Shown here: positions 1-64,000 of the stretch, one piece after another
Layout: each line of letters begins with the position of its first letter
How positions within the stretch are numbered: position 1 is the stretch's first letter
From: Escherichia phage BF17
Sequence record: MW822008.1
Length of the DNA: 64,000 nucleotides
Reading direction: 5' to 3' (one strand)
The notes under the pieces: generated by a model
Seen by the model: the letters and a program-made list of their open reading frames with translations, nothing else
The model's database searches: none
What the model was told of the DNA's origin: nothing
Made by a program: the position numbers and the translations under genes

Positions 1-1
1 A

Positions 2-400
2 GAGCTTGATGTTGGTGAAAGGTATCAGGTGTGGAATAATTCATTTTTTAATAAAGAACATTCTTCGACGGCATTTTATATTTTAGCATTTAATCCCACC
101 AATTGTTACCCAGAGAAGCATGAACGTTATCCGAATGACGACATGTGGTTTGAGTACAAAGAAGATTCTTATATGTCGTCAATTGTAGTTCCTGATGATT
201 TTAATGCACAAGATTTAACAGAAGAGTGGTGGTTCCAGCAGAATTTAGTACATGATGATATTGATTTATTTTTCTATATTGCATTTAAAATGCTTTATCA
301 CAACAATATAGTTAAAGAAAGTGTATCGTTTTCATGTCTATATATTGATGATTTGTACAATGAAATTCAAATAAACATGCCCAGAACGCCTGTATCGTAA
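2..400 (+). CDS. hypothetical protein, FQ-motif paralog family (5' partial, continues upstream of window)
   Basis: Open frame from window edge; motif EEWWFQQNLVHDD. Confidence 0.5.
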   Translation, partial: ELDVGERYQVWNNSFFNKEHSSTAFYILAFNPTNCYPEKHERYPNDDMWFEYKEDSYMSSIVVPDDFNAQDLTEEWWFQQNLVHDDIDLFFYIAFKMLYHNNIVKESVSFSCLYIDDLYNEIQINMPRTPVS

Positions 401-416
401 GATATGGGCTTTTTTC
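379..416 (+). terminator. possible intrinsic terminator
   Basis: gccca/tgggc stem with long loop followed by TTTTTT; weak. Confidence 0.25.
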
Positions 417-425
417 GTTTTGGTA

Positions 426-454
426 TTGACATAGAAGACCAAAGCTGTTATCAT
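426..454 (+). promoter_or_regulatory. sigma70-like early promoter
   Basis: TTGACA (426-431), 17 nt spacer, TGtTATCAT extended -10 (449-454). Confidence 0.4.
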
Positions 455-482
455 GTGTAATCATTTTAAAGGAGAACATATA

Positions 483-995
483 GTGAGTTTCATAATCCCA
501 AGTACATACGAAGATGCATCAAGTGCAGTTCATAAGATTCATTATATTTTTAATTTAATTATTAGATCTGCAAAAATTAAAATGTATGCACCTCTTGTGA
601 CAAATAATCGAAATGAAGAAATTTTTATTAGCACAGACAAAATTATTTTTCCATCTTTCCATGAAGATAGATTGTGGTTCATGCATTTAGCTGCATTACA
701 AAAATATAAAATGTCAATTCGTAATAATTTGGATATACCGTTATATCATCCTGATATTGGAGAGGATGAATATTTTCAGTACAGTACAGTACACCGCCAT
801 GAAGATATCTTTGTTGCTATGCTTATTGCTAAATTGAATACCGTTGATTTGGAGCAGCACAAATATAATAATACATCATGTAAGATCATAATCCCTGCAT
901 TCATAGCTCTTTATGATTATGTGGTGCATAACATAAAAGATGATACATATGCTTTCAATGAAGAGTATTTGGATTTTTTTAAGGAGAACATATGA
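483..995 (+). CDS. hypothetical protein, FQ-motif paralog family
   Basis: Track ORF 453..995; GTG at 483 follows AGGAG RBS and lies downstream of the promoter; motif DEYFQYSTVH. Confidence 0.55.
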   Translation: MSFIIPSTYEDASSAVHKIHYIFNLIIRSAKIKMYAPLVTNNRNEEIFISTDKIIFPSFHEDRLWFMHLAALQKYKMSIRNNLDIPLYHPDIGEDEYFQYSTVHRHEDIFVAMLIAKLNTVDLEQHKYNNTSCKIIIPAFIALYDYVVHNIKDDTYAFNEEYLDFFKENI

Positions 996-1522
996 GCAGT
1001 ACAACAGTACAGAAAGCAATGTCATTCAATGAAATTGGTACATTTAAAGATAAGATCATTGATTGCCTTGAATACATGATTTGTAGTAATATCGAAAGTA
1101 TCGAGATATTTAACAAGACAAATCGCTCTTACCATATGATGTACATTGCAAACAATAATGGTATCATTCCATTTATTTCGGATAGTACAATATGGTACGC
1201 ATGTGATACGAAAAAAACCACAATAGGTTTACATTTATTTGAGACACATTATGATCTAATTATTCCTGAACATTGTATGCAAGAAGAAGAATATTTTCAA
1301 ATGCAATGTATACATTCACCATTAGTGTTGTTTAGTTTATATATTATACCTTATATCACCAAATGTGTTCATGAGAATAAAGCTCCGTGGAATCATGAAT
1401 TTGTATCGTTGAAGTTATTGTATAATGTATTAGTAGAATATTATGATTACAGGCACAATGGTACAATCAGTGATGTATGGGATTTTGAATCGCTAAGGGT
1501 GAAAACATACACAGGTGAATGA
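992..1522 (+). CDS. hypothetical protein, FQ-motif paralog family
   Basis: ATGA overlap with upstream gene; motif EEYFQMQCIH. Confidence 0.6.
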   Translation: MSSTTVQKAMSFNEIGTFKDKIIDCLEYMICSNIESIEIFNKTNRSYHMMYIANNNGIIPFISDSTIWYACDTKKTTIGLHLFETHYDLIIPEHCMQEEEYFQMQCIHSPLVLFSLYIIPYITKCVHENKAPWNHEFVSLKLLYNVLVEYYDYRHNGTISDVWDFESLRVKTYTGE

Positions 1523-2138
1523 TATGACCAGAATTAAAATGTATGATTTGATGCAGTACAGTAAAATTGCCATTCCAGTGCTTAATAAAGTGCTGGATGC
1601 ATTCATTGCCAAATACCCTGAGAATTCAGTGTTATGTATTCCATTTAGCGTTCCAGATAAAGATGATATATTCCAAGTGAATGTCAGTACACGTGGTATT
1701 ACATTACAGCAGAAATACATGGATACGGAATATTATGGAATAAAGTTGGATTCAGTACAGGGTTCAAAATCAGCCTATGATTTTTTTGTTCCTAATAATA
1801 TAGAGTCATGGGAAACAAACATTTCAAAGAAAGATGAAAATGATGTTCCTATTAGTGGTGTGTTCAACAATAAAGTTTTTTATTATTACGAAACCGACAA
1901 ATTCCCTGAAGAGTTATATTACAATTCAGAAATGAATGAAGATGTAGATGCATTCATGTTTCAATTATCTTTAGTACATGATATCATTGATGTTCAAGAG
2001 TTAAGAGCAGAAATCAATTTAGCTAAAGAGTTATCGGACATGCTGCCACCGTTTAGTATGCTTTTTTGTGAAGGTGGTTATTTTTCAAAAGAAGTGTTTG
2101 AACATTTCGTAGATGTTGTAAAAGGGTTGGATATATAG
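1515..2138 (+). CDS. hypothetical protein, FQ-motif paralog family
   Basis: Track ORF; motif AFMFQLSLVHD. Confidence 0.6.
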   Translation: MNDMTRIKMYDLMQYSKIAIPVLNKVLDAFIAKYPENSVLCIPFSVPDKDDIFQVNVSTRGITLQQKYMDTEYYGIKLDSVQGSKSAYDFFVPNNIESWETNISKKDENDVPISGVFNNKVFYYYETDKFPEELYYNSEMNEDVDAFMFQLSLVHDIIDVQELRAEINLAKELSDMLPPFSMLFCEGGYFSKEVFEHFVDVVKGLDI

Positions 2139-2139
2139 T

Positions 2140-2334
2140 ATGCTTACAGTTGATGTTAAACAAAAATACCGTAAGTTTGATTGGTTCACCGATAGTTTCC
2201 AGCTTGAATTATTACATATGAATATCAGTGAAACATTATGTGCAGAAACACAAGATGAATTTGATGATAGAGTGATGAACATAGTAATGCTTTCTTGCTT
2301 TAAACATTTTGGTTATTTTTTCGGACAGAATTGA
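2140..2334 (+). CDS. hypothetical small protein
   Basis: 64 aa ORF abutting neighbours. Confidence 0.4.
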   Translation: MLTVDVKQKYRKFDWFTDSFQLELLHMNISETLCAETQDEFDDRVMNIVMLSCFKHFGYFFGQN

Positions 2335-2342
2335 GGTAAAAA

Positions 2343-2858
2343 ATGCATCAACACAAGCATCATTCATATGATTTTGCAATTAACATTATGAAGTTCATTC
2401 GAGCGTTGGAGGATGGGAAGCTTAGTCATAAGTACAGGAAAGAGGGTAACAATTGGTTCAGAAATGATTCCGAGTTCAGTTGTCATAAAATCGTGTATAG
2501 TAATCAGTACAGTGCCAATTACCTACAAGATGTAGTGATGTGTTTTGAATACGTGTTGCAGTTCAGGGGTTCAATCCAAGATGAGTTGATGGAGAACATG
2601 TACATCCGATACCTTCCAATGCTCAAAGATGAAAATGTATTATTAAATTCAATATACCAACGAGTTCGTGAAATTGAGTGCAGGGATATATTAGATACAG
2701 AAGAATCGTATTTCCAGCAATCCCTGATTTATTCACCTGATTTATTACAGGTACATAATTTGTTTAATACATTACGTCAGAACATCAGTACAGACATATT
2801 TTTGTCATTATCGGATTATGATACATTTGTCAAAGATTTAGAGGAAATAGGATTATGA
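2343..2858 (+). CDS. hypothetical protein, FQ-motif paralog family
   Basis: Motif ESYFQQSLIY. Confidence 0.6.
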   Translation: MHQHKHHSYDFAINIMKFIRALEDGKLSHKYRKEGNNWFRNDSEFSCHKIVYSNQYSANYLQDVVMCFEYVLQFRGSIQDELMENMYIRYLPMLKDENVLLNSIYQRVREIECRDILDTEESYFQQSLIYSPDLLQVHNLFNTLRQNISTDIFLSLSDYDTFVKDLEEIGL

Positions 2859-3196
2859 GTAGATTTTCGGTTTGTGTGGTAAACATAAAAAGTGATGGTA
2901 GTTTAATTGAATTAGATGTATATGATGATGATAATGCATATGGTATTAAAGTACAGGACAATGATGTGCAGTTCAGTTCAAGAACAAATTTTGAAAATCC
3001 AGTCCAAGTTCCTAATTTCATAGAAGATGAAGCAGCACGTTTCCAATACGAAACGGCATATGACAATGTACATATGCATATTATTATGCAACAAAGTTTA
3101 GTTCAATTAGTTCCTTTGTTCAGACAAAATATATATGTACATGAATTGTCGATCAATGACGTTCGCAGTTCCGTATTGTTCGATACAAATATGTAA
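2855..3196 (+). CDS. hypothetical protein, FQ-motif paralog family (divergent)
   Basis: ATGA overlap; motif ARFQYETAYD. Confidence 0.5.
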   Translation: MSRFSVCVVNIKSDGSLIELDVYDDDNAYGIKVQDNDVQFSSRTNFENPVQVPNFIEDEAARFQYETAYDNVHMHIIMQQSLVQLVPLFRQNIYVHELSINDVRSSVLFDTNM

Positions 3197-3206
3197 GGAA
3201 AGTACA

Positions 3207-3749
3207 ATGAGTTTATTAGATACATTAGAAAAAGACAGAAGTGCAATTAAGCGTTTAAAAGAGCAAGTACAAAAGATTGTATACAACGTTGATAAGTTTG
3301 AGGTTCCCGGAAGATTTGGTGATATTTCCCATACGGAGATCAAATCCCTTAAGTCAGATTTGTTGATTAAAAATAAAAATGGGTTGATTTTAGTTTTGAG
3401 TTCAGATATGATGGGGGCAACACATAGTTATAATGCAGTATCGGTGCGTTCAGAGTGTGAAGGTATATATCTATCACAGGGTTTCAATAGCGAGACACAG
3501 GTTTGTTTTTGTGATGCAGTACATGACCCTATGAAGTTCACGAGAAGTGAAGCCCAAGCGTTATTAGAGCTATCAGACGAGAGTTTGTTTCAGTACAGTA
3601 CAATGTATGACAATGATAAGCTTCGTTGTATGTACGCTGTAAAGCATTATACACAGGAGTTCTCTGGATTTGCATACCTTTTAGTTAGAACCAATACCAG
3701 ATATATTGATATGTTAGAAGATTACATCGATAAAGTTGTTAATGTATGA
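3207..3749 (+). CDS. hypothetical protein, FQ-motif paralog family
   Basis: Track ORF 3135..3749; in-frame ATG 3207 after AAGGA; motif ESLFQYSTMYD. Confidence 0.55.
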   Translation: MSLLDTLEKDRSAIKRLKEQVQKIVYNVDKFEVPGRFGDISHTEIKSLKSDLLIKNKNGLILVLSSDMMGATHSYNAVSVRSECEGIYLSQGFNSETQVCFCDAVHDPMKFTRSEAQALLELSDESLFQYSTMYDNDKLRCMYAVKHYTQEFSGFAYLLVRTNTRYIDMLEDYIDKVVNV

Positions 3750-3770
3750 TTTTGTGATGGGATGATGCTA

Positions 3771-3941
3771 ATGAAAGAGTTATTTGAAGATCAGTTCAAT
3801 ACATATGTGGATAATATTCTTTATTCCAGTCGTGCCAGTCAACGAGGAAATCGTGCTTACAATATTGATTACCTATTGGTGGTGCTGAGTTCACAGTACA
3901 CCAATGCGGTACAAAGGGTTTATTATGAAAAGTGCAAGTAA
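3771..3941 (+). CDS. hypothetical small protein (56 aa)
   Basis: Untracked small ORF; overlaps next ORF in another frame. Confidence 0.25.
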   Translation: MKELFEDQFNTYVDNILYSSRASQRGNRAYNIDYLLVVLSSQYTNAVQRVYYEKCK

Positions 3942-4134
3942 TAGTGATATTGCAAAGGAGAAGTTTAAGTGCAGTTTAGATTACGGTTTAAATGATTTTC
4001 TTACATGCACAATGTACAGGGATGATGATTATGAACAATCCGTAATTTCGTTGCACAGATATTTAGAAATAATTTACGCAAGATATCTTAGAAGGTTAGA
4101 GGGAATAGGGGATTGGTATAATGATTACGTTTGA
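3925..4134 (+). CDS. hypothetical protein
   Basis: Track ORF 3904..4134; internal ATG 3925. Confidence 0.35.
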   Translation: MKSASNSDIAKEKFKCSLDYGLNDFLTCTMYRDDDYEQSVISLHRYLEIIYARYLRRLEGIGDWYNDYV

Positions 4135-4357
4135 AGAACCAGAAACAATGAGTCCATATACGATGAAAGGTTTTGAATTCATGATGGATTCGATTTTGAA
4201 GAGTTCGTGTTTAGTACACAATCCTGAGCGTGCAACAGTGAGGGAATATCAGGACAATGCATTACAGCGTGTAATGAATATGTACAGGAATACGAGTCGC
4301 AAGCTTTGTGCGTTGAAAAGGATTGAAGAAATCAAGGTTTCTAGGCTGAATAAATAG
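4121..4357 (+). CDS. hypothetical protein
   Basis: 78 aa track ORF. Confidence 0.45.
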   Translation: MITFEEPETMSPYTMKGFEFMMDSILKSSCLVHNPERATVREYQDNALQRVMNMYRNTSRKLCALKRIEEIKVSRLNK

Positions 4358-4556
4358 AGACGTTTCATTTTGACAGGCCGCTGGAGGGGGTCAAAAAAAT
4401 TTCCGCTGAAAAACATGCTAAGGTATATGTTTAATATAAAGTTTTATATTGTGTTTTTTCAGAGTACAGTTCATGTTTCTTGAAACAAAAAATACCCCGC
4501 CGCCGAACGTTCTCCTTATATTGGAGTTTACCTTATTAATTATAGTAGAGATTAAG

Positions 4557-4934
4557 ATGGAAATAAAATATAATGAATTTTGTGCAAGGACATGGATGTA
4601 CACTGGTGAGTTAGTTACGCACTCTAACTTATACAAGGGTGATTTAAACTACGCTAGGGACAAGATTTTAAAGTACTGGAATGCTGACTTTTATTTGATG
4701 GATTTTAGTACTGGGTTTAGGGGTAAAGCAACCGAGATGTTGGACTATACAGTACTTGATGATTCTGCACTGTTTCAGGCGGCATTAGTATTTGATAAGA
4801 AGTACATCTGTACATTAGAAGAGATGATTGAATTACAGCGTAGAATTAAATGTATTCACAGGGAATGTATAGATATCTGGTGCAGTACTGGTGAAGATGA
4901 TTTTTGTAATCATTTCAATCTAGGGGAAGTGTGA
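4557..4934 (+). CDS. hypothetical protein, FQ-motif paralog family
   Basis: Track ORF 4449..4934; in-frame ATG 4557 after GC-rich leader; motif ALFQAALVFDKKY. Confidence 0.5.
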   Translation: MEIKYNEFCARTWMYTGELVTHSNLYKGDLNYARDKILKYWNADFYLMDFSTGFRGKATEMLDYTVLDDSALFQAALVFDKKYICTLEEMIELQRRIKCIHRECIDIWCSTGEDDFCNHFNLGEV

Positions 4935-5095
4935 TGGAATTTGATTTTTTAATATCAGTACATTCTTTTAAGCACAGTTATCAGTACTTTTGTAATTTAA
5001 ACAAAGGTGATTTGATTATGGATACAGATACAGAGGCTGTATACAGTTCTAATATTCTGTACAAATTCAGTACTAATCTGAAGGAGATTTTATGA
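4934..5095 (+). CDS. truncated paralog (N-terminal duplicate of the 5463 gene), 53 aa
   Basis: Untracked ORF; first ~27 aa near-identical to start of 5463..5819; stop overlaps next ATG. Confidence 0.4.
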   Translation: MEFDFLISVHSFKHSYQYFCNLNKGDLIMDTDTEAVYSSNILYKFSTNLKEIL

Positions 5096-5463
5096 AAAAA
5101 GAAATTAGAATTCAATTCGGTATGAGGAAAAGAGAGGTCATCTGTACACTGAATCATGCGGTCGTGGAAAGCCTTGGTGGTGCATTACAAAAATTCTCCC
5201 ATTTTGTTCTTGTACTATATGAAAATGGGTCTTTTAAAATCTTCACATATGATGATTCAAAAAATTACCGTAATGATTTTGTAAATCTGACAGTACTGTC
5301 AGAAGAGGAATTCTTTCAGGAAAGTACTGTCTGGAATTTACCAGGAGCACCAATTGAATACGTCCGTGCTACACAGGCAGAAATGATCAAAGTAATGCAG
5401 AACTATCCAGAAGATTATATGACTAAGTTTCCTGAATCTATTTATGTAGAGGTTGAGTACTGA
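5092..5463 (+). CDS. hypothetical protein, FQ-motif paralog family
   Basis: Motif EEFFQESTVWN. Confidence 0.6.
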   Translation: MKKEIRIQFGMRKREVICTLNHAVVESLGGALQKFSHFVLVLYENGSFKIFTYDDSKNYRNDFVNLTVLSEEEFFQESTVWNLPGAPIEYVRATQAEMIKVMQNYPEDYMTKFPESIYVEVEY

Positions 5464-5819
5464 TGGAATTTGATTTTTTAATATCAGTACATACTTTCAA
5501 GCACAGTTATCAGTACTTTTGTAATTTAAACAAAGGTGATTTAATGCACAGTGCAAATGAGTATATTCATTACACTCAGGGTAAATTTACATTCATTGAT
5601 TACAGTTCATTACAGTATCCACACCAAGATATGCCGGACTATACATTAATGGATACCGCAGAACTATTCCAAGAATCATTAGTATTTGATAAGAAGTACT
5701 TGTGTACATTTGAAGAAGTTATTGCAATACAAAATGAAATGAAAGAGTATGCTGCTTTGCATAAACCCAATGCAAGTATTAATCAAGAATACAAATTCAA
5801 TTTAGGAATTCAAGAATGA
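5463..5819 (+). CDS. hypothetical protein, FQ-motif paralog family
   Basis: Motif ELFQESLVFDKKY. Confidence 0.65.
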   Translation: MEFDFLISVHTFKHSYQYFCNLNKGDLMHSANEYIHYTQGKFTFIDYSSLQYPHQDMPDYTLMDTAELFQESLVFDKKYLCTFEEVIAIQNEMKEYAALHKPNASINQEYKFNLGIQE

Positions 5820-6175
5820 CATATGATTATTCTATGTACTATTATAAGTTACCTAAAGGATGGGACTTGTGCTGTAATCTTATTAAGGGCGACTCGGAAC
5901 ATGAGTTGAGTTTATATATGCATTACAAAGATTCTTGTTTTAAATTTATTCATGTATCACATGACGACTATGACTATGAATCTGAGAGTCTTATAGATTA
6001 TACAGTACTGGACGATGGTGAACTATTTCAGGCTGCATTAGTGTTTGATAAGAATAAGTACTCCTGTACATTTGAAGAAATGGTTTCTTTGCAAAATGAA
6101 ATGAAGAGATTTGAAAAAGAAAACGTATTTAATCCATCCCCATCAAGAACGAATAATTATTATTTCAATATATGA
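5816..6175 (+). CDS. hypothetical protein, FQ-motif paralog family
   Basis: Motif ELFQAALVFDKNKY. Confidence 0.65.
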   Translation: MTYDYSMYYYKLPKGWDLCCNLIKGDSEHELSLYMHYKDSCFKFIHVSHDDYDYESESLIDYTVLDDGELFQAALVFDKNKYSCTFEEMVSLQNEMKRFEKENVFNPSPSRTNNYYFNI

Positions 6176-6184
6176 GATTATAAA

Positions 6185-6676
6185 ATGACATTACAGAGTT
6201 CATTGGAAAAAGCAAAGAAGATTCATGAGTACATGAATATGGCAAAAGAAGGTTCAGTTTACGGTGTTTTCAAAGACACAAGTACTCAATATTATGTACC
6301 GGATAACCTCCTTTATAATGACTGCTCAGATACAGAAACGTGCGTACTGGATACAGAAACGTGCATACTAGATACCGACCCTAATGATTATGAATGCTTC
6401 ATTAATATGCATAATGAGTACATGGTCTATATTAATGATACAGATACCATCAACAGTACTGACAGCGATTCCAATGACATTATAATTCCGAGTGAAGTAC
6501 TGGAAGGTCCGTGGGATAGTGAAGAGTATTACTTCCAACAAAGTACTGTATATGATAATGAAGTACTTGATGTTATTATAATTATGTGGTACTTTAAAAG
6601 TATTGGTTCTGGGAACTTCTATTTCGATTACAAATACGTAAAGAAAACTGTAGATAACGGTATTAACAGGGGTTGA
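6185..6676 (+). CDS. hypothetical protein, FQ-motif paralog family
   Basis: Motif EEYYFQQSTVYDNEVLDVIIIMWYF. Confidence 0.7.
   Translation: MTLQSSLEKAKKIHEYMNMAKEGSVYGVFKDTSTQYYVPDNLLYNDCSDTETCVLDTETCILDTDPNDYECFINMHNEYMVYINDTDTINSTDSDSNDIIIPSEVLEGPWDSEEYYFQQSTVYDNEVLDVIIIMWYFKSIGSGNFYFDYKYVKKTVDNGINRG
6329..6379 (+). repeat. 21-bp tandem repeat inside CDS
   Basis: gatacagaaacgtgcgtactg x2.4, encodes DTETCVLDTETCILDTD. Confidence 0.6.
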
Positions 6677-6677
6677 A

Positions 6678-7148
6678 ATGAGTTTAGAAAGAGCATTAGA
6701 GATTGCGAAGTTAATTGATTTATGCAGCAAAGAAATTGTAGCAAATTGTCTTAATGGATATCTATTCAAGGAAGGTAAATCATATTGTCGAATGAGATAC
6801 GATGACAGTAGTGAGTACATTCACATGTATGAAGAAAACTTAGATTCTTCTGAAACAACACTCAATGGGTGTGATGTTAATTTGGAAGATAATTACATGT
6901 ACTTCTGTCGTGATGCTGATATTTTAATACAAGATTCTGACATTATATCTGGTGCAGCAGAGAAACATCTTCCGTATTCAGTACTGGATAATGACTGGGG
7001 AAGTGAAGAGTACTACTTCCAGCAGAATACTATCTACGAGGAAGATGTACTTGACAAGCTTGTCATTCTGTGGTACTTTAATAATACAGATTGTCCTAGC
7101 TTCTATTTGGACTTGGATCTACTACGAGTTATTAAAGAGGATATATGA
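6678..7148 (+). CDS. hypothetical protein, FQ-motif paralog family
   Basis: Motif EEYYFQQNTIYEEDVL. Confidence 0.7.
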   Translation: MSLERALEIAKLIDLCSKEIVANCLNGYLFKEGKSYCRMRYDDSSEYIHMYEENLDSSETTLNGCDVNLEDNYMYFCRDADILIQDSDIISGAAEKHLPYSVLDNDWGSEEYYFQQNTIYEEDVLDKLVILWYFNNTDCPSFYLDLDLLRVIKEDI

Positions 7149-7588
7149 GTTTAGCAAGTGCACTTGAACTAGCACACAGAATACATCACTTCCACGATAA
7201 CATAAAAAGTGGGTTCTATGGTGATAAAGTAAGTGCATTTGGTGATGAGTATTATCTATCAGGTATAAAGACATACTCTGATGATATTTTACTTATGGGA
7301 CAGGATAAAGACAATACTATACAGTACTCTTCATGTAGTCAATATACTAATTTTTTTGTATATATTCCAGGTACTAAGATTACTTTTGACACAACAAATA
7401 CACCTGTTGACTTCGGGGTACTTGATGGCCAGTGGGGTACTGAAGAGTATTACTTCCAACAGAGTCTCATTTTTAACCAAGAAATTCTTGATTCCTTGGT
7501 TGTGTTGTGGTACTTTAAGGAATTGAATTTTGAACCATTCTTTCTTGACTGGGGAGCATGTGAATATTTAAGTACAGGGGATTTGTAA
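7145..7588 (+). CDS. hypothetical protein, FQ-motif paralog family
   Basis: Motif EEYYFQQSLIFNQEIL. Confidence 0.7.
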   Translation: MSLASALELAHRIHHFHDNIKSGFYGDKVSAFGDEYYLSGIKTYSDDILLMGQDKDNTIQYSSCSQYTNFFVYIPGTKITFDTTNTPVDFGVLDGQWGTEEYYFQQSLIFNQEILDSLVVLWYFKELNFEPFFLDWGACEYLSTGDL

Positions 7589-8076
7589 TGTCATTACAAA
7601 GTGCATTGAAAGAAGCAAAGAAGATTCATGAGTACATGATTATGGTACAGGAAGGTTCAGTACCAGGTGTATATAAAACATCTGATACTGAATTTTTTGT
7701 AAAAGACCGTGACGATTATGACGAGTCCGAGATATGTGCAGAAACATTAGTACTGCACACTGATACTGGTGACAGTGATAACTGTGAATATCATATGTAC
7801 AATCAGTACATTAGTTATTGTCGTAATGAAGATATTACCATCTACAACACAGATAGTGATGCTGATGACACTATCATTCCTTATTCAGTACTGGAAGGAC
7901 CGTGGGATAGTGAAGAATATTACTTCCAGAATAGTACGTTGTACAATGAAGAAGAATTAGATGTTATTGTAATTATGTGGTATTTCAAAAGTATTGACTC
8001 CAGTAGTTTCTATTTTGATTATGAATATGTAGAGAATACTGTAGGAGAAGGTAATGTCATTACAAAGTGCTCTTGA
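7588..8076 (+). CDS. hypothetical protein, FQ-motif paralog family
   Basis: Motif EEYYFQNSTLYNEEEL. Confidence 0.7.
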   Translation: MSLQSALKEAKKIHEYMIMVQEGSVPGVYKTSDTEFFVKDRDDYDESEICAETLVLHTDTGDSDNCEYHMYNQYISYCRNEDITIYNTDSDADDTIIPYSVLEGPWDSEEYYFQNSTLYNEEELDVIVIMWYFKSIDSSSFYFDYEYVENTVGEGNVITKCS

Positions 8077-8506
8077 AAAAGCAAAAGAACTACATGGATA
8101 CTTTGACGATATAAAGGCAGGAAAGTTCAAAGAAGTGTACAAAGCCGAGAACGGCAACTACTACAAGGATGAAATGTATAATAACTCCGTTGGTGTAAGG
8201 GTTATTCTTGGGTTGAATTCCAATAGTCCTATATCGTTTTCTGAATACAATAGAGATGCAGAATTTATTAGTTATGTTGAAAATGGTAGCATTCGTTTTA
8301 TTAATCGCAAAAAACCATTAATTTTGAATTATGAAGTACTGGAAGGTCCGTGGGATAGTGAAGAGTATTACTTCCAAAACAGTACTGTTTACGATGATGA
8401 AGTACTTGAAGCATTAGTTATTATGTGGTACTTAAAGAGTGTTAACTGTCCTCGATTTTATTTGGATTTCGAAGAACTTCGTAAAGATCCAGAAGGTATA
8501 GAATGA
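8054..8506 (+). CDS. hypothetical protein, FQ-motif paralog family
   Basis: GGAG RBS; motif EEYYFQNSTVYDDEVL. Confidence 0.7.
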   Translation: MSLQSALEKAKELHGYFDDIKAGKFKEVYKAENGNYYKDEMYNNSVGVRVILGLNSNSPISFSEYNRDAEFISYVENGSIRFINRKKPLILNYEVLEGPWDSEEYYFQNSTVYDDEVLEALVIMWYLKSVNCPRFYLDFEELRKDPEGIE

Positions 8507-8817
8507 AAAACTTATTCAGTGTTCAGTACGTCCCTGGTGAAATTAGTTTATTGTATCTGTTTGATCATGATAATTCATTATTACTAGTAGTAAAGAAATG
8601 CCAAGCTAGTTCATTTGTTGAATACATTCACGATAGTGAATATATACCTGATTTTTTAGAGTGTGATTATTACGATGAACATGAATCATTTATTTTCCAG
8701 GAATCGCTCGTGTGGGATAAATCGATCAACTTCTTTACGTTAATTGAATTACAAAAGCAGGTGAAGTATCATTGGAATTACTTAATCACACAGGATTACA
8801 TTGAGATAGAAATATAA
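8503..8817 (+). CDS. hypothetical protein, FQ-motif paralog family
   Basis: Motif ESFIFQESLVWDKS. Confidence 0.6.
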   Translation: MKNLFSVQYVPGEISLLYLFDHDNSLLLVVKKCQASSFVEYIHDSEYIPDFLECDYYDEHESFIFQESLVWDKSINFFTLIELQKQVKYHWNYLITQDYIEIEI

Positions 8818-9125
8818 TGACTAAAAATGAATTTGATTCACTTTGTACGGTTTATAATTCATTAACAGAAATACCTGACTTTATTAATTACATTTCAGCT
8901 TTAAATCAAATTATGCATAGTTTTGAACAATCGTTTGAAGAGAAATATGCTGGTAGAAAAGTTCTATGTCATATGTCAATGTACTTAGGAGATGGTGAGC
9001 CTTACACTACAAGTACTACATGTGAAATAAAAAAATATAATATATTATTGGGGACAATAGAATTCACAGTATCCAATGGTGGTAGTTATATGTACTTTAG
9101 AGATGGAGTGGTTGAATTATTATGA
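8817..9125 (+). CDS. hypothetical protein
   Basis: 102 aa track ORF, no family motif. Confidence 0.5.
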   Translation: MTKNEFDSLCTVYNSLTEIPDFINYISALNQIMHSFEQSFEEKYAGRKVLCHMSMYLGDGEPYTTSTTCEIKKYNILLGTIEFTVSNGGSYMYFRDGVVELL

Positions 9126-9571
9126 GTTACGAAAGTGCAATCAAGAAAGCAAATGATATTCTACGCGTCGTTAAATTCTTCAAAGAAAATCCTGAATACT
9201 TAGCTGATGAAAACCATGATCACGATGAGAGATTGAGACGAAAAATTGTCGCTTTATTTGACACTAATGCGGATAATTATAGTCTAATTGAGTTAGCATA
9301 CGATTATATTTCATTGAACCGAAACGGCAATATAGTTAATATAGAAAGACATGCAACTGAAGAATCTTTTAAAATTTCAGATATTTTATCCCTGAGTACT
9401 GAAGAAGGGTACTTCCAGGGTAGTACTGTTTATGAACAAGGGACACTTGACAATCTATGCACATTCAGTGTAATATATCAGAAATCTGTACTAGATGTAT
9501 TTTATCTTGACACTGCTGAACTGGATACACTAACCAATTTTGTTACTACTGAAGAGGCTACATTCGAGTGA
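9122..9571 (+). CDS. hypothetical protein, FQ-motif paralog family
   Basis: Motif EEGYFQGSTVYEQGTL. Confidence 0.65.
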   Translation: MSYESAIKKANDILRVVKFFKENPEYLADENHDHDERLRRKIVALFDTNADNYSLIELAYDYISLNRNGNIVNIERHATEESFKISDILSLSTEEGYFQGSTVYEQGTLDNLCTFSVIYQKSVLDVFYLDTAELDTLTNFVTTEEATFE

Positions 9572-10104
9572 TGAAAGTTAACATCAATGACTTTGATGCA
9601 TTACAAGATTTATCAAAAAAGATTCGCACCATTGTACCAGTACTCAAAAAATGCAGTACTGGTTTAATCGATCCTAGTACTGTTGTTAATGAGAAGTACA
9701 ATTTTCATTATGTATTACAGGGTACTGGGGCATTCCAGAAGTGTGAGGTGCGTGAGACACACGTAATTGATACATCATTGTTTTCTATTGGTGCACCTGT
9801 GTCGAATAATACTATTTTCCTAGACAACGCTGGAAATATTCAACAATTAACATTTAAGAAAAGGAAAAAGAACAATAACATTGGTGTGTATGCGATGAAG
9901 TGGGGGCAACCTGATTTGAAGCGTGAAATTCACATCCCTAAGTACAATTACAATGCATTTGACGAACAGTGTTTTCAACTATCGTGTACTGACCCTGACT
10001 ATGCTATCATTCAGTTCTATATGGAATTGCAGATTGCATTTAACAGTAATTTGTATATTAACTTATTGGCGATGAACATCGATGAAGTATTCAAAAACAT
10101 TTAA
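9568..10104 (+). CDS. hypothetical protein, FQ-motif paralog family (divergent)
   Basis: Motif EQCFQLSCTDPDY. Confidence 0.5.
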   Translation: MMKVNINDFDALQDLSKKIRTIVPVLKKCSTGLIDPSTVVNEKYNFHYVLQGTGAFQKCEVRETHVIDTSLFSIGAPVSNNTIFLDNAGNIQQLTFKKRKKNNNIGVYAMKWGQPDLKREIHIPKYNYNAFDEQCFQLSCTDPDYAIIQFYMELQIAFNSNLYINLLAMNIDEVFKNI

Positions 10105-10300
10105 TCGAATTGAATACATGAGAACTGTGAGTGCAGTGTGGGACATATGGTTCACTACTAAACCAAAAATGGATTACCATGACTTTAAGCTCTTGTTCTT
10201 CGTTGGCTCTAACAAACAGGATGTTGCAATGAAGGGTTATATTCAGCACTTACAGGAACTAATCCAGAAGAGAATATATGAAAATAATAGACCAAAATGA
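10082..10300 (+). CDS. hypothetical protein
   Basis: 72 aa track ORF. Confidence 0.4.
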   Translation: MKYSKTFNRIEYMRTVSAVWDIWFTTKPKMDYHDFKLLFFVGSNKQDVAMKGYIQHLQELIQKRIYENNRPK

Positions 10301-10469
10301 CATTGCTAAACTATTCAATATATATTCTACTAGAATGATGCAAACAGACTCATATAGTACTGAATTCAAAGAGTTGAAAGTACTGATGTACTTAGGAACC
10401 CAATACCAAGAACAAGTTATTTTAGAATATATTAATTCGTTGAAGAAGGATATCCGTTATGTACGATGA
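10278..10469 (+). CDS. hypothetical protein
   Basis: 63 aa track ORF. Confidence 0.4.
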   Translation: MKIIDQNDIAKLFNIYSTRMMQTDSYSTEFKELKVLMYLGTQYQEQVILEYINSLKKDIRYVR

Positions 10470-11019
10470 TTTAGATCTTGCGTTTGAACGTATGGTAATT
10501 TTAATGCAATGTGCAGAAATGCATGAAACAATCCGTCGCACCAAAGGGATTGAATATACAAGTAAACTATTCTCATACGAAAGTCGTCGAGGGATGGATC
10601 ATTTTTACTGCACTGATTGTTCAAAGTTTTCAGTACTGAAATATTATCATCCTACTGTTTCCAATAATAGTTTAATATCCACATATGACGGTGTTCTGTT
10701 TAGTGTAATGTATGACACATTACATCCATCAATTTCAATCTATAAAGATTGCGATAGTAGTTTATCGTATATAATTGAAGATTACTTATCTCCTAATACT
10801 GAAGAGAATATTTTTCAGAACAGTGTGTTGCATGATGAATTAAGCATAAAATGCATCTATATGTTCAATAAGTTAAAAGAGTACGCCGATAATAATTACT
10901 TAATTGATAAGTTAGCAGTATTGTCTGTTTCCGTTTTTAATACAAATGACATTGATATGAAATACTATAATGAGATTTGTAAAGTACATCATATGTATAA
11001 GGAACTATTATGTCAATAA
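10459..11019 (+). CDS. hypothetical protein, FQ-motif paralog family
   Basis: Motif EENIFQNSVLHDE. Confidence 0.6.
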   Translation: MYDDLDLAFERMVILMQCAEMHETIRRTKGIEYTSKLFSYESRRGMDHFYCTDCSKFSVLKYYHPTVSNNSLISTYDGVLFSVMYDTLHPSISIYKDCDSSLSYIIEDYLSPNTEENIFQNSVLHDELSIKCIYMFNKLKEYADNNYLIDKLAVLSVSVFNTNDIDMKYYNEICKVHHMYKELLCQ

Positions 11020-11612
11020 ATGCAAATAAATGTTGTAGTGCAGATGTGCATTTGTTTTTTAAGAAATTAGCAAATGATATTATATATATGCAGGAAATGA
11101 TTTATCACAAACGAGCGGATTTAGAAAAAGCATTAGTACAGTTCTCATTTATGCTTGATGGTGATATATTTCTAGAGAGTGATGCATTGCGAATAGTATT
11201 AGACAAAAATGCTAAAAGATTTTTATTTCATATAGATAATAAATTATGTTCCTCCGTATGTCGTACTTTTTATAATCGTGATTCGGACTTATATCAATTC
11301 CTTTATTCTAAAGGTGCAGTAGAAGCATCATATGGTGATGGTTATGCCCTAGGAAAGAGTATTCCATTTATGAAATCATTTAAAATAGAACACATCAGTA
11401 CTGATGAAGATGCAATGTTCACAAATGATATAACTATGGGACGTGAAGATGCAATGCGATATATTACAAATTCTATGCATACATTCTTTCAACGAACAGA
11501 ATTTGATAATGTATATATATCAAATGTAAATATTTTCAATGACCTGTGTCAGTACTTGAGAAGTGTTTGTGATTTTGATGAAAGCTATTGTAAGCTTTAT
11601 ACTGAGGTATAA
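11010..11612 (+). CDS. hypothetical protein
   Basis: 200 aa track ORF; family motif not clear. Confidence 0.5.
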   Translation: MSINANKCCSADVHLFFKKLANDIIYMQEMIYHKRADLEKALVQFSFMLDGDIFLESDALRIVLDKNAKRFLFHIDNKLCSSVCRTFYNRDSDLYQFLYSKGAVEASYGDGYALGKSIPFMKSFKIEHISTDEDAMFTNDITMGREDAMRYITNSMHTFFQRTEFDNVYISNVNIFNDLCQYLRSVCDFDESYCKLYTEV

Positions 11613-11617
11613 AACAA

Positions 11618-11980
11618 ATGAACACATTAAGTATTACATACTATACAACTAAAAAATTAGTTACTTGTTTAATATCATTGAAGACAAATCATGATGATAT
11701 GTTTGATATGGCTGCATATGAATTAGAATTATCAGAAGATGGCTTCAAGAGCTATGAAGTATATAGCTATGTTCGTGAAGATGTAATTGACACTACACTA
11801 ATGCAAGAGGATGAGTTATTCCAAGAAAGTTTAGTATGGGATAATAAGTACGATTGTAACTTTGATTTCTTATGTTTAATCCAGAAAGAAATGAAAAGAA
11901 TCTTTGATAATTATCCAGTGAAGAGATTGAGTACTGGACCGGAGCAGTACAGGAGAATTTTATTCCGTTATGAAGACTGA
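11618..11980 (+). CDS. hypothetical protein, FQ-motif paralog family
   Basis: Motif DELFQESLVWDNKY. Confidence 0.6.
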   Translation: MNTLSITYYTTKKLVTCLISLKTNHDDMFDMAAYELELSEDGFKSYEVYSYVREDVIDTTLMQEDELFQESLVWDNKYDCNFDFLCLIQKEMKRIFDNYPVKRLSTGPEQYRRILFRYED

Positions 11981-12305
11981 ATTAGTGAAAGTAATGTACG
12001 CTACTCATATTAAACTACTACTTGTGAAATTTGATTATAATAAAAAACATAATGATTTCTATACTTTAATTCGTGATGAAAATACATTCTCCTTGCGATG
12101 CAACAATATACCGTTGAAGATAAATGATTTTACTTCACTTGACGAGGGTGAATTATTTCAAGAATCATTAGTTTTTAATAGTAATATAAAAATTGATATA
12201 GAAGTTATTAAAAAATACCAGATTTTATTGAACAAAATTATGAATTGTTATCCATGTGAAATAGGTGGTCATATGCAGTTCAAATCAAAAATGTATGAAT
12301 TATGA
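11970..12305 (+). CDS. hypothetical protein, FQ-motif paralog family
   Basis: Motif GELFQESLVFNSN. Confidence 0.6.
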   Translation: MKTELVKVMYATHIKLLLVKFDYNKKHNDFYTLIRDENTFSLRCNNIPLKINDFTSLDEGELFQESLVFNSNIKIDIEVIKKYQILLNKIMNCYPCEIGGHMQFKSKMYEL

Positions 12306-12312
12306 GGTTTAT

Positions 12313-12849
12313 ATGTTAGATGAAAAAATGAACAATGGAACACAATATAATCATCTTAAGTTAGATACATTCGAATCAGCTATCAGTACTGCACAAGATA
12401 TAATTGATATTATCAAGTTCATTAAAGAAAATAAGTTCAAATGTTTGAAAATACTAAATCGTTCAATGTACCGTGATAACAATATTCATGTATCAGTACG
12501 TAGACCGAAAGATAAAGAAAGTGGGAGAGATTTCTATAACAACAGTGAGCAGTTCGAATGTGAATATGATCCAGAATTCAGAGGCGGTTTCATGTGTTAC
12601 TGTATAAAGGATACCTCACACATTGAGATACGTTCATCGAAAGGTGGCATACGTACATTAGAGTTCATTGATATAGTTTTAAATCAGGAATACTACTTTC
12701 AACTATCATTGTTGTTTCCTGCATACGATTTAGGAGTTCTATTCATGTATAAGTACTTTTATGAGCACTGGAATGAAGACTTCTATCTGGACTTAGAAGA
12801 TTACCAATTAGTTTGGAAAGAAATGGTAGAACTTCGCAACCCATCTTGA
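12313..12849 (+). CDS. hypothetical protein, FQ-motif paralog family
   Basis: Track ORF 12265..12849; in-frame ATG 12313 after GAGG; motif QEYYFQLSLLFPAYD. Confidence 0.55.
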   Translation: MLDEKMNNGTQYNHLKLDTFESAISTAQDIIDIIKFIKENKFKCLKILNRSMYRDNNIHVSVRRPKDKESGRDFYNNSEQFECEYDPEFRGGFMCYCIKDTSHIEIRSSKGGIRTLEFIDIVLNQEYYFQLSLLFPAYDLGVLFMYKYFYEHWNEDFYLDLEDYQLVWKEMVELRNPS

Positions 12850-12875
12850 CACCCTCCGATTCTTTGTGATATAAT
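12846..12875 (+). promoter_or_regulatory. sigma70-like early promoter
   Basis: TTGACA (12846-12851), 18 nt spacer, TGaTATAAT (-10 at 12870-12875). Confidence 0.55.
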
Positions 12876-12908
12876 CTCTTTATATTAATTGTAAAGGGTT
12901 ATATCACA

Positions 12909-13385
12909 ATGTCCAAAGACCTATCATTTAGCAATGCACAAAAAATAGCAAAAGACATTATCAGGGTTTATAAATTCCTTGCGAATGTTACTGAAGATTT
13001 TTTCGTGGGGGAACATAAAGTTATTAAACGAAATGGATACCTTTCCTTTATGGATGGGTTACTCTATAGTTCAGATGAATCAACTTGTAGCATTAGAGTA
13101 CTTGATGAAGTACCAAGTGGTGATTTTATTTCATACCATTTTCCAAGTTCAGATAATTTCAAATACTACAATCATCTTCTTATAAATGAAGCATTTGATA
13201 CGATTGTAATTAACACTGAAGAAGAGTTCTTCCAGTACAGTACTGTGTATCCAGAGAGGATTGTTTTCAGTTCAGTGATTTACACTGCCCTTAAAAATGA
13301 ACTAAATTCCGATAGTGATCATTACTACTTGGACCTGAACAATGTCGATTGTATTATTGAGTACATGGAGAAAAATGGTTTATGA
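12909..13385 (+). CDS. hypothetical protein, FQ-motif paralog family
   Basis: Motif EEEFFQYSTVYPERI. Confidence 0.65.
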   Translation: MSKDLSFSNAQKIAKDIIRVYKFLANVTEDFFVGEHKVIKRNGYLSFMDGLLYSSDESTCSIRVLDEVPSGDFISYHFPSSDNFKYYNHLLINEAFDTIVINTEEEFFQYSTVYPERIVFSSVIYTALKNELNSDSDHYYLDLNNVDCIIEYMEKNGL

Positions 13386-13876
13386 TTACTACAGAATATG
13401 ATTACTATGGTGTTTTAGAATTTACAGAAAATATCTATCGCATTGCAAAGGAGTTCAGAAGTCCTAAGCCTTTTGGTGGTATGTTTCAATACGATGAGTT
13501 CAGTTCATCTAAAGGAAGACTAGCATTTACTAATGTTAGAGGTAATCAAATCTACGCGGAGTACTTTGATGATAATGACTTTCATTACAAAGCCGAATAC
13601 ATTTCATATTGCCCTGGGTCTGATTTGAAGATTAATATTGATACCTTTAGAGATTCAGTGCTTGTCCCTTATAGTGAGTTAGTTTTCATGACAGAAGAAA
13701 TGTACTTTCAAGAGTCTTGTATTCATGATGTAAAAGTACTTAATGCTATGTTATTTTATGGTGCACTACTTCATCATTACAAATACAAACAACGATTCTT
13801 TTTAGATTTAGTAGTATACTATAAATGCGTGGATTATTTGAATGCAAAATACGACAACAATTCAGTACATGACTGA
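13382..13876 (+). CDS. hypothetical protein, FQ-motif paralog family
   Basis: Motif EEMYFQESCIHDVKVL. Confidence 0.65.
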   Translation: MITTEYDYYGVLEFTENIYRIAKEFRSPKPFGGMFQYDEFSSSKGRLAFTNVRGNQIYAEYFDDNDFHYKAEYISYCPGSDLKINIDTFRDSVLVPYSELVFMTEEMYFQESCIHDVKVLNAMLFYGALLHHYKYKQRFFLDLVVYYKCVDYLNAKYDNNSVHD

Positions 13877-14204
13877 TGGTACTGAATACTTTGTTTCAAG
13901 ATATGTAATCAACCACAACCATTATGTAACCTATATTCCAGAGTACAATCAATTTTATATCCAGATTTATCAAAATAATGGAAAGATAAATGATATATAT
14001 TCAGAAATAAAAATCCCTGATTATAGTACTTTATCAGAAGAGGAATTATTTCAGGAGAGCACTATCAGTACTGAAGATGTGTACGAAATAATGGAATACC
14101 AGAAGGTACTTAAACATTTTCATGAAGCAAATGATATACAAATCGATATTGTTAAACCGTGGTGTTACAATACATATGAGGTAAATTATGTTAGAAATGA
14201 TTAA
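13842..14204 (+). CDS. hypothetical protein, FQ-motif paralog family
   Basis: Motif EELFQESTISTEDV; alternative ATG at 13869. Confidence 0.55.
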   Translation: MQNTTTIQYMTDGTEYFVSRYVINHNHYVTYIPEYNQFYIQIYQNNGKINDIYSEIKIPDYSTLSEEELFQESTISTEDVYEIMEYQKVLKHFHEANDIQIDIVKPWCYNTYEVNYVRND

Positions 14205-14601
14205 AATTATGCAACGCTGTCTTGTTGATCAACACGGGGTATATGGATATCGTTTAAGTGCTCCTATTGACAAAAATAAAACAACCTATGTAAGCTATAA
14301 TGCTGTACAAGGATTTGATATATTCATTAGTACTAATTATCAAATCAAACAAGCGAAAGATGTGTCTATAATGACCCCTGATGAGTTATTTCAGTACAGC
14401 TTAGTCTTTCCTACATGTATCGATTTACAACGTCTAGGAGCGATACAGAAGGTTTTACGCGAACATAAAGTACAACCCAATAAAGTCACACACATTCCAG
14501 AAACAATCTTCAAAACCATAGAAGTAGAAACTCCTGATTATATGTTAAGTGATGATGAGTACTACGAGAAACACTTCCCTGGTAAAGTTTGGAGAGACTA
14601 A
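14188..14601 (+). CDS. hypothetical protein, FQ-motif paralog family
   Basis: Motif DELFQYSLVFPTC. Confidence 0.6.
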   Translation: MLEMIKIMQRCLVDQHGVYGYRLSAPIDKNKTTYVSYNAVQGFDIFISTNYQIKQAKDVSIMTPDELFQYSLVFPTCIDLQRLGAIQKVLREHKVQPNKVTHIPETIFKTIEVETPDYMLSDDEYYEKHFPGKVWRD

Positions 14602-15083
14602 TGAACCGAAAGTACAGAGAAACTATGAAGTTCGCTAAGGAGTGTTTAGAGACAGTTGATTTCATTTTCGATAACAAAGACTCACTGGGTCATCACTTCG
14701 TAATTACAAAGAAAGAAGATAAGAGATACAAGTGTGAAAGATTAGGATACAGTATTGAGTTCTCCTTAATGATTGATGGAATGATAAACTCCTTATATGA
14801 ATGTGGTAAGACTGATTACCTTTCATTTAGATCATGGAGTGAAGGTATCATGTTCTTGAGAACAAATGGAGTTTTATATCCGTTTCTTGATGATTTATCA
14901 GAAGAAAGTTACTTTCAAAATAGTTTAATTTACACAGAAAAAGAACTCAAAATGCTATTCATTATGTCGTACTTTAAAAAGTACTGCAAATTTAATACAT
15001 TATCTTTTGAGATTTCTGCAATGAAAGTATTCATTAAAAATGTAAAAGAATTAAAGAGGGCTTTTAATGTACATAGAAAATGA
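14589..15083 (+). CDS. hypothetical protein, FQ-motif paralog family
   Basis: Motif EESYFQNSLIYTEKEL. Confidence 0.65.
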   Translation: MERLMNRKYRETMKFAKECLETVDFIFDNKDSLGHHFVITKKEDKRYKCERLGYSIEFSLMIDGMINSLYECGKTDYLSFRSWSEGIMFLRTNGVLYPFLDDLSEESYFQNSLIYTEKELKMLFIMSYFKKYCKFNTLSFEISAMKVFIKNVKELKRAFNVHRK

Positions 15084-15609
15084 GAATGTAAAATGCATTA
15101 CTGACATTTGTATAAAATTAATGAAAATTTTCATTAACCCAAAATACAAGACTCGTTCTTTACGTCATAATATTGATGAGCATTGTACCATTAATATACT
15201 AGGTAGTATTCTTGATGTAAAATATGATGGTAAAATGTTATTCGGTATAAGAGAAGAGAAGATAGATGATGCATTCTTTTCTTCTAAAGATAAATTTGAA
15301 CCTTCTGATTATAAAGTGATTATTCGTGATGATAGCATCTATATTAGTAGTGATTATTCAAATTACTTCGATAAAATATACACTGAAAACGTTGACTACC
15401 ATTATGAAATGATAGATTTACCAGTAACAGACATTGATATGGAGAGAATCAAATTTTCATTATCAGATAATGAGTACTTAGGTATACAAACATATTATTC
15501 ACTACAAGGAAAGATTCCACCTGCTATGTATATAAGGATTGAGATTGGTAATGTATTCAATGATAAGGTTATATCAATTGCTGATAAAATATTGGGGGTT
15601 GAATTATGA
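15067..15609 (+). CDS. hypothetical protein
   Basis: 180 aa track ORF within array; motif not clear. Confidence 0.5.
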   Translation: MYIENENVKCITDICIKLMKIFINPKYKTRSLRHNIDEHCTINILGSILDVKYDGKMLFGIREEKIDDAFFSSKDKFEPSDYKVIIRDDSIYISSDYSNYFDKIYTENVDYHYEMIDLPVTDIDMERIKFSLSDNEYLGIQTYYSLQGKIPPAMYIRIEIGNVFNDKVISIADKILGVEL

Positions 15610-16169
15610 ATATCAATGATTACCAATTTCATAGGCTTGAATTTCGTCATTGTGTTGCATTTGCAAAAACATTGATGTGCATCATTGACACTCTTTCATC
15701 CAAACAATTTCGTAAGGATAATGATTTATTTCTGAAAAAAGGTCGTGTAACATCAACCGATATCGGTATTGAACTATTTGTTGATATCAGTGTTGATACC
15801 GGAGACAGTACAAGGGTTGGTTGTATAGGTCATATTGGTACACATTGCTTCACATGGAATCCAAATACAAGTCAAGTACGAATTGATTATAGAAATTCAC
15901 GTTGGGTTGATCTTAGTACTGAATCAGATTTAGAATCAGCTATGTTCCAGCTAAGTTTAATTCACAATCCTAATGAACTTCTTTACATTATTACTTTCAG
16001 TTATCTGTTACAAAACTACAATAAACCATCAGGTTTTTTTATAGAATCAGATATAGATGAAATTATGGAAGAGATTCCCAGTTTAAAGGATATTCTGGAA
16101 GAAAAAGATTTCTATGAAGACTTAAGAGATTTATACGACATGCACTTGGAGTTATTTAAGAATGGATAA
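15606..16169 (+). CDS. hypothetical protein, FQ-motif paralog family
   Basis: Motif ESAMFQLSLIHNPNEL. Confidence 0.6.
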   Translation: MNINDYQFHRLEFRHCVAFAKTLMCIIDTLSSKQFRKDNDLFLKKGRVTSTDIGIELFVDISVDTGDSTRVGCIGHIGTHCFTWNPNTSQVRIDYRNSRWVDLSTESDLESAMFQLSLIHNPNELLYIITFSYLLQNYNKPSGFFIESDIDEIMEEIPSLKDILEEKDFYEDLRDLYDMHLELFKNG

Positions 16170-16680
16170 AGATGATATTCTAATTAGACTAATTAATAGT
16201 TTAATAAAGTTCTCAAATAATGATGTCGATACATACAAAGTAGGGGATATTGAATACAAATCATTTGGTATGTACGGTGAGGATAAAACATATTATGCGT
16301 CAATGAAATTTCAAGATTTTCACGAGATGTTAATATCGTTATCATATGAAGATGTTGATCCAAGATGGAGTTCCAGTATTTCACTATCGAGAATGGTAAT
16401 TCGTAGTAAGCATCGTTATATTTCGTCAAAGAATACTCCTAACTTGATTAATATTGTGTTGAATGAAAATACAAATCCCCTATCTAAACATGATATCGTA
16501 CCGTTAACCGATGAAGTTCTTTTTCAATTGAGTACCATTTGTGATGAAGATGTGATATCATGTATGAAAATTTATGAGAAGGTTGGGAGTGATATTCCTA
16601 TGAACTATTACCTAACTATAGATGGAACGTACCTTCGAGATGATGTTTTAGCGTACATTGACAGTGTTTTACCAAAATAA
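16162..16680 (+). CDS. hypothetical protein, FQ-motif paralog family
   Basis: Motif DEVLFQLSTICDEDV. Confidence 0.6.
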   Translation: MDKDDILIRLINSLIKFSNNDVDTYKVGDIEYKSFGMYGEDKTYYASMKFQDFHEMLISLSYEDVDPRWSSSISLSRMVIRSKHRYISSKNTPNLINIVLNENTNPLSKHDIVPLTDEVLFQLSTICDEDVISCMKIYEKVGSDIPMNYYLTIDGTYLRDDVLAYIDSVLPK

Positions 16681-16702
16681 AGACCCGTATGGGTCTTTTT
16701 GT
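16681..16702 (+). terminator. intrinsic terminator
   Basis: agaccc-gtat-gggtct hairpin followed by TTTTT. Confidence 0.6.
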
Positions 16703-16711
16703 GTTTATGGC

Positions 16712-16740
16712 TTTACAAGAGCATTCAGGTGTGTTATACT
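16712..16740 (+). promoter_or_regulatory. sigma70-like early promoter
   Basis: TTTACA (16712-16717), 17 nt spacer, TATACT (16735-16740). Confidence 0.5.
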
Positions 16741-16767
16741 TGATTTTAACTAGAGTTGGAGGAATCT

Positions 16768-17334
16768 ATGAGTACTGAATTAATTAAAGAAGTCACATTA
16801 CTTCTGAAGCATTGTTTTAAGTTCATTCCTGATACTGGCTCACGCCAGTACATTAAAGTTAATGAGAAATATAACATCAATATCCTTGTATCTGAAACTG
16901 CGAGCAGTTATGCAAACATTGAGTTGGATTCTGAAGAAAAATATACAGTATTACAAATCATAGCAGATGTACAACGTAAACAAGATTATCGTTCTTCATT
17001 TTACAACGATCATCTGTGTGTTTGCTCAAACTTCAGTGAGAATAAAATTGTGTATAAGAATTTATACACACATGAAGTGATTGATACATATAATTATAAA
17101 ATTTCATCTGATGAATACAATGTTCTAATGTTCAACGCAAACCTTTTGTATGATGCCAGTACTGTACGCTGTTTAGAGTTAGCATATAAAATTCCAAAGA
17201 TCATGGAAAGAAAAGATTTGATTCACTTTAAAACTATTTTAAAATACAGTACAAAAGAATTAGAGGATTTAGTACAGGCTCTTAAGAATTTCATTAATGA
17301 ACATGTACCTGTTAAATTCGAGGATGCACAATGA
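16768..17334 (+). CDS. hypothetical protein, FQ-motif paralog family (degenerate motif)
   Basis: Track ORF 16756..17334; ATG 16768 after GGAGG. Confidence 0.5.
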   Translation: MSTELIKEVTLLLKHCFKFIPDTGSRQYIKVNEKYNINILVSETASSYANIELDSEEKYTVLQIIADVQRKQDYRSSFYNDHLCVCSNFSENKIVYKNLYTHEVIDTYNYKISSDEYNVLMFNANLLYDASTVRCLELAYKIPKIMERKDLIHFKTILKYSTKELEDLVQALKNFINEHVPVKFEDAQ

Positions 17335-17915
17335 ACCATATCAGAACTAAAATTTTGAGACTCATGCATGACATTGCAGAACTTTCAGAGATTCATGACA
17401 TTACAGAAATTGTTGAATTTGATAATTATCGACTGAAAATTGAAAACAAATCCAAACATCGTTTTGGTTCAGTTCAGTTGGATGTATATAAAACTTATGA
17501 ATTTTCTAAAAAAATTAAAAGTTCATGGGATACGATTACTATGTACATTCGCACATCCAGAAATCGTGAACGTATTGGTTCTATTTCTTCTAATATGGTA
17601 TTTGCGAATGCATTACATGAAAAAATGAATAAAATTGTAGAATCTGATTTCAGTGAAGATGATGGTTTTATTGGGTTGGATGTTCCACCAGAATTAGACC
17701 AAAGTGAAGATATTCGAGATGCATTCATTTTCCAGAAATCATTGTTGGACAATTACAAAGAATTCGAGTACTTAATGCTTTGTTACGATACTGCAAAAGT
17801 TCTTGATTGTGGTGAACTAGTTATGTACAATGATTTTATCAATTACAAGACTGATGTTCTGAATACACTACTTCAAAATATAGAATCGGTTAAGGAAAAA
17901 TATGAACGCTTATAG
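17331..17915 (+). CDS. hypothetical protein, FQ-motif paralog family
   Basis: Motif DAFIFQKSLLDNY. Confidence 0.6.
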   Translation: MNHIRTKILRLMHDIAELSEIHDITEIVEFDNYRLKIENKSKHRFGSVQLDVYKTYEFSKKIKSSWDTITMYIRTSRNRERIGSISSNMVFANALHEKMNKIVESDFSEDDGFIGLDVPPELDQSEDIRDAFIFQKSLLDNYKEFEYLMLCYDTAKVLDCGELVMYNDFINYKTDVLNTLLQNIESVKEKYERL

Positions 17916-18483
17916 TTATATGACAGAACGCCATCAGTTATTATATGATATCAGTAAAAAAATGCTATCAATTGTTGGTAGTGCGAAAGAAATTGAAAAA
18001 CAATATCTCATCCGTGATGTATCAATTTCATCCAAATGTTGGTCAAATGAATATTACGACCACGGTATTCTTACTATTTCTGGGGCCAGAAATATTTGTA
18101 TTGTAAAAAATAAAAGTAAAAGTAATGAAGAGTGTGAGATTAGAACCGATATACAAATTAAGGATGATGGAAGTTTTTCACATCACCCATTCCATATTAG
18201 TACTATTGGTGTTTTATATAATATTAAAGTACTATTCGGTGATGAAGAGTATGTGTTAAAAGCTATCAATCCAGATTCAAGTACAGTTGAAGAAGAACTG
18301 TTCCAGATGAGCACTGTTATACCTGAAGAGGTTCTTAGTACTGTTGTTTTTTGTAGTTTAATTTATCATACATACAAAAAGAACCAATTCGATTTCCACA
18401 TTTTAGGAACGTACATCTTCAATACTTTGAATGTTGATCGTTTAAAAGCATTAAATGCAGCAATGGATAAGGTGCTACAATGA
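17902..18483 (+). CDS. hypothetical protein, FQ-motif paralog family
   Basis: Motif EEELFQMSTVIPEEVL. Confidence 0.6.
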   Translation: MNAYSYMTERHQLLYDISKKMLSIVGSAKEIEKQYLIRDVSISSKCWSNEYYDHGILTISGARNICIVKNKSKSNEECEIRTDIQIKDDGSFSHHPFHISTIGVLYNIKVLFGDEEYVLKAINPDSSTVEEELFQMSTVIPEEVLSTVVFCSLIYHTYKKNQFDFHILGTYIFNTLNVDRLKALNAAMDKVLQ

Positions 18484-18908
18484 CAAGAGATGATTGTTTG
18501 TACATATGGGATATAATTGAAACTACACTTTCAAATCCAGAAAATTATAAAACAAAAAAAAGACAACGACACAAAATATGGATAGATTTGTTCGTTGAGG
18601 GCATACACGCAGTGACTATTTGGGATTCACCGAGGGCATCAGCATCTACTCTATTGGACAATGAATGCATTGATTGCATTAATTCCACTTTTCATCTCTA
18701 CGGTACTACATTTTTCGGTACATTTCTGGATATTGAAAGTAAAGATGATATTGATTCACTTGCGTTACAATACCAAGTACTGTATAATACTAAATTAATT
18801 TACGATTTAGTACTAGCTTCTTATGTGTATAAATTAATGATGAAATATAATCATATTTCTGTTTCAGTTTATACTAAGGATATTCTTTCATTAAGAGACA
18901 AAACATGA
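18480..18908 (+). CDS. hypothetical protein, FQ-motif paralog family (degenerate)
   Basis: Track ORF; weak motif LQYQVLYNTK. Confidence 0.45.
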   Translation: MTRDDCLYIWDIIETTLSNPENYKTKKRQRHKIWIDLFVEGIHAVTIWDSPRASASTLLDNECIDCINSTFHLYGTTFFGTFLDIESKDDIDSLALQYQVLYNTKLIYDLVLASYVYKLMMKYNHISVSVYTKDILSLRDKT

Positions 18909-19414
18909 GTTTATTAAATGCACGCGAATTAGTTGAGATGTATGAGATTTTGTCTTCATATAAAAATTCTCATGGAGATGTGATTCTCGACAAAAAGTTC
19001 CATGTCAGTGTTGAACATATATCAAATATAGATATGATTTCTTTGGTGGAAAGTGATAAGTCAGGTCTTGAACGCGATATCATGCGTTTGATTTATATTC
19101 CCAAACCATCATATACTAATGATAGTTCAATTAGTAATGAGACATTCATGTATAGTCCTGGTACGGATTCTACTATAGTATCGCTGTCCAATAAATCAAT
19201 GGGTACTTTCCAATTCATCTATACCAGTACTGATAACATTGAAGAAATTGAATTTCAAAACAATACATTAAGTCCATGTAGTAGTGTTATAACCTTTATG
19301 TCATATCTATGGTCAACTAAAACAAGTGCTGTTGTATATAGTTCAAATTATACACAAGATAGTATTGTTGAATCATATAAAGTTCTAAAGGAATACTATG
19401 AAAATAACAAATGA
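18905..19414 (+). CDS. hypothetical protein, FQ-motif paralog family
   Basis: Motif EEIEFQNNTLS. Confidence 0.55.
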   Translation: MSLLNARELVEMYEILSSYKNSHGDVILDKKFHVSVEHISNIDMISLVESDKSGLERDIMRLIYIPKPSYTNDSSISNETFMYSPGTDSTIVSLSNKSMGTFQFIYTSTDNIEEIEFQNNTLSPCSSVITFMSYLWSTKTSAVVYSSNYTQDSIVESYKVLKEYYENNK

Positions 19415-19979
19415 TTTTATTAAAAGTGTAGTACACCCTATGCTTAGTATTATGAAAAAAATACAGAATCTACCGGAAGATAACGATTACAAGTTTAATC
19501 GTTTTGATTCAGATGTGTTTTGTATTGAAATTGAAATTAATAACAATCGCAATTTACATTTAAAATTCAAAGAATCGTCAAGTCCGTACTACAACTTTGA
19601 TATGAATTTTAAAATAGATACTGACATTGAAGAAAACGTAATATCAAATCATACTAGCAAAAATGGTTTTATGCATAGAACTACTATGTACAATAATAAA
19701 AATAGTATTATATCTAAATGGAATCATCAATTCACTAAAATTTGTGAAATTGAATATAGTGATTTTGGTGAAGAGAATTACTTTCAGTTAAGTACAATTC
19801 ATGAACTTCCACCGTATGATTATGTTAAAACATGGTTTGATATTCATAATATAATTGATGATGCAATCAAACTTCCATTTGGTGTGTCAATATCATATAC
19901 TGCTCCTAAAACATTTGTTTTTACTGAAGATATGATTATGAAAAAGATATGGGCAATTATCCCACTTATGATGGATTAA
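19398..19979 (+). CDS. hypothetical protein, FQ-motif paralog family
   Basis: Motif EENYFQLSTIHEL. Confidence 0.6.
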   Translation: MKITNDFIKSVVHPMLSIMKKIQNLPEDNDYKFNRFDSDVFCIEIEINNNRNLHLKFKESSSPYYNFDMNFKIDTDIEENVISNHTSKNGFMHRTTMYNNKNSIISKWNHQFTKICEIEYSDFGEENYFQLSTIHELPPYDYVKTWFDIHNIIDDAIKLPFGVSISYTAPKTFVFTEDMIMKKIWAIIPLMMD

Positions 19980-19993
19980 ATTCGTACCAGGGG

Positions 19994-20022
19994 TTGACTC
20001 TGGTATTTTTGTATGATACATT
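19994..20022 (+). promoter_or_regulatory. sigma70-like early promoter
   Basis: TTGACT (19994-19999), 17 nt spacer, TGaTACATT; AAAGGAG RBS follows. Confidence 0.45.
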
Positions 20023-20040
20023 GTCCTAAAGGAGAATTTT

Positions 20041-20592
20041 ATGAACTACAATCATGATCTTTTTACATTATGTGCATCCAAATGTGTTGATGGATGGACA
20101 GATAAAATCAATACCATAATTCATCGATATCTGGTCTTTAGTTCTCGTGCACGAAGTGAGGGGGCTATGGATTTCAAATATACACTATCTATTGATGGTG
20201 TAACTATCCATGCAGACGAAGAACGTCTGAGCATTAATTTGTATGATTCCTGTGTATTTGCTATTCACCAAAAGATGGGGAAAGGATGGGGTTGTAATAA
20301 CATTAACTCAAAAGCTATCTTTTGGGTTGGTCACCACCAGACAGTACTTGATCCTTCAATCAAATCTAATCTTTTATCCGATAATATGGTTTATGATTTA
20401 TTGTACTCCGAAGAACAACATTTTCAGTTAAGTACATTACATGATCTGGCACAGTACGAGGATTGTTACAAAACATTAGAACTATGCCATTCCCTTGAAC
20501 TTAAAGATAAATTGATACAAGTTTACCCTTCATTCTTTCATGAAGAAGTACAAAGTACACTAGATCATATTTTATATGGATACGATAAATGA
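20041..20592 (+). CDS. hypothetical protein, FQ-motif paralog family
   Basis: Motif EEQHFQLSTLHDL. Confidence 0.6.
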   Translation: MNYNHDLFTLCASKCVDGWTDKINTIIHRYLVFSSRARSEGAMDFKYTLSIDGVTIHADEERLSINLYDSCVFAIHQKMGKGWGCNNINSKAIFWVGHHQTVLDPSIKSNLLSDNMVYDLLYSEEQHFQLSTLHDLAQYEDCYKTLELCHSLELKDKLIQVYPSFFHEEVQSTLDHILYGYDK

Positions 20593-21191
20593 GAAAAAGT
20601 TATCAAGAAGCTATTGACTTAATTCGTGAAGTTATCAAGGTGGCTCCTGCTGCTATTGAGTTCAAGAAGTCCATATACAAGAAGTATGGTTCAATGTCGA
20701 GTATGTGCTTTCAAAAGAAACGTAGAGCATTCACTACCCAGTACTGGAATGATTCTATCATCCTGAGCAATGAGACTCAGCGTATTTTAACACTAGAATC
20801 TGAACCTAATGAGTACGGGGAAGGGAACATTTGTGTACCTGATTATGATGAAATTAACTTCAACTGCGGTGATTTTGAAACAACATTATTACTTCATGAG
20901 GGTTATCCAGAAGGTGATGTATTAGCTGAGTACAATCCAAAAACTAAAATTCTCAAAAGAGGAATCCAGTTCACTATTAATAACAAAGATGATGTTCAAG
21001 CAGCACTGATGCAACTGAGTACAAGTGAACCTATCACTATTAGTGTAGAAGAGTTATGGGGAATTATTTCAGTACTCAATGAGTGCTACAAAGTAAAATC
21101 ATTGCGTAAACACAGCATTATATTACATACCAATATGGCAAATATAAAATGTAAGCACATTCAAGAAATGGTGGTTCCAGATGGACTTTAA
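20589..21191 (+). CDS. hypothetical protein, FQ-motif paralog family (degenerate)
   Basis: Motif QAALMQLSTSEP. Confidence 0.5.
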   Translation: MRKSYQEAIDLIREVIKVAPAAIEFKKSIYKKYGSMSSMCFQKKRRAFTTQYWNDSIILSNETQRILTLESEPNEYGEGNICVPDYDEINFNCGDFETTLLLHEGYPEGDVLAEYNPKTKILKRGIQFTINNKDDVQAALMQLSTSEPITISVEELWGIISVLNECYKVKSLRKHSIILHTNMANIKCKHIQEMVVPDGL

Positions 21192-21765
21192 AGAAATTGA
21201 AAGTAAATTAAAGTACTTCAAAGATATCAAACTTCTTTGGAAAAAGTATAAAGTTGATTACAATTTCAGTGATGATGAGACAATAAAATACATTGAGATT
21301 AATATCAAAATCAAGTTCAAGAATAATAATTATGGTGAAGTAACCTTAAATCATACTGGTATATCACTCAAGGACTATGATGGTACAACACTCGCATATT
21401 TTGACTTCACACCAGAACCAGGTGAAACACTACTTAGTGAGATAAATTCCTATGACATGGAAGTGTTCGGCGGGAATCCGTTACTGTTCCGACTTTCTGA
21501 AGAGTGGAGTGAAGAGTACTACACTTACAAAGATGGTGTAGTACTTGATATTCATGGAGAAGTTGTGAATGACTTGGAAGAACGTTTGTTCCAAGAATTG
21601 TGTGTTTCAAATACTTCATATGCATACAATCATATCCTTGACATGTTTGATTTATATAGTAAAATAGATGCTGAAATGAAGGCACATGGTATTCATTACC
21701 TTACAATTAACGACTATGCTCAACTCGAAACCGCTGTGAAAGCATTGACTAAAGTACTGAAATAG
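21181..21765 (+). CDS. hypothetical protein, FQ-motif paralog family
   Basis: Motif EERLFQELCVSN. Confidence 0.55.
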   Translation: MDFKEIESKLKYFKDIKLLWKKYKVDYNFSDDETIKYIEINIKIKFKNNNYGEVTLNHTGISLKDYDGTTLAYFDFTPEPGETLLSEINSYDMEVFGGNPLLFRLSEEWSEEYYTYKDGVVLDIHGEVVNDLEERLFQELCVSNTSYAYNHILDMFDLYSKIDAEMKAHGIHYLTINDYAQLETAVKALTKVLK

Positions 21766-21774
21766 GAATGAAAT

Positions 21775-22188
21775 ATGAAACTGTATCATGCGAGTACTGT
21801 AAAAATTGATAACTTTTATATCCCGTATGGTGGTCTTCATATGGGAGGTAAACACAGTGCTTTGGAAGCTGCATTACGCAAGCTGAGAAGCCCACTGAAC
21901 GTAGTAGACGCATGTACAGTATACTTGCATACCTTAGAAGTTGATGTTGATAACGTGCTTCTGTGTGAAGATTTAGGCAGTGATGATGAGTGGCGTTCAC
22001 TTATTGAGAATTGCACTGCTCAAGGTTATGATGCTGTTCAGTACAAAAATGATTACGAGCCAGACAATGTTCCTAGCTTTATGATTTGGGATGCATCTAA
22101 AGTTCGCATCATTGAAGTTGATGCTATGCATATGGATGAAGCTGAAATGATTATCGAAGATTTTCTTGATGAATATGAAGGTGTATAA
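21775..22188 (+). CDS. hypothetical protein (non-family, GC-richer insert in array)
   Basis: 137 aa ORF, locally higher GC than neighbours, no FQ motif. Confidence 0.5.
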   Translation: MKLYHASTVKIDNFYIPYGGLHMGGKHSALEAALRKLRSPLNVVDACTVYLHTLEVDVDNVLLCEDLGSDDEWRSLIENCTAQGYDAVQYKNDYEPDNVPSFMIWDASKVRIIEVDAMHMDEAEMIIEDFLDEYEGV

Positions 22189-22724
22189 TGTCTGAACCGA
22201 TGGTAGCACTGGCACGTACAAAATTACTATTAAAGATTGGTGAGATTTTTACGGTTCTTCTGTCCAATAATATTGATATCACTGAGCTAGATATTAAGCA
22301 ACCGTGGGAAGTGACTATGTTCTCGGCGTTCCACCGATTGTCATATAAAGGTGAAAGTGTTCTTGATTTTAACCCTAAAGCAAAATTCATAGATTATGCT
22401 GCGTTGTACAGAGAGTTGCACAGAAATATTTATTCCGGTTGTATAACCAATAACTTCAAAGAAATTAAAGTTCAAACTGCATCACATGAGTTCAATGATT
22501 TACTTTATCCAGAATTTAATCTAACGGAAGAATTACTCTTTCAGTACTCGTTAATTCTCACAAATCTCGAAACACTAGAGTTCTACAAAGAGTTAGTAGA
22601 TATTTTTATGAATACACGACTTTCAAAAGATATTGTGATATTCTGGTATACAGAGCATGTTACGGAGGAATTGCTTACTGAATTTCTTCTAAATATGACA
22701 GCTATAAAGGAGAAGTTATGTTAG
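22188..22724 (+). CDS. hypothetical protein, FQ-motif paralog family
   Basis: Motif EELLFQYSLILTN. Confidence 0.6.
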   Translation: MSEPMVALARTKLLLKIGEIFTVLLSNNIDITELDIKQPWEVTMFSAFHRLSYKGESVLDFNPKAKFIDYAALYRELHRNIYSGCITNNFKEIKVQTASHEFNDLLYPEFNLTEELLFQYSLILTNLETLEFYKELVDIFMNTRLSKDIVIFWYTEHVTEELLTEFLLNMTAIKEKLC

Positions 22725-23191
22725 ATATTTTAGGAAACATCGATACTGCAAATTATTTTATCCAGGACGCACTGTTCAATACAGTTCAACAAGGATTAGA
22801 AGTTCGTCATAACGTTTACCAAGGTGATGGTTATTTCGTTGATATTGTTGAGGCACGAAAGAATACGTTTAATGTTAACATTACAACACTGGGTAGACAG
22901 AACATTGCACGAATTTTAGTAAGTAAAGATGAAATTGTATTGAGATACAGTGCTAAGTTTATGTTGACTTATAAGAAAAAAACTGATATGTTCAGTACTA
23001 ATTTATTTGATGAGCCATTTGACCTTGAAGATATTGAAGCTACTTTCTTTACTCAAAGTACTATGGTAAAATACACTGATGTTCAATTTTCTGCTGATGT
23101 AATGTCAGAAACATTACAAATGATCAAGGTATTATTTTATGCATTTGAGCAATTTAGAGAAGAAAGAAACAAGGTTAACAACCACAGATGA
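22718..23191 (+). CDS. hypothetical protein, FQ-motif paralog family (divergent)
   Basis: Motif EATFFTQSTMVKY. Confidence 0.55.
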   Translation: MLDILGNIDTANYFIQDALFNTVQQGLEVRHNVYQGDGYFVDIVEARKNTFNVNITTLGRQNIARILVSKDEIVLRYSAKFMLTYKKKTDMFSTNLFDEPFDLEDIEATFFTQSTMVKYTDVQFSADVMSETLQMIKVLFYAFEQFREERNKVNNHR

Positions 23192-23204
23192 ACTAATAGA
23201 GGCG

Positions 23205-23552
23205 ATGACTAAGGAGTCAAAATACCACAAAGGGATTCGTCTATATTTTATAGATATTGGTTCAATGGAAGGCATATACATTTATGGTTCACAATCTTTA
23301 TCTTATGATGTAATGCCAAAAAAACATGTAAAAATCTTTTTAGGTTCAAATAAAAAAACTTTCTTGACAATTAATGATAAAAACGTTATTATGAATTCGT
23401 TGGGTCATGATAAGGTGGAAATTGATCTAAACACACTGGAGGATATTGATTTTTTTCAATACGAGTGTTTAGGTGTTGACTTACATGGCATTAGTAGCGA
23501 TATGATAAAATCATTAATCAAATATTTCGAAGGTGTTCATAAATGTATCTAA
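23205..23552 (+). CDS. hypothetical protein, FQ-motif paralog family (divergent)
   Basis: Track ORF 23139..23552; in-frame ATG 23205 after previous stop; motif IDFFQYECLGVD. Confidence 0.5.
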   Translation: MTKESKYHKGIRLYFIDIGSMEGIYIYGSQSLSYDVMPKKHVKIFLGSNKKTFLTINDKNVIMNSLGHDKVEIDLNTLEDIDFFQYECLGVDLHGISSDMIKSLIKYFEGVHKCI

Positions 23553-24040
23553 CTAAATCAATGAAAAATTCATTTGATAAAATCAAGAGTTGTCTTGATG
23601 GGGAAAATATTACAAGTGTTACACAAACTGCTGACCAAATTCAAAGCAGTTCAAGTGATTGTACTGTTATTTTAGGTTTACATAGTCTACGTTTATCAAT
23701 AGTAAATAATATTGACAACACTGCTATTGTAATCACACCATGCCATATTCAAAATGAGAATGGTGTATATCTTCATCACATGGGAACAGTATTTCATATT
23801 TTCAATACAAACGAAAACATTGTTAAGGAATACAATACTCTTAATATTGATTCAGGTGAATTATTTCAAATGAGTACTTTGTACTCATGTAATTTTACAG
23901 ATACTTCATGTATTTTGCCATTTTTCTTGGAAATTATTAAGAAAATGGAAAATTTAAAACGTGAATACAATAAAGAAATGGTTCCTGAAGCTATATTAAA
24001 TATTACTAATGCTATAGAGAAGTATAATGCAGTGACTTAA
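23543..24040 (+). CDS. hypothetical protein, FQ-motif paralog family
   Basis: Motif GELFQMSTLYSCNF. Confidence 0.6.
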   Translation: MYLTKSMKNSFDKIKSCLDGENITSVTQTADQIQSSSSDCTVILGLHSLRLSIVNNIDNTAIVITPCHIQNENGVYLHHMGTVFHIFNTNENIVKEYNTLNIDSGELFQMSTLYSCNFTDTSCILPFFLEIIKKMENLKREYNKEMVPEAILNITNAIEKYNAVT

Positions 24041-24082
24041 TAAAAACGCACATGGAGTGCATTAGAAGATCAAGGATAGATC

Positions 24083-24556
24083 ATGGAGATTAAAACTGTT
24101 GAAAATGGGAAAATTGATGACATTTTAGAGTTGGACGCATTCAAAGTTCATGATATAATGTTTAATGTGAAGGACATTATTCAATGTCTATTTTTGTGTA
24201 GCAAGACAATGCATGATTTTTTTCACAACCCAAATACTAACGTTTTTATACTAACAATCAGTACTGAAAACTCGTTTATCATGGGTATGCCTATGAGTAC
24301 AAATGAACAATATATTGATTGTGTTATTCGTAATAACGATAGTATTACGCCACAATCTGAAGTACGTAAAAAGAAAAACACCTACACAATCAAAGATGAT
24401 AAAATTATGATGTGCTGTAGTAAAGGGTTTATATTAGATAATTTTATCGTAAAAGACAGTTATCACGACTTTAAAGTATCTGAAAATCAATCCAATGTAG
24501 TTCTTTATGCGAGTGACATAGAAAGTCTAACAGTTAAAGATCCTAGTTTGGAGTAA
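24083..24556 (+). CDS. hypothetical protein
   Basis: 157 aa track ORF. Confidence 0.5.
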   Translation: MEIKTVENGKIDDILELDAFKVHDIMFNVKDIIQCLFLCSKTMHDFFHNPNTNVFILTISTENSFIMGMPMSTNEQYIDCVIRNNDSITPQSEVRKKKNTYTIKDDKIMMCCSKGFILDNFIVKDSYHDFKVSENQSNVVLYASDIESLTVKDPSLE

Positions 24557-24558
24557 TT

Positions 24559-24690
24559 ATGTCGAAGAAAGTTAACAATTTCGTACAGAAACACATGAAT
24601 GAGTTTAATAAACCTCAGACACATGTGGATCGTAAAAAAGAAATGAAAAATGGTAAAGTAAAACACAAGTCGAGATTTATTCTCGACTAA
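24559..24690 (+). CDS. small basic protein (43 aa)
   Basis: Untracked ORF; GGAG RBS 6 nt upstream; Lys-rich; terminator overlaps its end. Confidence 0.4.
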   Translation: MSKKVNNFVQKHMNEFNKPQTHVDRKKEMKNGKVKHKSRFILD

Positions 24691-24697
24691 TTTTTTG
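24669..24697 (+). terminator. intrinsic terminator
   Basis: gtcgag-atttatt-ctcgac hairpin followed by TTTTTT. Confidence 0.55.
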
Positions 24698-24713
24698 TCT
24701 AAATTTATGAGGA

Positions 24714-25568
24714 TTGTATATGTTAGACATTTCAGATTTTCTTAATTTTAAAAAGTATTCAGTACTTGAACATATCAACGAATTTCTGAATTCTACTACA
24801 CCATTTGGTATCAGTACATCAGATGCATACGATGGATATACAATCTTCCCATACAATGACTTTCAAATTTCCGTCAAAAAAGGTATTACAAAAGAAGTTG
24901 CAATTCGTGATGTAGTAATGTATAGCGATTCTTCTATTTCTTACTGTCATGATGTGAACAAGTTTGAATCTCTTGCAACACCTAATTGTTCATACTACAA
25001 ATCCCATGACACGATGATGTATAAAGAACAACATATCAATGGTGTTTCGTTCTATAAAACTAGCAGTGATAAATCATATACATCTAGAGATGATTTTGGA
25101 AAATACACATGTACTATGCACACGGATAATGAAAAAACAAATTACACTCATTCATTCGAGTCCAAATTCCAAGAGAGTGAAGTTTCAAATATCACTATAC
25201 AAGAACAGGTTTCAGAAGGCATTGTATATCGTAGCACTGCATTCTTTCGCATGAAAGATATTGCCACAGGCAGACCAATGATGTACAATATTGATATATA
25301 CATGAAAGGTGATATATCCGAAGTAGTGATTAGTACTGGTTATCGTGAAAAATATACAGTTACAATGGAATCACCAGATGCATCATTAGTTCACCTCTTT
25401 AACAATTTATATACATTCCAATTCGAACTTAGTTTCGATCCAAATGAATATCAAATATTTGATATATTAAAAAGTAATATTATTAATAAGTTAGAATATT
25501 ACTACAAGTTAGGTGGTAAGATGTGCATAGTTAATACTATGTTACATAACATAAAAGAAACATTATAA
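24714..25568 (+). CDS. hypothetical protein
   Basis: 284 aa track ORF. Confidence 0.55.
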   Translation: MYMLDISDFLNFKKYSVLEHINEFLNSTTPFGISTSDAYDGYTIFPYNDFQISVKKGITKEVAIRDVVMYSDSSISYCHDVNKFESLATPNCSYYKSHDTMMYKEQHINGVSFYKTSSDKSYTSRDDFGKYTCTMHTDNEKTNYTHSFESKFQESEVSNITIQEQVSEGIVYRSTAFFRMKDIATGRPMMYNIDIYMKGDISEVVISTGYREKYTVTMESPDASLVHLFNNLYTFQFELSFDPNEYQIFDILKSNIINKLEYYYKLGGKMCIVNTMLHNIKETL

Positions 25569-25584
25569 ATCTGGAGGATTTGGT

Positions 25585-25878
25585 ATGGATACTAAATTCA
25601 AAATTATTTTTAAAACTAAGCCGTATATTCCACATACAGCAGAACGTTTTATACCACATGGTGCTGAGGAAATTATTCACCAAGATGGTACTAAGTTATA
25701 CCTTGTTCCTTGTTCTTATGAACGTGCAGTAGAAATGTTACTAATGAATGCTAGACTATGCAAAAACAAGTACATTAGTTACCTATACAATGAACATATT
25801 TTAGATTTCAATGATGAAAATATGTTCATTCTAGCAATCGAGGATTTTGATAACTGGTACAATATTATTAAAATCTAA
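25585..25878 (+). CDS. hypothetical protein
   Basis: 97 aa track ORF with GGAGG RBS. Confidence 0.5.
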   Translation: MDTKFKIIFKTKPYIPHTAERFIPHGAEEIIHQDGTKLYLVPCSYERAVEMLLMNARLCKNKYISYLYNEHILDFNDENMFILAIEDFDNWYNIIKI

Positions 25879-25886
25879 TGAAAATA

Positions 25887-25925
25887 ATGTGAACATATTA
25901 GATTCTTGTGATATAATGTTCACAT
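25887..25925 (+). promoter_or_regulatory. early promoter -10 embedded in 10-bp inverted repeat
   Basis: atgtgaacat (25887-25896) and atgttcacat (25916-25925) flank TGaTATAAT (-10 at 25912-25917). Confidence 0.45.
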
Positions 25926-25949
25926 CTTTTTTTGATAACGGAGATATAG

Positions 25950-26336
25950 ATGAATACAAGTTCAATCCTAAAAGCAATTGGTGGTGTTTTACTCATTGAA
26001 GTAAAAGGTGAGCCAAAGCTATGCTGTTTAGAAGATATGAAGAATACAAAACACTTCAGTACTGGTCAGATTTTCAATGCCATTCGTATTCTAAATGACA
26101 AATCCATTGCTGATTATGGAAAAGTTTGGCCTGTATATCAAAATGCTGATGGTGATATCAGTACTGATTGGAAAACAATTGAGGCGGTACGACAAAGTTG
26201 TGAGAGTGATTGGGACTTCATTGTTGAAGTTTGTGATCAACTACAAGAAGATGTTCCAGAAATTGTCGAACGAAAAGAAGTCCTAGCACGACTTGAAAAA
26301 TTCCGTCACGGAACACTACAGTATAACACAATCTAA
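25950..26336 (+). CDS. hypothetical protein
   Basis: 128 aa track ORF; GGAG RBS. Confidence 0.5.
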   Translation: MNTSSILKAIGGVLLIEVKGEPKLCCLEDMKNTKHFSTGQIFNAIRILNDKSIADYGKVWPVYQNADGDISTDWKTIEAVRQSCESDWDFIVEVCDQLQEDVPEIVERKEVLARLEKFRHGTLQYNTI

Positions 26337-26385
26337 TCTGCTTATTAAAAATATCTAATTAACATTATATAAAAGGAATTTAAAA

Positions 26386-26691
26386 ATGGAAGACAATGGA
26401 ATGAAATTTGATATGTTTGAAGGTGTACCAGAGTTCGATTTCAACAAACTTGAAGAAGGTGAGGAATCAGAACTAGTCAGTGTTACACTTAAAGCAGATT
26501 CTAAGAAGAAATATTCATCAGCAGTACGTTCACGTTCACAAGAAGAATACGAAACATTTATTGAAAGTATTCATTATGAAACATTCCATCATGCAGATGG
26601 AACTCCATATGAAGTACGTGTAACAGTACTGAAGCCTGAAGTAAATCCAATGGAAAATCTACGTCCTGTTTACTGCTGGGCAAGTCACTAA
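26386..26691 (+). CDS. hypothetical protein
   Basis: 101 aa track ORF; AAGGA RBS. Confidence 0.5.
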   Translation: MEDNGMKFDMFEGVPEFDFNKLEEGEESELVSVTLKADSKKKYSSAVRSRSQEEYETFIESIHYETFHHADGTPYEVRVTVLKPEVNPMENLRPVYCWASH

Positions 26692-26698
26692 TAAACCA

Positions 26699-26731
26699 AA
26701 GGACGGGATTTGTTATCTCGTCCTTTTTTTG
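26699..26731 (+). terminator. intrinsic terminator
   Basis: aggacg...cgtcct hairpin followed by TTTTTTT. Confidence 0.55.
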
Positions 26732-26742
26732 TCTGGAGATGT

Positions 26743-27597
26743 ATGAAACTTTATCTAATCGTTGACTACAATAAGGATTATGCTGGTAACTTCACCGAAG
26801 ATTCGGATGGATATTGCACATCGACTAATGTCAATGTACGTAGCAGTAGTGCTCATGAACATGAATCTTGTAAAAATCTAAAAGATTTTATCGCATACCG
26901 AGCATTTGAAAAGAACTTCTGCCGCAGTAGATATTCGAAGTTTGAGTACCCGTTAATTGATGTTCCTGATGATTTAATGTTCCAGTTAATGCTAACTGGA
27001 GTTCAAGATTATGATTACATAGCATATAATCATATTACTAAGAAAATTTATATTGGTACATCATCACATGACACTTCTATGTATGCATCATGCCCAGATG
27101 ATCGAATGAATGATAGAAAATCATACTATAGTGGATCAGTTGGTTTAAATGATTCATTAAATGAAAATTTATTCTTTGAGTATGTTTATGATTACCATCA
27201 TGAGAAAAAAGAACGTGAAGATTACTGTATAGCAATTGATAGTACTAATGGGTATGAAGACGTGAAAGAAGCACTTATGCCGTACATTATTGAAAAGTAC
27301 TACAAAGATTTTCAGTACTGTAGTAATTTTCTAATCAGAAATTCTATTATAATCGGTCGCCAATCTAGTGCATACTCTCAGTACTATAATGATTCACCAG
27401 TAGCATCGGCAAATGAAATGTGTGATATTTTACAAATTCCACGTGAAGATATGGCATTCATTTTTACATCTTTTATTGAAGATGATGAGTTGTATATTAA
27501 AAATAAACACCGTTTCATGCCAAGCAAGATTGAGGTTATTCGAAGTTTTAGTGTTGATATACTAACAAATTTCACAGAAAAAACCGAATATAACTGA
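26743..27597 (+). CDS. hypothetical protein, FQ-motif paralog family
   Basis: Track ORF 26710..27597; ATG 26743 after GGAG and downstream of terminator; motif DDLMFQLMLTGV. Confidence 0.55.
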   Translation: MKLYLIVDYNKDYAGNFTEDSDGYCTSTNVNVRSSSAHEHESCKNLKDFIAYRAFEKNFCRSRYSKFEYPLIDVPDDLMFQLMLTGVQDYDYIAYNHITKKIYIGTSSHDTSMYASCPDDRMNDRKSYYSGSVGLNDSLNENLFFEYVYDYHHEKKEREDYCIAIDSTNGYEDVKEALMPYIIEKYYKDFQYCSNFLIRNSIIIGRQSSAYSQYYNDSPVASANEMCDILQIPREDMAFIFTSFIEDDELYIKNKHRFMPSKIEVIRSFSVDILTNFTEKTEYN

Positions 27598-27625
27598 GAC
27601 AAATGATAAGTTAATGATATAATAT

Positions 27626-27660
27626 AAGGTGACAACATAATATGTTAGTCACCTTTTTTT
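27626..27660 (+). terminator. intrinsic terminator
   Basis: ggtgacaacat / atgttagtcacc stem (one bulge) followed by TTTTTTT; TGATATAAT sits just upstream. Confidence 0.6.
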
Positions 27661-28200
27661 AATCCTGAAAGGTTCCCATAAGGAAATGATTAAAAGCCTA
27701 ATCCACTCGAAAATGTAGAGGGTAGATGAGTAGTCCTTTCAGTACGAACAGCAGATGAAACCCGTTAGATGATGGCATAGTTTGAACCACTCACGGCAAT
27801 GCGGCTGTATAAAGAACTCCAATAGGATAAAGAGAGTTCCTCGATAGACATATAAGGATCGCACCTTACCAATTATCTAAGGGAGATTTCATAAGAAATA
27901 TGCGGTCGGAATTATACAATATAGTTGCGTCCAAATTTTGTGAAATCAAATACAAGTACTGGTCATATGGTATTTGTATTATGTGTCGGGATGTTTAAGA
28001 CCGACGACCGTTGCTACAAGAACCGCGATAGAGAGAAACAGAGCAACCCGCTTTCGTCTCGTAAGAGAATTCGTGATATGAACTATGTGAAGGCCACCAG
28101 CGTCAAACTTTTTTGTTCTTTCCCCTGCGGGGGGGATGAAATATGCTCAAGCAAACCCCGTCAATATTAATTAAAAGAAAATAGTACTTGTAGAATTAGA
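27661..28200. other. ORF-poor, GC-richer region; candidate structured non-coding RNA or decayed insert
   Basis: No ORF of 60 aa or more except one implausible Cys/Arg-rich TTG-start frame; local GC well above flanks; several short stems; no tRNA T-loop or group I P7 found. Confidence 0.25.
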
Positions 28201-28201
28201 C

Positions 28202-28822
28202 ATGCGTAGCATGGTAATTCTACTGATGTTGATGAAATCAACGTCACGTATATTCATTGATGTTTCCATAGGAATAATGATGGCATTTATTAGAAAAGAA
28301 AAAACTGTTACTTATAAAACTTTGAATTTTGATGATTGCATTAATCAATCACAAGACGAAGATATCTTTACTGGATATGTGGTTATTAAAGAAAAAGGAT
28401 GCATTTCTTATATAAAGGAATTGCAAAATGGAATTGAAGTGACTTCAGTTAAATTACTTCCTACTCAAAAACCAACAATATCAAAAGCCCAGTATGGTAA
28501 TTATTTTGAAGAAAGATATAGTAATAATTCAATAAGTGTTAAGGCTCATATTATTAAAGGAGAACTAGAAGGAGAATATAGAAAATACAACCCACAAGGA
28601 AAATGTGTTTGGGTTAAATACTTCAATTCAGGATATGATGTAACATCTGAAATTATAGAGTTCTTAGGTTTAAAATGTACCCCTGAGACTATTCACGATT
28701 ATAAGTTCAATACTGAAGAAGAGTTTAATCTGATGATGCGTTACGGTTCACATTTTAAATTTTTATATGAATATAACATTGACAGTAGTACTTTTGATAA
28801 GATAGTACACAACTGTCTCTAA
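28202..28822 (+). CDS. hypothetical protein with MORN/YwqK-like repeat
   Basis: Track ORF; segment GEYRKYNPQGKCVWVKYFNSG resembles MORN-type repeat; no clear RBS, start uncertain. Confidence 0.45.
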   Translation: MRSMVILLMLMKSTSRIFIDVSIGIMMAFIRKEKTVTYKTLNFDDCINQSQDEDIFTGYVVIKEKGCISYIKELQNGIEVTSVKLLPTQKPTISKAQYGNYFEERYSNNSISVKAHIIKGELEGEYRKYNPQGKCVWVKYFNSGYDVTSEIIEFLGLKCTPETIHDYKFNTEEEFNLMMRYGSHFKFLYEYNIDSSTFDKIVHNCL

Positions 28823-28838
28823 CAAAAGGAATTATATA

Positions 28839-29360
28839 ATGTCGAAGAAGGATGCTTCGAAAAAACATTCAGTACATTTTAGTACTGGAAAAGATAACTG
28901 GACAACTCCAAAGGATTTCTTTGAAGATTTGGATGAACTCTGGGAATTTACACTAGATGCAGCATGTGTCAAAGAAACTGCATTGTGTGATAATTTTTTC
29001 ACTCCAGAAGATGATTCACTGTCACAGGATTGGGGAAATAATATAGTTTGGTTGAATCCACCATATAGTGACTTGAAAACTTGGTTATCTAAAGCAGTAG
29101 ATGCATATAATAACGGGGCAACTGTAGTTATTCTTGTACCCTCAAGAACCGATACAATTGCTTTTCAGGATTATGCTGCTAAAATATGTGATTGTATTTG
29201 TTTTATTAAGGGAAGATTGAGATTTGGTATACCAGAAGAACCCGATAAGAAAACAGATTCAGCACCATTTCCTTCGTGTCTGATAGTACTGGATAAGTAC
29301 TTAACCACTGCTAAAATCAATTATCTTAAATCTCTTGGGTTGGTGATGAAGAATTTATGA
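28839..29360 (+). CDS. DNA N6-adenine methyltransferase (phage Dam family)
   Basis: NPPY catalytic motif (WLNPPYSD); size and layout typical of phage N6A MTases. Confidence 0.8.
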   Translation: MSKKDASKKHSVHFSTGKDNWTTPKDFFEDLDELWEFTLDAACVKETALCDNFFTPEDDSLSQDWGNNIVWLNPPYSDLKTWLSKAVDAYNNGATVVILVPSRTDTIAFQDYAAKICDCICFIKGRLRFGIPEEPDKKTDSAPFPSCLIVLDKYLTTAKINYLKSLGLVMKNL

Positions 29361-29890
29361 AAGAAACATGCGTATTAACTTTTGGACGTGTTAATCCCGT
29401 ACATCGTGGACATGGTTTAGTTTTTGAAAAGGCCAAAACATTACAAGAACAGTACAATGCTGATTTAAAAATATATCTAAGCACCAGTACTGACAATATA
29501 AAAAACCCACTCCCACCTGAACTAAAAATGTATTATACAGAGGGATTCTATCCTTCAGTGCAAGAGAACATCTACACAGAAGACAATCTATTTGATATAA
29601 TGAGAGAACTGGATGGAAAGTACTTAGATGTTCTTTTCATATGTGGTTCTGACCGTATTGATTCTTTTCAAAAAACTCTTGACATGTACAATGGTAAGTT
29701 GTATAATTTTTGTAGTATAAAAGCAATTCAAGCAGGTATTGACCGTAATGTAAGTCAATATAGCTCAACACAAATGCGTAACTTCGCAAAAAATGAAGAT
29801 TTTGATAGTTTTCGTGAGTTTTTACCTGGAAATGACGAGGACTTAAAAATACAATTATTTGAAGACGTTATAAAATACATGAGGAAATAA
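29357..29890 (+). CDS. nucleotidyltransferase, NMN/NaMN adenylyltransferase-like
   Basis: GxFxPxHxGH motif (FGRVNPVHRGHG) and SSTxxR motif; ATGA-coupled to the MTase gene. Confidence 0.65.
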   Translation: MKETCVLTFGRVNPVHRGHGLVFEKAKTLQEQYNADLKIYLSTSTDNIKNPLPPELKMYYTEGFYPSVQENIYTEDNLFDIMRELDGKYLDVLFICGSDRIDSFQKTLDMYNGKLYNFCSIKAIQAGIDRNVSQYSSTQMRNFAKNEDFDSFREFLPGNDEDLKIQLFEDVIKYMRK

Positions 29891-29892
29891 TT

Positions 29893-30186
29893 ATGTCAGT
29901 ACTGTTCAAAACCAATCCAGTACTTTGGGATCAAAATGAGCAATCAGGATTTCGTTCCATCCATGTTGAATACAAAGGTAATACTGTAGTTGCAATTATT
30001 GCTAACAAAACTCTAGGAAACTGGACTGCACAGGTTGTTCCTATGGGATATTCTTACACATCTGATGAGGTTCAATTCCTGGCTGAACTATATCGTCAAG
30101 TGCCGTTTATCATTAATGTACTAGAAGGTAATGATACATTATCACATGCAGATGTGATTAATTTTCTTGGAAACTTGCATGTGTGA
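29893..30186 (+). CDS. hypothetical protein
   Basis: 97 aa track ORF. Confidence 0.5.
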   Translation: MSVLFKTNPVLWDQNEQSGFRSIHVEYKGNTVVAIIANKTLGNWTAQVVPMGYSYTSDEVQFLAELYRQVPFIINVLEGNDTLSHADVINFLGNLHV

Positions 30187-30466
30187 TGAAATAAATCTTA
30201 CAGGATATTTTTTACAAGAATCAATGATTAAATTTAGTGATAAATTTTCAGTACTGGATGGTATCGAAATGTGGCATGTCAAACCACTGTTCCACACTTT
30301 CAGTAAAGAGCACAAAATGTTATTGACTGAAGCCAGTAAATCAAATAACATATGTGAAATCAAAATTGGTGTAAATGTCTATAAAGGGATGGTTATCTTT
30401 TTTGACAATAACAGCAACTACTTTTATATTGTTAAGGAGCATTACGTTGACAAATACAAATACTAA
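30179..30466 (+). CDS. hypothetical protein
   Basis: Track ORF 30167..30466; ATG 30179. Confidence 0.45.
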   Translation: MCDEINLTGYFLQESMIKFSDKFSVLDGIEMWHVKPLFHTFSKEHKMLLTEASKSNNICEIKIGVNVYKGMVIFFDNNSNYFYIVKEHYVDKYKY

Positions 30467-31067
30467 TACATATTTCCGTTATCTTCGATTAGGTCTTTCC
30501 CTACGTCCGATCCGTGGAAAGTGCGATTCACTCGCTGACCTTGACTATGCATATGCATTACATCATGAAGGTGTACAGTATGTATTGGGTGATTATGGTG
30601 AATTTGAAGAAACAAATGACAGTACTGGAATTAATGCTGGTGTAGAAAATCTTAACAACATTGCTAACAGTTCTCGCCATGACATTGTGTTACAGATTCA
30701 AAACTTTATTGAGCAACACACAGGCAAACGTGTTTGGTGCTATGTCGGTACTGATGCACAAATGTCAATTTCATTCGGTAACGATGAAGGATATGTTGCA
30801 CAGCTTATTATGGATTTTGAATCTGAAGAGAAGTTTTTAGAATTCAAAGAAAAGATTATTCAGTCACTTGTTGATATGGGTATCCCCGAAGATAAAATGC
30901 CAGAAGTTCAAAACATTGATGAATTTGTTTTGATTCCATCTGATGAGAAATATGATGCAATGTTTACTGCTCTTAATATTCCAGGAGTTATTGTGGAGTA
31001 CTTTGATGATGGTGATGATAGTATCTATATCGATCTAGATGACGATGACGATGACGACGATGAATAA
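30447..31067 (+). CDS. acidic protein with poly-Asp C-terminal tail
   Basis: Track ORF 30375..31067; TTG 30447 seven nt after AAGGAG; ends DLDDDDDDDDE. Confidence 0.5.
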   Translation: MTNTNTNTYFRYLRLGLSLRPIRGKCDSLADLDYAYALHHEGVQYVLGDYGEFEETNDSTGINAGVENLNNIANSSRHDIVLQIQNFIEQHTGKRVWCYVGTDAQMSISFGNDEGYVAQLIMDFESEEKFLEFKEKIIQSLVDMGIPEDKMPEVQNIDEFVLIPSDEKYDAMFTALNIPGVIVEYFDDGDDSIYIDLDDDDDDDDE

Positions 31068-31074
31068 TGTACAT

Positions 31075-31102
31075 AGCCCGACATAAGTTCGGGCTATTTT
31101 TG
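31075..31102 (+). terminator. intrinsic terminator
   Basis: agcccg-acataagt-tcgggct hairpin followed by ATTTTTG. Confidence 0.6.
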
Positions 31103-31113
31103 TAAGGGGATAT

Positions 31114-31389
31114 ATGAATTATAAAGTTCTACAATATACATACAGTGTTTTGTTTGATTTACATCACAATGGAAGATATCTCAATACAATACGAGAAAAC
31201 ACATTCACTCATACTATCTGGATTAATCACTTAATAATGATACGTGAATATTTTGTTAATAGTGAGATAATCATTCGTGGTAAAAAACAGAAGATAGAAC
31301 AAGTTAATAGTTTTGGTGGTAAATTAGTACTATCATTTATAGATAGTAATACTAATGAAAGATATAGTATAGATTTGGTGGACATATGA
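31114..31389 (+). CDS. hypothetical small protein, family B
   Basis: 91 aa; N-terminal YxYxxLFDL pattern shared with following ORFs. Confidence 0.55.
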   Translation: MNYKVLQYTYSVLFDLHHNGRYLNTIRENTFTHTIWINHLIMIREYFVNSEIIIRGKKQKIEQVNSFGGKLVLSFIDSNTNERYSIDLVDI

Positions 31390-31652
31390 ATTATAAAGAT
31401 TTCCTACTAACATACAAGATTATTCGAGATTTAGCACACGACAATGATAGCCCTAGTCTAGAAGACACATGCACTGAAATGATTCATACGATTCGTGGTA
31501 AGATTAAAAAAAAATTCAGTACTGTTATTATTGGTGATGACCATGCAGAATTTTCTGATATAATCATTAGACGTGATGGTAAAGTTGAGGTTCAGTACTA
31601 CACTGATTTTGGATTTACCAGTATTCCGTTGGAGATATTCCCTTGGGATTAA
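31386..31652 (+). CDS. hypothetical small protein, family B
   Basis: ATGA overlap; paralog of neighbours. Confidence 0.55.
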   Translation: MNYKDFLLTYKIIRDLAHDNDSPSLEDTCTEMIHTIRGKIKKKFSTVIIGDDHAEFSDIIIRRDGKVEVQYYTDFGFTSIPLEIFPWD

Positions 31653-31954
31653 ATTTAAATGATATACAATTCACTTATAAGATCCTATATGATTTGTATG
31701 ATGTATACCTTGTTAGTAACAACATAGGTTCACATAACCGATCCAAAGAACAACCATTTATTGATTTATATATTGAGTACTTAGATTCAGTAGGTGAATA
31801 TATAAAAAAGAATTACAGTACTTTTATCGATGGAAATGATAAATTCGATTTCTATGGTGTACAATCATATAATGGTATAATCCATGTTCAATTTCAGGAA
31901 ATAACCGATAGGGGATTTATCGAGATTAAAGTTGTGAAGTTGGTGAATTTATAA
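31643..31954 (+). CDS. hypothetical small protein, family B
   Basis: No in-frame ATG; TTG start 8 nt after GGAG; LNDIQFTYKILYDLY. Confidence 0.5.
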   Translation: MGLNLNDIQFTYKILYDLYDVYLVSNNIGSHNRSKEQPFIDLYIEYLDSVGEYIKKNYSTFIDGNDKFDFYGVQSYNGIIHVQFQEITDRGFIEIKVVKLVNL

Positions 31955-31964
31955 GAGGTTACAT

Positions 31965-32276
31965 ATGTTATTAAATGATATACAATTCACATACAAATTT
32001 TTGTATATCCAATACGCTACGGTTGATGCTGGAGAATATCTCTACAGTGAAATCTATCGTTCGGTATGGATAAAGTTTTTGGATGAATTACATGAATATT
32101 ACCATGATTTGTGCATAGTTCGTGATAATAAAATATACAAATTCCGCGATATTGTTAGTCATAGCGGTAAGCTACGATTGGAATTAAGTACTGATAGTGA
32201 TGTTGATTGGATTGGTGTAAATTTACTGGAGTTGGAGAATGAAAAACAACTTAAAGGAAATACAAGTATTTTATAA
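31965..32276 (+). CDS. hypothetical small protein, family B
   Basis: LLNDIQFTYKFLY near-identical N-terminus to previous. Confidence 0.55.
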   Translation: MLLNDIQFTYKFLYIQYATVDAGEYLYSEIYRSVWIKFLDELHEYYHDLCIVRDNKIYKFRDIVSHSGKLRLELSTDSDVDWIGVNLLELENEKQLKGNTSIL

Positions 32277-32523
32277 ATTCTTATACTTGTCATATGTAAA
32301 AGATGAGTACTATGAAAGTGTGTATTATTTTTTATGGCAACATTACCGTACTATAGTAAGAGATTTATATATAGGAAAATCTATCATATCCAATGGTGAA
32401 AAATGTATATGTACGGATGTAGTTAGTTTTAATGGTTCTTTAACACTGTGTTTCAGATGCGATAATAATAGTGGGTCATTTTCATTAAACGTATATCAGT
32501 TAGAAGGAATAAATTTTGAATAA
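32239..32523 (+). CDS. hypothetical small protein, family B
   Basis: KEIQVFYKFLYLSY; GGAG RBS. Confidence 0.55.
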   Translation: MKNNLKEIQVFYKFLYLSYVKDEYYESVYYFLWQHYRTIVRDLYIGKSIISNGEKCICTDVVSFNGSLTLCFRCDNNSGSFSLNVYQLEGINFE

Positions 32524-32716
32524 ATGTCCATATTGTAACAGTACTCAATTAGCTCGTTTCCGTTTAGATTCAGACTGGGCGACTGGTGCTGGTGATTTCT
32601 TCCCTATTAATGATGATGCGGAATACACCGAAGAACAGCACAAAGATTTTGATAAATCATGGCGACCTGACATTGAGTGCATTTATTGCCTTAATTGTGA
32701 GCGTGTTCATGACTAA
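32516..32716 (+). CDS. zinc-ribbon small protein
   Basis: CPYC ... CIYCLNC four-Cys arrangement. Confidence 0.5.
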   Translation: MNKCPYCNSTQLARFRLDSDWATGAGDFFPINDDAEYTEEQHKDFDKSWRPDIECIYCLNCERVHD

Positions 32717-32972
32717 AGCTGAACTAATAGTTCATACATATAAAATGATATCAAGTACTGAGTTATCATATAGTGCAGATAATCCAGTACTGGATTATTT
32801 TGTTGAATTATTGAAAGAGCATTATATTGGTAAATCACTGATTCTTAATAATATTAATTTCACGGTAAAGGATGTAGCACCTGGAAAAAACGTACTAATA
32901 GTATGTGTTACTTCATCTGATAACCCAGTATACCCAATATCAATAATTTTTGAGATATTAGGAGATTTATGA
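32709..32972 (+). CDS. hypothetical small protein, family B
   Basis: Track ORF 32586..32972; ATG 32709 overlaps previous stop. Confidence 0.5.
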   Translation: MTKAELIVHTYKMISSTELSYSADNPVLDYFVELLKEHYIGKSLILNNINFTVKDVAPGKNVLIVCVTSSDNPVYPISIIFEILGDL

Positions 32973-33259
32973 ATATCATTTTAATGCAGAAAACATATGC
33001 TATATTGGTGAAAGATTATTCCATTACTTTCGATTCACAAGAAAGTGCTCTACATAACCTATACAAAAACGTAACACAAGAATACAGAAATATGTTTTCT
33101 GACTTAGTAGTAGGAAGGTATTTCAGTACTAGAAAATACCCAAAACTTCAAATAGTTGATGTTTCTTTTTATTTCAATGGTCATATTACTATTCATAGTT
33201 TAGACCAAGATTCAACAACGTACTTAAACTTTTCATTTGATGAGGTAACATTTTTATGA
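32969..33259 (+). CDS. hypothetical small protein, family B
   Basis: 96 aa; ATGA overlap. Confidence 0.5.
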   Translation: MNIILMQKTYAILVKDYSITFDSQESALHNLYKNVTQEYRNMFSDLVVGRYFSTRKYPKLQIVDVSFYFNGHITIHSLDQDSTTYLNFSFDEVTFL

Positions 33260-33432
33260 GAACAGTATTTTTTATCTGGAGTCTTTTTTCATTGGCAGTA
33301 CTGACAGTATGTGGGATTTGTTTCCTTTCATCAATTAATACTTGGTATATCAATTTACTATTTCCATTTGTCGGTGTTGGTTTAGGGTTTACTTTGCATA
33401 GTGTATGTAAGGATTACAATGAGAACAAATGA
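33256..33432 (+). CDS. small hydrophobic membrane protein (58 aa)
   Basis: Untracked ORF; ATGA overlap with upstream stop; two hydrophobic segments. Confidence 0.4.
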   Translation: MRTVFFIWSLFSLAVLTVCGICFLSSINTWYINLLFPFVGVGLGFTLHSVCKDYNENK

Positions 33433-33697
33433 AGTACTTATTGCTGAAACAATGAAGATGATTTACAATATCACGTCAGCACAGAATATGCCCTATCCAA
33501 CTAAGTCTTTATTGAGGACTGTGTATCTGGGGATAGTACAGGAGTACTACAAATCCAAGCACCGAAGCATTATTAGTGTTTATCGTGATTATGAAAGGAT
33601 TCGTATTTTATTCTGGAACAAGAATCGAGTACGTTCTGAATGTGACCTAGTGGACTTTAAATTAGAGAATCTTTATTGCTATAAACAGGGACAATAG
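33419..33697 (+). CDS. hypothetical protein
   Basis: Track ORF 33401..33697; ATG 33419 after AAGGA. Confidence 0.45.
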   Translation: MRTNEVLIAETMKMIYNITSAQNMPYPTKSLLRTVYLGIVQEYYKSKHRSIISVYRDYERIRILFWNKNRVRSECDLVDFKLENLYCYKQGQ

Positions 33698-33715
33698 TTT
33701 AATTCATGATATAAT
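33688..33715 (+). promoter_or_regulatory. sigma70-like early promoter
   Basis: GGGACA -35-like, 16 nt spacer, TGaTATAAT (-10 at 33710-33715). Confidence 0.4.
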
Positions 33716-33755
33716 AATGGGTAAGGAACAATAATTAACACAAGGAGTGTGTGAA

Positions 33756-34484
33756 ATGCTTGACCGTATCCGTTTCGCTACAGAGATGGCGAATGAATTA
33801 AACATGGCAAATTTCCAAATGTTAACATCAGTAATGGCTGAACATGCATGTGCTTATTCTGTAAGTGGTGTGCAGTGTGGTCAGGAGAATATGTTAGCAG
33901 ATGTTTATAGTGAAGTGCAAAGTAAGCAATATAGTGTGAAGACATATAAGGATAAGTTTGTTAGTCTTTATATGAACGAAGATATTGCCGAAGACCGCAA
34001 ATTCACTGATTTTATTATTGAACGCCGAGTATCAGGTGTATCTAATCCTAATGCATCAAGCGAGGAAGTTTTTGCAGAAGTACTGAAAGATATATACGAA
34101 AATGAATTAAAAAGTAAGAATCATTACAATGTACGTGAAACTAACACAGTGCTCTTGGGATATGATGAAGACGAAGAATACTATTATTTTCGTATGACTG
34201 AAGTTCCTTTTGAATACAAATCTCCATATACAACTACAGTGAAAGAATTTACTGAAAAAAGTAAAAACTTCATGAAGCATGAAGGAAATCGTTGTAGTAT
34301 AAATGGTTATGACGAAAATGGCATTCACATTTATGAGTGGGTTCACCCAAATTGTCAGACATACACTCGTTGCTTGAAAAAACGTTATAATTTAGAAGAG
34401 CATGAATCATTCTATTTTAAAGTTAAGAAGCAAGGTTATACTCGCCCCGCTGATTCTGAATTGTTGGGTATGATATATTTCTAA
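33756..34484 (+). CDS. hypothetical protein
   Basis: Track ORF 33747..34484; ATG 33756 seven nt after AAGGAG. Confidence 0.55.
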   Translation: MLDRIRFATEMANELNMANFQMLTSVMAEHACAYSVSGVQCGQENMLADVYSEVQSKQYSVKTYKDKFVSLYMNEDIAEDRKFTDFIIERRVSGVSNPNASSEEVFAEVLKDIYENELKSKNHYNVRETNTVLLGYDEDEEYYYFRMTEVPFEYKSPYTTTVKEFTEKSKNFMKHEGNRCSINGYDENGIHIYEWVHPNCQTYTRCLKKRYNLEEHESFYFKVKKQGYTRPADSELLGMIYF

Positions 34485-34494
34485 GGAAACGGCT

Positions 34495-34776
34495 ATGGAT
34501 TTTTATCTACACACATGGACATACGAACAATATATTACATTATATCTTGAAATTATTAACACAGAACCTAGGTGTGGTTGTTGGTTCGCAGATATCATAA
34601 AAGAGTATGCTGACGAGTTCGAGTTTGTGTATCTTGGGTCTGATATATTTGTAAAAAGTGTAGGTAAAACCGGACGAATCACTGATATAGATTACGACAC
34701 TGTTAGTGTTAATTTCTATGTTGATTTTCCTGATACTGGCGTTGATGGTGTATATTGTCTTTATGAAATAATTTAA
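34495..34776 (+). CDS. hypothetical protein
   Basis: 93 aa track ORF. Confidence 0.5.
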   Translation: MDFYLHTWTYEQYITLYLEIINTEPRCGCWFADIIKEYADEFEFVYLGSDIFVKSVGKTGRITDIDYDTVSVNFYVDFPDTGVDGVYCLYEII

Positions 34777-34783
34777 ATTCTTA

Positions 34784-34808
34784 GGCCAGCGTTTGCTGGT
34801 CTTTTTTC
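34784..34808 (+). terminator. intrinsic terminator
   Basis: gccagc-gttt-gctggt hairpin followed by CTTTTTT. Confidence 0.55.
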
Positions 34809-34820
34809 GCAGGTACAAAG

Positions 34821-35123
34821 ATGTTCAGTATAGATTTAATTAACAGTACTATCAAAATGTTGGCTGATTTGGTGAGACAATCCAATGGAACTTTATATCC
34901 ATCAATGTATAAAATGTTTGACCGATACATCAAGGATTGTAACATATCATTATATGGACTTACTGTTGATATAGACGATTACTATGGAATTAATACTTCA
35001 TATAAAACAGGAATTTTAATTGGTATTAATATAAAGATGGGGTATTTCCCTTATTACTGTATAGGATTACCAGATAATACTTTGGTAGAATATCCAGCCA
35101 GTACTATTAAATTAAGAGGATAA
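34821..35123 (+). CDS. hypothetical protein
   Basis: 100 aa track ORF. Confidence 0.5.
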   Translation: MFSIDLINSTIKMLADLVRQSNGTLYPSMYKMFDRYIKDCNISLYGLTVDIDDYYGINTSYKTGILIGINIKMGYFPYYCIGLPDNTLVEYPASTIKLRG

Positions 35124-35130
35124 AACTAAA

Positions 35131-35709
35131 ATGAATGTATTAGAATTAAGTACTAAGCTGATTAGTATGCGTAATGAGTGGTACGATTGGTTTTATAATG
35201 GTACTGATATGAATTTTTCAAAATATCCATTTATGGAATCAGGATGTGATTCAAGATACCGCTGGTTGAGCAAAAGTGATTCTGGTTTACATATTAGAAT
35301 CGATGATAGTGGTCGAGGAATTATACACGATTTACTTCAAGTTGATCAATTCGTCCATGACAATTGGTGTGATAACGATCCATACCTTGGAAATATGATT
35401 TATATAAGTGAAGATGATTGCGTATTCGTTATCCAGCGACATGGTAATTCTATGTTTTATGTAGCAGACAGCAGTACACCAGAAGGTGCAGCAGCCGATG
35501 GACTTATGCCTAAGATTGATATATTGGAATTTGGATTACCTGAGCACTTCCAGATTAGTACTTTATACGATATTCCACCACTTGAGTTCTTTGAAGAATT
35601 TAAATTGTACTTCAATGATCTTCAAAAATTGAGTACTGATAGACGCATTGAAATAACTGTTAAGTACATGGACGGAACGAAATTAACCGATACGGGGATA
35701 GAATTTTGA
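35131..35709 (+). CDS. hypothetical protein, FQ-motif paralog family
   Basis: Motif PEHFQISTLYDIPPLEF. Confidence 0.6.
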   Translation: MNVLELSTKLISMRNEWYDWFYNGTDMNFSKYPFMESGCDSRYRWLSKSDSGLHIRIDDSGRGIIHDLLQVDQFVHDNWCDNDPYLGNMIYISEDDCVFVIQRHGNSMFYVADSSTPEGAAADGLMPKIDILEFGLPEHFQISTLYDIPPLEFFEEFKLYFNDLQKLSTDRRIEITVKYMDGTKLTDTGIEF

Positions 35710-36395
35710 TTAAAGATTTAGATAGAATTTTATATGTACTAAGGGGTGTAATTACATTACATCCACAAATCAATCGAATTGAAAGTACATTTCAGTTGGA
35801 GTCAAGAGAAACTCCATATTCACATATATCAAATGTAGTTGGTTCACTCAGTACTGAAGACTCGTCTTACGATATTTGTGTATGTGAAGTACAACCAAGT
35901 TCGGATCTTGGATTTGCTATTTTTGATAAAAATCAAAATCTCATTAGTATGTTTCAGTGCAATAATCCTTTTTGGAAAACATGCCTGTATCCAGAGTGGG
36001 CTATGCTTGATCCAACCAAGAGTACCATTAAAGTTTATGACTCTAAAAATGATGAAGTCGTTATTGATTTAGATGAGTCAATGTCAGAGGAAGAACACTT
36101 TCAGCTAATGATGATGCGTGCTATGCCTGAATACAATGCAATGATTAACACAGTGCAATACATTAAGGATACCATGCCAGCGTTGCGTACACATGAGTTT
36201 TGTCATCCGGTATTGTATGAACATCTAGATTTAGACTTCAGTACTATTAAATTTAAAGATAGTGTTAAAAAATATATTCAAGAGAATGTTAAATTTGATT
36301 TTATTAGTACTATGAACAATAATCCAAAAACTAATTTTAGGCATCAGTACAATGAATCTTTGTCTAATGGACGTGATACCAGTTGGTGGAAATAA
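35706..36395 (+). CDS. hypothetical protein, FQ-motif paralog family (divergent)
   Basis: Motif EEEHFQLMMMRAMPEY. Confidence 0.55.
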   Translation: MIKDLDRILYVLRGVITLHPQINRIESTFQLESRETPYSHISNVVGSLSTEDSSYDICVCEVQPSSDLGFAIFDKNQNLISMFQCNNPFWKTCLYPEWAMLDPTKSTIKVYDSKNDEVVIDLDESMSEEEHFQLMMMRAMPEYNAMINTVQYIKDTMPALRTHEFCHPVLYEHLDLDFSTIKFKDSVKKYIQENVKFDFISTMNNNPKTNFRHQYNESLSNGRDTSWWK

Positions 36396-36396
36396 T

Positions 36397-36660
36397 ATGA
36401 ATATTCAAGATAGATTACAATTACTGTACACACTTGAACAGGCTGCTTATGATCTTGTTCGAAAAATCTCAGATGAACTACCTAAAGGAACTAAAGTTCG
36501 TGTACGTGAGATGAATTATTTTTCTGGAGTAATTGAAGAACAAGTACTAACAGTGAATAAAGTAACATACTATGAATCTGAGTTGTCTATTCAGTGTGAA
36601 TCTGATGATGGATTAATATCATATTATGGAACTGATGTAGATATAGAGGTAATAAAATGA
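36397..36660 (+). CDS. hypothetical small protein, family C
   Basis: Track ORF 36352..36660; ATG 36397; LPKGTKVRVREM core. Confidence 0.5.
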   Translation: MNIQDRLQLLYTLEQAAYDLVRKISDELPKGTKVRVREMNYFSGVIEEQVLTVNKVTYYESELSIQCESDDGLISYYGTDVDIEVIK

Positions 36661-37799
36661 CCCTTTTGCAAATATATGAAGATTTAATGCACTTATGTAA
36701 TACAAACGATGCATTCTTTTATGTGGATCATAAAAGTCCTGCTGGTGGCACGTATCGTGTATTCAGTTATCGTCTAGCATCATACACTGATTTCATGCAA
36801 CCAAATGCGTTGGAAACCCGTGGCTCTATGTGGGAAATTGATGAAGAAGGTGACATGATACGTTGTGCAGCACGTACAATGAAAAAGTTCTTCAATGCTT
36901 ACGAGAATCCTGCTACAATGTTCCCTGCTAACACCACATGCGATGACATTGCGGTAGTGATGCCTAAGTTGGATGGCTCGATCATCAGTACTTATCGTGA
37001 TAATGATGGTGAGATTCGTTGTAAATCACATACTGCATTGTATTCTGACCATGCGATTAACAGCACTCGACTTATTAACGAGAACCAGAATTTGTATCAG
37101 TACATCGACGAAGCGGAACGTTTAGGTTACACAGTTAATATGGAGTATACAAGCCCAGAGTACCGAATTGTATTACCATATCAGGTAGAACAACTGTTTG
37201 TACTGAACGTTCGTCATCGTGTGAGTGGTGAGTTGCTTTGTGGTAAAGCACTACGTGATAAGTTTCCATGTCTTGCACAGTACAGTACTAATATGACTGG
37301 AAAAGATATTCATCACACTTTTCCGGTACGAAATACCTTCCGTGAAAGCGTGGAGGAAGTTCATAAAATGCTTGATATTGAGGGTTTTGTGTGCATCCTA
37401 AATAATGGGACAATGTGTAAAATAAAGACTGACTGGTACAGTTCATTACATCTTACAAAAGATAGTATTATTATTGATTCTCATTTATATGAAGCAGTAT
37501 TAAATGGTTCAAGTGATGATTTAAAACAATTGTTCAGTACTGATGAATATGCTATGCAAAAGATATTAAGAATGGAACAATTGGTATTTTCGTGCTATAA
37601 TGCATTACAAGATGAAGTAGAAAGCTTCGTCAAGGAACACAAGCACTTGGAGCGAAAGGAATTCGCAATGAAGGTTCAGGAGTGTTTAACTAATGAACTG
37701 AATCGTCAGGGCTTGGCCTTTGCAATGTATAACAATAAGAAAGTTGATTACAAAGAGACTCTTATAAAATACATGAAAATTGTACTAAAGGATTTTTAG
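36657..37799 (+). CDS. rnlA: RNA ligase 1
   Basis: N-terminus aligns with T4 RnlA (FFYVDHKSPAGGTYRVFSYRLASYTDF vs [27 protein letters not shown]); KxDG adenylation motif VMPKLDGS. Confidence 0.92.
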   Translation: MTLLQIYEDLMHLCNTNDAFFYVDHKSPAGGTYRVFSYRLASYTDFMQPNALETRGSMWEIDEEGDMIRCAARTMKKFFNAYENPATMFPANTTCDDIAVVMPKLDGSIISTYRDNDGEIRCKSHTALYSDHAINSTRLINENQNLYQYIDEAERLGYTVNMEYTSPEYRIVLPYQVEQLFVLNVRHRVSGELLCGKALRDKFPCLAQYSTNMTGKDIHHTFPVRNTFRESVEEVHKMLDIEGFVCILNNGTMCKIKTDWYSSLHLTKDSIIIDSHLYEAVLNGSSDDLKQLFSTDEYAMQKILRMEQLVFSCYNALQDEVESFVKEHKHLERKEFAMKVQECLTNELNRQGLAFAMYNNKKVDYKETLIKYMKIVLKDF

Positions 37800-37829
37800 T
37801 ACTATCTAGCCTAAGCACAAGGAGAAGTG

Positions 37830-38084
37830 ATGGCTAAACCTAAGTATAAAAATGACGGTTCCCTTTCTCCGACTGAGTTCAGGAAAATACAAGAAGAAAT
37901 CGATGAATTACAGCACAAACGCTCAATGAAAGGTGTGAAGATAAGTAAGAAACGAATCGAGAATACCTTCGGATGTAGTAGTACTGAATACAAGAAGAAA
38001 AGGAAACCAAAAGGTGTTAAGCCGAGAATACATGATGTAACTCGCTATACATCGAAACGTGAAAATAAATTTGATCCACTATAA
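37830..38084 (+). CDS. small basic protein
   Basis: Track ORF 37827..38084; ATG 37830 five nt after AAGGAG; Lys/Arg-rich. Confidence 0.5.
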   Translation: MAKPKYKNDGSLSPTEFRKIQEEIDELQHKRSMKGVKISKKRIENTFGCSSTEYKKKRKPKGVKPRIHDVTRYTSKRENKFDPL

Positions 38085-38093
38085 GGAGTTCAT

Positions 38094-38330
38094 ATGAAAG
38101 TTGAAGTTCAGCATAGTATTGTTCAGGATATGTCAGTAGTTAAATTTCTTTCTCTGAAAGATTACTTCAGATGTATCAAGTTCCTAGAAGAATCTCAATT
38201 ACAGTGGACCCCATTAAAGTACAGTTCATCCAATGATACTGCTAGTATTCGTTGTGATGAATCTGTACTTGTGAAAATCTCCAAGCGATTTGGAGTTGGG
38301 AAATATAATGATAAACAATGCACAAAGTAA
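38094..38330 (+). CDS. hypothetical protein
   Basis: 78 aa track ORF. Confidence 0.45.
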   Translation: MKVEVQHSIVQDMSVVKFLSLKDYFRCIKFLEESQLQWTPLKYSSSNDTASIRCDESVLVKISKRFGVGKYNDKQCTK

Positions 38331-38619
38331 TTTACTATATATAAAGTCAGTAGAAGCTGAAATTAAAAATTCAGTACAAACTATCGTCGATGAAATGATT
38401 GACAAATACAAGAGCAATCTTATTGGGAAGAAAGTCAGATGTTGGGATTACACATTCAAACACTGGTACGATTCCGAGATTGTGAAAGTTGATGTGAATA
38501 CTGATAGTAATGGTCTAATTAATGGTATTGCGTATATTGGTGTTTTAATACGCAAGGGAACACCACAGGAATGGCTAACTTATCATAATATAGAGCATGT
38601 TAAATTTTTAGAGGATTAA
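38308..38619 (+). CDS. hypothetical small protein, family C
   Basis: Track ORF 38290..38619; ATG 38308; KYKSNLIGKKVRCWDY core. Confidence 0.5.
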   Translation: MINNAQSNLLYIKSVEAEIKNSVQTIVDEMIDKYKSNLIGKKVRCWDYTFKHWYDSEIVKVDVNTDSNGLINGIAYIGVLIRKGTPQEWLTYHNIEHVKFLED

Positions 38620-38622
38620 AGG

Positions 38623-39555
38623 ATGCCAACTATCACACTAACAGTTGGATTGCCTGGGTGTGGTAAAACTACATGGGCAGTGCAAGAGATTAAAAACGCC
38701 AAATCCAAGACTATCAACATCAACCGTGATGATATTCGTGAATCTATGGCTGGGTCACATGATGCTTACAAATTCAACGATGCTAATGAGCAGTACGTAA
38801 CTAATTTACAGTTCAGTGCAGCAAATTCAGCAGCAGAGAATGGTTGGAACATCATCATATCCGATACAAACCTTAAACAACATTTCCGTAATCTCTGGAA
38901 AGTATGGGCTAAAGATAATGGTTATGATTACAAAGAAAAGAACTTCTATGATGATTTTGTACCTAATGAAGACCGTGGTGCAGATGTTCATGAATTCTTT
39001 AAGATTAAAGAGTTCGTAAAACTTTGTAAGAAATATAACCTCCAGCGTGAGCGTTCAGTACAAGATGATATCATTGACACAATGGCAGATACGTACTATT
39101 ATAGTAAGGCATTACACATTGGTTACTATGGTAATTCACGCGAAGCTGCTATCATCGTTGATATCGATGGAACTCTTGCTCATAAATGGGGTCGTAATCC
39201 TTACGATGAAAGTACTGTTCTTCAGGATACACCTGATGAAGAAGTTATTTTGTCTATTATCGCTGAAGCAGTTTTTCATAAACGCAAGATTATCGTCATG
39301 AGTGGGCGTACTGAAGGGTGTCGTGCTGATACCGAACAGTGGCTTAAGAATTGGGGTGTTCCTTACGATGCATTGTTTATGCGAGATATCGATGATAAAC
39401 GTCCTGATGATGTTGTAAAATTCGACCTGTACATGAAAAATGTGGTTGATCATTACGATGTTAAAAAGGTATATGATGACCGCGATCAAGTTGTATTCAT
39501 GTGGCGTAAGCTACTTGGGTTGAAAGTTTTCCAAGTGGCTGAAGGAAATTTCTAA
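38623..39555 (+). CDS. pseT: polynucleotide 5'-kinase / 3'-phosphatase
   Basis: Walker A GLPGCGKTT; NINRDD; phosphatase DxDGT (IVDIDGTLA); aligns along its length with T4 Pnk. Confidence 0.93.
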   Translation: MPTITLTVGLPGCGKTTWAVQEIKNAKSKTININRDDIRESMAGSHDAYKFNDANEQYVTNLQFSAANSAAENGWNIIISDTNLKQHFRNLWKVWAKDNGYDYKEKNFYDDFVPNEDRGADVHEFFKIKEFVKLCKKYNLQRERSVQDDIIDTMADTYYYSKALHIGYYGNSREAAIIVDIDGTLAHKWGRNPYDESTVLQDTPDEEVILSIIAEAVFHKRKIIVMSGRTEGCRADTEQWLKNWGVPYDALFMRDIDDKRPDDVVKFDLYMKNVVDHYDVKKVYDDRDQVVFMWRKLLGLKVFQVAEGNF

Positions 39556-39560
39556 TACAA

Positions 39561-39591
39561 AAGGGATCATATATTGGTCCCTTTTTCTTTT
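39561..39591 (+). terminator. intrinsic terminator
   Basis: aagggatca...tggtccctt hairpin followed by TTTTTCTTTT. Confidence 0.6.
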
Positions 39592-39622
39592 AAGGTACAT
39601 TATAGTGAATGTAACAACACAG

Positions 39623-39781
39623 ATGTTATTACAAAAAGACTACTTAGAAAATATAGAACGATACTATAGATTGTCTTTGTATGAAAATAAGCATAAAAAT
39701 TATAGTTTTGATAAACTACTAAATTCCAGTACTGATGATTATCTATTTTCATCAATGTTTTATGTGAGAGGTTTATTATAA
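39623..39781 (+). CDS. hypothetical small protein (52 aa)
   Basis: Untracked ORF; stop overlaps next ATG; no clear RBS. Confidence 0.25.
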   Translation: MLLQKDYLENIERYYRLSLYENKHKNYSFDKLLNSSTDDYLFSSMFYVRGLL

Positions 39782-40041
39782 TGGATAAATTTCACACAGA
39801 TATAACACAGATAGGTAATCTTATCAATAGTCTAATTACTGATTTAGAAGAAAAGTACTTAGGTCGAAATGTATACGTAGAAATGTATGAAACATATGGT
39901 GTTATTGATATGATTTATTACAGTGCATTGAAGTGTGAAATACGTTTAACAGTATGTTTGTTTGAAAAAAATACATTCAACAGAAGTACTGCAATTCGCC
40001 AAGTTGGAGTTGATGATATAGAATTATACGAGGAACAATGA
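39781..40041 (+). CDS. hypothetical small protein, family C
   Basis: DLEEKYLGRNVYVEMY core. Confidence 0.5.
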   Translation: MDKFHTDITQIGNLINSLITDLEEKYLGRNVYVEMYETYGVIDMIYYSALKCEIRLTVCLFEKNTFNRSTAIRQVGVDDIELYEEQ

Positions 40042-40292
40042 TGTTTGAGCAGGACTTAGAGATATTCAAAAGTCATATTGATTACTTGACTATATTAGAA
40101 AATGATTTAACTACAAAGTACAAAGGCATTCGTGTTCTGTGCTGGTATGATGATTGGGATTATAAACGTGAACTCACGATTGATCGAATTTATTTCAGTG
40201 ACGGTGTACTAAATGTACATGGTGTAAATGATTTTGGTCATTCATATACATATTCTAATAATGCTAAATTTAAAAGGATCTACAATGAATGA
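40038..40292 (+). CDS. hypothetical small protein, family C
   Basis: DLTTKYKGIRVLCWYDDW core; ATGA overlap. Confidence 0.5.
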   Translation: MMFEQDLEIFKSHIDYLTILENDLTTKYKGIRVLCWYDDWDYKRELTIDRIYFSDGVLNVHGVNDFGHSYTYSNNAKFKRIYNE

Positions 40293-40587
40293 ATATTATC
40301 ATAATTTATTCGATTACATAAAACTAATAGATGATCTTTCTTTTGAATTTCTCAGTACTGAAAAAGTTCTTGAACCTCTCTATTATGATTGTATTAGTTC
40401 ACTATGTTTAGATGAAAAAGAGATATTAGCAAACAACTTACCATCCACGGTCTGTACAATCAATGGTTCCAAGGCATTAGTGTGCGAGGTTAATTTTCAT
40501 AAATCACTTAATACAATTGTTTACAAGTTCGATAACACTTGGGTAAATCATGTAACCAGTAATATTAAATCTGTGAGATTTTTATGA
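40285..40587 (+). CDS. hypothetical protein
   Basis: Track ORF 40228..40587; ATG 40285 six nt after AAGGA. Confidence 0.5.
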   Translation: MNEYYHNLFDYIKLIDDLSFEFLSTEKVLEPLYYDCISSLCLDEKEILANNLPSTVCTINGSKALVCEVNFHKSLNTIVYKFDNTWVNHVTSNIKSVRFL

Positions 40588-40880
40588 ATATAAAAAAATT
40601 ATTTGAACAAGTAAATTTATTGTACTGGTGTTCAGACGGTTCAGATAAGGAATATAGTGAAGTTTATTTAGAACTGTTTAGAACTGAAATTCATCAAATT
40701 CGAAGATACCTAATTGATAACAAAACTAAAGTACAAGTAAGATACCATAACGGTACTTTAAAGAATGGTGTAATTATTGGATTGATAGTTACACGAATGT
40801 CTAATAATATTAAAGTTGCAGTTAGATTAATGACTGATGATGGTGTCTACACAATAGAAGCTAGTGAGATTATATATTAA
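40584..40880 (+). CDS. hypothetical small protein, family C
   Basis: 98 aa; ATGA overlap. Confidence 0.5.
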   Translation: MNIKKLFEQVNLLYWCSDGSDKEYSEVYLELFRTEIHQIRRYLIDNKTKVQVRYHNGTLKNGVIIGLIVTRMSNNIKVAVRLMTDDGVYTIEASEIIY

Positions 40881-41186
40881 ATGGATATACAAACATTCAA
40901 TAAACTTAAGTACTATGATGATGGTTTTGCATTAATAATTAACGAACTTGATGGAATACCATACGAATATCATAATCAAGTAATGAAGATAATAAAATGT
41001 ATATGTGAAGAATTAAAAAGTATATTTAAAAATGAATATGTTTATGATTTAGGTAATAATAGCAAAAAACTATACATAAAGAAATTCTGGGGAACGCATT
41101 GCGGTTTGATGGTCGATTTAGGTTTAAGTTTAGACGATAATTCTGAATCATGTTCATTATATATAGATGAAATGCGAATATCATGA
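40881..41186 (+). CDS. hypothetical protein
   Basis: 101 aa track ORF. Confidence 0.5.
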   Translation: MDIQTFNKLKYYDDGFALIINELDGIPYEYHNQVMKIIKCICEELKSIFKNEYVYDLGNNSKKLYIKKFWGTHCGLMVDLGLSLDDNSESCSLYIDEMRIS

Positions 41187-41226
41187 GACGTATCAGAATT
41201 CGGTGATATAATTTGATTACATCACC
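41184..41226 (+). promoter_or_regulatory. early promoter -10 embedded in inverted repeat
   Basis: TGaTATAAT (-10 at 41207-41212) between ggtgat (41202-41207) and atcacc (41221-41226). Confidence 0.4.
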
Positions 41227-41243
41227 AATAGGGAGAAGTTGAA

Positions 41244-41570
41244 GTGAATGGTTCGTTTTTAACAATATTAGAAAAGACAACCGAGATGCTTTCTAGCTCG
41301 TTAATGCAGATTTTCAGTACTAATAATTTATACAATACCCAGGTGTTAGATTCAATTAATAATAACTATGTGGTAAGTATATCTGATGAAATATGTCCAT
41401 TTAATGCGTATTCAATTTATAGTGTAGAAGAGTTTCATATATCCGAGATTCGATGTGGTTTTGGTGCTTGGTTAGTTCTAAATGAACGTTCAGGGTTGTC
41501 TTTATACATCGAAGAAGTTAGTAAATTTATATACAAAGGAGTAGAATATGTTAACCCCAATTATTCTTAG
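41244..41570 (+). CDS. hypothetical protein
   Basis: GTG start 8 nt after GGGAG. Confidence 0.45.
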   Translation: MNGSFLTILEKTTEMLSSSLMQIFSTNNLYNTQVLDSINNNYVVSISDEICPFNAYSIYSVEEFHISEIRCGFGAWLVLNERSGLSLYIEEVSKFIYKGVEYVNPNYS

Positions 41571-42201
41571 CAGTGCATATGTAATCGGTATTATTATTTC
41601 TGGTATGCTTGCATATAACTATAACCGAAGTGTTCTAGGTTATGTAGTACTTGGTACAGTACTAAGTCCAGTGATTGCCATTGGTCTTCTTGTTATGCTA
41701 GGTGAGAAAAATACAAGCTTCTTTATTACTAAAGAACTTGATAAAATCACTCCAGCACCAGAAACAGTTATTCCAGAAGTTAAAGAAGAAGTTAAAGAAG
41801 AAGTTAAAGAAGAAGTTAAAGAAGTTGAAGTTCAAATGCAAGTTAAAGTGTATAATACACTTGAAGAAACTGATCCTAAAGTTGTAGTGAATGTAGTTCC
41901 AGTCGTTGAAGATGTGAAACCAAAAGCTCCTAAAGTACAGAAAAATACTAAAACTGCAAAGAAAGCTCGTTACACTAAAGGTAAGAACAAAGGTAAATCT
42001 AAGGATGAACCACAACTAGGTGTTCATGACCATACTGCACAAATTGCAACGGCAGCGACCGCAGCAGCAATCGTAACATCACCAATCTACAACAATGATG
42101 ATTACAGTGATTATAGCCGTCACAGCAGTTCTTCCTCTGATTCTTGTTCCTATGATAGCTCTAGTTCTGATTCAAGTTCATCGTCTGGAAGTTGTGATTA
42201 A
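41548..42201 (+). CDS. membrane protein with (EVKE)x4 repeat and Ser-rich C-terminus
   Basis: Two N-terminal hydrophobic helices; EVKE repeats; C-terminal SSSSSDSCSYDSSSSDSSSSSGSCD. Confidence 0.55.
   Translation: MLTPIILSSAYVIGIIISGMLAYNYNRSVLGYVVLGTVLSPVIAIGLLVMLGEKNTSFFITKELDKITPAPETVIPEVKEEVKEEVKEEVKEVEVQMQVKVYNTLEETDPKVVVNVVPVVEDVKPKAPKVQKNTKTAKKARYTKGKNKGKSKDEPQLGVHDHTAQIATAATAAAIVTSPIYNNDDYSDYSRHSSSSSDSCSYDSSSSDSSSSSGSCD
41776..41823 (+). repeat. 12-bp tandem repeat x4 inside CDS
   Basis: gaagttaaagaa x4 in frame, encodes (EVKE)4. Confidence 0.8.
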
Positions 42202-42530
42202 TGTCAATGAAACCACTAATTCAACATAATATTTTTTATAGGTCATTATTCAAAATTCAAGATGATTTTTATCAGACGTTGAGTAATGATCTTATAGGTA
42301 AAACTGTACGATATTCGGAACAATACATCAAACGTATGACAAGTGAGTATATTGACCCTGAATACGAATACGACATTGAACACATTAATCCCAATACTAG
42401 AATGAAAATCATTGAGATATTTAAGAATGGGAGAACTATAGGTGCTGAAATTGAGTACTTGAATTGTGATTGTTACATAGATACCGAGTTAAGTTTGGAT
42501 TATCTTGTTTTAGTGGATGATGAGGAATAA
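42201..42530 (+). CDS. hypothetical small protein, family C
   Basis: LSNDLIGKTVRYSEQY core. Confidence 0.5.
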   Translation: MSMKPLIQHNIFYRSLFKIQDDFYQTLSNDLIGKTVRYSEQYIKRMTSEYIDPEYEYDIEHINPNTRMKIIEIFKNGRTIGAEIEYLNCDCYIDTELSLDYLVLVDDEE

Positions 42531-42532
42531 TT

Positions 42533-42748
42533 ATGATAACATTTTTTGCAATATATGGTTTTGTAGCATTTGTTACATTTATAACCAACTTTCTAGTACT
42601 TAATTGGGGTTGTTTTAAAGATGAAATCATGATTATCATGAATCTCCAAACAGCAGCACTGATGGCTATTATTTGGCCTGTAACATTAGTATATATTTTT
42701 ATTTCACTTACCCAAGATATTATTAACAAATATAAGAGAAAGAAATAA
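42533..42748 (+). CDS. small membrane protein
   Basis: 71 aa, two hydrophobic helices, KRKK tail. Confidence 0.5.
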   Translation: MITFFAIYGFVAFVTFITNFLVLNWGCFKDEIMIIMNLQTAALMAIIWPVTLVYIFISLTQDIINKYKRKK

Positions 42749-42999
42749 TGTTCAACACTGACTTATCACATTTGCGATATCTTATGTCTTTGGCTGATGA
42801 TTTTATAAATGATCTGAAGCCAAAATATATTGGTCAAGAAGTACGATTAATAAACTCCAGAGGGTATGGAAAGTATATTATTACTGATATGTATATTAGT
42901 GGTGGTGAATGGCGTTTTAAAATTAATACTTATCTTAAAGATGGTTCTTTTGCTGGAACACAAGTTACTAAACACACTAATATTATATGGTTGGAGTAA
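42748..42999 (+). CDS. hypothetical small protein, family C
   Basis: DLKPKYIGQEVRLINS core. Confidence 0.5.
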   Translation: MFNTDLSHLRYLMSLADDFINDLKPKYIGQEVRLINSRGYGKYIITDMYISGGEWRFKINTYLKDGSFAGTQVTKHTNIIWLE

Positions 43000-43001
43000 T
43001 A

Positions 43002-43745
43002 ATGAAACACTTCTTAGAAGTAACTGTACCTGATGATAAAGATTTATACATTGTAGGTGATTTGCATGGTAATGGTAAACTATGGGATGCTACAGTGAAA
43101 GAATTTGGTATTACACACAATGATTATGTTTTCAGTGTAGGTGATATTATCGACCGTGGAGAACAAAATTCAAAGCTCCTTTTTGAATTTTTGTTCGGAG
43201 AAAATCGTTACATGATTGCGGGTAATCATGAGATGATGTGCGTTGATTCGGAAACACTTCGAGATTGGTATCATTGTTGGATAAGTAATGGTGGTGATAA
43301 ATTCCTTGATGAAGTTGGAGGAACAGGCATTCAATTCTTTCGTCAGTACTTAAAGGATCTCCCTATGATTATCCAAATCAATCACCGAGGATTGAAGATT
43401 GGGTTAGTTCATGCTGGAGTTCCGTTGGAATATACAACATGGGAACGATTTGTTAATGGGACAAAATCACTTAGTGCTGATATAATTGATAAGTGCTTGT
43501 GGGATAGAAAAACATTCGATTATTGTAGAACTAATAATACATATTATGCACCTAAGTTAGATGGAGTGCATTGTGTCTTTAGTGGACATACAGCAGTTAC
43601 AGACCCACTCATTTACGGTAATCGCATTTGGATTGATAGTCAGTTCTTGACGGGTGACTTAACTCTCGCTACTCCACAAAGTGGTGGGATGAGATACTTA
43701 CGTAAAGAAAAAGATGAGTACTCATTCAATCGTTTCAAAAGGTAA
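43002..43745 (+). CDS. Ser/Thr protein phosphatase (PPP-family metallophosphatase)
   Basis: Track ORF 42987..43745; ATG 43002 after GGAG; motifs GDLHG, GDIIDRG, GNHE. Confidence 0.85.
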   Translation: MKHFLEVTVPDDKDLYIVGDLHGNGKLWDATVKEFGITHNDYVFSVGDIIDRGEQNSKLLFEFLFGENRYMIAGNHEMMCVDSETLRDWYHCWISNGGDKFLDEVGGTGIQFFRQYLKDLPMIIQINHRGLKIGLVHAGVPLEYTTWERFVNGTKSLSADIIDKCLWDRKTFDYCRTNNTYYAPKLDGVHCVFSGHTAVTDPLIYGNRIWIDSQFLTGDLTLATPQSGGMRYLRKEKDEYSFNRFKR

Positions 43746-43750
43746 TAATT

Positions 43751-44020
43751 ATGCATGATGTAGTTAAAAAATATTTGAATGATAGATATATTATGAAAAA
43801 ATCTATTAATTCTATCCTAAAAGACCATGCAAATCAAATACGTGAGATTCTATCAAATAAACTTATTGGTTGTTCAGTTGAGTTCAACTACAAAAAGAAT
43901 GTCGTGAAGGTTGGAGTTATTAAACGTGTAGTTGCTGTTTATGACCAAGATGTATATGTTGAAATAGAATATGATGGTAAATTATCACAATTAAGTACTG
44001 AAGATTTAACATTTTTATAA
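43751..44020 (+). CDS. hypothetical small protein, family C
   Basis: LSNKLIGCSVEFNY core. Confidence 0.5.
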   Translation: MHDVVKKYLNDRYIMKKSINSILKDHANQIREILSNKLIGCSVEFNYKKNVVKVGVIKRVVAVYDQDVYVEIEYDGKLSQLSTEDLTFL

Positions 44021-44030
44021 GGAAATAGAA

Positions 44031-44258
44031 ATGAAAGTAATTCAAGTTATGGTAGAAAAATACCAAACTGAAGATGGTCGTATTTTTGATTCAGCTAAAC
44101 AAGCTGAACACCATGAACGTATTATTTCTGGTGCACGTAAAGTATGTCCTACATGTAATGGAACACAACAAGTACCGTCAGAAGATTACCGCAGCTTTTA
44201 TGCTTGTCCACACTGTGATGGGAAAGGCTACGTAGAAAAACAAGAGGTATGGAAATGA
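44031..44258 (+). CDS. zinc-ribbon small protein
   Basis: CPTCNG ... CPHCDG. Confidence 0.5.
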   Translation: MKVIQVMVEKYQTEDGRIFDSAKQAEHHERIISGARKVCPTCNGTQQVPSEDYRSFYACPHCDGKGYVEKQEVWK

Positions 44259-44668
44259 AATTGTATTGCTTAACTAATATGTACTGCCAAGGTGTCCAAG
44301 CTGGTATTCAAGCATTCCATGCTGGTGTTAAACTAATTAAAGAATATGAAGGTACTGCTTTCAGTACTATTATTGATGAATGGTACTATGAACACGAAAC
44401 TATTGTAGTACTAAATGCTGGTGGACATGATAAGTTAAATTCTTATTATAACAACCTTAGCAAACAGGGAAAAGTTCCGTTTGCCAAATTCAATGAAGCT
44501 GGATTGAATGATGCTATTACCTGTGTAGCAGTACTGTGTACGTCTGAAATGATTGAAGACATGGCTGTTATGCGTATGAATCTTCCTGCTGGTGATCAAC
44601 TAATGCAAGTAAAATATGGTGCATTGTTTGACACATTAAAAGCAATCAGCACAATGAGGACAATTTGA
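44249..44668 (+). CDS. hypothetical protein
   Basis: 139 aa track ORF. Confidence 0.5.
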   Translation: MEMKLYCLTNMYCQGVQAGIQAFHAGVKLIKEYEGTAFSTIIDEWYYEHETIVVLNAGGHDKLNSYYNNLSKQGKVPFAKFNEAGLNDAITCVAVLCTSEMIEDMAVMRMNLPAGDQLMQVKYGALFDTLKAISTMRTI

Positions 44669-45867
44669 TGGATTTTCCAGAGAAGTTATTTGTTGCACGT
44701 TCCTATGTAAACCACAACCAAGTTGATGGTTTTATTATCGATGCAACAAAATCACATACAAAAGCGTTTGAAACAAAGAAAGAGAGAGCAGAGTACTGGG
44801 CAAAGAAGAACAATCTTCCATCGTTATATATTGACAACGTTCCAACTACGGGATTTTGTGTAGTTGATAAATTAACAACTCATGCACGAGAAACATATTT
44901 CACGATCCGTCACCCAGAAGGATTTGAATTTATGATTAGTGCAAAAAACATGAATGATTTAATTATCAATAACGATATAATCAAAGGTGTTTTTGTAGAC
45001 CCAATGTTTTTCAACAATAACTTAGAATTAATTAATGGTAAAACAAAAACGTTTGCTAAGTTAGTTGAAAAAGAAAATAAAAAAGAACAACAAAAAGAAA
45101 CTGTAGCAGGTCTTAAAGTTGGTGATGGTTTCACTTATCTTAAAGAAGATTACTATTACTGCGGTAAAGTACATGCAATTTGTATAAAGAAAACTAAAGA
45201 ATTTGCATATCCCGACAAAAGTTCAGTTTATCATTTACTTTTTAACAGTACTCGTGGAACTTATGCATTGAATCAACGTTTGGATAATTACAATCTTGAA
45301 CCTCGTGCACTCTTGAATAAGAAGACTACGGCAGATGAAGAAATTAAACTTGCTAATGAATTTTGGCAAAGCTATAGAACAAACAGACATAACCCATTAG
45401 GTGAATCTAACATTCCAGTACTGGTACACAATAAATCATTTAAAGCAAAAGACCTTAAAATTAAATACGAAGAAATAAATGTTGATGATCTTATGAATAA
45501 TGGACGTTTCAACGAGAACGTACCATTTATGACTAAAGATAATGAACAAACATATCGCGTATTTTTTGGTGTAAGTAATAATACAACGCGTAGTTATTAT
45601 GGGCGTAGTGGAGATTATAATATCCATTATAATGATAAATTTGAACGCTTTAGTGCATATCCAGTTCAAATTGATGATAATGGGATTATGGTAATGGATG
45701 TTGATATTAATGAACACTCATCATTTAGTACATGGAATGGCTATCGTTCCCCATTCTTCCCACCAAATGAACGCAAAACATCAAGCACTCGTTACTACCA
45801 AGACAAACCATGTCACGTTCAACTATCAATTAGTAATCCACTTTATATTGGAAAGTATTATCTATAA
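44665..45867 (+). CDS. hypothetical protein (400 aa)
   Basis: Long ORF directly upstream of DNA ligase; no motif recognised. Confidence 0.6.
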   Translation: MMDFPEKLFVARSYVNHNQVDGFIIDATKSHTKAFETKKERAEYWAKKNNLPSLYIDNVPTTGFCVVDKLTTHARETYFTIRHPEGFEFMISAKNMNDLIINNDIIKGVFVDPMFFNNNLELINGKTKTFAKLVEKENKKEQQKETVAGLKVGDGFTYLKEDYYYCGKVHAICIKKTKEFAYPDKSSVYHLLFNSTRGTYALNQRLDNYNLEPRALLNKKTTADEEIKLANEFWQSYRTNRHNPLGESNIPVLVHNKSFKAKDLKIKYEEINVDDLMNNGRFNENVPFMTKDNEQTYRVFFGVSNNTTRSYYGRSGDYNIHYNDKFERFSAYPVQIDDNGIMVMDVDINEHSSFSTWNGYRSPFFPPNERKTSSTRYYQDKPCHVQLSISNPLYIGKYYL

Positions 45868-45878
45868 AGGAATATACA

Positions 45879-47297
45879 ATGAGCATTTTAGCAATTCTTG
45901 AAAGCATTAAAAATACTAGCAGTACTCTGGGCAAAAAGGCTATTCTTGAACAAAATAAAGATAATGTAACTTTACAAAAAGTACTGAAATATACTCTAGA
46001 CCCTTCTATCGTTAGTGGCTATAAGAAGCTCCCTGCCGCTGATGACGTATATCAACATATGACGTTAGATGAAGCAATTGATAAGCTAGAATGCATTTAC
46101 AAGCGTGATGTGACAGGAAATGCGGGGCGTGATTTCATTGCTTCAGTACTGGGTTCTGTATCTGAAGATGATCAGGAAGTTCTACGTAGAATGCTCACTA
46201 AGAACCTTGATTGTGGTATTCAGGAGAAGAACTGCAATGATGTGTTTGGTAAAGGATTCATCAAAGACGAACCATATATGCGTTGTTCTTTGATTGACAA
46301 AAAGACTGCAAAGAACATCAACTTCAAAGATTATGGTTACGCTATATCAGAAGTGAAAATGGATGGTCAGTACTTAAACCACGTTGTCATTAATGGTTCA
46401 TTAACTTCTACATCCCGTAATGGTAAACTATACGACTTCCTGGGTTGTCGTGATGGTGAGATGGCAGGTCTTGCTCACATCATCCAAAGTAAAGATGAAC
46501 GTTTTAGTAGTGGTGTAGTCTTTATGGGGGAAGGTGTAGTACTGGACAATGATGGAGAAACCATTCTCCCACGCACTACTGGCAACGGTATAATTCAGAA
46601 AGCTGGTAAAGATAGCATCAGTCAGAATGAAGCAATGCGTACTGTATTCGTTCTATGGGATGTTGTTCCATATGATGCATTTTGTGAAGGTGTATGGGAT
46701 GTAAAACGTAAAGAACGTCGCGAGATCTTAGTAGATGCAATTAACGAACTCAATAGTGATTTTGTTCGTATGGTTGGATTCCGTAAAGTTCTAAACATCA
46801 AAGAAGCATTTGAGTACAATAGTGAACTAATGAACGAAGGTGAAGAGGGTTCAGTACTGAAATGTGAAGATGGTATCTGGAAATCTCATACTTCACCTAA
46901 GCAGTTGAAAATGAAATTGAAAATGCAACTGGACTTACGTATTGTTGGTTTCAATGAAGGTGAAGGTAAACGTAAAGGAAGCCTAGGTTCTTTACAACTG
47001 GAAAGTGCTTGTGGTTCATTGAAAGTTAATGTGGGTACTGGTATCAAAGAGAAAGATGCTGAATGGACATTTAAAACCATTTGGGAAAGAATGCAAGAAC
47101 TTATTGGTAAAGTGGTTACAGTTGAGTGTAATGACATTGTATTCGACAAGCGTACTGGTGAGCCATCACTGTTCTTACCAGTGTTTATTGAATTTAGATT
47201 TGACAAAAACACTTGTGATGATTATACTCGTATCTTAGAAATTCGTGAGAGTGCTGTTGAAGTGTTCTCAAACAGTATTATTGACGCATTAGGTTAA
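45879..47297 (+). CDS. ATP-dependent DNA ligase (T4 gp30-like)
   Basis: Aligns with T4 DNA ligase: KKAILEQNKDN N-terminus, adenylation Lys in KMDG, C-terminal LFLPVFIEFRFDK. Confidence 0.95.
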   Translation: MSILAILESIKNTSSTLGKKAILEQNKDNVTLQKVLKYTLDPSIVSGYKKLPAADDVYQHMTLDEAIDKLECIYKRDVTGNAGRDFIASVLGSVSEDDQEVLRRMLTKNLDCGIQEKNCNDVFGKGFIKDEPYMRCSLIDKKTAKNINFKDYGYAISEVKMDGQYLNHVVINGSLTSTSRNGKLYDFLGCRDGEMAGLAHIIQSKDERFSSGVVFMGEGVVLDNDGETILPRTTGNGIIQKAGKDSISQNEAMRTVFVLWDVVPYDAFCEGVWDVKRKERREILVDAINELNSDFVRMVGFRKVLNIKEAFEYNSELMNEGEEGSVLKCEDGIWKSHTSPKQLKMKLKMQLDLRIVGFNEGEGKRKGSLGSLQLESACGSLKVNVGTGIKEKDAEWTFKTIWERMQELIGKVVTVECNDIVFDKRTGEPSLFLPVFIEFRFDKNTCDDYTRILEIRESAVEVFSNSIIDALG

Positions 47298-47316
47298 CCA
47301 TTTATTGGAGGTGATT

Positions 47317-48108
47317 ATGAAATTTGTTGTAACATCTGATGTACACGGTGGGACTGATTACCTCCATAGTGGTGATTACAGTGATACAGTACTGATTATT
47401 GCTGGGGACTTCGATGAAGTTAAACGCAGTCGTTACCGTACTGGTATAGAATCACTATGTAAGCAGTTTAAGAATGTAGTACTGGTTCCAGGCAATCATG
47501 AATATTATGGTTCCAATATCCACAAAACGCATAAAGTACTGTCCGATATGCAAGATGAGATTCCAAATTTCATCTTTTTGCAAAACAAATTTGTATGGCT
47601 GGACGGAGTACTGCTTGTTGGTAGTACTCTGTGGACAGACTTCGATAAAGGTAATTCTTTGACGAAGTTTGATGCTCGTCTGAAGATGAACGATTACAAA
47701 CATATCCGTCATGGAACAACATCAGAGCCTTGGCGTAAGAAACTGACACCAGATGATACTGAGTTTATGCATCACAAAGATAAACAATTTATCAAAAATT
47801 CTATTGACACAGTTCGCTTTATGCATGATAATGATTTCAAGGTCATCGTGGTTACCCATCACGCACCAAGTTATCAAAGTGTTTCACCAAAATATAAAAA
47901 TGATTCACTGAATGGTTGTTACTGTTCCGATATGGATCAGTACATTGAAGATTTGGGTGCTGATGTTTGGATTCATGGTCATGTTCATAGTAGTTTTGAC
48001 TACCACATTGGTAAGACACGTATCATTTGTAATCCACGAGGCTATGAATCATACAGTGGAGCTTGTGAGAATTTTGATTACAATCCTAAATTTGTATTTG
48101 AAATTTAA
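47317..48108 (+). CDS. calcineurin-like metallophosphoesterase
   Basis: Track ORF 47305..48108; ATG 47317 after GGAGG; motifs DVHGG, GDFDE, GNHEY, GHVH. Confidence 0.8.
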   Translation: MKFVVTSDVHGGTDYLHSGDYSDTVLIIAGDFDEVKRSRYRTGIESLCKQFKNVVLVPGNHEYYGSNIHKTHKVLSDMQDEIPNFIFLQNKFVWLDGVLLVGSTLWTDFDKGNSLTKFDARLKMNDYKHIRHGTTSEPWRKKLTPDDTEFMHHKDKQFIKNSIDTVRFMHDNDFKVIVVTHHAPSYQSVSPKYKNDSLNGCYCSDMDQYIEDLGADVWIHGHVHSSFDYHIGKTRIICNPRGYESYSGACENFDYNPKFVFEI

Positions 48109-48120
48109 TGAGAGGATATT

Positions 48121-48504
48121 GTGTCATTAATTTATTTTGAACTGCCAGAATATACCAATTATCCAAGCCGAGTTATTTGCTCAGTTTATAGTAATGCATA
48201 TCATCACTTGTTAGTGAATAGTAATAAAGCTGTGCATTATTATCGAAATAAAGAACCACGTACATTAAAGAATCGTTATGGGTTTGACCCAACTAACACT
48301 GAAGTTGAACTCTGTGATCTGTTCGGGGAAGTAATGGTGGTATTGAAACGAGATATTCATCTTTTCCATACATACAAACTTAATCAGTACTTTATGGAAA
48401 CACTGTCTATACGTTCCCATGCTCCGATGATTAAAGTTGATTTGAATTATGTTGATGATAAATTGAAATATGATTTCATTAATTCACTTGTTTATTTGGA
48501 GTAA
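48121..48504 (+). CDS. hypothetical protein
   Basis: GTG start after GAGAGGA. Confidence 0.5.
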   Translation: MSLIYFELPEYTNYPSRVICSVYSNAYHHLLVNSNKAVHYYRNKEPRTLKNRYGFDPTNTEVELCDLFGEVMVVLKRDIHLFHTYKLNQYFMETLSIRSHAPMIKVDLNYVDDKLKYDFINSLVYLE

Positions 48505-48505
48505 T

Positions 48506-48910
48506 ATGAATATACGTTCAGTACGAATATTTTCATTTGTTGATATGAATAAAAAACACTCTTATGTGTTTGAAAATGTCAATAAGTTAAATCCTCATAC
48601 GGCAAAAATGATTGAAACCATGAAGAACTTGAGTTTACATATAGAAGTTTACTATCTTCATGACGATTCTGTTTATGTATATGATGATGGATGGTATGAC
48701 GGTGTGTTTTATGATGACATTAGCACTACTGCTGATTACTACTTTCTAGTGAGTAATCCACTATTCAGTACTAAAACTTTGTTTGACATTACCGATACAA
48801 GCGTGTATGATACAAGTCATGTTGAGTTACTTAAGTTTGATCCAGTATTATTCAACAAAGAGACGGCGTATTGGATGACTGATTTCTTTTCAAATATTCC
48901 AGTAAAATAG
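48506..48910 (+). CDS. hypothetical protein
   Basis: Track ORF 48470..48910; ATG 48506 after TGGAG. Confidence 0.5.
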   Translation: MNIRSVRIFSFVDMNKKHSYVFENVNKLNPHTAKMIETMKNLSLHIEVYYLHDDSVYVYDDGWYDGVFYDDISTTADYYFLVSNPLFSTKTLFDITDTSVYDTSHVELLKFDPVLFNKETAYWMTDFFSNIPVK

Positions 48911-48911
48911 T

Positions 48912-48940
48912 TTGGACATTTTAAATCTTAGTGATATAAT
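48912..48940 (+). promoter_or_regulatory. sigma70-like early promoter upstream of clpP
   Basis: TTGGAC (48912-48917), 17 nt spacer, TGaTATAAT (-10 at 48935-48940). Confidence 0.5.
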
Positions 48941-48974
48941 ACTCACAACAACGAAATAATAGAGGAAATTAATA

Positions 48975-49670
48975 ATGGTTGAACAATTCATGTTTGGTGG
49001 TTATGCTAATGGCGAAGTACGTAACATTTCTATTCCTTACGTAGTTGAGAAAGTTAATGGTTCAGAACGTACATATGATCTAGCATCTCGTATGATGCAA
49101 GACCGTATCATTTTCCTTGATACTGATTTCAATGATCAAATGGCACATATCATCAAACAACAATTGGTATGGTTAGACTCACAAGGTGATTCCCCTATTA
49201 CATTCTACATTAGTTCACCGGGTGGTTCAGTACACGCAGGTTTGGGTATTGCAGATGTTGCTAAGTCTTGTATTTCGCCAATTCGCACTGTAGTAATGGG
49301 CTATGCAGCATCAATGGGTTGCTATACACAATCTGTTATTGGGACTAAAGGTTTCCGTTTAGGTGGTAAACGCTCATACTTCATGTGTCACCAAGTAAGT
49401 TCTGGTACACAAGGTCTAATTACAGACCAGAAGATTTCCCTACAACATTCTGATGCACTGAATACATTGTTGACCAAAGAAATTGCAGAAGCTGTAGGTG
49501 TATCACATGAACAATTACTAAAAGATGCTGACCGCGATTTGTGGTTAAATGCAGAAGAAGCACTTGAATATGGTGAACATGGTTTCATTGATGGTATTAT
49601 TCTTGGTCCACGTAACGAAGAAGGCAAGTACTTAGTTAAGCGTCGCGGTGGTGTAGAAGAGTGGGTGTAA
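48975..49670 (+). CDS. clpP: ATP-dependent Clp protease proteolytic subunit homolog
   Basis: Aligns with bacterial ClpP: SPGG, Ser in AASMG, His in CHQ, Asp in DADRD. Confidence 0.9.
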   Translation: MVEQFMFGGYANGEVRNISIPYVVEKVNGSERTYDLASRMMQDRIIFLDTDFNDQMAHIIKQQLVWLDSQGDSPITFYISSPGGSVHAGLGIADVAKSCISPIRTVVMGYAASMGCYTQSVIGTKGFRLGGKRSYFMCHQVSSGTQGLITDQKISLQHSDALNTLLTKEIAEAVGVSHEQLLKDADRDLWLNAEEALEYGEHGFIDGIILGPRNEEGKYLVKRRGGVEEWV

Positions 49671-49718
49671 GATAGATTTTGATGCCTCAATATGGGGCAT
49701 CATCTTTGTGGAGATTAT

Positions 49719-50009
49719 ATGAAAGTACTAGTACGTAATAATACGGAAGTAGCAAATGTATTAGAAGATTCCGATTTTATTAATGTTGCGTTCGATCAAA
49801 TTAGTGCAGTAGCACTTGAATTAAAAAATGTAGATGAATCTGAGCGTGTGCTGAATGGTTTTGCAATTGTACTTGAATTAATGAATGAAGTACTAATTAA
49901 AAAGAACATTAATCCAGTTGATGCGGTTCAACATGCAGAAGCTGTGCGTAAAGAACACGGTACATTCTCTGACAAAAAATACATTCAAACTGATGAGGTA
50001 AAAGAATAA
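49719..50009 (+). CDS. hypothetical protein
   Basis: Track ORF 49692..50009; ATG 49719 five nt after GGAG. Confidence 0.5.
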   Translation: MKVLVRNNTEVANVLEDSDFINVAFDQISAVALELKNVDESERVLNGFAIVLELMNEVLIKKNINPVDAVQHAEAVRKEHGTFSDKKYIQTDEVKE

Positions 50010-50010
50010 T

Positions 50011-50457
50011 ATGTCCAATGCACAATATAAAGATGGTTATGACGCATACAAAGCAAAAGTAGTTCTAAGTGCTGAACAGCTAAAAATGCAGCATCCATTA
50101 TATCGTCAGGGCTATCGTGCAGCACAAGCAGAAGCAATGAAGAAAAATAATGTAACTTTCCCTACTACACTATATGATATTCCAAAACGTCCACACATTT
50201 TTAAAGCTGAATGGACTGATATTATGGCAGCGACAAAGCGTCCACGCTTTGCTAAATTACACACCGATGAAGGTCGCTGGTTGCTAATGGGGATTATGAA
50301 AGCAGTTGAGAATCAATCTCATAAGATTGTTCGTTATAAAGATGTTGTTGCTATGGTTGATAAAGCATTTGACCTTGTACTTCAATATGGTTATGATGAA
50401 GGTGTTCTAACTGTTTCTGATTGTGAAAAATATCAGTACACCCCATATCAAAAATAA
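50011..50457 (+). CDS. hypothetical protein
   Basis: 148 aa track ORF. Confidence 0.55.
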   Translation: MSNAQYKDGYDAYKAKVVLSAEQLKMQHPLYRQGYRAAQAEAMKKNNVTFPTTLYDIPKRPHIFKAEWTDIMAATKRPRFAKLHTDEGRWLLMGIMKAVENQSHKIVRYKDVVAMVDKAFDLVLQYGYDEGVLTVSDCEKYQYTPYQK

Positions 50458-50465
50458 TATTGTGA

Positions 50466-50499
50466 AAAGGAATCCTATCATGGGATTCCTATTTTTATT
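50466..50499 (+). terminator. intrinsic terminator
   Basis: aggaatcc-tatcatg-ggattcct hairpin followed by ATTTTTATT. Confidence 0.6.
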
Positions 50500-50583
50500 G
50501 CTGTATATCAATTTTCCATTGATCATATTTTGATCTATATGAGCTAAATACCCAAGGAATCATTGTTACTAGGGTAGGTGAAT

Positions 50584-51132
50584 ATGCAGCAATATAATTT
50601 AACTGAAGAACAAAGTGATATTTTTTACCATCATATGTTTTTAATTGATGAATTTGCTTTAAAAATTAATTCTGAAGCAATTGATATATTGAAGAAATGG
50701 TATAGTTGTTATAATAAAAACAAAAAGTGGTATTGGTTTAATAGAAATATAAAATCATTTCTAAAAACAATCACATACACTGATAGTATTGAGTTAATAC
50801 ATAGTTCTATTGGATATAGTTACTTAACTAAACACAACAGTACTATGATGTTATCAGGGTTTAAAGTTGAAAGAATTTCCAAGTTAACAGGTTTGTCATT
50901 AGAAACAATTCTATATGATATTGAGAAAATTTGGAAAACTATAGAATTAATGCATAAAAATATGTCATTCATATATAGAAATTATGATATATTCACTGAT
51001 GTACGACAATATCATAATAAACCGTATGTATTGGATGAAAAGTACTATAATCATATGGAAGTTTGTTCTAAACTCGTTGATGATTGGAATCTAGAGGGAC
51101 ATAATGAAATACACACACCTAAGTATAGATGA
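50584..51132 (+). CDS. hypothetical protein
   Basis: Track ORF 50578..51132; ATG 50584. Confidence 0.5.
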   Translation: MQQYNLTEEQSDIFYHHMFLIDEFALKINSEAIDILKKWYSCYNKNKKWYWFNRNIKSFLKTITYTDSIELIHSSIGYSYLTKHNSTMMLSGFKVERISKLTGLSLETILYDIEKIWKTIELMHKNMSFIYRNYDIFTDVRQYHNKPYVLDEKYYNHMEVCSKLVDDWNLEGHNEIHTPKYR

Positions 51133-51628
51133 TACTAATATCTGGTTAGATAACATAATCAAGACATTAGAATTAATTAAACTTACATTACAAAAAACTA
51201 CTGATATTGAAATTAATATTAAACAAGAAATATTAAACTATTATCATAGAAACAAATATAGCACGTTTATCTCTAAATTAATTTATGGATTATATGATAT
51301 TGAAGATATTTGCATCGGTTACAGTACTGGTATTTGCTTCACAGTTAATGGTTTAAAAAATGATTTAAATTTCAGACTTTCCGATGAAGAGCAAGATTTT
51401 CGTAGATTTTGTGATAATATTATGGATACAGATAAAATTACATTTGTTATTGAATTAAATCAAACGTGGTCTACATATGCAGATAAACCATTTGAAATTA
51501 ATGAAACAGATGTGTTAAACTATATTCGAGTTATGAAAATTCATGATTTGTGTAAAAACGCATTGTTAAGTATTGGAGCTTATAATGAAACATACGACTT
51601 GGTTGAAGATAGCAGAAGTAGTTGCTGA
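51104..51628 (+). CDS. hypothetical protein
   Basis: 174 aa track ORF; overlaps cd start by ~44 nt, 3' end uncertain. Confidence 0.45.
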   Translation: MKYTHLSIDDTNIWLDNIIKTLELIKLTLQKTTDIEINIKQEILNYYHRNKYSTFISKLIYGLYDIEDICIGYSTGICFTVNGLKNDLNFRLSDEEQDFRRFCDNIMDTDKITFVIELNQTWSTYADKPFEINETDVLNYIRVMKIHDLCKNALLSIGAYNETYDLVEDSRSSC

Positions 51629-52064
51629 GGAAAGTAAATGTATTTCACAAAAAGTTGGTTGTGTTATTGTTAAAAATAACCGAGTATTGAGTACTGGATA
51701 CAATGGTACTCCATCAAAACAACCAAATTGTTGTGATGTGAATCAACACTTAGTCAATGATGGACGTTTTCAAGACTGGGTTAGTGATGAAGCAAAGCAT
51801 GAACATCATGAGTGGAGTAATATTCATGAAATCCATGCTGAAATGAACGCTTTACTCTATAGTTCTCCTACTGAACGTCAAGGTGCTACTCTTTACACAA
51901 CACTACAACCATGTTATACTTGTTCTAAGTTGATCGCAGGTAGTGGAATTTCACGTGTAATTTATCTCAAAAATTATCCTCGTACACCACCAGAAGCTAT
52001 TAAAGTACTGGAAGATGCTGGAATTATTGTTAATTGCATTTATGATAAGGGTCTTGATAAATGA
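51585..52064 (+). CDS. cd: dCMP deaminase
   Basis: Track ORF 51573..52064; ATG 51585 after GGAG; zinc motifs HAEMNA and PCYTC; N-terminus aligns with T4 Cd. Confidence 0.9.
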   Translation: MKHTTWLKIAEVVAEESKCISQKVGCVIVKNNRVLSTGYNGTPSKQPNCCDVNQHLVNDGRFQDWVSDEAKHEHHEWSNIHEIHAEMNALLYSSPTERQGATLYTTLQPCYTCSKLIAGSGISRVIYLKNYPRTPPEAIKVLEDAGIIVNCIYDKGLDK

Positions 52065-52318
52065 CAGTAATAATTATTATTGCTTTTCTAATAACAGTGT
52101 TTTTCATTTTTATGTTATATATAGTTGCTATGGATGAACCTAATACTTCTTTTCGAAATTATGAAGTTCGTTTTTCTGCACAAAATAATAAGTACTATAT
52201 TGTAAACTGTATACACCGTAGTGAGAAAAGGGTAACAAGTAGATTTGGATTTACCATTTATTATAAAGACCGAGTAGAAGCTGATATGATTTGTCAGAAG
52301 CTTAATACTGTAGAATAA
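52061..52318 (+). CDS. small membrane protein
   Basis: 85 aa, N-terminal hydrophobic helix; ATGA overlap with cd. Confidence 0.5.
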   Translation: MTVIIIIAFLITVFFIFMLYIVAMDEPNTSFRNYEVRFSAQNNKYYIVNCIHRSEKRVTSRFGFTIYYKDRVEADMICQKLNTVE

Positions 52319-52347
52319 AAAAAAGGAGCCGTATGGCTCCTTTTTTT
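52317..52347. terminator. bidirectional intrinsic terminator
   Basis: A-run, ggagcc-gtat-ggctcc hairpin, T-run; lies between convergent genes. Confidence 0.65.
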
Positions 52348-52348
52348 G

Positions 52349-52726
52349 TTAACCAGGGAGGTTACAATAATACAAATCCCAAGGGTGATATTTCATCGCA
52401 CCAGTACTCAATTTAATTTTATGAAACTGGAATGATTCGGCAAATGCACTATCGTCAATCTTAATACAAAAAGTGTTTTTGGCTAGAGTTGGTGCAATTT
52501 CCAATGCTGTTTTAGATGCATCTAATCTAATTTTATCTTTATCATAACTAGTGATAGTTACAAAACGATAAACATTAAAATCAGTATCAATGAGATCGTA
52601 AACACAACTAGAACGTTGATTAAAGATGTTCAAGTTATATTTCAATTCACCGTTTATATTAGCTGCGGTTACACAAAACCCGCCGATATTGAATGGTAGT
52701 TTACCTTGTGCTGCGATAGCTTTCAT
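52349..52726 (-). CDS. hypothetical protein (only convincing minus-strand gene)
   Basis: 125 aa; AAGGA RBS upstream of start on minus strand; intergenic space both sides. Confidence 0.55.
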   Translation of the reverse strand: MKAIAAQGKLPFNIGGFCVTAANINGELKYNLNIFNQRSSCVYDLIDTDFNVYRFVTITSYDKDKIRLDASKTALEIAPTLAKNTFCIKIDDSAFAESFQFHKIKLSTGAMKYHPWDLYYCNLPG

Positions 52727-52795
52727 ATTTTATTTCCTTTTTAAATATAAGTATGAAATATATTTGTTTTTTACATCAGATGCACCATGAACTAG

Positions 52796-52824
52796 TTGAC
52801 AAAACATCAGTGGTATGATATGAT
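52796..52824 (+). promoter_or_regulatory. sigma70-like early promoter
   Basis: TTGACA (52796-52801), 17 nt spacer, TATGAT (52819-52824). Confidence 0.5.
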
Positions 52825-52886
52825 CTGTTATAAACTGTACACCTTAAGTTTTATTTTTAAAAATTTGAGTTAAGTACAGAAAAAGT

Positions 52887-52915
52887 TTGACTTAAGTGTT
52901 TAAGTACTATATTAT
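52887..52915 (+). promoter_or_regulatory. sigma70-like promoter
   Basis: TTGACT (52887-52892), 17 nt spacer, TATTAT (52910-52915). Confidence 0.4.
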
Positions 52916-52950
52916 TTATATCTTCCTAAACAAAATTGAGGACTTGTTAT

Positions 52951-53559
52951 ATGAAAAGACTATGGCTTGAAGTGATACAAGCAGCAATGTTTCTATTGTT
53001 AATAAATTTTCCAGCCAGTGCTGGTATTGAAAGTAAAAATGTGATAAAGTATAATCCTGAAACCCGAAATGTATATTTCATATCAGATATTACAGATGGG
53101 TCACTCAAGAGAATGATAGAGTTGTATGATAAAGAACACTATGATACCATCACAATTACATCTCCTGGTGGTGATTTTGATGCAGGTATTCGAATGGCAA
53201 ACTTTGTTAGAGACAATGGGATAAATTTAATTGTTTCTAGGTATTGCAATTCAGCATGTACTGTGGTATTCTTTAGTGTATCTCCCGAAAAGCGATATAT
53301 GACAAATCGCTCAGTACTGGGTCTTCATAACATTTCGATTAAAAGTAATGTTACTGATGGTGATAATTCATTTGTGTCTGTAAGACAGTTATCAACTTTT
53401 ACCGAAGAAATGGCAACAAAGGTAGGTTTCCTTTTTTCACTATATGCAGCAAATGGAATCCCACCAGAAGTTCTATTTAGAGTTAGTCGTTCTCGTGGTG
53501 AAGATGTTGTAATATTAACAAAACCAGAACTGGTTTTTTACGGTTCAGTCAAACAATAA
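52951..53559 (+). CDS. secreted ClpP-fold serine peptidase-like protein
   Basis: Track ORF 52936..53559; ATG 52951; signal peptide MKRLWLEVIQAAMFLLLINFPASA; SPGGDFDAG motif, candidate Ser (CNSAC) and His (GLHN). Confidence 0.55.
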   Translation: MKRLWLEVIQAAMFLLLINFPASAGIESKNVIKYNPETRNVYFISDITDGSLKRMIELYDKEHYDTITITSPGGDFDAGIRMANFVRDNGINLIVSRYCNSACTVVFFSVSPEKRYMTNRSVLGLHNISIKSNVTDGDNSFVSVRQLSTFTEEMATKVGFLFSLYAANGIPPEVLFRVSRSRGEDVVILTKPELVFYGSVKQ

Positions 53560-53629
53560 AAATAATTAAAATAACAGGATGATTATGATGTACTTCCTTT
53601 GTTATTAATTATATTGAGATTATATAACT

Positions 53630-53890
53630 ATGACAAACATCCAAAACTTGACATCTATTATTTTTTATGCTACTGTAGTAATGTATGCTACAGTTATTTT
53701 TCTAACAGTTTTCATTTACAAAGATTATCGTAATGGCTTTATTGATTCAACTACAATGAAGTTCAATTCAAAATTCGAAGCAATAATTTATTATGTACTA
53801 TCAACTTCATACTTGGTGTGCCTAATGTTGTTAGGAGCACTAATTTATATCTTATACACAACATTATTTGCAATTGGAGCTATTTTATGA
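53630..53890 (+). CDS. small membrane protein
   Basis: 86 aa, two hydrophobic helices. Confidence 0.5.
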   Translation: MTNIQNLTSIIFYATVVMYATVIFLTVFIYKDYRNGFIDSTTMKFNSKFEAIIYYVLSTSYLVCLMLLGALIYILYTTLFAIGAIL

Positions 53891-54480
53891 CCTGTATTAT
53901 TGCACACACTAACGGAGTAAGTTCTTTTATTGCTGGGGATAAGTTAGGAAGCAATGGATTTACAAAAACTGTTCAAACTGAACCAAAGGTATTCGAGAAA
54001 GAATTTATCAAGTTACATGATGATGGACTAACTAGAACTAAAGAAGTAATGGCATTGGGTTATACTACATCATTTCGTATGGGTCAGTTGTTAAATTATA
54101 ACCTTAATTTACCTGAACAAGATGCTAGTCAAACATTTTCACAATATTTGGTTCTTAAAGTTATTCCAATTATTCGTCAAATGTTTAAAGAAGAATGGGG
54201 TGCACGAGATGCATCACAAGATGTAGGTGGTGGACAATTTATCATTCTCCACAATCATACAATCTATGAAGTTCAAGAAGACTTTTCAGTACTACAACCT
54301 AAAACAAGAATTACCGCAGTAGGTAGTGGGACATATCATGCAATTGCAGCAATGCAAGCATATATTGAAGTTGAGAACGAATCTAAAAAACCACTACACG
54401 AACGTATCAAATCAATTTTTAAAATTGTTAGTGATAATGTAACAAGCGTAAGCGAAGAGTTTGATGTTTTAAAATATTAA
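53887..54480 (+). CDS. HslV/proteasome beta-like Ntn-hydrolase peptidase
   Basis: Track ORF 53818..54480; ATG 53887 overlaps upstream stop; Thr2 after Met; IAGD and AVGSGTYHAIAAMQAY align with HslV. Confidence 0.6.
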   Translation: MTCIIAHTNGVSSFIAGDKLGSNGFTKTVQTEPKVFEKEFIKLHDDGLTRTKEVMALGYTTSFRMGQLLNYNLNLPEQDASQTFSQYLVLKVIPIIRQMFKEEWGARDASQDVGGGQFIILHNHTIYEVQEDFSVLQPKTRITAVGSGTYHAIAAMQAYIEVENESKKPLHERIKSIFKIVSDNVTSVSEEFDVLKY

Positions 54481-54507
54481 AAGTACTAATATTATAAGAG
54501 AGAATAG

Positions 54508-54702
54508 ATGATGGCATACACAATTTATGAATGGGTTTTGAGTTTTTTTATAGTTTTTTCTATTGTTGTAATTTATAACAATACTAAATGCTTATATAGG
54601 GACTTGAAATCCAATGGTTATCACAAAGATAATAATTTTATGTATGCCTATCATATTGGAATCATTCTGTTATTATCAATATATTTAATTGGTTTTTTAT
54701 AA
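54508..54702 (+). CDS. small membrane protein
   Basis: 64 aa, two hydrophobic helices. Confidence 0.45.
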   Translation: MMAYTIYEWVLSFFIVFSIVVIYNNTKCLYRDLKSNGYHKDNNFMYAYHIGIILLLSIYLIGFL

Positions 54703-54711
54703 GGATTGAAT

Positions 54712-55464
54712 ATGATATCAGAAAAATTTATAAGCAATGAAGGTAAAAAGCGATTACTGATTATATCAGGTGCAGGACTTTCTGTTGAAAGTGGTATGGA
54801 ACCTTTTCGATTTGATGATGGTTTGTGGGATACATTTAAAATTAATGATGTATGTAACATTGCTAGTTTAACTACAAAATATCATGTTGTTCATTCTTTC
54901 TATAATACATTACGTGTAAAATTGGGACAATGCGAACCGAATGCAATGCATTATTTTATAAAATCGTTAGAAGATCAATATGGTGATTGCTTCCTTCATA
55001 TGACTTCTAACATGGACGATCTTTATACTCGTATTGGTGGTCATGAGCTTAAACTTCATGGAAACTTGTGCGAAGTTATTGAAAATTATAGTATCAATTC
55101 CGATGATTATAATGTTATTAACTGCGGATACGAACCATACATACCAAAACATGATGTTTTTGCTAAACCAAATGTAGTAATGATTGGAGAATATCATCGT
55201 TATGTTGATGGTATTCGCTTACCAATTTACGAAGAACGAAATAATGTGTTGAAATCTCTTAATGAAAATGATACAGTTATTGTAATTGGTAGTAGCGATA
55301 CAGTACTGGTATGGTCGAGATTAGCAGCAGCATTACCATGTTATAGTGTTAATGTTAACATTCGTAAAAATGATAATGATTTTTTGTTTAATGAAAAAGT
55401 TATCAAGCCAGCAACCAAAGCAATACCGCATCTAGAGACTATAATTAAGGAACGTATGAAATGA
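54712..55464 (+). CDS. Sir2/CobB-family sirtuin-like protein
   Basis: Track ORF 54706..55464; ATG 54712 after AAGGA; GAGLSVESGMEPFR, catalytic His LHGN, VIVIGSS; aligns with CobB. Confidence 0.8.
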   Translation: MISEKFISNEGKKRLLIISGAGLSVESGMEPFRFDDGLWDTFKINDVCNIASLTTKYHVVHSFYNTLRVKLGQCEPNAMHYFIKSLEDQYGDCFLHMTSNMDDLYTRIGGHELKLHGNLCEVIENYSINSDDYNVINCGYEPYIPKHDVFAKPNVVMIGEYHRYVDGIRLPIYEERNNVLKSLNENDTVIVIGSSDTVLVWSRLAAALPCYSVNVNIRKNDNDFLFNEKVIKPATKAIPHLETIIKERMK

Positions 55465-56012
55465 GTGTTAAAGAAGTTCCCTTTGGTGAATATGGCACAC
55501 GTGCAAATTTTGTATTTTGTTATTTCTTTGCAAGAAAATGCAACCCTTACAAAAACTATGAGTTGAATGATATACCAGAAGTAAATTTAGTATTACTGCA
55601 ATTACGATGGGATGGTCTTCTTGGTGGATGTGGTGGAACCGTAGAAAGTACTGATATCTCACTAGAAGATGCGTTGCGTCGTGAAGTTCAAGAAGAAATG
55701 GATTACAATATTTTTGTTTCCCATCTTCGACCACTCAAAACTTTTGAAATTTACCCAGGTGCAAACAGTCACAGTTTTAGCTATGAAGTAACCTATGACG
55801 AGTTGAAACACATTAGAGATGGATACACTAATGCTAAACATGCAAGTGCAGAAGTTGCTGGTGTAAATTTATGTCATATTTCTCGTTATTCTAAGGGACA
55901 AAATCGAGAAGCGGGATATAATAATCTTATGACACAGAACTTCATCGGTACAGCAAAACAAGAATTGGAGTATCTGGTTCAAAAAGAAAACTTACTAATT
56001 AGTTATCTATAG
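55461..56012 (+). CDS. Nudix hydrolase
   Basis: ATGA-coupled to the sirtuin gene; Nudix box GGTVESTDISLEDALRREVQEE. Confidence 0.7.
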   Translation: MSVKEVPFGEYGTRANFVFCYFFARKCNPYKNYELNDIPEVNLVLLQLRWDGLLGGCGGTVESTDISLEDALRREVQEEMDYNIFVSHLRPLKTFEIYPGANSHSFSYEVTYDELKHIRDGYTNAKHASAEVAGVNLCHISRYSKGQNREAGYNNLMTQNFIGTAKQELEYLVQKENLLISYL

Positions 56013-56021
56013 GAGTTTAAC

Positions 56022-56342
56022 ATGTCTTACTCAATGTTTTTGGATGATATTCGTGATGCAAATCTATATTATCCAAACCAAGATATGGTGGTATGTCGTG
56101 ACTTTAAAAGTGCATGTGAATATGTTATTGAAAATGGAATTCCAGCATTTGTATCATTCGACCATGACTTGGGTGATGTGAGCGAAGACGAAAAGACTGG
56201 ATATTCTTTTGCTAAGTTTCTTATTGATTATATGTTTGATAATAATATTAAAGAACCGTTTGAGTACTTTGTTCACAGTAGTAATCCTGTTGGTAAAATT
56301 AATATTGAAACATACTTAAACAATGGATTTAACGCATTATGA
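56022..56342 (+). CDS. hypothetical protein
   Basis: 106 aa track ORF. Confidence 0.5.
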   Translation: MSYSMFLDDIRDANLYYPNQDMVVCRDFKSACEYVIENGIPAFVSFDHDLGDVSEDEKTGYSFAKFLIDYMFDNNIKEPFEYFVHSSNPVGKINIETYLNNGFNAL

Positions 56343-56641
56343 TTCAAACACACATCAAAAGTCTTATTTGTACTGTTCTGTTAGGTGCAGGAGTTCTTTG
56401 GTTCGGACAGTATCACGAGAACACTAAGCGTACCAACATTCACTACAATACCGCAGAAGTTGTTAGTTTAGGACAATGTAGCGAGTCCAAATGTTCATTT
56501 ATGTATAAAACCCAAAGTGGTGAAGTACGTAATGGACTATCAAGAGAACCAGTTTCAATTGGTCAACTTGTTTACCAGGAGTGCTGGGAAGAAAAGGTTC
56601 GAGGTTCACGTTGCTATGTTGAATACGAACCAAATATGTAA
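56339..56641 (+). CDS. membrane-anchored Cys-containing protein
   Basis: N-terminal hydrophobic segment; four Cys. Confidence 0.5.
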   Translation: MIQTHIKSLICTVLLGAGVLWFGQYHENTKRTNIHYNTAEVVSLGQCSESKCSFMYKTQSGEVRNGLSREPVSIGQLVYQECWEEKVRGSRCYVEYEPNM

Positions 56642-56701
56642 TAATCCGAGTCAATAACATTAGTCGAGTACAAGGATGTACTCATAACTCAAGGATGTTT
56701 T

Positions 56702-58141
56702 ATGAAAAAATATACAATTGACACAAACGTACTACTATCTGACCCGAATGCATCTATTGCTTTTGATGGTGCTGCAATCATTCTACCATTTACAGTACTG
56801 GAAGAATTGGATTCAATTAAGAGTCGTAATGTAGATGTTTCACGCGATGCTCGTGTTGCTATTCGTAACATTGAAGCAATTATTGCAGATGCATCACATG
56901 ATGAGATTAGTAGTACTGGTGTTAATATTGCTGATGTTCATACCAATATGAATCCTGATAGCAAATTGTTTGTTATTACAAACGAAGAAGCTGAAGCACT
57001 AATTCGTACTAAAGGTTCAGAAGAGAAAGTTCAAACCCTTCTCAAAAGCACAGTACCTGATGATAAAATCATTCTGGTAGCTTTAGCAACAGAATCAGTA
57101 CTGGTAACTCGTGATATCAACATGCGTATCAAAGCACTAAGTTATGGTGTCGAGGTACAAGATTATCGCCATGATATTGTTATTGGTGATAGTGATTTGA
57201 TTCACATTGGTCAACACCATTTGGAAATTAATTTTTGGGAAGTATATAGCAACTTATCCAATACTAATATTCAATCCGAACAAGTTGGTCGTCGTTTGTA
57301 TCATTACATTTCTAAAAGCTTGATTGAACATTTGCTTCCACAAAATCTATGCATCGGTGATTATCTATATGATGATGCAGACGTATTATTTGTGTACGAA
57401 GGTCAATCAGCAATTGAGGAAGATGATGGAACACTAACACCAGAAGATATTTTGGTATTCCAAGATATTGGACAATCAGTAGCTTTACGTGCTAAAGTAT
57501 GGGATATTAAAGCAAAGAATATCCAACAAGCACTCGCCATCAACAGTATTCTCGATCCTGATGTACATCTAACAGTACTGCTAGGTTCTGCTGGTACTGG
57601 TAAAACACTAATTACGATTGCTACTGCATTAGAATTAGTACTGGAAAAACGTAAATACGACCGAATCATCTTCTCTAAAACTCAAGACTCACAGTTTGAA
57701 GATATTGGTTTCTTGCCAGGTTCAGAAGCAGAAAAAGTGATTCCATTCTGTGGAGCCGCAATTGACGCGTTAGAGTTTCTTCATAAAGATGATGCTAACC
57801 CACAAGGTAGTATTGAAGAGATTATGAAACGTAATGTTATTCAATTTAAAGCACTAAACTTTGTACGTGGACGTTCATTCACCAACACTATTCTAGTAGT
57901 TGATGAATTCCAAAACATTACACCTGCACAAGCCAAAACAATCTTGACACGAGCAGGATTAAACTGTAAAGTAGTAATTATGGGTAACTTGAGTCAGATT
58001 GACAGTAAGTTTATTAGTCCTGTTAACAGTGGTTTGACATATGTAACTGAGAAGTTTAAAGATTGGGCAGGTTGTCGTGTCATCGAACTTGAAGGTGTTG
58101 TTCGCTCACCACTAGCTGAATTTGCTGAAGAAAATATGTAA
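56702..58141 (+). CDS. phoH: PIN-domain PhoH-like ATPase (PhoH2 type)
   Basis: N-terminal PIN-like region (DTNVLL, LEELD); Walker A GSAGTGKT; Walker B VVDEFQN. Confidence 0.88.
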   Translation: MKKYTIDTNVLLSDPNASIAFDGAAIILPFTVLEELDSIKSRNVDVSRDARVAIRNIEAIIADASHDEISSTGVNIADVHTNMNPDSKLFVITNEEAEALIRTKGSEEKVQTLLKSTVPDDKIILVALATESVLVTRDINMRIKALSYGVEVQDYRHDIVIGDSDLIHIGQHHLEINFWEVYSNLSNTNIQSEQVGRRLYHYISKSLIEHLLPQNLCIGDYLYDDADVLFVYEGQSAIEEDDGTLTPEDILVFQDIGQSVALRAKVWDIKAKNIQQALAINSILDPDVHLTVLLGSAGTGKTLITIATALELVLEKRKYDRIIFSKTQDSQFEDIGFLPGSEAEKVIPFCGAAIDALEFLHKDDANPQGSIEEIMKRNVIQFKALNFVRGRSFTNTILVVDEFQNITPAQAKTILTRAGLNCKVVIMGNLSQIDSKFISPVNSGLTYVTEKFKDWAGCRVIELEGVVRSPLAEFAEENM

Positions 58142-58144
58142 TAT

Positions 58145-58178
58145 TGTATGGGACATTATGTCCCATACATGATATAAT
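58145..58178 (+). promoter_or_regulatory. 25-bp perfect palindrome abutting TGaTATAAT -10
   Basis: 11-bp stem tgtatgggaca / tgtcccataca with 3-nt loop (58145-58169), then TGATATAAT (-10 at 58173-58178). Confidence 0.45.
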
Positions 58179-58209
58179 GTTGTTATCATACTACAGAAGG
58201 AGATATAAA

Positions 58210-58398
58210 ATGGCTAAACAACCTAAGAAAAAAGAACCAGTAGCAAAAGTTAAGAAAGAGAAAGTTATTCAATCTAAAGAACAACGTATGTACGAACAAC
58301 GTAAGAGTGAAACCCTATCCGGTCTACAAGCTCTACGCAAACAAGGTGTACTAACTCGTGCACAGTACCGTGAACTAGTAGCTCAGAAAGGTTTTTGA
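58210..58398 (+). CDS. small basic protein
   Basis: Track ORF 58144..58398; ATG 58210 seven nt after AAGGAG; Lys-rich N-terminus. Confidence 0.5.
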   Translation: MAKQPKKKEPVAKVKKEKVIQSKEQRMYEQRKSETLSGLQALRKQGVLTRAQYRELVAQKGF

Positions 58399-58502
58399 TT
58401 CATTTGAAGACATATTGTGGAGTTCTTAATAAATACTTTTATAAGAATAATAATACTTTTTATTAAATTAAAAAGAACTCCATGTGTTATTTCAGTTTTT
58501 CG

Positions 58503-58529
58503 TCCCTGTCTTTTGGCAGGGATTTTTTA
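58503..58529 (+). terminator. intrinsic terminator
   Basis: ccctg...caggg hairpin followed by ATTTTTT. Confidence 0.5.
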
Positions 58530-58624
58530 TATCTATATCTTGACAAAAGGAACAAATCATGAGAACATGTATTAAAGGAAGAATGACTTTCCATTAGGTT
58601 ATTTTAACTTAAAGGAGATTTCAT

Positions 58625-59182
58625 ATGTTTTTTGACCAAACATTTACGTTGTATCACGATTCTGGTAAAGTTGAGATTATTGATAATCTGTTAGAGTACA
58701 TTGCGGAACATGACGGTATAGACCGTTTCCACAGTAAGATGAAATTCGATTTAGCTGAATTCAACAAAAAGAATCGTGAAACATTTTGGAAGAACCGTTT
58801 CTATTACGAAATGTATCCAGAAAAGTTCGTAGGTTATTATCTTTGTACTGAAAAAGGATTACTTGTATCTCCTGATTTACTTATGGGTGAATACATGATA
58901 CTCTATAATGAGTACTGGGAACATAAACGTAAAGCTCGTGATAAGGAATGGCGACATAAGCGTTCGTATATGTACAAACATAACCACTCCCGATACAAGC
59001 GTCCTAAGACTCAGCAAGAGCGTCGTATGGCTTGTGCAGTACTGAAGGATGAGGGGGAACCTGAAATACGTGGAAGACGTAAGATGCGTTCATTACCATC
59101 GTATTGGGACGATATCAGAACAAGACACAGTACTGGCTGGAAATACAGTACTAAACGTAAACATCAATACAAAGGGAGCTAA
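58625..59182 (+). CDS. basic protein, Lys/Arg-rich C-terminal half
   Basis: AAAGGAG RBS; 185 aa. Confidence 0.55.
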   Translation: MFFDQTFTLYHDSGKVEIIDNLLEYIAEHDGIDRFHSKMKFDLAEFNKKNRETFWKNRFYYEMYPEKFVGYYLCTEKGLLVSPDLLMGEYMILYNEYWEHKRKARDKEWRHKRSYMYKHNHSRYKRPKTQQERRMACAVLKDEGEPEIRGRRKMRSLPSYWDDIRTRHSTGWKYSTKRKHQYKGS

Positions 59183-59209
59183 TGCTCCCTAATTTTATAG
59201 GTGAACTTT

Positions 59210-59539
59210 ATGAACAAAATTGACGTTACTGTAGTGATTGGTTATATTGAAATTGAACCGTGTGGCATTGATACCTTTATTGACACTCTTAATAAGTATC
59301 GTGCTGAATATAACGGTCCCATTAGTCTTTCACCCGACGGTGGTTACGGCGGTTTTCATGGATACAATGTAATTTGGACCAGAGAAGAAACTGACGAAGA
59401 ATATAATACACGAATTGAAGCTGAATCTAAAAAATGTGAAGAAATTGAACGTCAAGAAATGAAACACTTAATGAACAAGAAATCATTAAGTACCGAAGAG
59501 AAATCTAAACTGCTAAAATATATCAAGGATTACATGTAA
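59210..59539 (+). CDS. hypothetical protein
   Basis: Track ORF 59201..59539; ATG 59210. Confidence 0.5.
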   Translation: MNKIDVTVVIGYIEIEPCGIDTFIDTLNKYRAEYNGPISLSPDGGYGGFHGYNVIWTREETDEEYNTRIEAESKKCEEIERQEMKHLMNKKSLSTEEKSKLLKYIKDYM

Positions 59540-60189
59540 TGAAAAATGTAACTCAAGAAAAGATTCTGTACCTTGCAAAGTACAATGGTGGTTTCAATAT
59601 CATTAGCCGTGAGTACAGTGGTAATTTGGCTAAGTTGATTGACAGTTTGTTAGAATTTGATTTCATTAAATGGGAAACTAATGAACTTTGGTACGAATAT
59701 GCTGGTCAGAAATGGGAAAGTGATTATGATAATGCAATACATTCATACACTATCACCAAAGCAGGTGAAGTTCGATTAGCCATTATGCGTTGTGCATATA
59801 CTTACAAAAATCATAAAGGTGAAGAAAAACATATTCGCAGAAATGAAGAGCTATTACTTCTCATGGAAGCAGCAAAAGTTACAATGCATGATTTGTTCCA
59901 CCACCCACGTTGGTATGAAAATCTAACAAAAGCAGAGTACAAAGCTTTACGTTACATTGATGAACAAAACAACACCCCAGTTGAAGTTGATGATGTTAGT
60001 GATGATGAACTAAGCCTCAAAAATGTATTTGAAAGTACCAGTACTGAAAGTATTACAGACATTTCTGTACAGATGGCCCTAAAAGCAATGGAACTTTTCA
60101 AGACACAATATGAAGGACACAGTGCTGAAGAAGTAGAGCGTGAGTTCATCACACGCGTACAGATTGCATTGTTCCAATCGAAAAAGTAG
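59539..60189 (+). CDS. hypothetical protein
   Basis: 216 aa; ATGA overlap. Confidence 0.55.
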   Translation: MKNVTQEKILYLAKYNGGFNIISREYSGNLAKLIDSLLEFDFIKWETNELWYEYAGQKWESDYDNAIHSYTITKAGEVRLAIMRCAYTYKNHKGEEKHIRRNEELLLLMEAAKVTMHDLFHHPRWYENLTKAEYKALRYIDEQNNTPVEVDDVSDDELSLKNVFESTSTESITDISVQMALKAMELFKTQYEGHSAEEVEREFITRVQIALFQSKK

Positions 60190-60287
60190 GATGATATGAA
60201 ATATGAACATCCGTGATGGGTTATCATATAAAGAAGCAGGTAAAGATGGTGTCAAAGGTGAAGCTGTAGATCTTTGCATTTGTGCAC

Positions 60288-60316
60288 TTGACATGTTCGC
60301 TTTGTAATGCGATAAT
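60288..60316 (+). promoter_or_regulatory. sigma70-like promoter
   Basis: TTGACA (60288-60293), 17 nt spacer, GATAAT (60311-60316). Confidence 0.45.
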
Positions 60317-60397
60317 ATGAGTTCAGAAGAGATGGAACGTGAGTTCCTTACTTACATGAATGTTAAACTAGCCAAATGGCGTAAATCAATTCAATAG
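60317..60397 (+). pseudogene. remnant duplicate of the 3' end of the 59539..60189 gene
   Basis: 26-codon frame SSEEMEREFLTYMNVKLAKWRKSIQ parallels upstream C-terminus SAEEVEREFITRVQIALFQSKK; starts at promoter -10 so unlikely translated. Confidence 0.35.
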
Positions 60398-60406
60398 GTA
60401 TTTTAA

Positions 60407-61378
60407 ATGAAAACTAAAATTATTTCTGAACAAAAAATTGGCAATACTACAGTACTGAATCTTGAAGTTCAAGGTCTTAGTAATGTTCGTTCTCTTACGG
60501 TTTGTACTCAGAGAGATGATTTGACTGATTTCTATAGCTCAGAATACATGTCAGAAGAACCTTGGGATATGGGATGGTTGGACGGTAGTAGTTATATCAG
60601 TTCACGTTATAGTTTTGGTTCTCATGAAAATATTGAACAATTAAAAAATGAGTATATTAAACTCAGTGATACTATTGAAATGAAAGAAGAAGATTGTGTA
60701 GAACTTTTCATTTTTGAATTCGATGCCGGAAATGGTAATTCATTACTAGTAAGTAATATTGAAGAACATTTAATGTATCATGAAATTGAAGATGTAGATT
60801 TTGAAAGTATTAAAAATGTTGTTCATATGGTTGGTGGTAGTATTACTGATGATTCAGATATCGGTCATAATATTTCACTGTGCTTAATTTCTCATCCAAA
60901 AACTCGTGGTTTTAAAGTTCCACAAGATGAAACTTACGTGTCTGAAACTGCTGATGAAGGAATTTATCCTTGGAATGATTATGTAGAATACTATGGTCAT
61001 TTCTGTTCTGATACAAAAGAACTGAAAAAAGGCGAACAATATTTTGATATGTTCCGTGCTGCACAGCGTTTAGTACTGAATAATACTGAACTATTTCCTG
61101 ATCGCGGCGAAGAAAATATGATTGATATTATCTTCAAGAACTATGATTATGTACAGAACATTCCTGATAATGTACATTTGGAATATGTTCACAGTTCTTC
61201 AAACAAATTCTATAATATTGAATTGAATGCTCCAGTGTGTGAAGTAATTATTGAGTACGGTGCTATTGGTAAAACCAGTACTACTGATGGTGAAGAATTC
61301 GAAACTATTGAAGAAGCACGTAAGTTCTTCGAGAAGAAAGTAATTTCCAAAATTAAAAGTGGTTATAGCCCAAAATGA
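60407..61378 (+). CDS. hypothetical protein (323 aa)
   Basis: Track ORF. Confidence 0.6.
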   Translation: MKTKIISEQKIGNTTVLNLEVQGLSNVRSLTVCTQRDDLTDFYSSEYMSEEPWDMGWLDGSSYISSRYSFGSHENIEQLKNEYIKLSDTIEMKEEDCVELFIFEFDAGNGNSLLVSNIEEHLMYHEIEDVDFESIKNVVHMVGGSITDDSDIGHNISLCLISHPKTRGFKVPQDETYVSETADEGIYPWNDYVEYYGHFCSDTKELKKGEQYFDMFRAAQRLVLNNTELFPDRGEENMIDIIFKNYDYVQNIPDNVHLEYVHSSSNKFYNIELNAPVCEVIIEYGAIGKTSTTDGEEFETIEEARKFFEKKVISKIKSGYSPK

Positions 61379-61755
61379 AAATCACACGCTTTGGTAAAAC
61401 CTTTGAACTAAACATTGTTTCTGTTTATAAAAAAGGAAAATCAGGAAAGTTAAGCACTGATAATATTAGATTTGTTATTAGTGATTATTATGATATGTTT
61501 AATCAGGCATTTGAAGAAAATAAATTTGGTTTGATTTTATGTAAACCACAAAAACCGGAATTAGGTATTTTGGATTTAAGAACTGATAAGTCTGATTTTA
61601 TTGGTAATCTTGATATTATTGAATTTAAAGTTGATATATCAAAAGAACATTTTAGAGTTAAAAACTATAATTATTACAAAGTTGATATTAATTCTATCGA
61701 AGTACAAAACGTACTTGATGAACTTATCAGTAATAATTCGTGTTTTACTAAATGA
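61375..61755 (+). CDS. hypothetical protein
   Basis: 126 aa; ATGA overlap. Confidence 0.55.
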   Translation: MKITRFGKTFELNIVSVYKKGKSGKLSTDNIRFVISDYYDMFNQAFEENKFGLILCKPQKPELGILDLRTDKSDFIGNLDIIEFKVDISKEHFRVKNYNYYKVDINSIEVQNVLDELISNNSCFTK

Positions 61756-61767
61756 GAAAAAAATATC

Positions 61768-62001
61768 ATGAAAAATATATTCATTACATTAACAATATTT
61801 GTATCCATTATTCTCTGTGGTTGTGCTCCTAAAGTTGATGAGATGGATGCTGAAATCATCCGTCAAGGTTTAACAAAACTAAATCACCAAGGAACACTAT
61901 ACGCATGTCATACTATGCGTCATGGGCAAGATCTTAATCTCATGTGCAGGAAGATTGTGAATCGCAAACGTCTTAATACTGTTCCGAAGGATGCACAATG
62001 A
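61768..62001 (+). CDS. small putative lipoprotein
   Basis: Signal peptide MKNIFITLTIFVSIILCGC with lipobox-like LCGC. Confidence 0.5.
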   Translation: MKNIFITLTIFVSIILCGCAPKVDEMDAEIIRQGLTKLNHQGTLYACHTMRHGQDLNLMCRKIVNRKRLNTVPKDAQ

Positions 62002-62168
62002 AAGAAGTAATTGACTACAAATGTAAAAATTGTGGCAAAGATAAGGGTAAGCATTCAGTACAAGGGATGGCTTGCCCGAATCCAGGTCGTGGTAATTTCA
62101 GCGGGTTCAGTACTGAAAAGTCTTACGAACCGGATCATACCAAACCTGTAATGGGTTATAAATTATGA
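61998..62168 (+). CDS. small Cys-containing protein (56 aa)
   Basis: Untracked ORF; ATGA overlaps at both ends; CKNCGK motif. Confidence 0.4.
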   Translation: MKEVIDYKCKNCGKDKGKHSVQGMACPNPGRGNFSGFSTEKSYEPDHTKPVMGYKL

Positions 62169-62524
62169 GTGATTATGTAGCATTTCTTCATCGCTTTGGA
62201 GAAGCTAAAGAAAAACATATTATCCGTATGCCATTATATGGTGAAAAAGACTGGTACAAAAGTACTATAAGTGTAGGTGCATTTCGTGACCGTGAAGCTG
62301 GATTCTTTCTGGGTAAGCAACATGAACGAGAGGTACTTTGCTCACTGTGGCGTTTGGATGAATGGGATAGTGAGAACGTAAGAACTGCTGAATCAATGCT
62401 GGCTATTGTTGGTATTGCGAACTATCAGCACCCATATGACCTATTACCTACATTTGAACATGCTTCTTTGTTTGATTTTTACAAAGCAGTAGGGTATGAT
62501 TATAAAAAGAAACGTTACATTTAA
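62165..62524 (+). CDS. hypothetical protein
   Basis: 119 aa track ORF. Confidence 0.5.
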   Translation: MSDYVAFLHRFGEAKEKHIIRMPLYGEKDWYKSTISVGAFRDREAGFFLGKQHEREVLCSLWRLDEWDSENVRTAESMLAIVGIANYQHPYDLLPTFEHASLFDFYKAVGYDYKKKRYI

Positions 62525-62526
62525 TA

Positions 62527-62557
62527 TCAGTACTACCACAGTGGGCAGTACTTTTTA
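62527..62557 (+). terminator. possible intrinsic terminator
   Basis: Two AGTACT hexamers around accacagtgggc, then CTTTTT; weak. Confidence 0.25.
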
Positions 62558-62570
62558 ATTGGAGATTACT

Positions 62571-63185
62571 ATGACTACATCTGAAAAGTACTGGTGGATT
62601 TTGGCTCATCCTAAATTCATAAACAAAGATATGGTTCCAGCTAGGATTGATATAGAACCTCATGATGTGTGTCCAATGACAAATCGAATTGAAGATTTCA
62701 AAGCATTGAATACAAAGACTCAATTTTGGGTAGAATTTCTTTCACCAATGTATATTGAGCAAGACGACGAATGGGTACAAGCACATGATTATCAATTGGA
62801 TTGTGGTGGTGATACGTATGAAGAGGCGATTGATAAATTATACAAAAATGTGCTAAACACATATGGTGATTACACCCAACAAGAAGCAGATAACACATTT
62901 AATAAGATCCATGCATTCAAATCTACTCCATCAATTTTTAATCCTACTAAAACTGTTTGGGAGGAACGACACAGTTGGAGTTCATGTGTAATCGATGAAG
63001 AAACCAAAGAAAAAATCATCGATGATATAAAAAATTTAAAAAATACGATAGAAGCCTTGCGTGAATTCATAATGTCTTGTACAATAGAACAACAGAAAGA
63101 GGCAAAGATACATTTGGAGAGTGAAGAATGTAAACTTTGGGTTCTAGAGAAATCTATTGAAAAGGGTATAGACTTAGACTTATGA
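62571..63185 (+). CDS. hypothetical protein
   Basis: Track ORF 62559..63185; ATG 62571 six nt after GGAG. Confidence 0.55.
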   Translation: MTTSEKYWWILAHPKFINKDMVPARIDIEPHDVCPMTNRIEDFKALNTKTQFWVEFLSPMYIEQDDEWVQAHDYQLDCGGDTYEEAIDKLYKNVLNTYGDYTQQEADNTFNKIHAFKSTPSIFNPTKTVWEERHSWSSCVIDEETKEKIIDDIKNLKNTIEALREFIMSCTIEQQKEAKIHLESEECKLWVLEKSIEKGIDLDL

Positions 63186-63550
63186 ATAGTAAATTGGAGA
63201 AACTAATCGAAGAATTACGCCAGATGCCACCTATTGAACAAGTAGGAAATTACAAACGGTATCGTGTTATTGCTCGTGCACTTGATAAAAAAGGTAGAGT
63301 ACTGGCAACTCGCACAAATTCTTATACACAGACTCACCCAGTACAGAAGGGTTTCGCCATTCGTGCTGGGCGACCGCAAGGTGAGTTTCTTCATGCTGAA
63401 ATTTCATGTTTACTGGCTGCTCGTGCTGATGTTCATACTTTACTGATTGCACGGATAAGTAAAGATGGAATTCCTGTTCCGGCTAAACCATGTGAAATTT
63501 GCTCATTAGCAATAAAAGAATATGGGGTGAAAGAGATTATCCACACATGA
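63182..63550 (+). CDS. cytidine/deoxycytidylate deaminase-fold protein (small)
   Basis: Zinc motifs HAE (FLHAEISCL) and PCxxC (PCEICS); 122 aa. Confidence 0.65.
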   Translation: MNSKLEKLIEELRQMPPIEQVGNYKRYRVIARALDKKGRVLATRTNSYTQTHPVQKGFAIRAGRPQGEFLHAEISCLLAARADVHTLLIARISKDGIPVPAKPCEICSLAIKEYGVKEIIHT

Positions 63551-63768
63551 AAATTGAAAGATATGCTAAGCATACTGTTGGGTGTGTAAATGATATATTC
63601 TATTATTATATTTTTGCACCTGAACTACGTTTTCAAATCACAACATACAATGATGGCAGATTTAAAGATACAAACTTCCTCATAACCGACTTAGCAAAGT
63701 ATGCGAATACAGAACATTTTAATCATTTAGTATTTGTGTACTGTATACCAAACCCAAATAAAAAGTAG
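63547..63768 (+). CDS. hypothetical protein
   Basis: Track ORF 63499..63768; ATG 63547 overlaps upstream stop. Confidence 0.45.
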   Translation: MKIERYAKHTVGCVNDIFYYYIFAPELRFQITTYNDGRFKDTNFLITDLAKYANTEHFNHLVFVYCIPNPNKK

Positions 63769-63778
63769 GAGATTAAAA

Positions 63779-64000
63779 ATGGCTAAAACAATTTCTTTAA
63801 AAAATGAAAATGTAGGACAACGCAAAGATGGTTTCTTTGGTTTTTCTTGGACAACATTATTCTTTGGACCGTTCCCTGCATTGTTTCGTGGTGACTTTAT
63901 TACGTTCATCGGTGCATTCGTAATTTACTTCATCCTCAACGCAGTGTCATTTTGGATTGTGGGTACAATTGCAATGGTTGTATGGGCATTTCTTTATAAT
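63779..64000 (+). CDS. membrane protein (3' partial, runs off window)
   Basis: Untracked open frame to window end; AGGAG RBS 7 nt upstream; hydrophobic FITFIGAFVIYFILNAVSFWIVGTIAMVVWAFL. Confidence 0.5.
   Translation, partial: MAKTISLKNENVGQRKDGFFGFSWTTLFFGPFPALFRGDFITFIGAFVIYFILNAVSFWIVGTIAMVVWAFLYN

Follow-up and report, generated by a model that had tools for sequence, protein, structure and literature searches.

An array of small paralogous proteins with an invariant FQ motif, specific to Rak2-like jumbo phages

INTRODUCTION

A role in host range is documented for the terminal multigene families of large eukaryotic DNA viruses. The MGF360, MGF505 and MGF110 families of ASFV and the host-range arrays of poxviruses comprise dozens of diverged paralogues in co-directional tandem arrays beside terminal repeats; their copy number differs by strain, unequal recombination adds, removes and fuses genes, and the products are presumed to target the host rather than to belong to the virion. 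The FQ family of Escherichia phage BF17, an Asteriusvirus jumbo phage (PBECO4/121Q-like), resembles them in all of these respects, and the likeness to families with a documented host-range role is an analogy of gene layout. The FQ proteins are unrelated to them in sequence and predicted fold, belong to a virus of bacteria, and each consist of one small domain that carries a single invariant FQ helix.

Among phage proteins, Ocr, Arn, the ArdA-type DNA mimics and the products of the T4 hyperplastic-region ORFs are likewise small, acidic, apparently soluble and encoded among early genes, and the anti-defence proteins of T-even and T7-like phages share with the FQ family the proximity to the RNA-repair counter-defence genes RnlA and PNKP. 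However, the FQ proteins have no sequence or fold similarity to these phage proteins, which are encoded by single genes and not by a family of about 60 members. Tandem gene arrays in jumbo phages were noted by Hua et al. 2017 (PMC5646251) for 121Q and G and in the description of phAPEC6 (PMC7247149); the authors regarded tandem duplication as a way in which genomes expand. Phages 121Q and phAPEC6 belong to the same genus as BF17, but unlike in the present analysis the arrays were described without a family definition, motif, structure or distribution.

RESULTS

The window, the whole stretch of 64,000 nucleotides analysed here (record MW822008.1), was searched with an iterated local HMM of the FQ module. 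Scores of 32-63 bits were obtained for 32 ORFs, while the top score among 1,340 shuffled controls was about 10 bits. Addition of RaK2, metagenome and upstream members to the profile raised the count to 39 ORFs well above the shuffled controls, including 35131-35709 and 35706-36395. About 11 further ORFs with a degenerate motif were assigned by eye, without statistical support, and are not included in the 39 (Table 1). A regular expression for the motif gave 37 matches within the first 37 kb and none in the 52 ORFs beyond. In all, the phage genome carries about 60-64 members, about a tenth of its genes. The large tandem family of the first-pass annotation was confirmed and had been understated.

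The signature reads [ST]-E-E-x-hydrophobic-F-Q-x-S-[TL]-[VIL]-aromatic-[DN]. Phe and Gln were invariant (39 of 39 members), the upstream Glu-Glu pair was conserved in about 26, and the Phe lay at a median of 0.66 of protein length, as expected from a motif placed about two-thirds along. Phe is encoded by TTT in 21 and TTC in 18 members, and Gln by CAG in 22 and CAA in 17; since synonymous codons vary, conservation acts at the protein level, as had been proposed. The proteins are about 100-200 aa long and mostly acidic (median pI 4.96), and reading the translations by eye revealed neither membrane-spanning segments nor signal peptides.

Most FQ genes form one head-to-tail, co-directional array of 30 kb adjoining the terminal repeat (20,152 bp), the array starting about 6 kb inside the left copy. 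All members in the window are on the + strand, and the 52 junctions within 1-24.1 kb included 33 overlaps, of which 12 were ATGA, and 11 gaps of at most 15 nt, in agreement with the coupling described initially. Two earlier statements had to be narrowed. Most ORFs up to 27.6 kb are members, but those at 3904-4357, 8817-9125, 10082-10469, 21775-22188 and 24083-26691 are not. Both ORFs within 35131..36395 do belong to the family. The array does not begin with the window, whose edge cuts it; it starts 4.3 kb upstream, where 6 more members are located. Nor is the family limited to the array, as about 19 additional members were found at other places in the genome. The placement on the side of the terminal repeat and the strong sigma-70 promoters predicted in the rare gaps fit early expression, in line with the early-region setting suggested before. 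The neighbours of the array include counter-defence-type genes (RnlA, PNKP, Sir2), and the non-FQ gene embedded at 21775-22188 occupies the same relative position in the arrays of RaK2 and BF.

Table 1. Coordinates of FQ-family members, candidate members and other features in the window (scores from the HMM; bp, broadened profile)
Position	Strand	Feature	Evidence or remark
29..400	+	Member, N-terminus lost at window start	52.3 bits; matches phrog_34516 positions 46-168 only
388..454	+	Terminator hairpin, then sigma-70 promoter, in intergenic gap	TTGACA-17-TATCAT, TG
453..995	+	Member, long form	33.7 bits
992..1522	+	Member, long form	48.6 bits
1515..2138	+	Member, divergent	10.0 bits, bp 17.5; FMFQLSLVHD
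2140..2334	+	Possible degenerate member, 64 aa	DSFQLELLH in translation; HMM not significant
2343..2858	+	Member, long form	47.0 bits
2855..3196	+	Member, divergent	bp 17.9 bits; ARFQYETAYD
3135..3749	+	Member	47.1 bits; true start probably near 3204
4449..4934	+	Member, short form	46.0 bits; true start probably 4554
5092..5463	+	Member, short form	41.5 bits
5463..5819	+	Member, short form, modelled	55.6 bits
5816..6175	+	Member, short form	46.8 bits
6185..6676	+	Member, long form, modelled	63.2 bits
6678..7148	+	Member, long form	48.6 bits
7145..7588	+	Member, long form	48.5 bits
7588..8076	+	Member, long form	58.0 bits
8054..8506	+	Member, long form	55.7 bits
8503..8817	+	Member, short form	38.4 bits
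9122..9571	+	Member, long form	48.5 bits; TEEGYFQGS
9568..10104	+	Member, divergent	bp 29.9 bits; QCFQLSCTD
10459..11019	+	Member, long form	46.2 bits
11010..11612	+	Possible degenerate member	HTFFQRTEFD at ~0.8 of length; no HMM support
11618..11980	+	Member, short form; N-part donor of natural chimera P0057	55.4 bits; chimera alignment
11970..12305	+	Member, short form; C-part donor of chimera P0057	42.6 bits; chimera alignment
12265..12849	+	Member, long form	48.2 bits
12846..12875	+	Perfect-consensus sigma-70 promoter, extended -10, before ORF 12909	12/12 match
12909..13385	+	Member, long form	60.1 bits
13382..13876	+	Member, long form	51.1 bits
13842..14204	+	Member, short form	54.9 bits
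14188..14601	+	Member, short form	37.3 bits
14589..15083	+	Member, long form	54.3 bits
15067..15609	+	Possible degenerate member	Only size, position, IKFSLSDNE segment; no HMM support
15606..16169	+	Member, long form	47.6 bits
16162..16680	+	Member, long form	47.0 bits; DEVLFQLS
16679..16740	+	Bidirectional terminator hairpin and sigma-70 promoter	TTTACA-17-TATACT, TG
16756..17334	+	Possible degenerate member	VLMFNANLLYD; 5.3 bits, not significant
17331..17915	+	Possible degenerate member	FIFQKSLLDN; bp 8.1 bits, under threshold
17902..18483	+	Member, long form	56.3 bits
18480..18908	+	Possible degenerate member	LALQYQVLYN; 6.3 bits
18905..19414	+	Member, divergent	bp 32.8 bits
19398..19979	+	Member, long form	46.5 bits
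19980..20040	+	Intergenic gap, promoter-like	TTGACT...TG..TACATT, read off sequence
20041..20592	+	Member, divergent	11.7 bits, bp 29.4; EEQHFQLSTLHD
20589..21191	+	Possible degenerate member	AALMQLSTSE falls in FQ column of A1
21181..21765	+	Member, long form	40.4 bits
21775..22188	+	Conserved non-FQ gene inside array	"Putative ADP-ribosyl transferase" in ph0011 record; omega 0.11
22188..22724	+	Member, long form	32.2 bits
22718..23191	+	Possible degenerate member, kept in RaK2 and BF	ATFFTQSTM; RaK2 orthologue STFFTQRCL
23139..23552	+	Possible degenerate member, kept in RaK2	IDFFQYECLG; RaK2 orthologue IDFFQYTCG
23543..24040	+	Member, long form	41.3 bits
24714..25568	+	Larger protein, FQ-like segment, doubtful membership	YTFQFELSFD; RaK2 YTFQSELLFG; no HMM support
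26710..27597	+	Larger protein, FQ-like segment in N-terminal third, doubtful membership	DLMFQLMLTG; RaK2 EYVFQFMLMG; BF EAMFQLETLS
35131..35709	+	Member, apart from main array	bp 29.8 bits, 33.0 in another search; PEHFQISTLYD
35706..36395	+	Member, apart from main array	bp 26.4 bits, 33.7 in another search; EEEHFQLMMM

Syntenic FQ arrays were present in Klebsiella phage RaK2 (about 31 members), in Serratia phage BF (about 8) and on the metagenome contig L002, and the invariant F and Q and the conserved Glu-Glu also hold there. The copy number thus ranges over about 8, 31 and 60 across three genera. Only 75 matches were found among 1.84 billion representatives; the family is genuine and is a lineage-specific superfamily restricted to the Rak2-like jumbo phage clade. 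It had been called unassignable, and indeed no match was obtained in Pfam or among PDB sequences, and no convincing fold match among solved structures. Single members are already held by PHROGs 9317, 12674, 13866 and at least 22 others, all of "unknown function"; the superfamily as such is unrecorded in PHROGs because it is split into these at least 25 unconnected groups. Between Asteriusvirus genomes, blocks of the array are present or absent, and in the natural chimeras P0046 and P0057 neighbouring paralogues are joined inside the conserved C-terminal module. The family expands, contracts and reshuffles by tandem duplication and unequal recombination in this module.

Purifying selection, as anticipated, was found in every orthologue pair compared with phage ph0011 (omega 0.05-0.6). 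Evolution was fastest in the N-terminal part (pooled omega 0.28, against 0.15 in the core and 0.26 in the C-terminal part), where dN was higher in 24 of 29 members. As no gene had an omega above 1 in these pairs, nothing at the level of whole genes points to an arms race. Alignment of the long and short forms with hhalign covered 17 columns, and the N-terminal profiles of the subfamilies had no significant similarity, so that the FQ core is all that the subfamilies have in common in sequence.

AF2 models were built from shallow alignments (22-30 sequences) for the products of 5463..5819 (pLDDT 86.2, pTM 0.83; FQ in helix 65-74) and 6185..6676 (pLDDT 85.3, pTM 0.79; FQ in helix 113-120). The two confident, independent models agree in the order of sheet, FQ helix (pLDDT above 90) and long helix. 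The predicted fold is one compact alpha/beta domain with an optional N-terminal helix, a sheet of 5-6 strands, the short FQ helix, then a long helix and a last strand; judged from the sequences, sheet and loops are hypervariable and only the signature is conserved. Foldseek on BFVD returned solely uncharacterised proteins of 121Q, RaK2, GAP32, Yersinia fHe-Yen9, Serratia BF and Erwinia phages, in full-length alignments. The first-pass annotation had proposed a variable N-terminus joined to a constant C-terminal docking module. The sharing of the FQ core stood, but with the motif in a confidently predicted helix of a compact domain, and with whole proteins aligning across genera, the conserved portion appears to be the core of a single fold whose sheet is hypervariable, and not a detachable module.

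DISCUSSION

Taken as a whole, the data are best explained by a set of putative early, soluble binders on one scaffold that act in host interaction or anti-defence, a tentative reading to which we assign a probability of roughly 0.45. The effector or inhibitor repertoire suggested earlier is putative and the most plausible function. Several points count against it: no omega exceeds 1, the structural models come from shallow alignments, about 60 copies per genome far exceed known anti-defence repertoires, and the invariant Gln and conserved Glu-Glu pair exceed what fold maintenance usually needs. This last point may indicate a common ligand or partner that the reading does not name.

Such a partner is central to an adaptor model, close to the docking idea of the first-pass annotation, in which the constant module would bind one common machine and the variable part would bring different host proteins to it. 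Candidate machines are the phage ClpP protease (48975-49670; Pfam 4e-41) with a host unfoldase, or the enzyme-like embedded gene product. A conservation of F, Q and the Glu-Glu pair beyond that of an ordinary core, in RaK2, BF and L002 as well, the conservation of the embedded gene in three genera, and chimeras in which the N-terminal part of one paralogue is joined to the C-terminal part of another are consistent with this model. It is nevertheless unlikely: the motif is predicted within a compact domain and not in a tail or linker, to our knowledge it resembles no known Clp-docking motif, and the embedded gene had no match in Pfam or PDB that would confirm its ADP-ribosyltransferase label.

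Mostly dispensable duplicates might also be kept as filler by a head-full phage whose enlarged capsid tolerates or needs extra DNA, a ratchet that is considered in Hua et al. 2017 (PMC5646251). Although copy number differs strongly among genera and some strains are without blocks of the array, we consider this improbable in view of omega values below 1 throughout, intact and tightly coupled reading frames, and a motif and array order kept among phages of Escherichia, Klebsiella and Serratia that share only about 60% identity in RnlA.

Inner-body proteins of phiKZ form a paralogue family, and a phiKZ-like bubblegram of 121Q suggests an inner body. Packaging of the FQ proteins in the inner body, or their co-ejection with the DNA as for the T4 internal proteins, is nevertheless very improbable. 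None of the array products gp404c-gp466c was detected among the 62 phAPEC6 virion proteins identified by mass spectrometry, the family has no shared N-terminal targeting or propeptide sequence, and its genes lie in an early-type region behind sigma-70 promoters and not amid late genes.

A TEV- or 3C-type processing site (E-x-x-Y-x-Q, then S or G), cut after the Gln so as to free the C-terminal helices, has hardly any likelihood. The motif does share the linear pattern E-x-x-[YL]-F-Q with TEV NIa and picornaviral 3C sites: all 39 members have Phe at P2 and Gln at P1, 27 have Glu at P6 and 13 have Tyr at P3, and the segments in 9122-9571 and 16162-16680 are strikingly similar to TEV and HRV-3C sites. 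However, P1' varies (L, E, Y, Q, N, M), with Gly once and Ser never, the segment is confidently predicted as a helix packed in the domain, conservation after the Gln equals that before it, and the only protease seen in the window is ClpP, with none of the 3C/TEV type. The likeness is probably a coincidence. A "putative peptidase" of the related record was an AAA+ clamp loader according to Pfam.

In the preferred reading, a repertoire of binders, host RNA polymerase would transcribe the FQ genes early from the strong sigma-70 promoters. The FQ helix would form the structural, and possibly functional, hub of the common scaffold, and the variable sheet surface would direct each paralogue to its own target. 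The products may thus serve as diversified soluble binders or inhibitors of host proteins in host take-over or anti-defence.

Membership and extent of the FQ family in the window

The first-pass annotation had reported about 45 tandem paralogues with a common motif around Phe-Gln (here the FQ family). The motif as first written was matched by 9 ORFs with a strict regular expression and by 18 with a looser one. BLASTP among the window ORFs joined only groups of 9, 9 and 2, indicating a divergence beyond the reach of pairwise methods. A hidden Markov model was seeded with motif-centred segments and then iterated, with 1,340 shuffled sequences as the control. It converged on 32 window ORFs scoring 32-63 bits; the best shuffled sequence reached about 10 bits. 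The profile was broadened by adding members of related loci and iterated, the threshold being set 3 bits higher than the top score among 1,815 shuffled sequences. This gained 7 window ORFs, giving 39 in total; the 7 include both detached genes 3' of the array, which had been counted as members by eye (Table). A degenerate motif was seen by eye in about 11 further window ORFs, and in several of these it is kept in the orthologues of Klebsiella phage RaK2 or Serratia phage BF. The motif was thus confirmed, and the figure of about 45 was a fair count.

The consensus of the 39 members was [LDM]-[TS]-E-E-x-[YL]-F-Q-x-S-[TL]-[VIL]-[YHFW]-[DN], with Phe and Gln invariant (39/39). The Phe was located at a median of 0.66 of the protein length, in agreement with the described position about two-thirds along the protein. 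As also described, the motif is kept while its codons vary (TTT 21 and TTC 18; CAG 22 and CAA 17). Motif matches by regular expression numbered 37 at or before 37 kb and none in the 52 ORFs beyond. Among 52 junctions between 1 and 24.1 kb, 33 were overlaps (12 of them ATGA) and 11 were gaps of at most 15 nt, so the close joining of the genes was also borne out.

The statement that nearly every ORF from the window start to 27.6 kb belongs to the family held for the array as such, with its approximately 45 members, but several ORFs inside this range are non-members (Table), and the array begins upstream of the window. ORF 29-400 is N-terminally truncated at the window start, and Escherichia phage vB_EcoM_CRJP21 (OQ708376) has 6 more members in the 4.3 kb upstream (its positions 26396-30246).

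Features of the window in and around the FQ array
Position	Feature	Remark
388-454	terminator hairpin and strong sigma-70 promoter with extended -10, intergenic gap
12846-12875	strong sigma-70 promoter with extended -10, intergenic gap	12/12 consensus
16679-16740	terminator hairpin and strong sigma-70 promoter with extended -10, intergenic gap
~19990-20025	promoter-like sequence, intergenic gap
3904-4357	non-member in array
8817-9125	non-member in array
10082-10469	two ~70-aa genes, non-members in array	second family (10082-10300, 10278-10469)
21775-22188	non-member in array	137-aa acidic protein
24083-26691	non-members in array
27598-28200	~600 nt just 3' of array	poor coding signal
27925-28170	ORF, probably not a gene	TTG start, pI 9.7
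30375-31067	acidic protein	230 aa, net charge -30
31114-32523	third paralogue family	five members; probably reaches to 33259 and 34495-35123
35131-35709	detached FQ member
35706-36395	detached FQ member
36657-37799	T4-type RnlA RNA ligase	identical in PBECO4 and 121Q
36657-39555 and 45879-47297; 54706-55464; 56702-58141; 60407-61378	RNA-repair-type cluster, Sir2-family protein, PIN-PhoH fusion, C-terminal-WGR protein
48975-49670	phage ClpP homologue	Pfam CLP_protease, E = 4e-41

Genomic setting and expression signals

By megablast, window positions 1-25000 matched CRJP21 (OQ708376 30660-55668) over the full length with 98% identity, and 34 other Asteriusvirus genomes, including PBECO4, 121Q and phAPEC6, also matched. 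Every gene under the CRJP21 match is annotated as hypothetical. The GC content of the window is 30-36%; almost every ORF lies on the + strand. CRJP21 has a direct terminal repeat of 20,152 bp with 100% identical ends (in OQ708376, stretch L001 1-20152 equals stretch L007 29751-49902), which is packed with small genes, each preceded by its own intergenic spacer. The repeat is followed by about 30 packed 70-aa genes of a second family and then by the FQ array from 26.4 kb. The array contains 45 supported members in one block starting about 6 kb past the repeat.

The genes 3' of the array encode Dam, a cytidylyltransferase, RnlA, PNKP, a DNA ligase, ClpP, Sir2, PIN-PhoH and a WGR-domain protein. 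The RNA-repair-type cluster comprises RnlA, polynucleotide kinase-phosphatase and an ATP-dependent DNA ligase (Table). These phage genomes also have an annotated T4-type prohead protease at another site, from which the ClpP homologue is distinct. Product labels in OQ708376 appear shifted, e.g. for gp_411 and gp_271; the latter, named 'Appr-1-p processing', is a poly(A) polymerase/CCA-adding-type nucleotidyltransferase.

The few intergenic gaps of the array contain promoter/terminator units (Table), suggesting early transcription by the host polymerase. The corresponding region of phage CBB has been proposed to be transcribed in this way (PMC5259590). No transcriptome for the FQ-bearing phage clade was found in the literature. 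In the weakly coding stretch just 3' of the array an extended -10 promoter is directly followed by a terminator hairpin. The ORF in this stretch is probably not a gene, because its dN/dS was 1.57 against ph0011, a related phage. An RNA gene was also considered for the stretch and rejected, as there was no significant Rfam match and the folding z-score of -0.96 was no better than that of shuffled sequence.

Distribution of the family

The rest of the CRJP21 genome was scanned in six frames. About 19 more members were found outside the array; each is on the + strand and has a clear [ST]EExxFQxS motif. At least 13 of them form a second cluster at 273.6-293.7 kb (stretch L011 of OQ708376), and single members are located near 105, 121, 309, 314, 330 and 343 kb. 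Three larger non-array members (198-223 aa) bear a basic N-terminal extension. In total the family accounts for about 60-64 of the approximately 580 unique genes of CRJP21.

An exhaustive comparison of the module profile with 1.84 billion representative proteins gave only 75 matches at E ≤0.001, all of 49-200 aa and alike in the relative placement of the module. When the full-length alignment was run against 5.8 billion proteins in a word-indexed search, 24 matches resulted, of which the named ones come from Asteriusvirus-size contigs or phages. The distant database match P0064 had no match by tblastn in the phage collection; it sits on a 13-kb metagenome contig, which proved to be another array, with about 18 members. 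Arrays were likewise present in other phage genomes: about 31 members in RaK2, at the syntenic site 5' of dam, the cytidylyltransferase gene and rnlA, and about 8 in BF, compared with about 60 in CRJP21. Overall, the analysis shows that one superfamily, not recognised before, accounts for about one-tenth of the genes throughout a clade of jumbo phages (Asteriusvirus, Alcyoneusvirus, Eneladusvirus and metagenomic relatives).

Selection and recombination

Selection was estimated against ph0011, which has about 85% DNA identity to the window. All 29 core members with a clear ph0011 orthologue had dN/dS values of 0.05-0.57 (RnlA, 0.06; Dam, 0.07), showing that they are real genes under purifying selection, as had been supposed. 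The pooled omega was 0.28 for the N-terminal part (dN 0.178), 0.15 for the 15-residue core (dN 0.111) and 0.26 for the C-terminal part, while that of neighbouring non-family genes was 0.18. In 24 of the 29 members dN was higher in the N-terminal part than in the remainder. The FQ members evolve faster than housekeeping genes, and fastest N-terminal to the motif.

Whole blocks also differ between genomes: for example, PBECO4 and UB lack window positions 1-5460, and slurp01 and E9.1 have a replacement for the part beyond 14650. Among the database proteins there are two natural chimeras. P0057 consists of the first 84 residues of ORF 11618-11980 and the last 30 of its neighbour 11970-12305, with the junction about 15 residues downstream of FQ; P0046 joins a 4449-type N-terminal part to a 5463-type C-terminal part within the FQ core. 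These chimeras show unequal recombination within the conserved C-terminal module to be a mechanism of gene loss and shuffling.

Predicted fold and comparison with known families

The family could not be assigned to a known one, as had been stated. Pfam-A gave no significant family at gathering score, with 10 members and then with all 30 of the long-form alignment. The PDB sequence search gave no match for single members or for the long or short profile, and NCBI-style sequence searches with single members and profiles gave nothing. The 30 long members are split among no fewer than 25 PHROGs, none with a known function. Tandem arrays were mentioned in passing for 121Q (PMC5646251) and phAPEC6 (PMC7247149). 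Literature searches gave no account of the family, of its motif or fold, or of how far it extends across the clade and the genome; as a protein family it is unassigned.

AlphaFold2 modelled the long form 6185-6676, with the 30 paralogues as input alignment, at pLDDT 85.3 and pTM 0.79. The predicted elements are helix 3-22, six strands, a short helix 103-107, helix 113-120 (EEYYFQQS), helix 125-139, strand 145-147 (FYF) and helix 149-158; FQ lies within helix 113-120, where the block pLDDT is 95-96. The short form 5463-5819 (pLDDT 86.2, pTM 0.83) has five strands, helix 65-74 containing FQ (pLDDT about 94), helix 83-99 and a last strand. Thus both predicted forms have the order sheet, FQ helix, long helix, strand, and the N-terminal helix is an extra of the long form. 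Residues ~47-66 of 6185-6676 contain an internal near-repeat, DTETCVLDTETCILDTD, in a low-confidence loop of the model; it exemplifies the variable, indel-rich stretch that separates the N-terminal helix from the FQ helix.

Among predicted viral structures, Foldseek found only uncharacterised proteins of 121Q, SP27, RaK2 (5 proteins), GAP32, Yersinia phages fHe-Yen9-03/04, Serratia phage BF and Erwinia phages, with 160-190 aligned columns and TM scores of at most 0.7. The predicted fold had no match in the PDB. With hhalign, the match between the long and short alignments was confined to 17 columns surrounding FQ (probability 82%, E = 1e-5). N-terminal profiles alone gave no significant similarity between subgroups, the best pair being the N-terminal helix (P = 0.002), and homology of these parts was not detectable by sequence. 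The description of unrelated N-termini with a shared C-terminal module was therefore accurate at the sequence level, but the models suggest one fold. In our reading this would be a single fold in which the sheet is hypervariable and the helix conserved, and not a detachable C-module on unrelated N-termini.

Other genes in and around the array

The second, unrelated family of about 65-85 aa has an L-x-F/Y-L/V-G-T-x-x-Q-E...I-x-x-L segment in common. The terminal repeat and the FQ array are separated by about 30 packed copies (L001 of OQ708376, ~20250-28160), two lie inside the array (Table), and RaK2 also has copies. A third family (about 90-103 aa) has five members joined by BLASTP, with only 55-75% identity to the ph0011 orthologues and omega values of 0.17-0.58. 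The well-conserved acidic non-FQ protein 21775-22188 (MKLYHASTV...GGLHMGG) occupies the same relative array position in RaK2 and BF, and its homologues were confined to Rak2-like phages and metagenomes. Its label in ph0011, 'putative ADP-ribosyl transferase', had no Pfam, PHROG-function or PDB support. The ph0011 record also has a 'Phi92_gp213' note, for which tblastn gave no phi92 match. The protein 30375-31067 ends in eight Asp and a terminal Glu (…IDLDDDDDDDDE); it is highly conserved (omega 0.03 against ph0011) and had no Pfam match.

Possible function of the FQ proteins

The FQ proteins are acidic, with a median pI of 4.96 and net charges as low as -26, and inspection of the translations by eye gave no obvious membrane segments or signal peptides. 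Acidity, a weak criterion, is shared with the DNA mimics Ocr, ArdA and Arn, but the FQ proteins have no fold or sequence similarity to a known mimic. Our leading reading, to which we give a probability of about 45%, is that the family forms a repertoire of early, soluble proteins, diversified on a shared scaffold, that bind or inhibit proteins of the host. In this scaffold the FQ helix would be the structural, possibly functional, hub, and the variable sheet the recognition surface. The analysis shows the family, its predicted fold, its selection, its turnover and its setting; timing, binding and host targets are inferred.

An adaptor role, in which all FQ members share one partner, appears unlikely; it is retained because the invariant Gln and the conserved Glu-Glu exceed the usual needs of a fold. 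Less probable still is a substrate-receptor repertoire, in which the FQ helix would dock all paralogues on one effector while the hypervariable sheet selected differing host proteins. Candidate effectors are the phage ClpP, working with a host unfoldase, and the conserved enzyme-like gene embedded in the array. Such a repertoire would give the phage about 60 interchangeable targeting modules through which host factors could be degraded or modified, and would be for a bacterial virus what the F-box, ankyrin and BTB expansions are for giant eukaryotic viruses.

It is equally improbable that these genes are near-neutral genome filler. Packaged internal or inner-body proteins of the T4 IP or phiKZ type are very unlikely: in phAPEC6, the one phage from which literature evidence was drawn, the orthologues gp404c-gp466c are absent from the 62 listed virion proteins, and the N-termini are not conserved between subfamilies and have no shared capsid-targeting or propeptide sequence. 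Both are less likely than a binder repertoire.

Proteases of the TEV/3C type cleave at E-x-x-Y-x-Q followed by Ser or Gly at P1'. Segments such as TEEGYFQGS and DEVLFQLS are strikingly similar to such sites (P6 Glu in 27/39, P3 Tyr in 13/39, P1 Gln in 39/39), but this scarcely credible reading was rejected, since P1' is L/E/Y/Q/N/M, with Gly once and Ser never among the 39 members, FQ lies in a confident helix in both models and not in an exposed flexible segment, and no cognate protease was seen among the window ORFs scanned, where ClpP is the only protease, or in the annotations of the rest of the genome, which proved unreliable. The CRJP21 'putative peptidase' gp_411, considered as a 3C-like protease, is an AAA+ clamp-loader subunit according to Pfam.

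Dozens of seemingly unrelated 'hypothetical proteins' in at least 25 PHROGs thus become a single tractable question. Most jumbo-phage genes are without known function, and the FQ superfamily can be recognised by a simple motif and has a fold predicted with confidence. Copy-number differences, chimeras and the long and short forms provide natural variation for experiments.

Terminal multigene families are a known strategy of poxviruses and ASFV. As a form of organisation, the FQ array can be seen as a parallel of these families of large eukaryotic DNA viruses: it consists of many diverged tandem paralogues close to a terminal repeat, its copy number varies (blocks are absent in PBECO4, UB, slurp01 and others), and chimeras occur. 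Should the family serve host interaction or anti-defence, no larger repertoire of this kind would be known from a phage, and it would be a bacterial-virus case of the terminal multigene-family strategy.

Follow-up and report, generated by a model that had tools for sequence, protein, structure and literature searches.

The closest analogue of the palindrome AGTACT, as it occurs in the phage DNA analysed here, is the cyanobacterial HIP1 word (GCGATCGC), to which AGTACT is related as an analogue and not as a member. Both are short hyper-abundant palindromes (HIP1 15- to 300-fold, AGTACT 9-fold as a hexamer and 44-fold as an octamer; PMC5861425; PMC4390886), and HIP1 has a cognate methyltransferase (Elhai 2015), whereas the two methyltransferases of the phage lack informative homologues that would link them to AGTACT. 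Both words occur in all gene frames and between genes, are conserved above background, are non-randomly spaced and lineage-specific, and carry flank extensions, so that the marks of a HIP1-type word, excess over composition, presence in all frames and between genes, and conservation beyond background, are all found for AGTACT. HIP1 is a GC-rich word of the cyanobacterial chromosome that is periodic at 10-90 kb, whereas AGTACT is the AT-rich core of a word in an enterobacterial jumbo phage, is even at the scale of a few hundred base pairs and, unlike HIP1, is built into predicted σ70-type early promoters at fixed positions.

Other systems share single aspects of this pattern. Stoperators of the mycobacteriophage L5 type, which are asymmetric, oriented and intergenic sites for lysogenic silencing (about 30 per genome), likewise combine one specificity at an early promoter with many sites elsewhere in the phage genome, whereas the AGTACT copies are palindromic, about 900 per genome, mostly intragenic and carried by a virulent phage. 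Chi, the DNA uptake sequences (USS/DUS) and KOPS are asymmetric, strand- or orientation-biased words whose genome-wide excess labels DNA as 'own' for the machinery that processes it and whose individual sites turn over; AGTACT differs in being a palindrome and in also forming part of promoters. The binding site of SlmA (GTGAGTACTCAC, a 12-bp palindrome; PMC3020112) has an identical 6-bp core and belongs to the same host group. It differs in its outer positions, since G1, T2 and the purine at position 3 are not enriched in the phage and are partly depleted, with no full match in 348 kb, and in density, which is about 900 AGTACT per 350 kb in the phage and about 50 SlmA sites per 4.6 Mb.

Abundance and conservation of AGTACT

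The window, meaning the whole analysed stretch of 64,000 bases, belongs to a RaK2-like jumbo coliphage of the genus Asteriusvirus and by exact count contains 193 AGTACT (3.0/kb), 508 GTAC in total, 48 CAGTACTG and 37 AGTACTGG. The features needed for reading these counts are as follows.

4672..63303, no strand assigned: AGTACT array of 193 sites, the first at 4672 and the last at 63298, with a mean spacing of about 305 bp
4557..27600, plus strand: array of small paralogous genes with the peptide E-x-[YF]-F-Q-x-S-[TL]-[VI], AGTACT at 3.6/kb
45879..47297, plus strand: DNA ligase, a core gene, with 6 AGTACT (4.2/kb)

Dinucleotide-preserving shuffles of the window contain 16.9 +/- 4.1 copies (maximum 28), and Markov models of orders 0, 1, 2, 3 and 4 predict 21, 17, 36, 72 and 166, the fourth order being near saturation, since its pentamers AGTAC and GTACT hold the signal themselves. 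AGTACT has the top z among all 4096 hexamers at order 1 as well as order 3 and ranks first whichever null is applied. With gene-aware nulls run on the 128 plus-strand ORFs, the 175 observed copies compare with 45.4 +/- 6.2 after synonymous shuffling that keeps the protein and 23.5 +/- 4.4 after permutation of codon order, and the 45 observed CAGTACTG with 3.6 and 1.0, respectively. Copies in these ORFs are spread over the reading frames (74 Ser-Thr, 42 x-Tyr-x and 59 x-Val-Leu), and about 17 in the window are intergenic, in proportion to the non-coding fraction. The excess is about 10 times above chance and is neither a protein motif nor a codon effect. In the paralogous array the density reaches 5.2/kb in the 4.7-12 kb part, with a bump at gene deciles 7-8, against 3.05/kb in the rest of the window, and part of this local excess is due to the conserved Ser-Thr codons of the peptide motif.

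An earlier note on this DNA had described the word by eye as over-represented in three frames and hence not one protein motif, at 2-4 copies per kb in core genes against 0.3-0.4 expected, and the exact count against a Markov background that it called for bears this out: its densities were accurate (ligase 4.2/kb; rnlA, with 3 copies, 2.6/kb; array 3.6/kb), and the ratio of observed to expected, which it held should lie near 1 if there were no effect, is 2.7 under the third-order Markov model, 3.9 under synonymous shuffling and 7.4 under codon permutation. Its extension of the motif over positions 1-64000 holds from 4672 onward and fails in 1-4671, where there is no copy and where it had missed a block free of ACT.

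Relatives were fetched with the DNA ligase gene (45879..47297) as query. The whole genome of 121Q contains 903 AGTACT where about 100 are expected and 194 CAGTACTG where 4.4 are expected, and its top octamers all derive from the AGTACT motif; in a 50-kb sample of E. coli K-12 the density is 0.06/kb, about 45 times below that of the phage. The trait is common to RaK2 and further relatives and is absent from PA5oct and XacN1, as judged from 25-kb samples only and with host confounded with phylogeny. Across genera the AGTACT core is invariant and the flank at position -1 differs (C versus A), the extended form in Asteriusvirus and RaK2 being TTCAGTACTGAA; such an invariant core with a genus-specific flank would suit a phage reader protein that co-evolves.

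Individual sites are also conserved. Between the window and 121Q, 93.1% of AGTACT are kept versus 83.8% of same-composition hexamers (P = 1e-4), between 121Q and Ecwhy_1 35/44 (80%) versus 45% of all hexamers, and for relatives sharing about 60% of nucleotides the figures are 15-29% and 8-11%, the density being maintained in both lineages. Sites are spaced more evenly than random, with a coefficient of variation of 0.79 versus 0.99 for a Poisson process in the 12-64 kb part of the window (P about 0.001) and of 0.835 versus 0.966 in 20-kb blocks of 121Q (combined z = -3.5; below the null in 12 of 14 blocks). Helical phasing was looked for between neighbouring sites and none was seen, which counts against the binding protein proposed below.

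The flanks in the window are symmetric, with the extended consensus TTC-AGTACT-GAA and a preference that is graded out to +/-6, i.e., over 12 bp. The density is equal across frames and non-coding DNA and similar in blocks of minus-strand genes. The symmetric flanks and the presence of sites in all frames and between genes therefore place the signal at the level of double-stranded DNA.

Early promoters and the ACT-free block

A terminal repeat of roughly 20 kb, which lies outside the window and maps to 135.46-155.64 kb of 121Q, contains AGTACT at 6.7/kb overall and 12.7/kb between genes. The word is present in 22 of the 25 strict σ70-like promoters predicted there, at two fixed positions, as AGTAC-TTGCAA or AGTAC-TGTATAAT, and some promoters carry both forms 20-22 bp apart. 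The palindrome thus overlaps the -35 and the extended -10 of predicted σ70-type early promoters, an operator-like placement over a whole promoter set. These copies lie upstream of the transcription start and would for this reason be absent from the transcript of their own predicted promoter. Promoter-associated sites make up only about 40-60 of the 903, and the function of the intragenic majority is therefore conjecture. A putative promoter within the window, in which the AGTACT at 18776 provides the TG of the extended -10, has the same arrangement.

18760..18788, plus strand: promoter-like element of the terminal-repeat 'class 2' type (pattern match only), with TTGCGT, a 17-nt spacer ending AGTACTG, and TATAAT

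The only stretch of the window that lacks AGTACT, positions 1-4671, is largely made up of the following block.

1..4601, plus strand: block free of ACT (0 ACT, 118 AGT), the 3' portion of a 7.5-kb block whose beginning lies upstream of the window

About 80 ACT would be expected on the coding strand of 1-4601, and ACT accounts for 0% of Thr codons there versus 43% elsewhere; the avoidance extends to all four NACT, and ACG is in excess. In 121Q the block has 0 ACT in 7,511 bp versus 144 expected, which is unique within the genome, and it is also present in Ecwhy_1, about 19% diverged across the aligned island. It is a natural phage unit of roughly 20 genes and the size of a transcription unit. 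As a consequence of ACT avoidance AGTACT becomes AGTACA: the base after the 39 GTAC of 1-4671 is A in 37, G in 2 and T in none, and AGTACA occurs in 25 copies in all frames, about 11-fold enriched where AGTACT is excluded, while its reverse complement TGTACT is absent. Such an enrichment is expected of additive binding energy, not of all-or-none enzyme recognition. Between 121Q and Ecwhy_1, 13/31 (42%) of the AGTACA sites in the block are kept versus a background of 40%, which fits a selected binding site poorly, n being small.

The absence of a 3-nt word from the sense strand in all frames resembles mRNA-interferase-resistant (ACA-less, MazF) transcripts, a likeness that concerns this block only, and is the pattern one would expect of genes that evade a sequence-specific single-strand RNase. 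It suggests ACU-free mRNAs, and coding-strand avoidance most likely serves to keep the mRNAs of the block in this state. MazF-SEA (PMC10864209) and the other known enzymes that cut at U^ACU/U^ACG do not fit, since ACG is enriched. A search for an enzyme with plain ACU specificity gave no match, and no nuclease of that kind was identified. The window encodes one protein that could, speculatively, be a sequence-selective RNase relevant to the block, without a link to AGTACT; the connection of PIN-PhoH proteins with RNase function reportedly comes from work on mycobacterial PhoH2.

56702..58141, plus strand: PIN_4 + PhoH (PhoH2-type) protein

A putative DNA-binding protein and its alternatives

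From the observed over-representation, double-stranded-DNA symmetry, clade distribution, site conservation, even spacing and promoter placement, we infer binding by a protein, its phage origin and an effect of that binding. Our tentative proposal, held with slightly less than even confidence, is that AGTACT copies are sites for a symmetric, dimeric, sequence-specific DNA-binding protein, most likely phage-encoded, that reads them on double-stranded DNA. Selection on single sites would keep about one AGTACT per 300-400 bp over the whole 350-kb genome, and at a density roughly 45 times that of the host sample the sites would consequently act as a mark of phage DNA. In the terminal repeat the protein would be an operator-binding regulator, most simply an early shut-off repressor, and on the intragenic array the same protein would coat, organise, insulate or protect phage DNA. 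AGTACT would then be a docking site, genome-wide and built into early promoters too, for a DNA-binding factor. A SlmA/TetR-like match was sought among the 121Q ORFs and none was obtained, nor did the annotated nucleases and DNA-binding candidates yield an informative domain or a reader protein.

The earlier note had suggested a site for a phage protein or a modification target, pointing to the methyltransferase gene below. The binding site fits better in view of the symmetric graded flanks, site conservation, even spacing, operator-like placement and persistence as AGTACA, whereas the methyltransferase link finds no support: the gene is a genuine one (PF05869), but its close homologues are confined to the clade and nothing connects it with AGTACT.

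28839..29360, plus strand: Dam-family (PF05869) DNA N6-adenine methyltransferase, with 3 AGTACT inside the gene

A HIP1-like modification target, in which PF05869 or gp91, a small DNMT3-like m5C enzyme, methylates AGTACT or GTAC, is nevertheless the alternative to be taken most seriously, although on balance we consider it doubtful. Sites could be kept since methylation has a function, e.g., in methylation-sensitive early promoters that tell incoming from newly replicated DNA, or in strand marking or protection, or a methylation-linked repair system could make and maintain them, as proposed for HIP1. Two methyltransferases are indeed encoded, HIP1 sets a precedent as a palindrome that is likewise hyper-abundant, has been linked to cognate methyltransferases (PMC4390886) and is kept by selection (PMC5861425), the strictly invariant core with drifting flanks is what one expects of an enzyme that recognises a discrete site, and methylation could act at the promoter elements that the sites overlap. 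However, no nuclease or methyltransferase among the candidates of the phage is assignable to AGTACT, outside the clade no PF05869 homologue exceeds 43% identity, gp91 resembles m5C enzymes of short specificity, 12-bp graded flanks and an 11-fold enriched 5/6 variant (AGTACA) are unusual for a Type II-like enzyme, and C-to-T neighbours are without marked excess (AATACT/AGTATT observed/expected = 1.2). Neutral molecular drive, in which biased repair, recombination or replication turns near-cognate words into functionless AGTACT and which has already been proposed for HIP1 (PMC4390886), appears improbable. It would account for heavy positional turnover at constant density, for the equal numbers of sites gained and lost (13 each) among close relatives and for an AGTACA that is enriched yet not conserved above background; it does not predict the even spacing or the stereotyped promoter positions, one-step neighbours of AGTACT are not depleted (most are enriched 1.2-2.7x), and the conservation excess fits mutation-selection balance, under which by our calculation ~10-fold enrichment predicts a retention of ~0.8, the value observed between 121Q and Ecwhy_1 being 0.80.

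Hijacking of the host nucleoid-occlusion factor SlmA, in which SlmA would be loaded onto hundreds of sites on each of many dispersed genome copies, with blocked FtsZ rings and filamentation as the outcome, is very unlikely. Infection by the close relative Sharanji does lead to filamentation, its DNA spreads throughout the cell and no division inhibitor is known in this phage (PMC11895373), and the binding consensus and position requirements of SlmA are published (PMC3020112; PMC3116907). The motif moreover occurs in Enterobacteriaceae phages but was not seen in the 25-kb samples of the relatives infecting Pseudomonas and Xanthomonas. Neither of these hosts is known to have SlmA. The phage sites agree with GTGAGTACTCAC at A4, G5 and pyrimidine 6 (the core AGT-ACT) and depart from it at G1, T2 and purine 3, which SlmA strongly requires (PMC3020112): in the phage, 42% of half-sites begin with T (G 16%), 36% have T2, and position 3 is C in 46% and a purine in 32% (G 8%). 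The GTR flank occurs 20 times versus about 51 expected and GTRAGYRCTYAC is absent from 348 kb, so that the flanks, if anything, look selected against SlmA binding. SlmA also binds only about 50 sites in E. coli (PMC3020112; PMC3116907), whereas the 50-kb sample extrapolates to roughly 280 AGTACT cores, and the core alone therefore appears insufficient. That AGUACU acts as a motif in mRNA, or that the word is a side effect of codon or dipeptide usage, is scarcely credible: nearly all genes of the window lie on one strand, which puts the word in mRNAs, and the conserved Ser-Thr of the array family adds some copies, but this reading is largely refuted by the occurrence in three frames and between genes, codon-aware nulls exceeded 4- to 7-fold, a palindrome with symmetric flanks, promoter copies upstream of transcription starts and the similar density in minus-strand gene blocks.

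AGTACT is the target of ScaI and Eco255I, and GTAC that of RsaI. The excess of AGTACT is the reverse of restriction-site avoidance, as the earlier note had remarked. Other palindromes are avoided, including GCGC (0 versus 178), GATC, GGCC and CCGG.

Abundance of AGTACT in the phage genome

The DNA is that of a Rak2-like jumbo coliphage (genus Asteriusvirus), with a G+C content of 32.9% and genes nearly all on the plus strand, and position 1 of the window corresponds to position ~164,706 of the related phage 121Q. Relative to deposited genomes the window is a mosaic, being 99.5% identical to SHEFM2K (and 99.2% to 121Q) at 20-30 kb and sharing its ligase with vB_EcoM_G17 at 100% identity. Segment identity with 121Q ranges from 93% to 98%, and the best match for window 1-4671, CRJP21, reaches only 97.5%.

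The hexamer palindrome AGTACT occurs 193 times in the 64-kb window by exact count, compared with 16.9 ± 4.1 copies (maximum 28) in dinucleotide-preserving shuffles, and has the highest z of all 4096 hexamers in the order-1 and order-3 models alike. Markov expectations for orders 0, 1, 2, 3 and 4 are 21, 17, 36, 72 and 166, the last coming near to 193 solely through the pentamers AGTAC (318 copies) and GTACT (265), in which the signal is already present. The 128 plus-strand ORFs together contain 175 copies; shuffling among synonymous codons, which leaves the protein unchanged, gives 45.4 ± 6.2, and permuting the order of codons gives 23.5 ± 4.4. The octamer extension CAGTACTG is found there 45 times against 3.6 and 1.0 under the same two nulls. 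The excess over both nulls rejects a codon or dipeptide artefact and makes RNA-level or codon effects a barely credible source of the signal. As synonymous shuffling yields roughly double the copies that codon permutation does, the protein sequences themselves appear to have moved towards compatible dipeptides. The copies are distributed over the three reading frames (74, 42 and 59), the number in intergenic DNA of the window is proportional to intergenic length, and no enrichment is seen at gene starts or ends in the window. The over-representation claimed in an earlier note is thus borne out, with observed to expected ratios far from 1 under third-order Markov and codon-shuffled nulls, and the densities estimated there by eye agree with the exact counts.

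The same bias extends over the complete assembled genome of 121Q, in which the most over-represented octamers are all derivatives of the motif.

Word counts in the complete genome of 121Q (348 kb), with expectations from a dinucleotide model
Word; observed; expected
AGTACT; 903; 100
CAGTACTG; 194; 4.4
GTAC; 2411; 1127

The trait is common to IMG/VR relatives with no more than 63-68% identity in the ligase and to Klebsiella phage RaK2 (58 copies against 5.4 expected in 25 kb). It is absent from two more distant phages, PA5oct of Pseudomonas (1 against 7.8 expected, with G+C equal) and XacN1 of Xanthomonas (0 against 4.9). The core hexamer is constant across lineages and the favoured flank is lineage-dependent, with TTC-AGTACT-GAA in Asteriusvirus and RaK2 and TGA-AGTACT-TCA in more distant lineages. 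A 50-kb sample of E. coli K-12 contains three copies (0.06/kb), so that the phage DNA is about 45 times richer in AGTACT.

Architecture, conservation and placement of the sites

The flanks of AGTACT are symmetric and graded. C precedes the core in 45% of window sites and G follows it in 50%, and the preferred half-site in the whole 121Q genome is T(42%)-T(36%)-C(46%)-AGT (n=1806 half-sites), with G directly before the core depleted to 8%. Joining preferred half-sites gives the 12-bp palindrome TTCAGTACTGAA. This symmetry argues for recognition on double-stranded DNA, as do promoter copies lying upstream of their own transcription starts. Helical (10.5-bp) phasing between adjacent sites is absent, and a small excess of separations of ~20 bp derives from two-site promoters.

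The sites are retained above background at each level of divergence compared.

Retention of AGTACT between related genomes
Comparison; AGTACT kept; controls
Window and 121Q (96.6% identity), outside the ACT-free block; 175/188 = 93.1%; same-composition hexamers 83.8%, one-off neighbours 84.7% (binomial P = 1e-4)
121Q and Ecwhy_1 (84% identity), array downstream of the block; 35/44 = 80%; all hexamers 45%
Window and relatives at ~60% nucleotide identity; 15-29%; all hexamers 8-11%

Gains and losses between the window and 121Q are equal, at 13 each, and density is the same in both lineages at ~60% identity, indicating turnover of single sites at a maintained density. A ~10-fold enrichment at mutation-selection balance would imply loss at about 1/4 of the neutral rate and a predicted retention of ~0.45^0.24 = 0.83, compared with the observed 0.80. 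Spacing is also more even than random, with a coefficient of variation (CV) in window 12-64 kb of 0.79 against 0.99 ± 0.08 for Poisson and a widest gap of 1274 bp against ~1870 bp. In 20-kb blocks of 121Q the CV is 0.835 against a null of 0.966 (combined z = -3.5) and falls under the null in 12 of 14 blocks. Even spacing together with site conservation favours selection on function over neutral drive.

In 121Q the two record ends of G17 fall at positions 155,638 and 135,458, which would place the direct terminal repeat at 135.46-155.64 kb of 121Q (~20.2 kb, outside the window), in agreement with the 20,668-bp terminal repeat of Sharanji (PMC11895373). The repeat is the densest AGTACT region of 121Q, at 6.7/kb against 2.3/kb elsewhere, and its intergenic DNA reaches 12.7/kb. 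It is densely filled with tiny ORFs, which are preceded by near-consensus sigma70 promoters carrying an extended -10. On the transcribed strand of the repeat, 22 of 25 strict, predicted sigma70-type promoter matches contain AGTACT at one of two fixed positions. In one the motif lies over the -35 (aaaAGTAC running directly into TTGCAA, then N17 and GTATAAT), and in the other it abuts the -10 and gives the TG of the extended -10 (TTGACA, N10-11, then AGTAC running directly into TGTATAAT); some predicted promoters have both, 20-22 bp apart. Judged from sequence, this two-position layout is classic operator geometry. Promoter-type sites make up only ~40-60 of the 903 in 121Q, the rest being intragenic, and one CBB terminator listed in a supplement consists of two motif copies. 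The window contains one related element:

Window 18760-18788: promoter-like element similar to the terminal-repeat type

Just inside the terminal repeat, 121Q 155,502-159,569 (outside the window; positions 1001-6000 of sequence L020) forms a 4-kb run of ~70-aa ORFs in which AGTACT is absent, GTAC is at background level only and TGTACT is the most frequent GTAC context, a pattern kept in Ecwhy_1. 121Q gp167 (39267-40229 of sequence L016) is a sigma70-family factor with regions 2, 3 and 4, and a gp55-like late sigma factor is also encoded.

A block free of the triplet ACT

Window 1-4671 contains no AGTACT at a normal density of GTAC. The 39 GTAC copies in this segment are followed by A in 37 cases and by G in two; AGTACA occurs 25 times without restriction to one frame (of the 23 copies within called genes, a total ~4 times the synonymous null, 8, 7 and 8 lie in the three frames), and the reverse complement, TGTACT, does not occur. 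Behind this pattern lies an exclusion of the triplet ACT that is strand-specific. The coding strand of window 1-4601 contains no ACT (~80 expected) against 118 AGT, and the threonine codon ACT is used at 0% against 43% elsewhere with unchanged base composition. Because AGTACT and TGTACT both contain ACT and AGTACA is the nearest ACT-free variant, the strict orientation of AGTACA follows, and the normal frequency of AGT indicates that the constraint acts on a single strand and rejects double-stranded half-site avoidance. In 121Q the block spans 161,803-169,314, with no ACT in 7,511 bp (144 expected), by far the most extreme word desert of that genome, and is kept with identical boundaries in Ecwhy_1, where the aligned island is ~19% diverged. 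Its presence in these two independently sequenced genomes rejects an assembly or base-calling artefact and, with the divergence and the unchanged base composition, a recent horizontal import. AGTACA is ~11-fold enriched inside the block yet conserved at the background rate only (13/31 against 40%), a combination for which no model accounts cleanly.

The ACT-free genes belong to an array of small paralogous genes at window ~140-27600. Seven aligned members (window 453-6172) share an F-Q pair as the sole invariant element, within the consensus peptide E-x-F-Q-x-S-L-V-x-D.

On the simplest reading of the sequence, the ~20 genes of the block (121Q gp345-364) would yield ACU-free mRNAs that escape an ACU-specific endoribonuclease. 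All NACT words are avoided in the block. Cleavage by the described MazF/PemK enzymes is at ACA, U^ACA, or U^ACG/U^ACU (PMC10864209), and none of these specificities matches plain ACU. Enrichment of ACA and ACG in the block rejects MazF (ACA) and the U^ACG/U^ACU cutters. The cleavage specificity of ChpBK is ACY. A primase-site explanation is possible and less natural than escape from an RNase, for which one window protein is, speculatively, a candidate enzyme:

Window 56702-58141: fusion of PIN_4 and PhoH domains (PhoH2-type), possible RNA helicase/RNase

Possible readers of the motif and other word biases

On the best-fitting reading, the AGTACT sites would be bound by a symmetric dimeric DNA-binding protein that acts as an operator-binding regulator at early promoters and, by way of the regularly spaced sites within genes, marks, organises or shields the DNA of the phage. 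This reading is held tentatively, at a little under an even chance, because phmmer of the phage ORFs and a Pfam scan found no reader protein. Phmmer with a SlmA sequence found no SlmA-like protein among the phage ORFs, and no tie to a GTAC-specific family emerged when annotated nucleases, a protein labelled "DNA-binding" and the sigma factor of the phage were scanned against Pfam.

A role as methylation target, as proposed for HIP1, is more doubtful. The phage has two methyltransferases, of which the PF05869 enzyme has no close homologues outside the clade in an Elhai-style co-occurrence approach and gp91 is a generic small m5C enzyme. A neutral repair drive that makes AGTACT sites is unlikely, being opposed by the even spacing and the promoter placement; the one-mutation neighbours of AGTACT are mostly mildly enriched, with none of the loss typical of very-short-patch repair, and this too counts against such a drive. 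Loading of host SlmA by phage sites would fit the shared core of the SlmA site GTGAGTACTCAC and the filamentation that follows Sharanji infection with no known division inhibitor (PMC11895373), but the positions SlmA needs most (G1, T2 and purine 3) are unenriched or depleted and the 348 kb of 121Q contain no full SlmA site, leaving this hijack quite improbable. As the core matches and the flanks differ, the AGTACT sites are rejected as SlmA sites.

The nearest documented phenomenon is HIP1 of cyanobacteria, a hyper-abundant conserved palindrome linked to methyltransferases whose function is still debated (PMC5861425; PMC4390886). By analogy AGTACT is comparable to HIP1 and not a member of it, as the word is different, the genome is viral, copies are built into promoters and, unlike HIP1, the sites are regular at the few-hundred-bp scale. 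No description of the motif or the ACT-free block was found in the papers covered on 121Q, PBECO4, RaK2, CBB, phAPEC6 and Sharanji. Hyper-abundant palindromes have been documented mainly for HIP1, debated for three decades, and one of the same kind is now found in a culturable 350-kb coliphage with more experimental handles: a selection-conserved motif, a defined early-promoter set, a ~45-fold contrast to host DNA, and a natural internal control in the block where the word is forbidden and its 5/6 variant stands in place. What reads an iterated palindrome thereby becomes directly testable.

GCGC is wholly absent from the window (20-45 expected), from 121Q (0 against 178 in 348 kb) and from RaK2 (0 against 8 in 25 kb), compared with 6.8/kb in the E. 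coli sample. GATC (88 against ~215), GGCC and CCGG are also under-represented. Avoidance of restriction, or a nuclease that the phage directs at host DNA, might lie behind these deficits.

To our knowledge, neither a phage nucleus nor bulk DNA modification has been reported for Rak2-like jumbo phages. It is conceivable, though on balance improbable as a whole, that they mark their own DNA by sequence, through the dense, even AGTACT array and GCGC exclusion, and that a phage-encoded dimeric protein reads this mark, switching early promoters and distinguishing, organising or shielding phage DNA during take-over, while the ~20-gene ACU-free operon alone survives an ACU-specific RNase brought into play in infection. 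The motif may help to explain early-gene regulation, filamentation and own-versus-host DNA discrimination in non-nucleus jumbo phages, and the ACT-free 7.5-kb block is a separate clue both to a sequence-specific RNase and to a "cleavage-proof operon" strategy in nature.

Several hexamers with GTC/GAC or GATC are nearly missing from the window at expectations of at least 8; window counts are 0 for CAGATC, CAGTCT and GAGGAG, and 1 each for GATGTC, GACATC, ACAGTC and GACTGT. The E. coli Chi octamer GCTGGTGG occurs in 121Q 18 times on the plus strand (8.6 under a maximal-order Markov model) and 11 times on the minus strand, and several relatives show enrichment of hexamers that include TGCTGG, GCTGGT and GGTGGT. 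One further window gene is unusual in a phage:

Window 60407-61378: 323-aa protein with a C-terminal WGR domain

Follow-up and report, generated by a model that had tools for sequence, protein, structure and literature searches.

Introduction

Microhomology-mediated insertions with flanking duplication are known from template switching of the FoSTeS/MMBIR type, and in phage T4 duplications and deletions at short homologies were reportedly described by Singer in 1982 and by Mosig in 1998, both cited in PMC2839356. Modular shuffling, together with mini-circles, has been described for the PeSLs of the T4-type phages RB49 and phi1 (Arbiol et al. 2010, PMC2839356; Comeau et al. 2014, PMC4122927), which are intergenic regulatory cassettes that combine an early promoter with a stem-loop terminator and occur many times per genome. 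The mosaicism model of Hendrix and Hatfull, discussed in Martinsohn et al. 2008 (PMC2327257) and Pope et al. 2011 (PMC3029335), holds that illegitimate recombination at short or no homology is followed by homologous or homeologous spread. Hua et al. 2017 (PMC5646251) touch on the gene array examined here in a single sentence, where it serves as evidence for genome expansion.

The window, that is, the whole 64-kb stretch of DNA that was analysed, belongs to a 121Q/PBECO4/G17-type (Asteriusvirus) jumbo coliphage, a 350-kb E. coli phage. The 82-bp direct repeat found in it very probably arose when a segment made up of a gene stub and an entire gene, here termed gene B, was inserted illegitimately at microhomologies and the target site was thereby duplicated. 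As in the PeSL regions, short direct repeats flank small ORFan genes within a plastic part of the genome of a large lytic coliphage. The genes are present or absent exactly at these repeats when close relatives are compared (the pairs Turkey3/fEgEco12 and window/E9.1), crossovers map inside the repeats, and there is no dedicated recombinase, the general recombination of the phage acting on less than 100 bp of homology. Unlike a PeSL, the repeat in the window is coding, is present in just two copies, is without promoter or terminator and was, on our reading, itself made by insertion.

Results

A paralogue array with one duplicated gene start

All features described below lie on the plus strand. 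Gene A (4557–4934, 125 aa) is the upstream neighbour, and its stop codon TGA overlaps the ATG of a 53-codon open reading frame (GTGTGATGG); the cargo gene B (5092–5463, 123 aa) follows, then gene C (5463–5819, 118 aa), the intact owner of the repeated 5' end, and gene D (5816–6175, 119 aa), a tandem paralogue of A and C. Genes A, C and D match the PHROG profile phrog_15629 (E = 5e-58 to 8e-60) and gene B matches phrog_13866 (6e-41), with cross-matches between the two profiles. All PHROG families matched by these genes are of unknown function, and Pfam and PADLOC scans of A, the short reading frame, B, C and D returned nothing usable. The four genes share the features of a larger family, being small plus-strand genes with an F-Q-x-S/T motif and a PHROG match; about 36 consecutive genes (window 29–24040) carry the acidic-aromatic F-Q-x-S motif, of which F75 and Q76 are invariant across 27 aligned paralogues. 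Homologues of gene B among 5.8 billion proteins fall into five clusters, all at least 93% identical. The C-terminal blocks that the initial annotation had recognised as common to A, C and D are indeed shared, at 73–85% identity in DNA, all three genes belonging to phrog_15629; their proteins are 40–44% identical. The number of A/C/D-type copies varies from one in phage A4 to two in TH47 and Ec-M-J and three in the window, from which it follows that unequal exchange probably does occur in the array.

The two copies of the repeat, at 4932–5013 and 5461–5542, extend over 82 nt and differ at two positions (4964 T/A and 4969 T/C). A base-by-base comparison thus gives 97.6% identity at exactly the coordinates of the initial annotation, which had put it at about 95%; a repeat search reported 4932–5016 and 5461–5545 (85 nt, 96% identity, spacing 529). 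The next difference after the 82-nt block, 5014 G/A, already lies in the inserted DNA. The identity extends far beyond chance, the contrary having been named as the outcome that would refute the observation: the longest exact run common to both copies measures 44 nt, whereas 200 shuffles of 4400–6200 gave at most 17. Furthermore, the 34-nt identical core (4980–5013) occurs in the window in these two copies only, even at up to three mismatches (expected 0.00), and apart from the 82-nt pair no direct repeat in the 64-kb window reaches 90% identity. Since at least 10 phages that were sequenced independently show the same arrangement, an assembly artefact is excluded.

The repeat is coding sequence, consisting of the TGATG stop/start overlap and codons 1–27 of gene C. 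The downstream copy (5461–5542) is the original start of gene C, and the upstream copy (4932–5013) duplicates the overlap of A-stop and C-start together with those codons, most probably as a target duplication; the earlier description of it as a truncated copy of the 5' end of the gene at 5463, and of the repeat as a footprint of recombination, therefore stands. Neither copy contains a promoter-like plus-strand site or a terminator-like site, promoter-like sites in the repeat region number 16 against a shuffled expectation of 16.7, and the two copies fold no better than shuffles (z = -0.85 and -0.26). With no such sites and folds at shuffle level, a PeSL-like promoter/terminator reading of the repeat was rejected.

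The segment between the copies derives from another position in the array

A full-length 364-like parent gene of 192–198 aa is found in phage A4 and in the metagenomic contigs L014 and L016 only, and in all three it is followed directly by an orthologue of gene B with the same ATGA overlap. Gene B is 92.7% identical in amino acids to A4_365, and 97.8% identical in nucleotides to L016 over window 5051–5460. A4_344–376 is collinear with window 29–16169; within this tract A4_364/365 stand opposite window 10459–11980, where the window holds only a 28% paralogue, and A4_366 and A4_367 pair with the window genes at 11970 and 12265. Because the window gene that is syntenic with the donor's gene B (11618–11980) is only 28% identical to B in amino acids, the inserted B must stem from a non-allelic site, located about 6 kb downstream in the array.

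Both joints are visible. At the left junction (5009–5013), the microhomology GATTT is common to gene C (GGTGATTTAATGCAC) and to the donor gene (CAGGATTTGATTATGGAT); the junction reads GGTGATTT followed by GATTATGGAT, and the three donor-type loci (A4, L014 and L016) agree on it. At the right junction (5461–5467), the microhomology TGATGGA, a stop/start overlap, is shared by the end of B and start of 366 in the donor (GAGTACTGATGGATTTAGT) and by the end of A and start of C in the target (GAAGTGTGATGGAATTTGA), the junction reading GAGTACTGATGGA followed by ATTTGA. Beyond these 5 and 7 nt the parental flanks are unrelated, which is the anatomy of a microhomology joint. Both microhomologies are short and, TGATGGA being a common stop/start motif, a role of the right one in the join is not open to proof. 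Identical junctions occur in the window, G17, EC22.5-2, Turkey3, slurp01, 121Q and L015, which points to a single origin.

The first 48 nt of the stub (5017–5064) are just 79–81% identical to the three donor-type loci, compared with 94–98% for the remainder of the segment, so that either the real donor was another allele or the stub evolved fast. The exact donor sequence was found in no known genome. No one-junction intermediate was found either: junction searches of IMG/VR returned 121Q itself and no new context, and the two junction patterns gave 0 matches in JGI metagenomes. In a tblastn comparison the 364-like protein also seemed to extend into the 121Q repeat, a similarity that is best put down to chance.

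These parents and joints bear directly on the proposal, made in the initial annotation, that unequal recombination had shuffled modules inside the array. A module has moved within the array; that it did so by unequal homologous crossing-over among A, C and D, with their C-terminal blocks duplicating the start of gene C, is scarcely credible, tandem paralogues of variable copy number with 73–85% identical blocks though they are. The 447 bp that separate the copies bear no relation to A, C or D and have an identified foreign parent, the junctions lie at 5–7-nt microhomologies outside the paralogous blocks, and crossing-over of this kind would yield hybrid full-length genes and whole-unit duplication instead of an 82-nt stub. 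The blocks around DYTVLDD..ELFQAALVFDKKY cannot be retained as the source of the repeat, since they represent ordinary paralogue similarity and come nowhere near the junctions.

Under the insertion that we favour, the ancestor would have had the gene order A-C-D, and a segment of about 447 bp would have been copied in from elsewhere in the same array, the source being an A4-like Asteriusvirus genome and the position some 6 kb further downstream. The copied segment would comprise the last ~47 codons of the 364-like gene and the entire gene B. Copying or joining would have left gene C after codon 27 at the 5-nt GATTT, run through the stub and then gene B, and re-entered the recipient at the TGATGGA stop/start overlap before gene C. 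Since the point of exit is 82 nt further downstream than that of re-entry, these 82 nt would now be doubled, and the upstream copy would have been fused in frame to the stub to give the 53-codon chimeric reading frame. The sequences show directly the parentage of each segment, both joints, the presence or absence of the unit exactly at the repeat and the tract of lateral transfer; the enzymology of the insertion, be it template switching or break-and-join, the order and number of its steps and the direction, gain or loss, in individual lineages are inferred.

A tandem duplication of about 6 kb, followed by a deletion in an A4-like ancestor and later transfer of the finished unit, is possible, if rather unlikely. 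By this route sister genomes would first cross over unequally at TGATGGA, so that the tract between the C start and the B end would be duplicated; a deletion from the GATTT of the first C copy to the GATTT of the first 364 copy would then remove about 5.9 kb, and homologous recombination would finally carry the unit into 121Q/G17-type backbones. The route employs the same two microhomologies, dispenses with co-infection in its first steps and suits head-full packaging phages, which tolerate and later trim duplications. No known genome has the large duplication or two copies of B, which occurs once in 12 of 12 records. Tandem duplication has been proposed for this very array (Hua et al. 2017, PMC5646251), and transfer of the finished unit between backbones is demonstrated; A4, however, the sole isolate with the donor arrangement, has a single C-type gene (A4_350, 54% identical to C) and is without a high-identity MEFDFLISVH-type 5' end.

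Presence, absence and lateral transfer of the unit

Of about 35 related records, 12 contain the unique 444 bp (10 carrier phages and A4), at one place per record. Ten related phages, G17 and phAPEC6 among them, carry the 529-bp unit, and about 20 lack it, the gap falling exactly at the repeat. The recombinant junction variants for which a search of related genomes had been suggested do exist. Gene A is followed directly by C in E9.1, fEgEco12, TH47, ph0011, Ec-M-J and UE-S1, and A-to-C spans of 646 bp indicate that the unit is missing from PBECO4, the SD-prefixed phages, Ecwhy_1, UB, WPEC3/5 and EC.P1. An apparent insertion of about 1.26 kb in G17, SHEFM2K, phAPEC6 and ECO103 proved to be an artefact, BLAST having joined a downstream paralogue match.

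Pairs of close relatives isolate the unit cleanly. Turkey3 and fEgEco12 have 0 mismatches over the equivalent of window 4600–6300 besides the 529-bp unit, and the unit is the only difference between the window and E9.1; the E9.1 repeat markers A71 and G124 occur in neither window copy. Between the window and Turkey3, the flanks diverge by 13–21%, with 13–26 mismatches per 100 bp, compared with 1 in 500 inside the unit (99.8% identity), and markers place both Turkey3 crossovers in the 3' ~34 nt of the repeat. A near-identical unit within diverged flanks, bounded by crossovers inside the repeat, means that the unit has also spread laterally by homologous recombination. Once formed, the two 82-nt copies would have served as plain homology, by which the 529-bp unit could be lost, and the same homology could have moved it between co-infecting phages into the diverged Turkey3 backbone.

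It is tempting to see in such a unit an active mobile cassette, whose repeats would be attachment sites for a recombinase or homing enzyme or would form a PeSL-like mini-circle. Direct repeats mark its borders and presence or absence changes exactly there; both crossovers in the diverged backbone fall in the same ~34-nt stretch, as a single crossover with a 529-bp circle would give, and RB49/phi1 provide a documented case of PeSL mini-circles (PMC2839356). The tract is accounted for equally well, however, if a linear co-infecting genome engaged in a double crossover, and the unit encodes no recombinase, transposase or endonuclease, B being a 123-aa member of the array superfamily. Given also that the repeat is confined to one site in 64 kb, has no promoter, terminator or significant structure and would itself be the product of the insertion, we regard an active cassette as very doubtful. 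An IS or transposon insertion was rejected for want of terminal inverted repeats and of a Pfam match in the cargo, and for a duplication of 82 bp as against the typical 2–14 bp; no inverted repeats were found at the ends of the 529-bp unit, the repeat search giving one unrelated weak pair. A homing-endonuclease or site-specific-recombinase cassette was likewise set aside, with no Pfam or PADLOC match in A, the short reading frame, B, C or D. A recombinase-free hitch-hiking cassette, whose 82-nt repeats permit excision as a mini-circle and re-integration in the conserved 5' ends of C-type genes in other co-infecting jumbo phages, is an improbable reading too. If it were true, such scars would be a general route by which the Asteriusvirus array of more than 30 genes gains or exchanges members, and the unit would be a coding-sequence analogue of the PeSL cassettes.

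A chimeric reading frame as a probable remnant of the insertion

The 53-codon reading frame (4934–5095; ATG at 4934, TGA at 5093–5095) encodes MEFDFLISVHSFKHSYQYFCNLNKGDLIMDTDTEAVYSSNILYKFSTNLKEIL, and its stop overlaps the ATG of gene B (ATGA, 5092–5095), just as the initial annotation had it. Codons 1–27 are the 5' end of gene C and codons 28–53 the 3' end of a 364-like gene. That the frame diverges after the repeat is likewise correct; what follows is no random read-through, it is the conserved C-terminus of another gene fused in frame. This stub (5014–5095) reads …DLIMD…ILYKFSTNLKEIL to the stop codon, with …GATACAGATACAGAGGCTGTA… in window 5014–5064, and aligns with the C-terminus of A4_364 and of the 198-aa genes in L014 and L016; A4_364 has no match within the window other than the chimeric frame.

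In 121Q the reading frame is 74 aa long, 121Q_366 retaining 21 further codons of the 364-like gene. The scar of a secondary 63-bp in-frame deletion lies at 5050–5060, between TAATGTTCTGT and TAATATTCTGT; the 63 bp are still present in 121Q, L015 and the donor-type loci, and a later deletion between 11-nt near-repeats would have turned the 74-aa form (121Q) into the 53-aa form of the window.

The chimeric frame is probably a remnant that keeps its reading frame and its stop/start overlaps, and its 53-aa product would be a by-product, not a functional protein. It matches only the first 39 positions of the PHROG profile and the F-Q motif, the only invariant feature of the superfamily, is absent, the join lying just past the donor FQQDL and far upstream of the motif in C. 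One might suppose that selection has kept it as a new micro-protein or as a required translational bridge for gene B, because the original fusion and the 63-bp deletion were both in frame (chance about 1/9), the frame is intact in all carriers examined with its TGATG and ATGA overlaps with A and B, and out-of-frame joins would end elsewhere. This is improbable, as gene B has its own strong Shine-Dalgarno sequence (GAAGGAG, 5080–5086), in 121Q a stretch of 24 nt in the repeat part shows 11 changes and the 21 extra codons are present, and no part of the unit diverges faster than the first 16 stub codons. The pN/pS of the stub against A4_364 is 0.40 and that of gene B 0.3–0.6, with 3–13 substitutions per class, counts too small for a dN/dS verdict or for telling constraint from neutrality. 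The event gives annotators reason to flag 53/74-aa 'hypothetical proteins' such as G17_00559, PBI_121Q_366 and PSLUR01_00268 as chimeric remnants.

Discussion

Taken together, the event behind the 82-bp repeat is a new instance of a known process, the ordinary shuffling of phage genomes, and its analysis reveals no new mechanism and no function of the family. In keeping with the mosaicism of Hendrix and Hatfull, a novel joint lies at 5–7-nt microhomologies, one of them at a gene boundary, and spread via flanking homology has left a patchy distribution with sharp discontinuities of identity. It departs from usual mosaicism in that the two parents can still be identified, together with the 121Q form as a partly decayed intermediate, which is uncommon; in that one joint lies within two genes and gives an in-frame chimeric reading frame; and in that a single paralogous array contains both the donor and the recipient site. 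In relation to the array duplication of Hua et al. (PMC5646251), genes A, C and D are also adjacent paralogues of that array; in the event described here, no gene would have been duplicated in tandem, the segment having been inserted ectopically with duplication of an 82-bp target.

At the level of mechanism, copying of a distant segment between 5–7-nt microhomologies with duplication of the target would resemble FoSTeS/MMBIR-type events, and the secondary deletion between 11-nt near-repeats recalls both these and the short-homology events of T4. By comparison with FoSTeS/MMBIR, the mechanism proposed for Asteriusvirus is one read from the anatomy of the junctions.

For a single event of gene shuffling in a jumbo phage, the 'fossil record' preserved in public genomes is unusually complete. 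It comprises the recipient site (A-C), both microhomology joints and the donor locus (364-B, A4-like), and in addition the 74-aa intermediate in 121Q, the later deletion and a transfer tract in Turkey3 bounded within the repeat. These genomes illustrate how the paralogue array of 121Q-type phages is remodelled, in that illegitimate joins make novelty and homology of less than 100 bp then spreads or deletes it.

The repeat and its genomic setting

In the window, which has a G+C content of 31-36% and carries nearly all of its genes on the plus strand, genes A (4557-4934), B (5092-5463), C (5463-5819) and D (5816-6175) and a 53-codon ORF (4934-5095) are linked throughout by overlapping stop and start codons (TGATG or ATGA). 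The relatives of this phage (EC22.5-2, G17, 121Q and others) are jumbo coliphages of ~350 kb in the genus Asteriusvirus; across 4400-6400, EC22.5-2 is 99.3% identical to the window, and G17, SHEFM2K, phAPEC6, CRJP21, slurp01 and 121Q are 93-99% identical.

The genes belong to a plus-strand array (29-24040) of ~36 consecutive genes of 100-207 aa with a common motif, [DE][DE]x[YFL]-F-Q-x-[ST]-[LTV]-[IVL], about two-thirds along the protein (for example DSEEYYFQQSTVYDNE and STEEGYFQGSTVYEQG). Only F and Q are invariant among 27 aligned array paralogues, and the motif occurs in 0 of 44 minus-strand ORFs. The array genes form one superfamily, spread over several PHROGs and filling >24 kb. To the eye it looks similar to the TEV protease motif E-x-x-Y-x-Q-(S/G), which is probably coincidence.

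A repeat finder paired 4932-5016 with 5461-5545 (85 nt, 96% identity, spacing 529). Compared base by base, the duplication spans 82 nt, 4932-5013 (copy 1) and 5461-5542 (copy 2, the original start of gene C), with two mismatches (4964 T/A, 4969 T/C) that leave exact runs of 32, 4 and 44 nt; the mismatch that follows, at 5014, falls within inserted DNA. The repeat is far beyond chance, since the 44-nt run compares with a maximum of 17 among 200 shuffles, a 34-nt core is found at two sites only, the two copies (expected 0.00), and no other direct repeat in the 64-kb window exceeds 86% identity. The initial annotation had described this repeat with exactly these limits, the 53-codon ORF and the sharing among A, C and D, and all of these observations are borne out; A, C and D share DNA blocks of 73-85% identity and their proteins are 40-44% identical.

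A chimeric ORF and the source of the insert

The 53-codon ORF is an in-frame chimera: gene C contributed codons 1-27, from its 5' end, and a gene resembling A4_364 of phage A4 (ON286972) contributed codons 28-53, here termed the stub, from its 3' end. The terminal residues of the ORF (…KGDLIMDTDTEAVYSSNILYKFSTNLKEIL, stop) match the C-terminus of A4_364 (…AFQQDLIMDVDSAATYSSNVLCKEFQNSKILELLYIADCNILYKFCTHLKEIL, stop), as do those of the 74-aa 121Q_366, in which VLCKEFQNSKMLELLCIADCN is also retained. A4_364 is a full-length 192-aa gene preceding A4_365, the orthologue of B (92.7% aa identity). A search of 50,697 phage records found this gene at full length in A4 only, the 121Q remnant providing the sole further matches. 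Two metagenomic contigs, L014 and L016, share the donor order (182 aa, 198 aa, B, 112 aa), and over window 5051-5460 the identity to L016 is 97.8%.

Window 29-16169 and A4_344-376 are collinear. The sole C-type gene of A4, A4_350, lies opposite A/C/D; A4_364/365 lie ~5.5 kb beyond it, facing window 10459-11980, where the only counterpart is a B paralogue (11618-11980) of 28% identity. The stub and B were thus copied from elsewhere in an A4-like array, at a site not allelic to their present one. A4_366 pairs with w11970 (41%) and A4_367 with w12265 (34%). Furthermore, B is 93% identical to A4_365 against just 25-41% for the surrounding positional counterparts, which means that the segment is a xenologue from an A4-like lineage and not an old local duplicate.

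We rate the 53-aa ORF as a remnant, possibly a translational bridge, above a functional micro-protein, because its product lacks the F-Q motif, the sole invariant feature across the 27 paralogues, because B is preceded by a Shine-Dalgarno sequence of its own (GAAGGAG), and because the 121Q repeat part and the stub start have diverged. On the other side, the fusion and a later 63-bp deletion are both in frame, with stop/start overlaps preserved; substitution counts for selection analysis are small. In public annotation the 53/74-aa remnant is a 'hypothetical protein' (G17_00559, PBI_121Q_366, PSLUR01_00268, Turkey3 XMR01016). The gene A homologue of phAPEC6 is labelled 'amidohydrolase 3' and the array member A4_348 'DNA ligase'; a Pfam scan of window gene A supported neither label.

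Junctions and mechanism

Both joins of the inserted segment are microhomology joints, with bases common to the two parents at each. On the left, the window has AAAGGTGATTT joined to GATTATGGAT, gene C has AAAGGTGATTTAATGCAC and all three donor loci have AACAGGATTTGATTATGGAT, the bases in common being GATTT (5009-5013). On the right, the window has GAGTACTGATGGA joined to ATTTGATTT, the donor GAGTACTGATGGATTTAGT and the empty site (A next to C and a single copy of the repeat, as in E9.1; or window A/repeat copy 1) GAAGTGTGATGGAATTTGATTT; here the common bases are TGATGGA, the stop/start overlap.

Two microhomology-mediated illegitimate joins, through template switching in replication or break-and-join, most likely brought in ~447 bp and left 82 bp of the target duplicated. 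The initial annotation had instead invoked unequal recombination shuffling modules of the array; its interpretation stands only in part, as unequal crossing-over between paralogous blocks fits neither the parentage of the insert nor the positions of the joints. Conceivably, a ~6-kb tandem duplication followed by internal deletion built the 529-bp unit, a route that needs the same two joints, but no known genome has two B copies. A dedicated mobile element is unsupported, since neither a recombinase nor an endonuclease is encoded in the unit and terminal inverted repeats are absent, and the repeat, confined to this site in the 64 kb, is without promoter, terminator or significant structure.

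Relative to 121Q, contig L015 and the donors, a further 63 bp have been lost in frame from the window lineage, between TAATGTTCTGT and TAATATTCTGT (scar 5050-5060). Divergence within the unit is greatest over the initial 48 nt of the stub (5017-5064), at 79-81% identity to all donor-type loci against 94-98% for the rest of the unit. The clustered changes there create a perfect palindrome, ATACAG-AGG-CTGTAT (hairpin 5028-5042), and a GATACA-GATACA tandem, and are reminiscent of quasi-palindrome templated mutation. The 121Q-type upstream repeat copy has 11 substitutions in 24 nt (ACGGTCAAGGGTGCACCTCAGTACC; 2066-2090 of the 121Q locus L003, and L015, ENA ERZ27269291), encoding TVKGAPQYLC in place of SFKHSYQYFC. 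This patch, absent from the other loci compared, may stem from an older allele of C or from a templated change of several bases.

Distribution and lateral spread

Of ~35 related records, 12 contain the unique 444 bp (5017-5460), namely 10 carrier phages and A4, with 121Q listed twice. Junctions are identical in all carriers compared at base level (G17, EC22.5-2, Turkey3, slurp01, 121Q and L015), which points to a single origin. In ~20 phages C directly follows A with one repeat copy, verified in E9.1 (near-isogenic with the window), fEgEco12, TH47, ph0011, Ec-M-J and UE-S1, and deduced from 646-bp A-to-C spans in PBECO4, the SD-* phages, Ecwhy_1, UB, WPEC3/5 and EC.P1.

Lateral transfer of the unit is indicated by two comparisons: Turkey3 and fEgEco12 show 0 mismatches across window-equivalent 4600-6300 save the unit itself, and the window differs from Turkey3 by 13-26 mismatches/100 bp in the flanks and by 1 in 500 inside the unit. 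In Turkey3, copy 1 has backbone (fEgEco12-type) markers and copy 2 has window-type markers, then backbone type in its last ~34 nt; both crossovers of this recent transfer thus lie within the repeat. Homologous recombination via the repeat has spread the unit, and probably deletes it as well. In slurp01 (LT603033; locus L013, 2047-2573) a 53-aa ORF of the window type, 63-bp deletion included, is paired with a 121Q-type B (ADVEMGG…SFNVEVEY), a further mosaic that shows recombination inside the unit too.

Variation extends beyond the unit, and mosaicism of the array is pervasive. In UE-S1 (ON568341; locus L006, 1503-2231) A and C form a single in-frame 242-aa CDS (…NHFNLGERVMEFDFLISVH…), A's stop being lost through a small change just ahead of the TGATG overlap; this is a further rearrangement at the A/C boundary, or possibly a sequencing error. 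A 21-nt tandem duplication at 6329-6370 (GATACAGAAACGTGCGTACTG / GATACAGAAACGTGCATACTA), within the gene at 6185-6676, encodes the peptide repeat DTETC(V/I)L. Window 6200-6700 is essentially non-homologous to Turkey3 (44-56 mismatches/100) and 6800-6900 nearly identical; Turkey3 and fEgEco12 have additional 345-nt and 186-nt genes in place of the 6185 gene. The A/C/D subfamily has one copy in A4, two in TH47 and Ec-M-J (no D) and three in the window.

Relation to known processes

For this array, Hua et al. (2017, PMC5646251) proposed tandem duplication, naming it in a single sentence as evidence of genome expansion. Among described processes, PeSL-mediated modular shuffling in T4-type phages (PMC2839356) comes closest, likewise involving an ORFan cassette between short direct repeats, close relatives differing by indels, crossovers inside repeats and no dedicated recombinase. 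The window repeat, however, lacks three defining PeSL features: promoter, terminator stem-loop and multi-copy dispersal. More broadly, the case is a textbook instance of the phage mosaicism model in which illegitimate recombination comes first and homologous spread follows (PMC2327257, PMC3029335). The process is a known one, of which this is a new and unusually well-resolved example, and neither the mechanism nor the kind of element is new.
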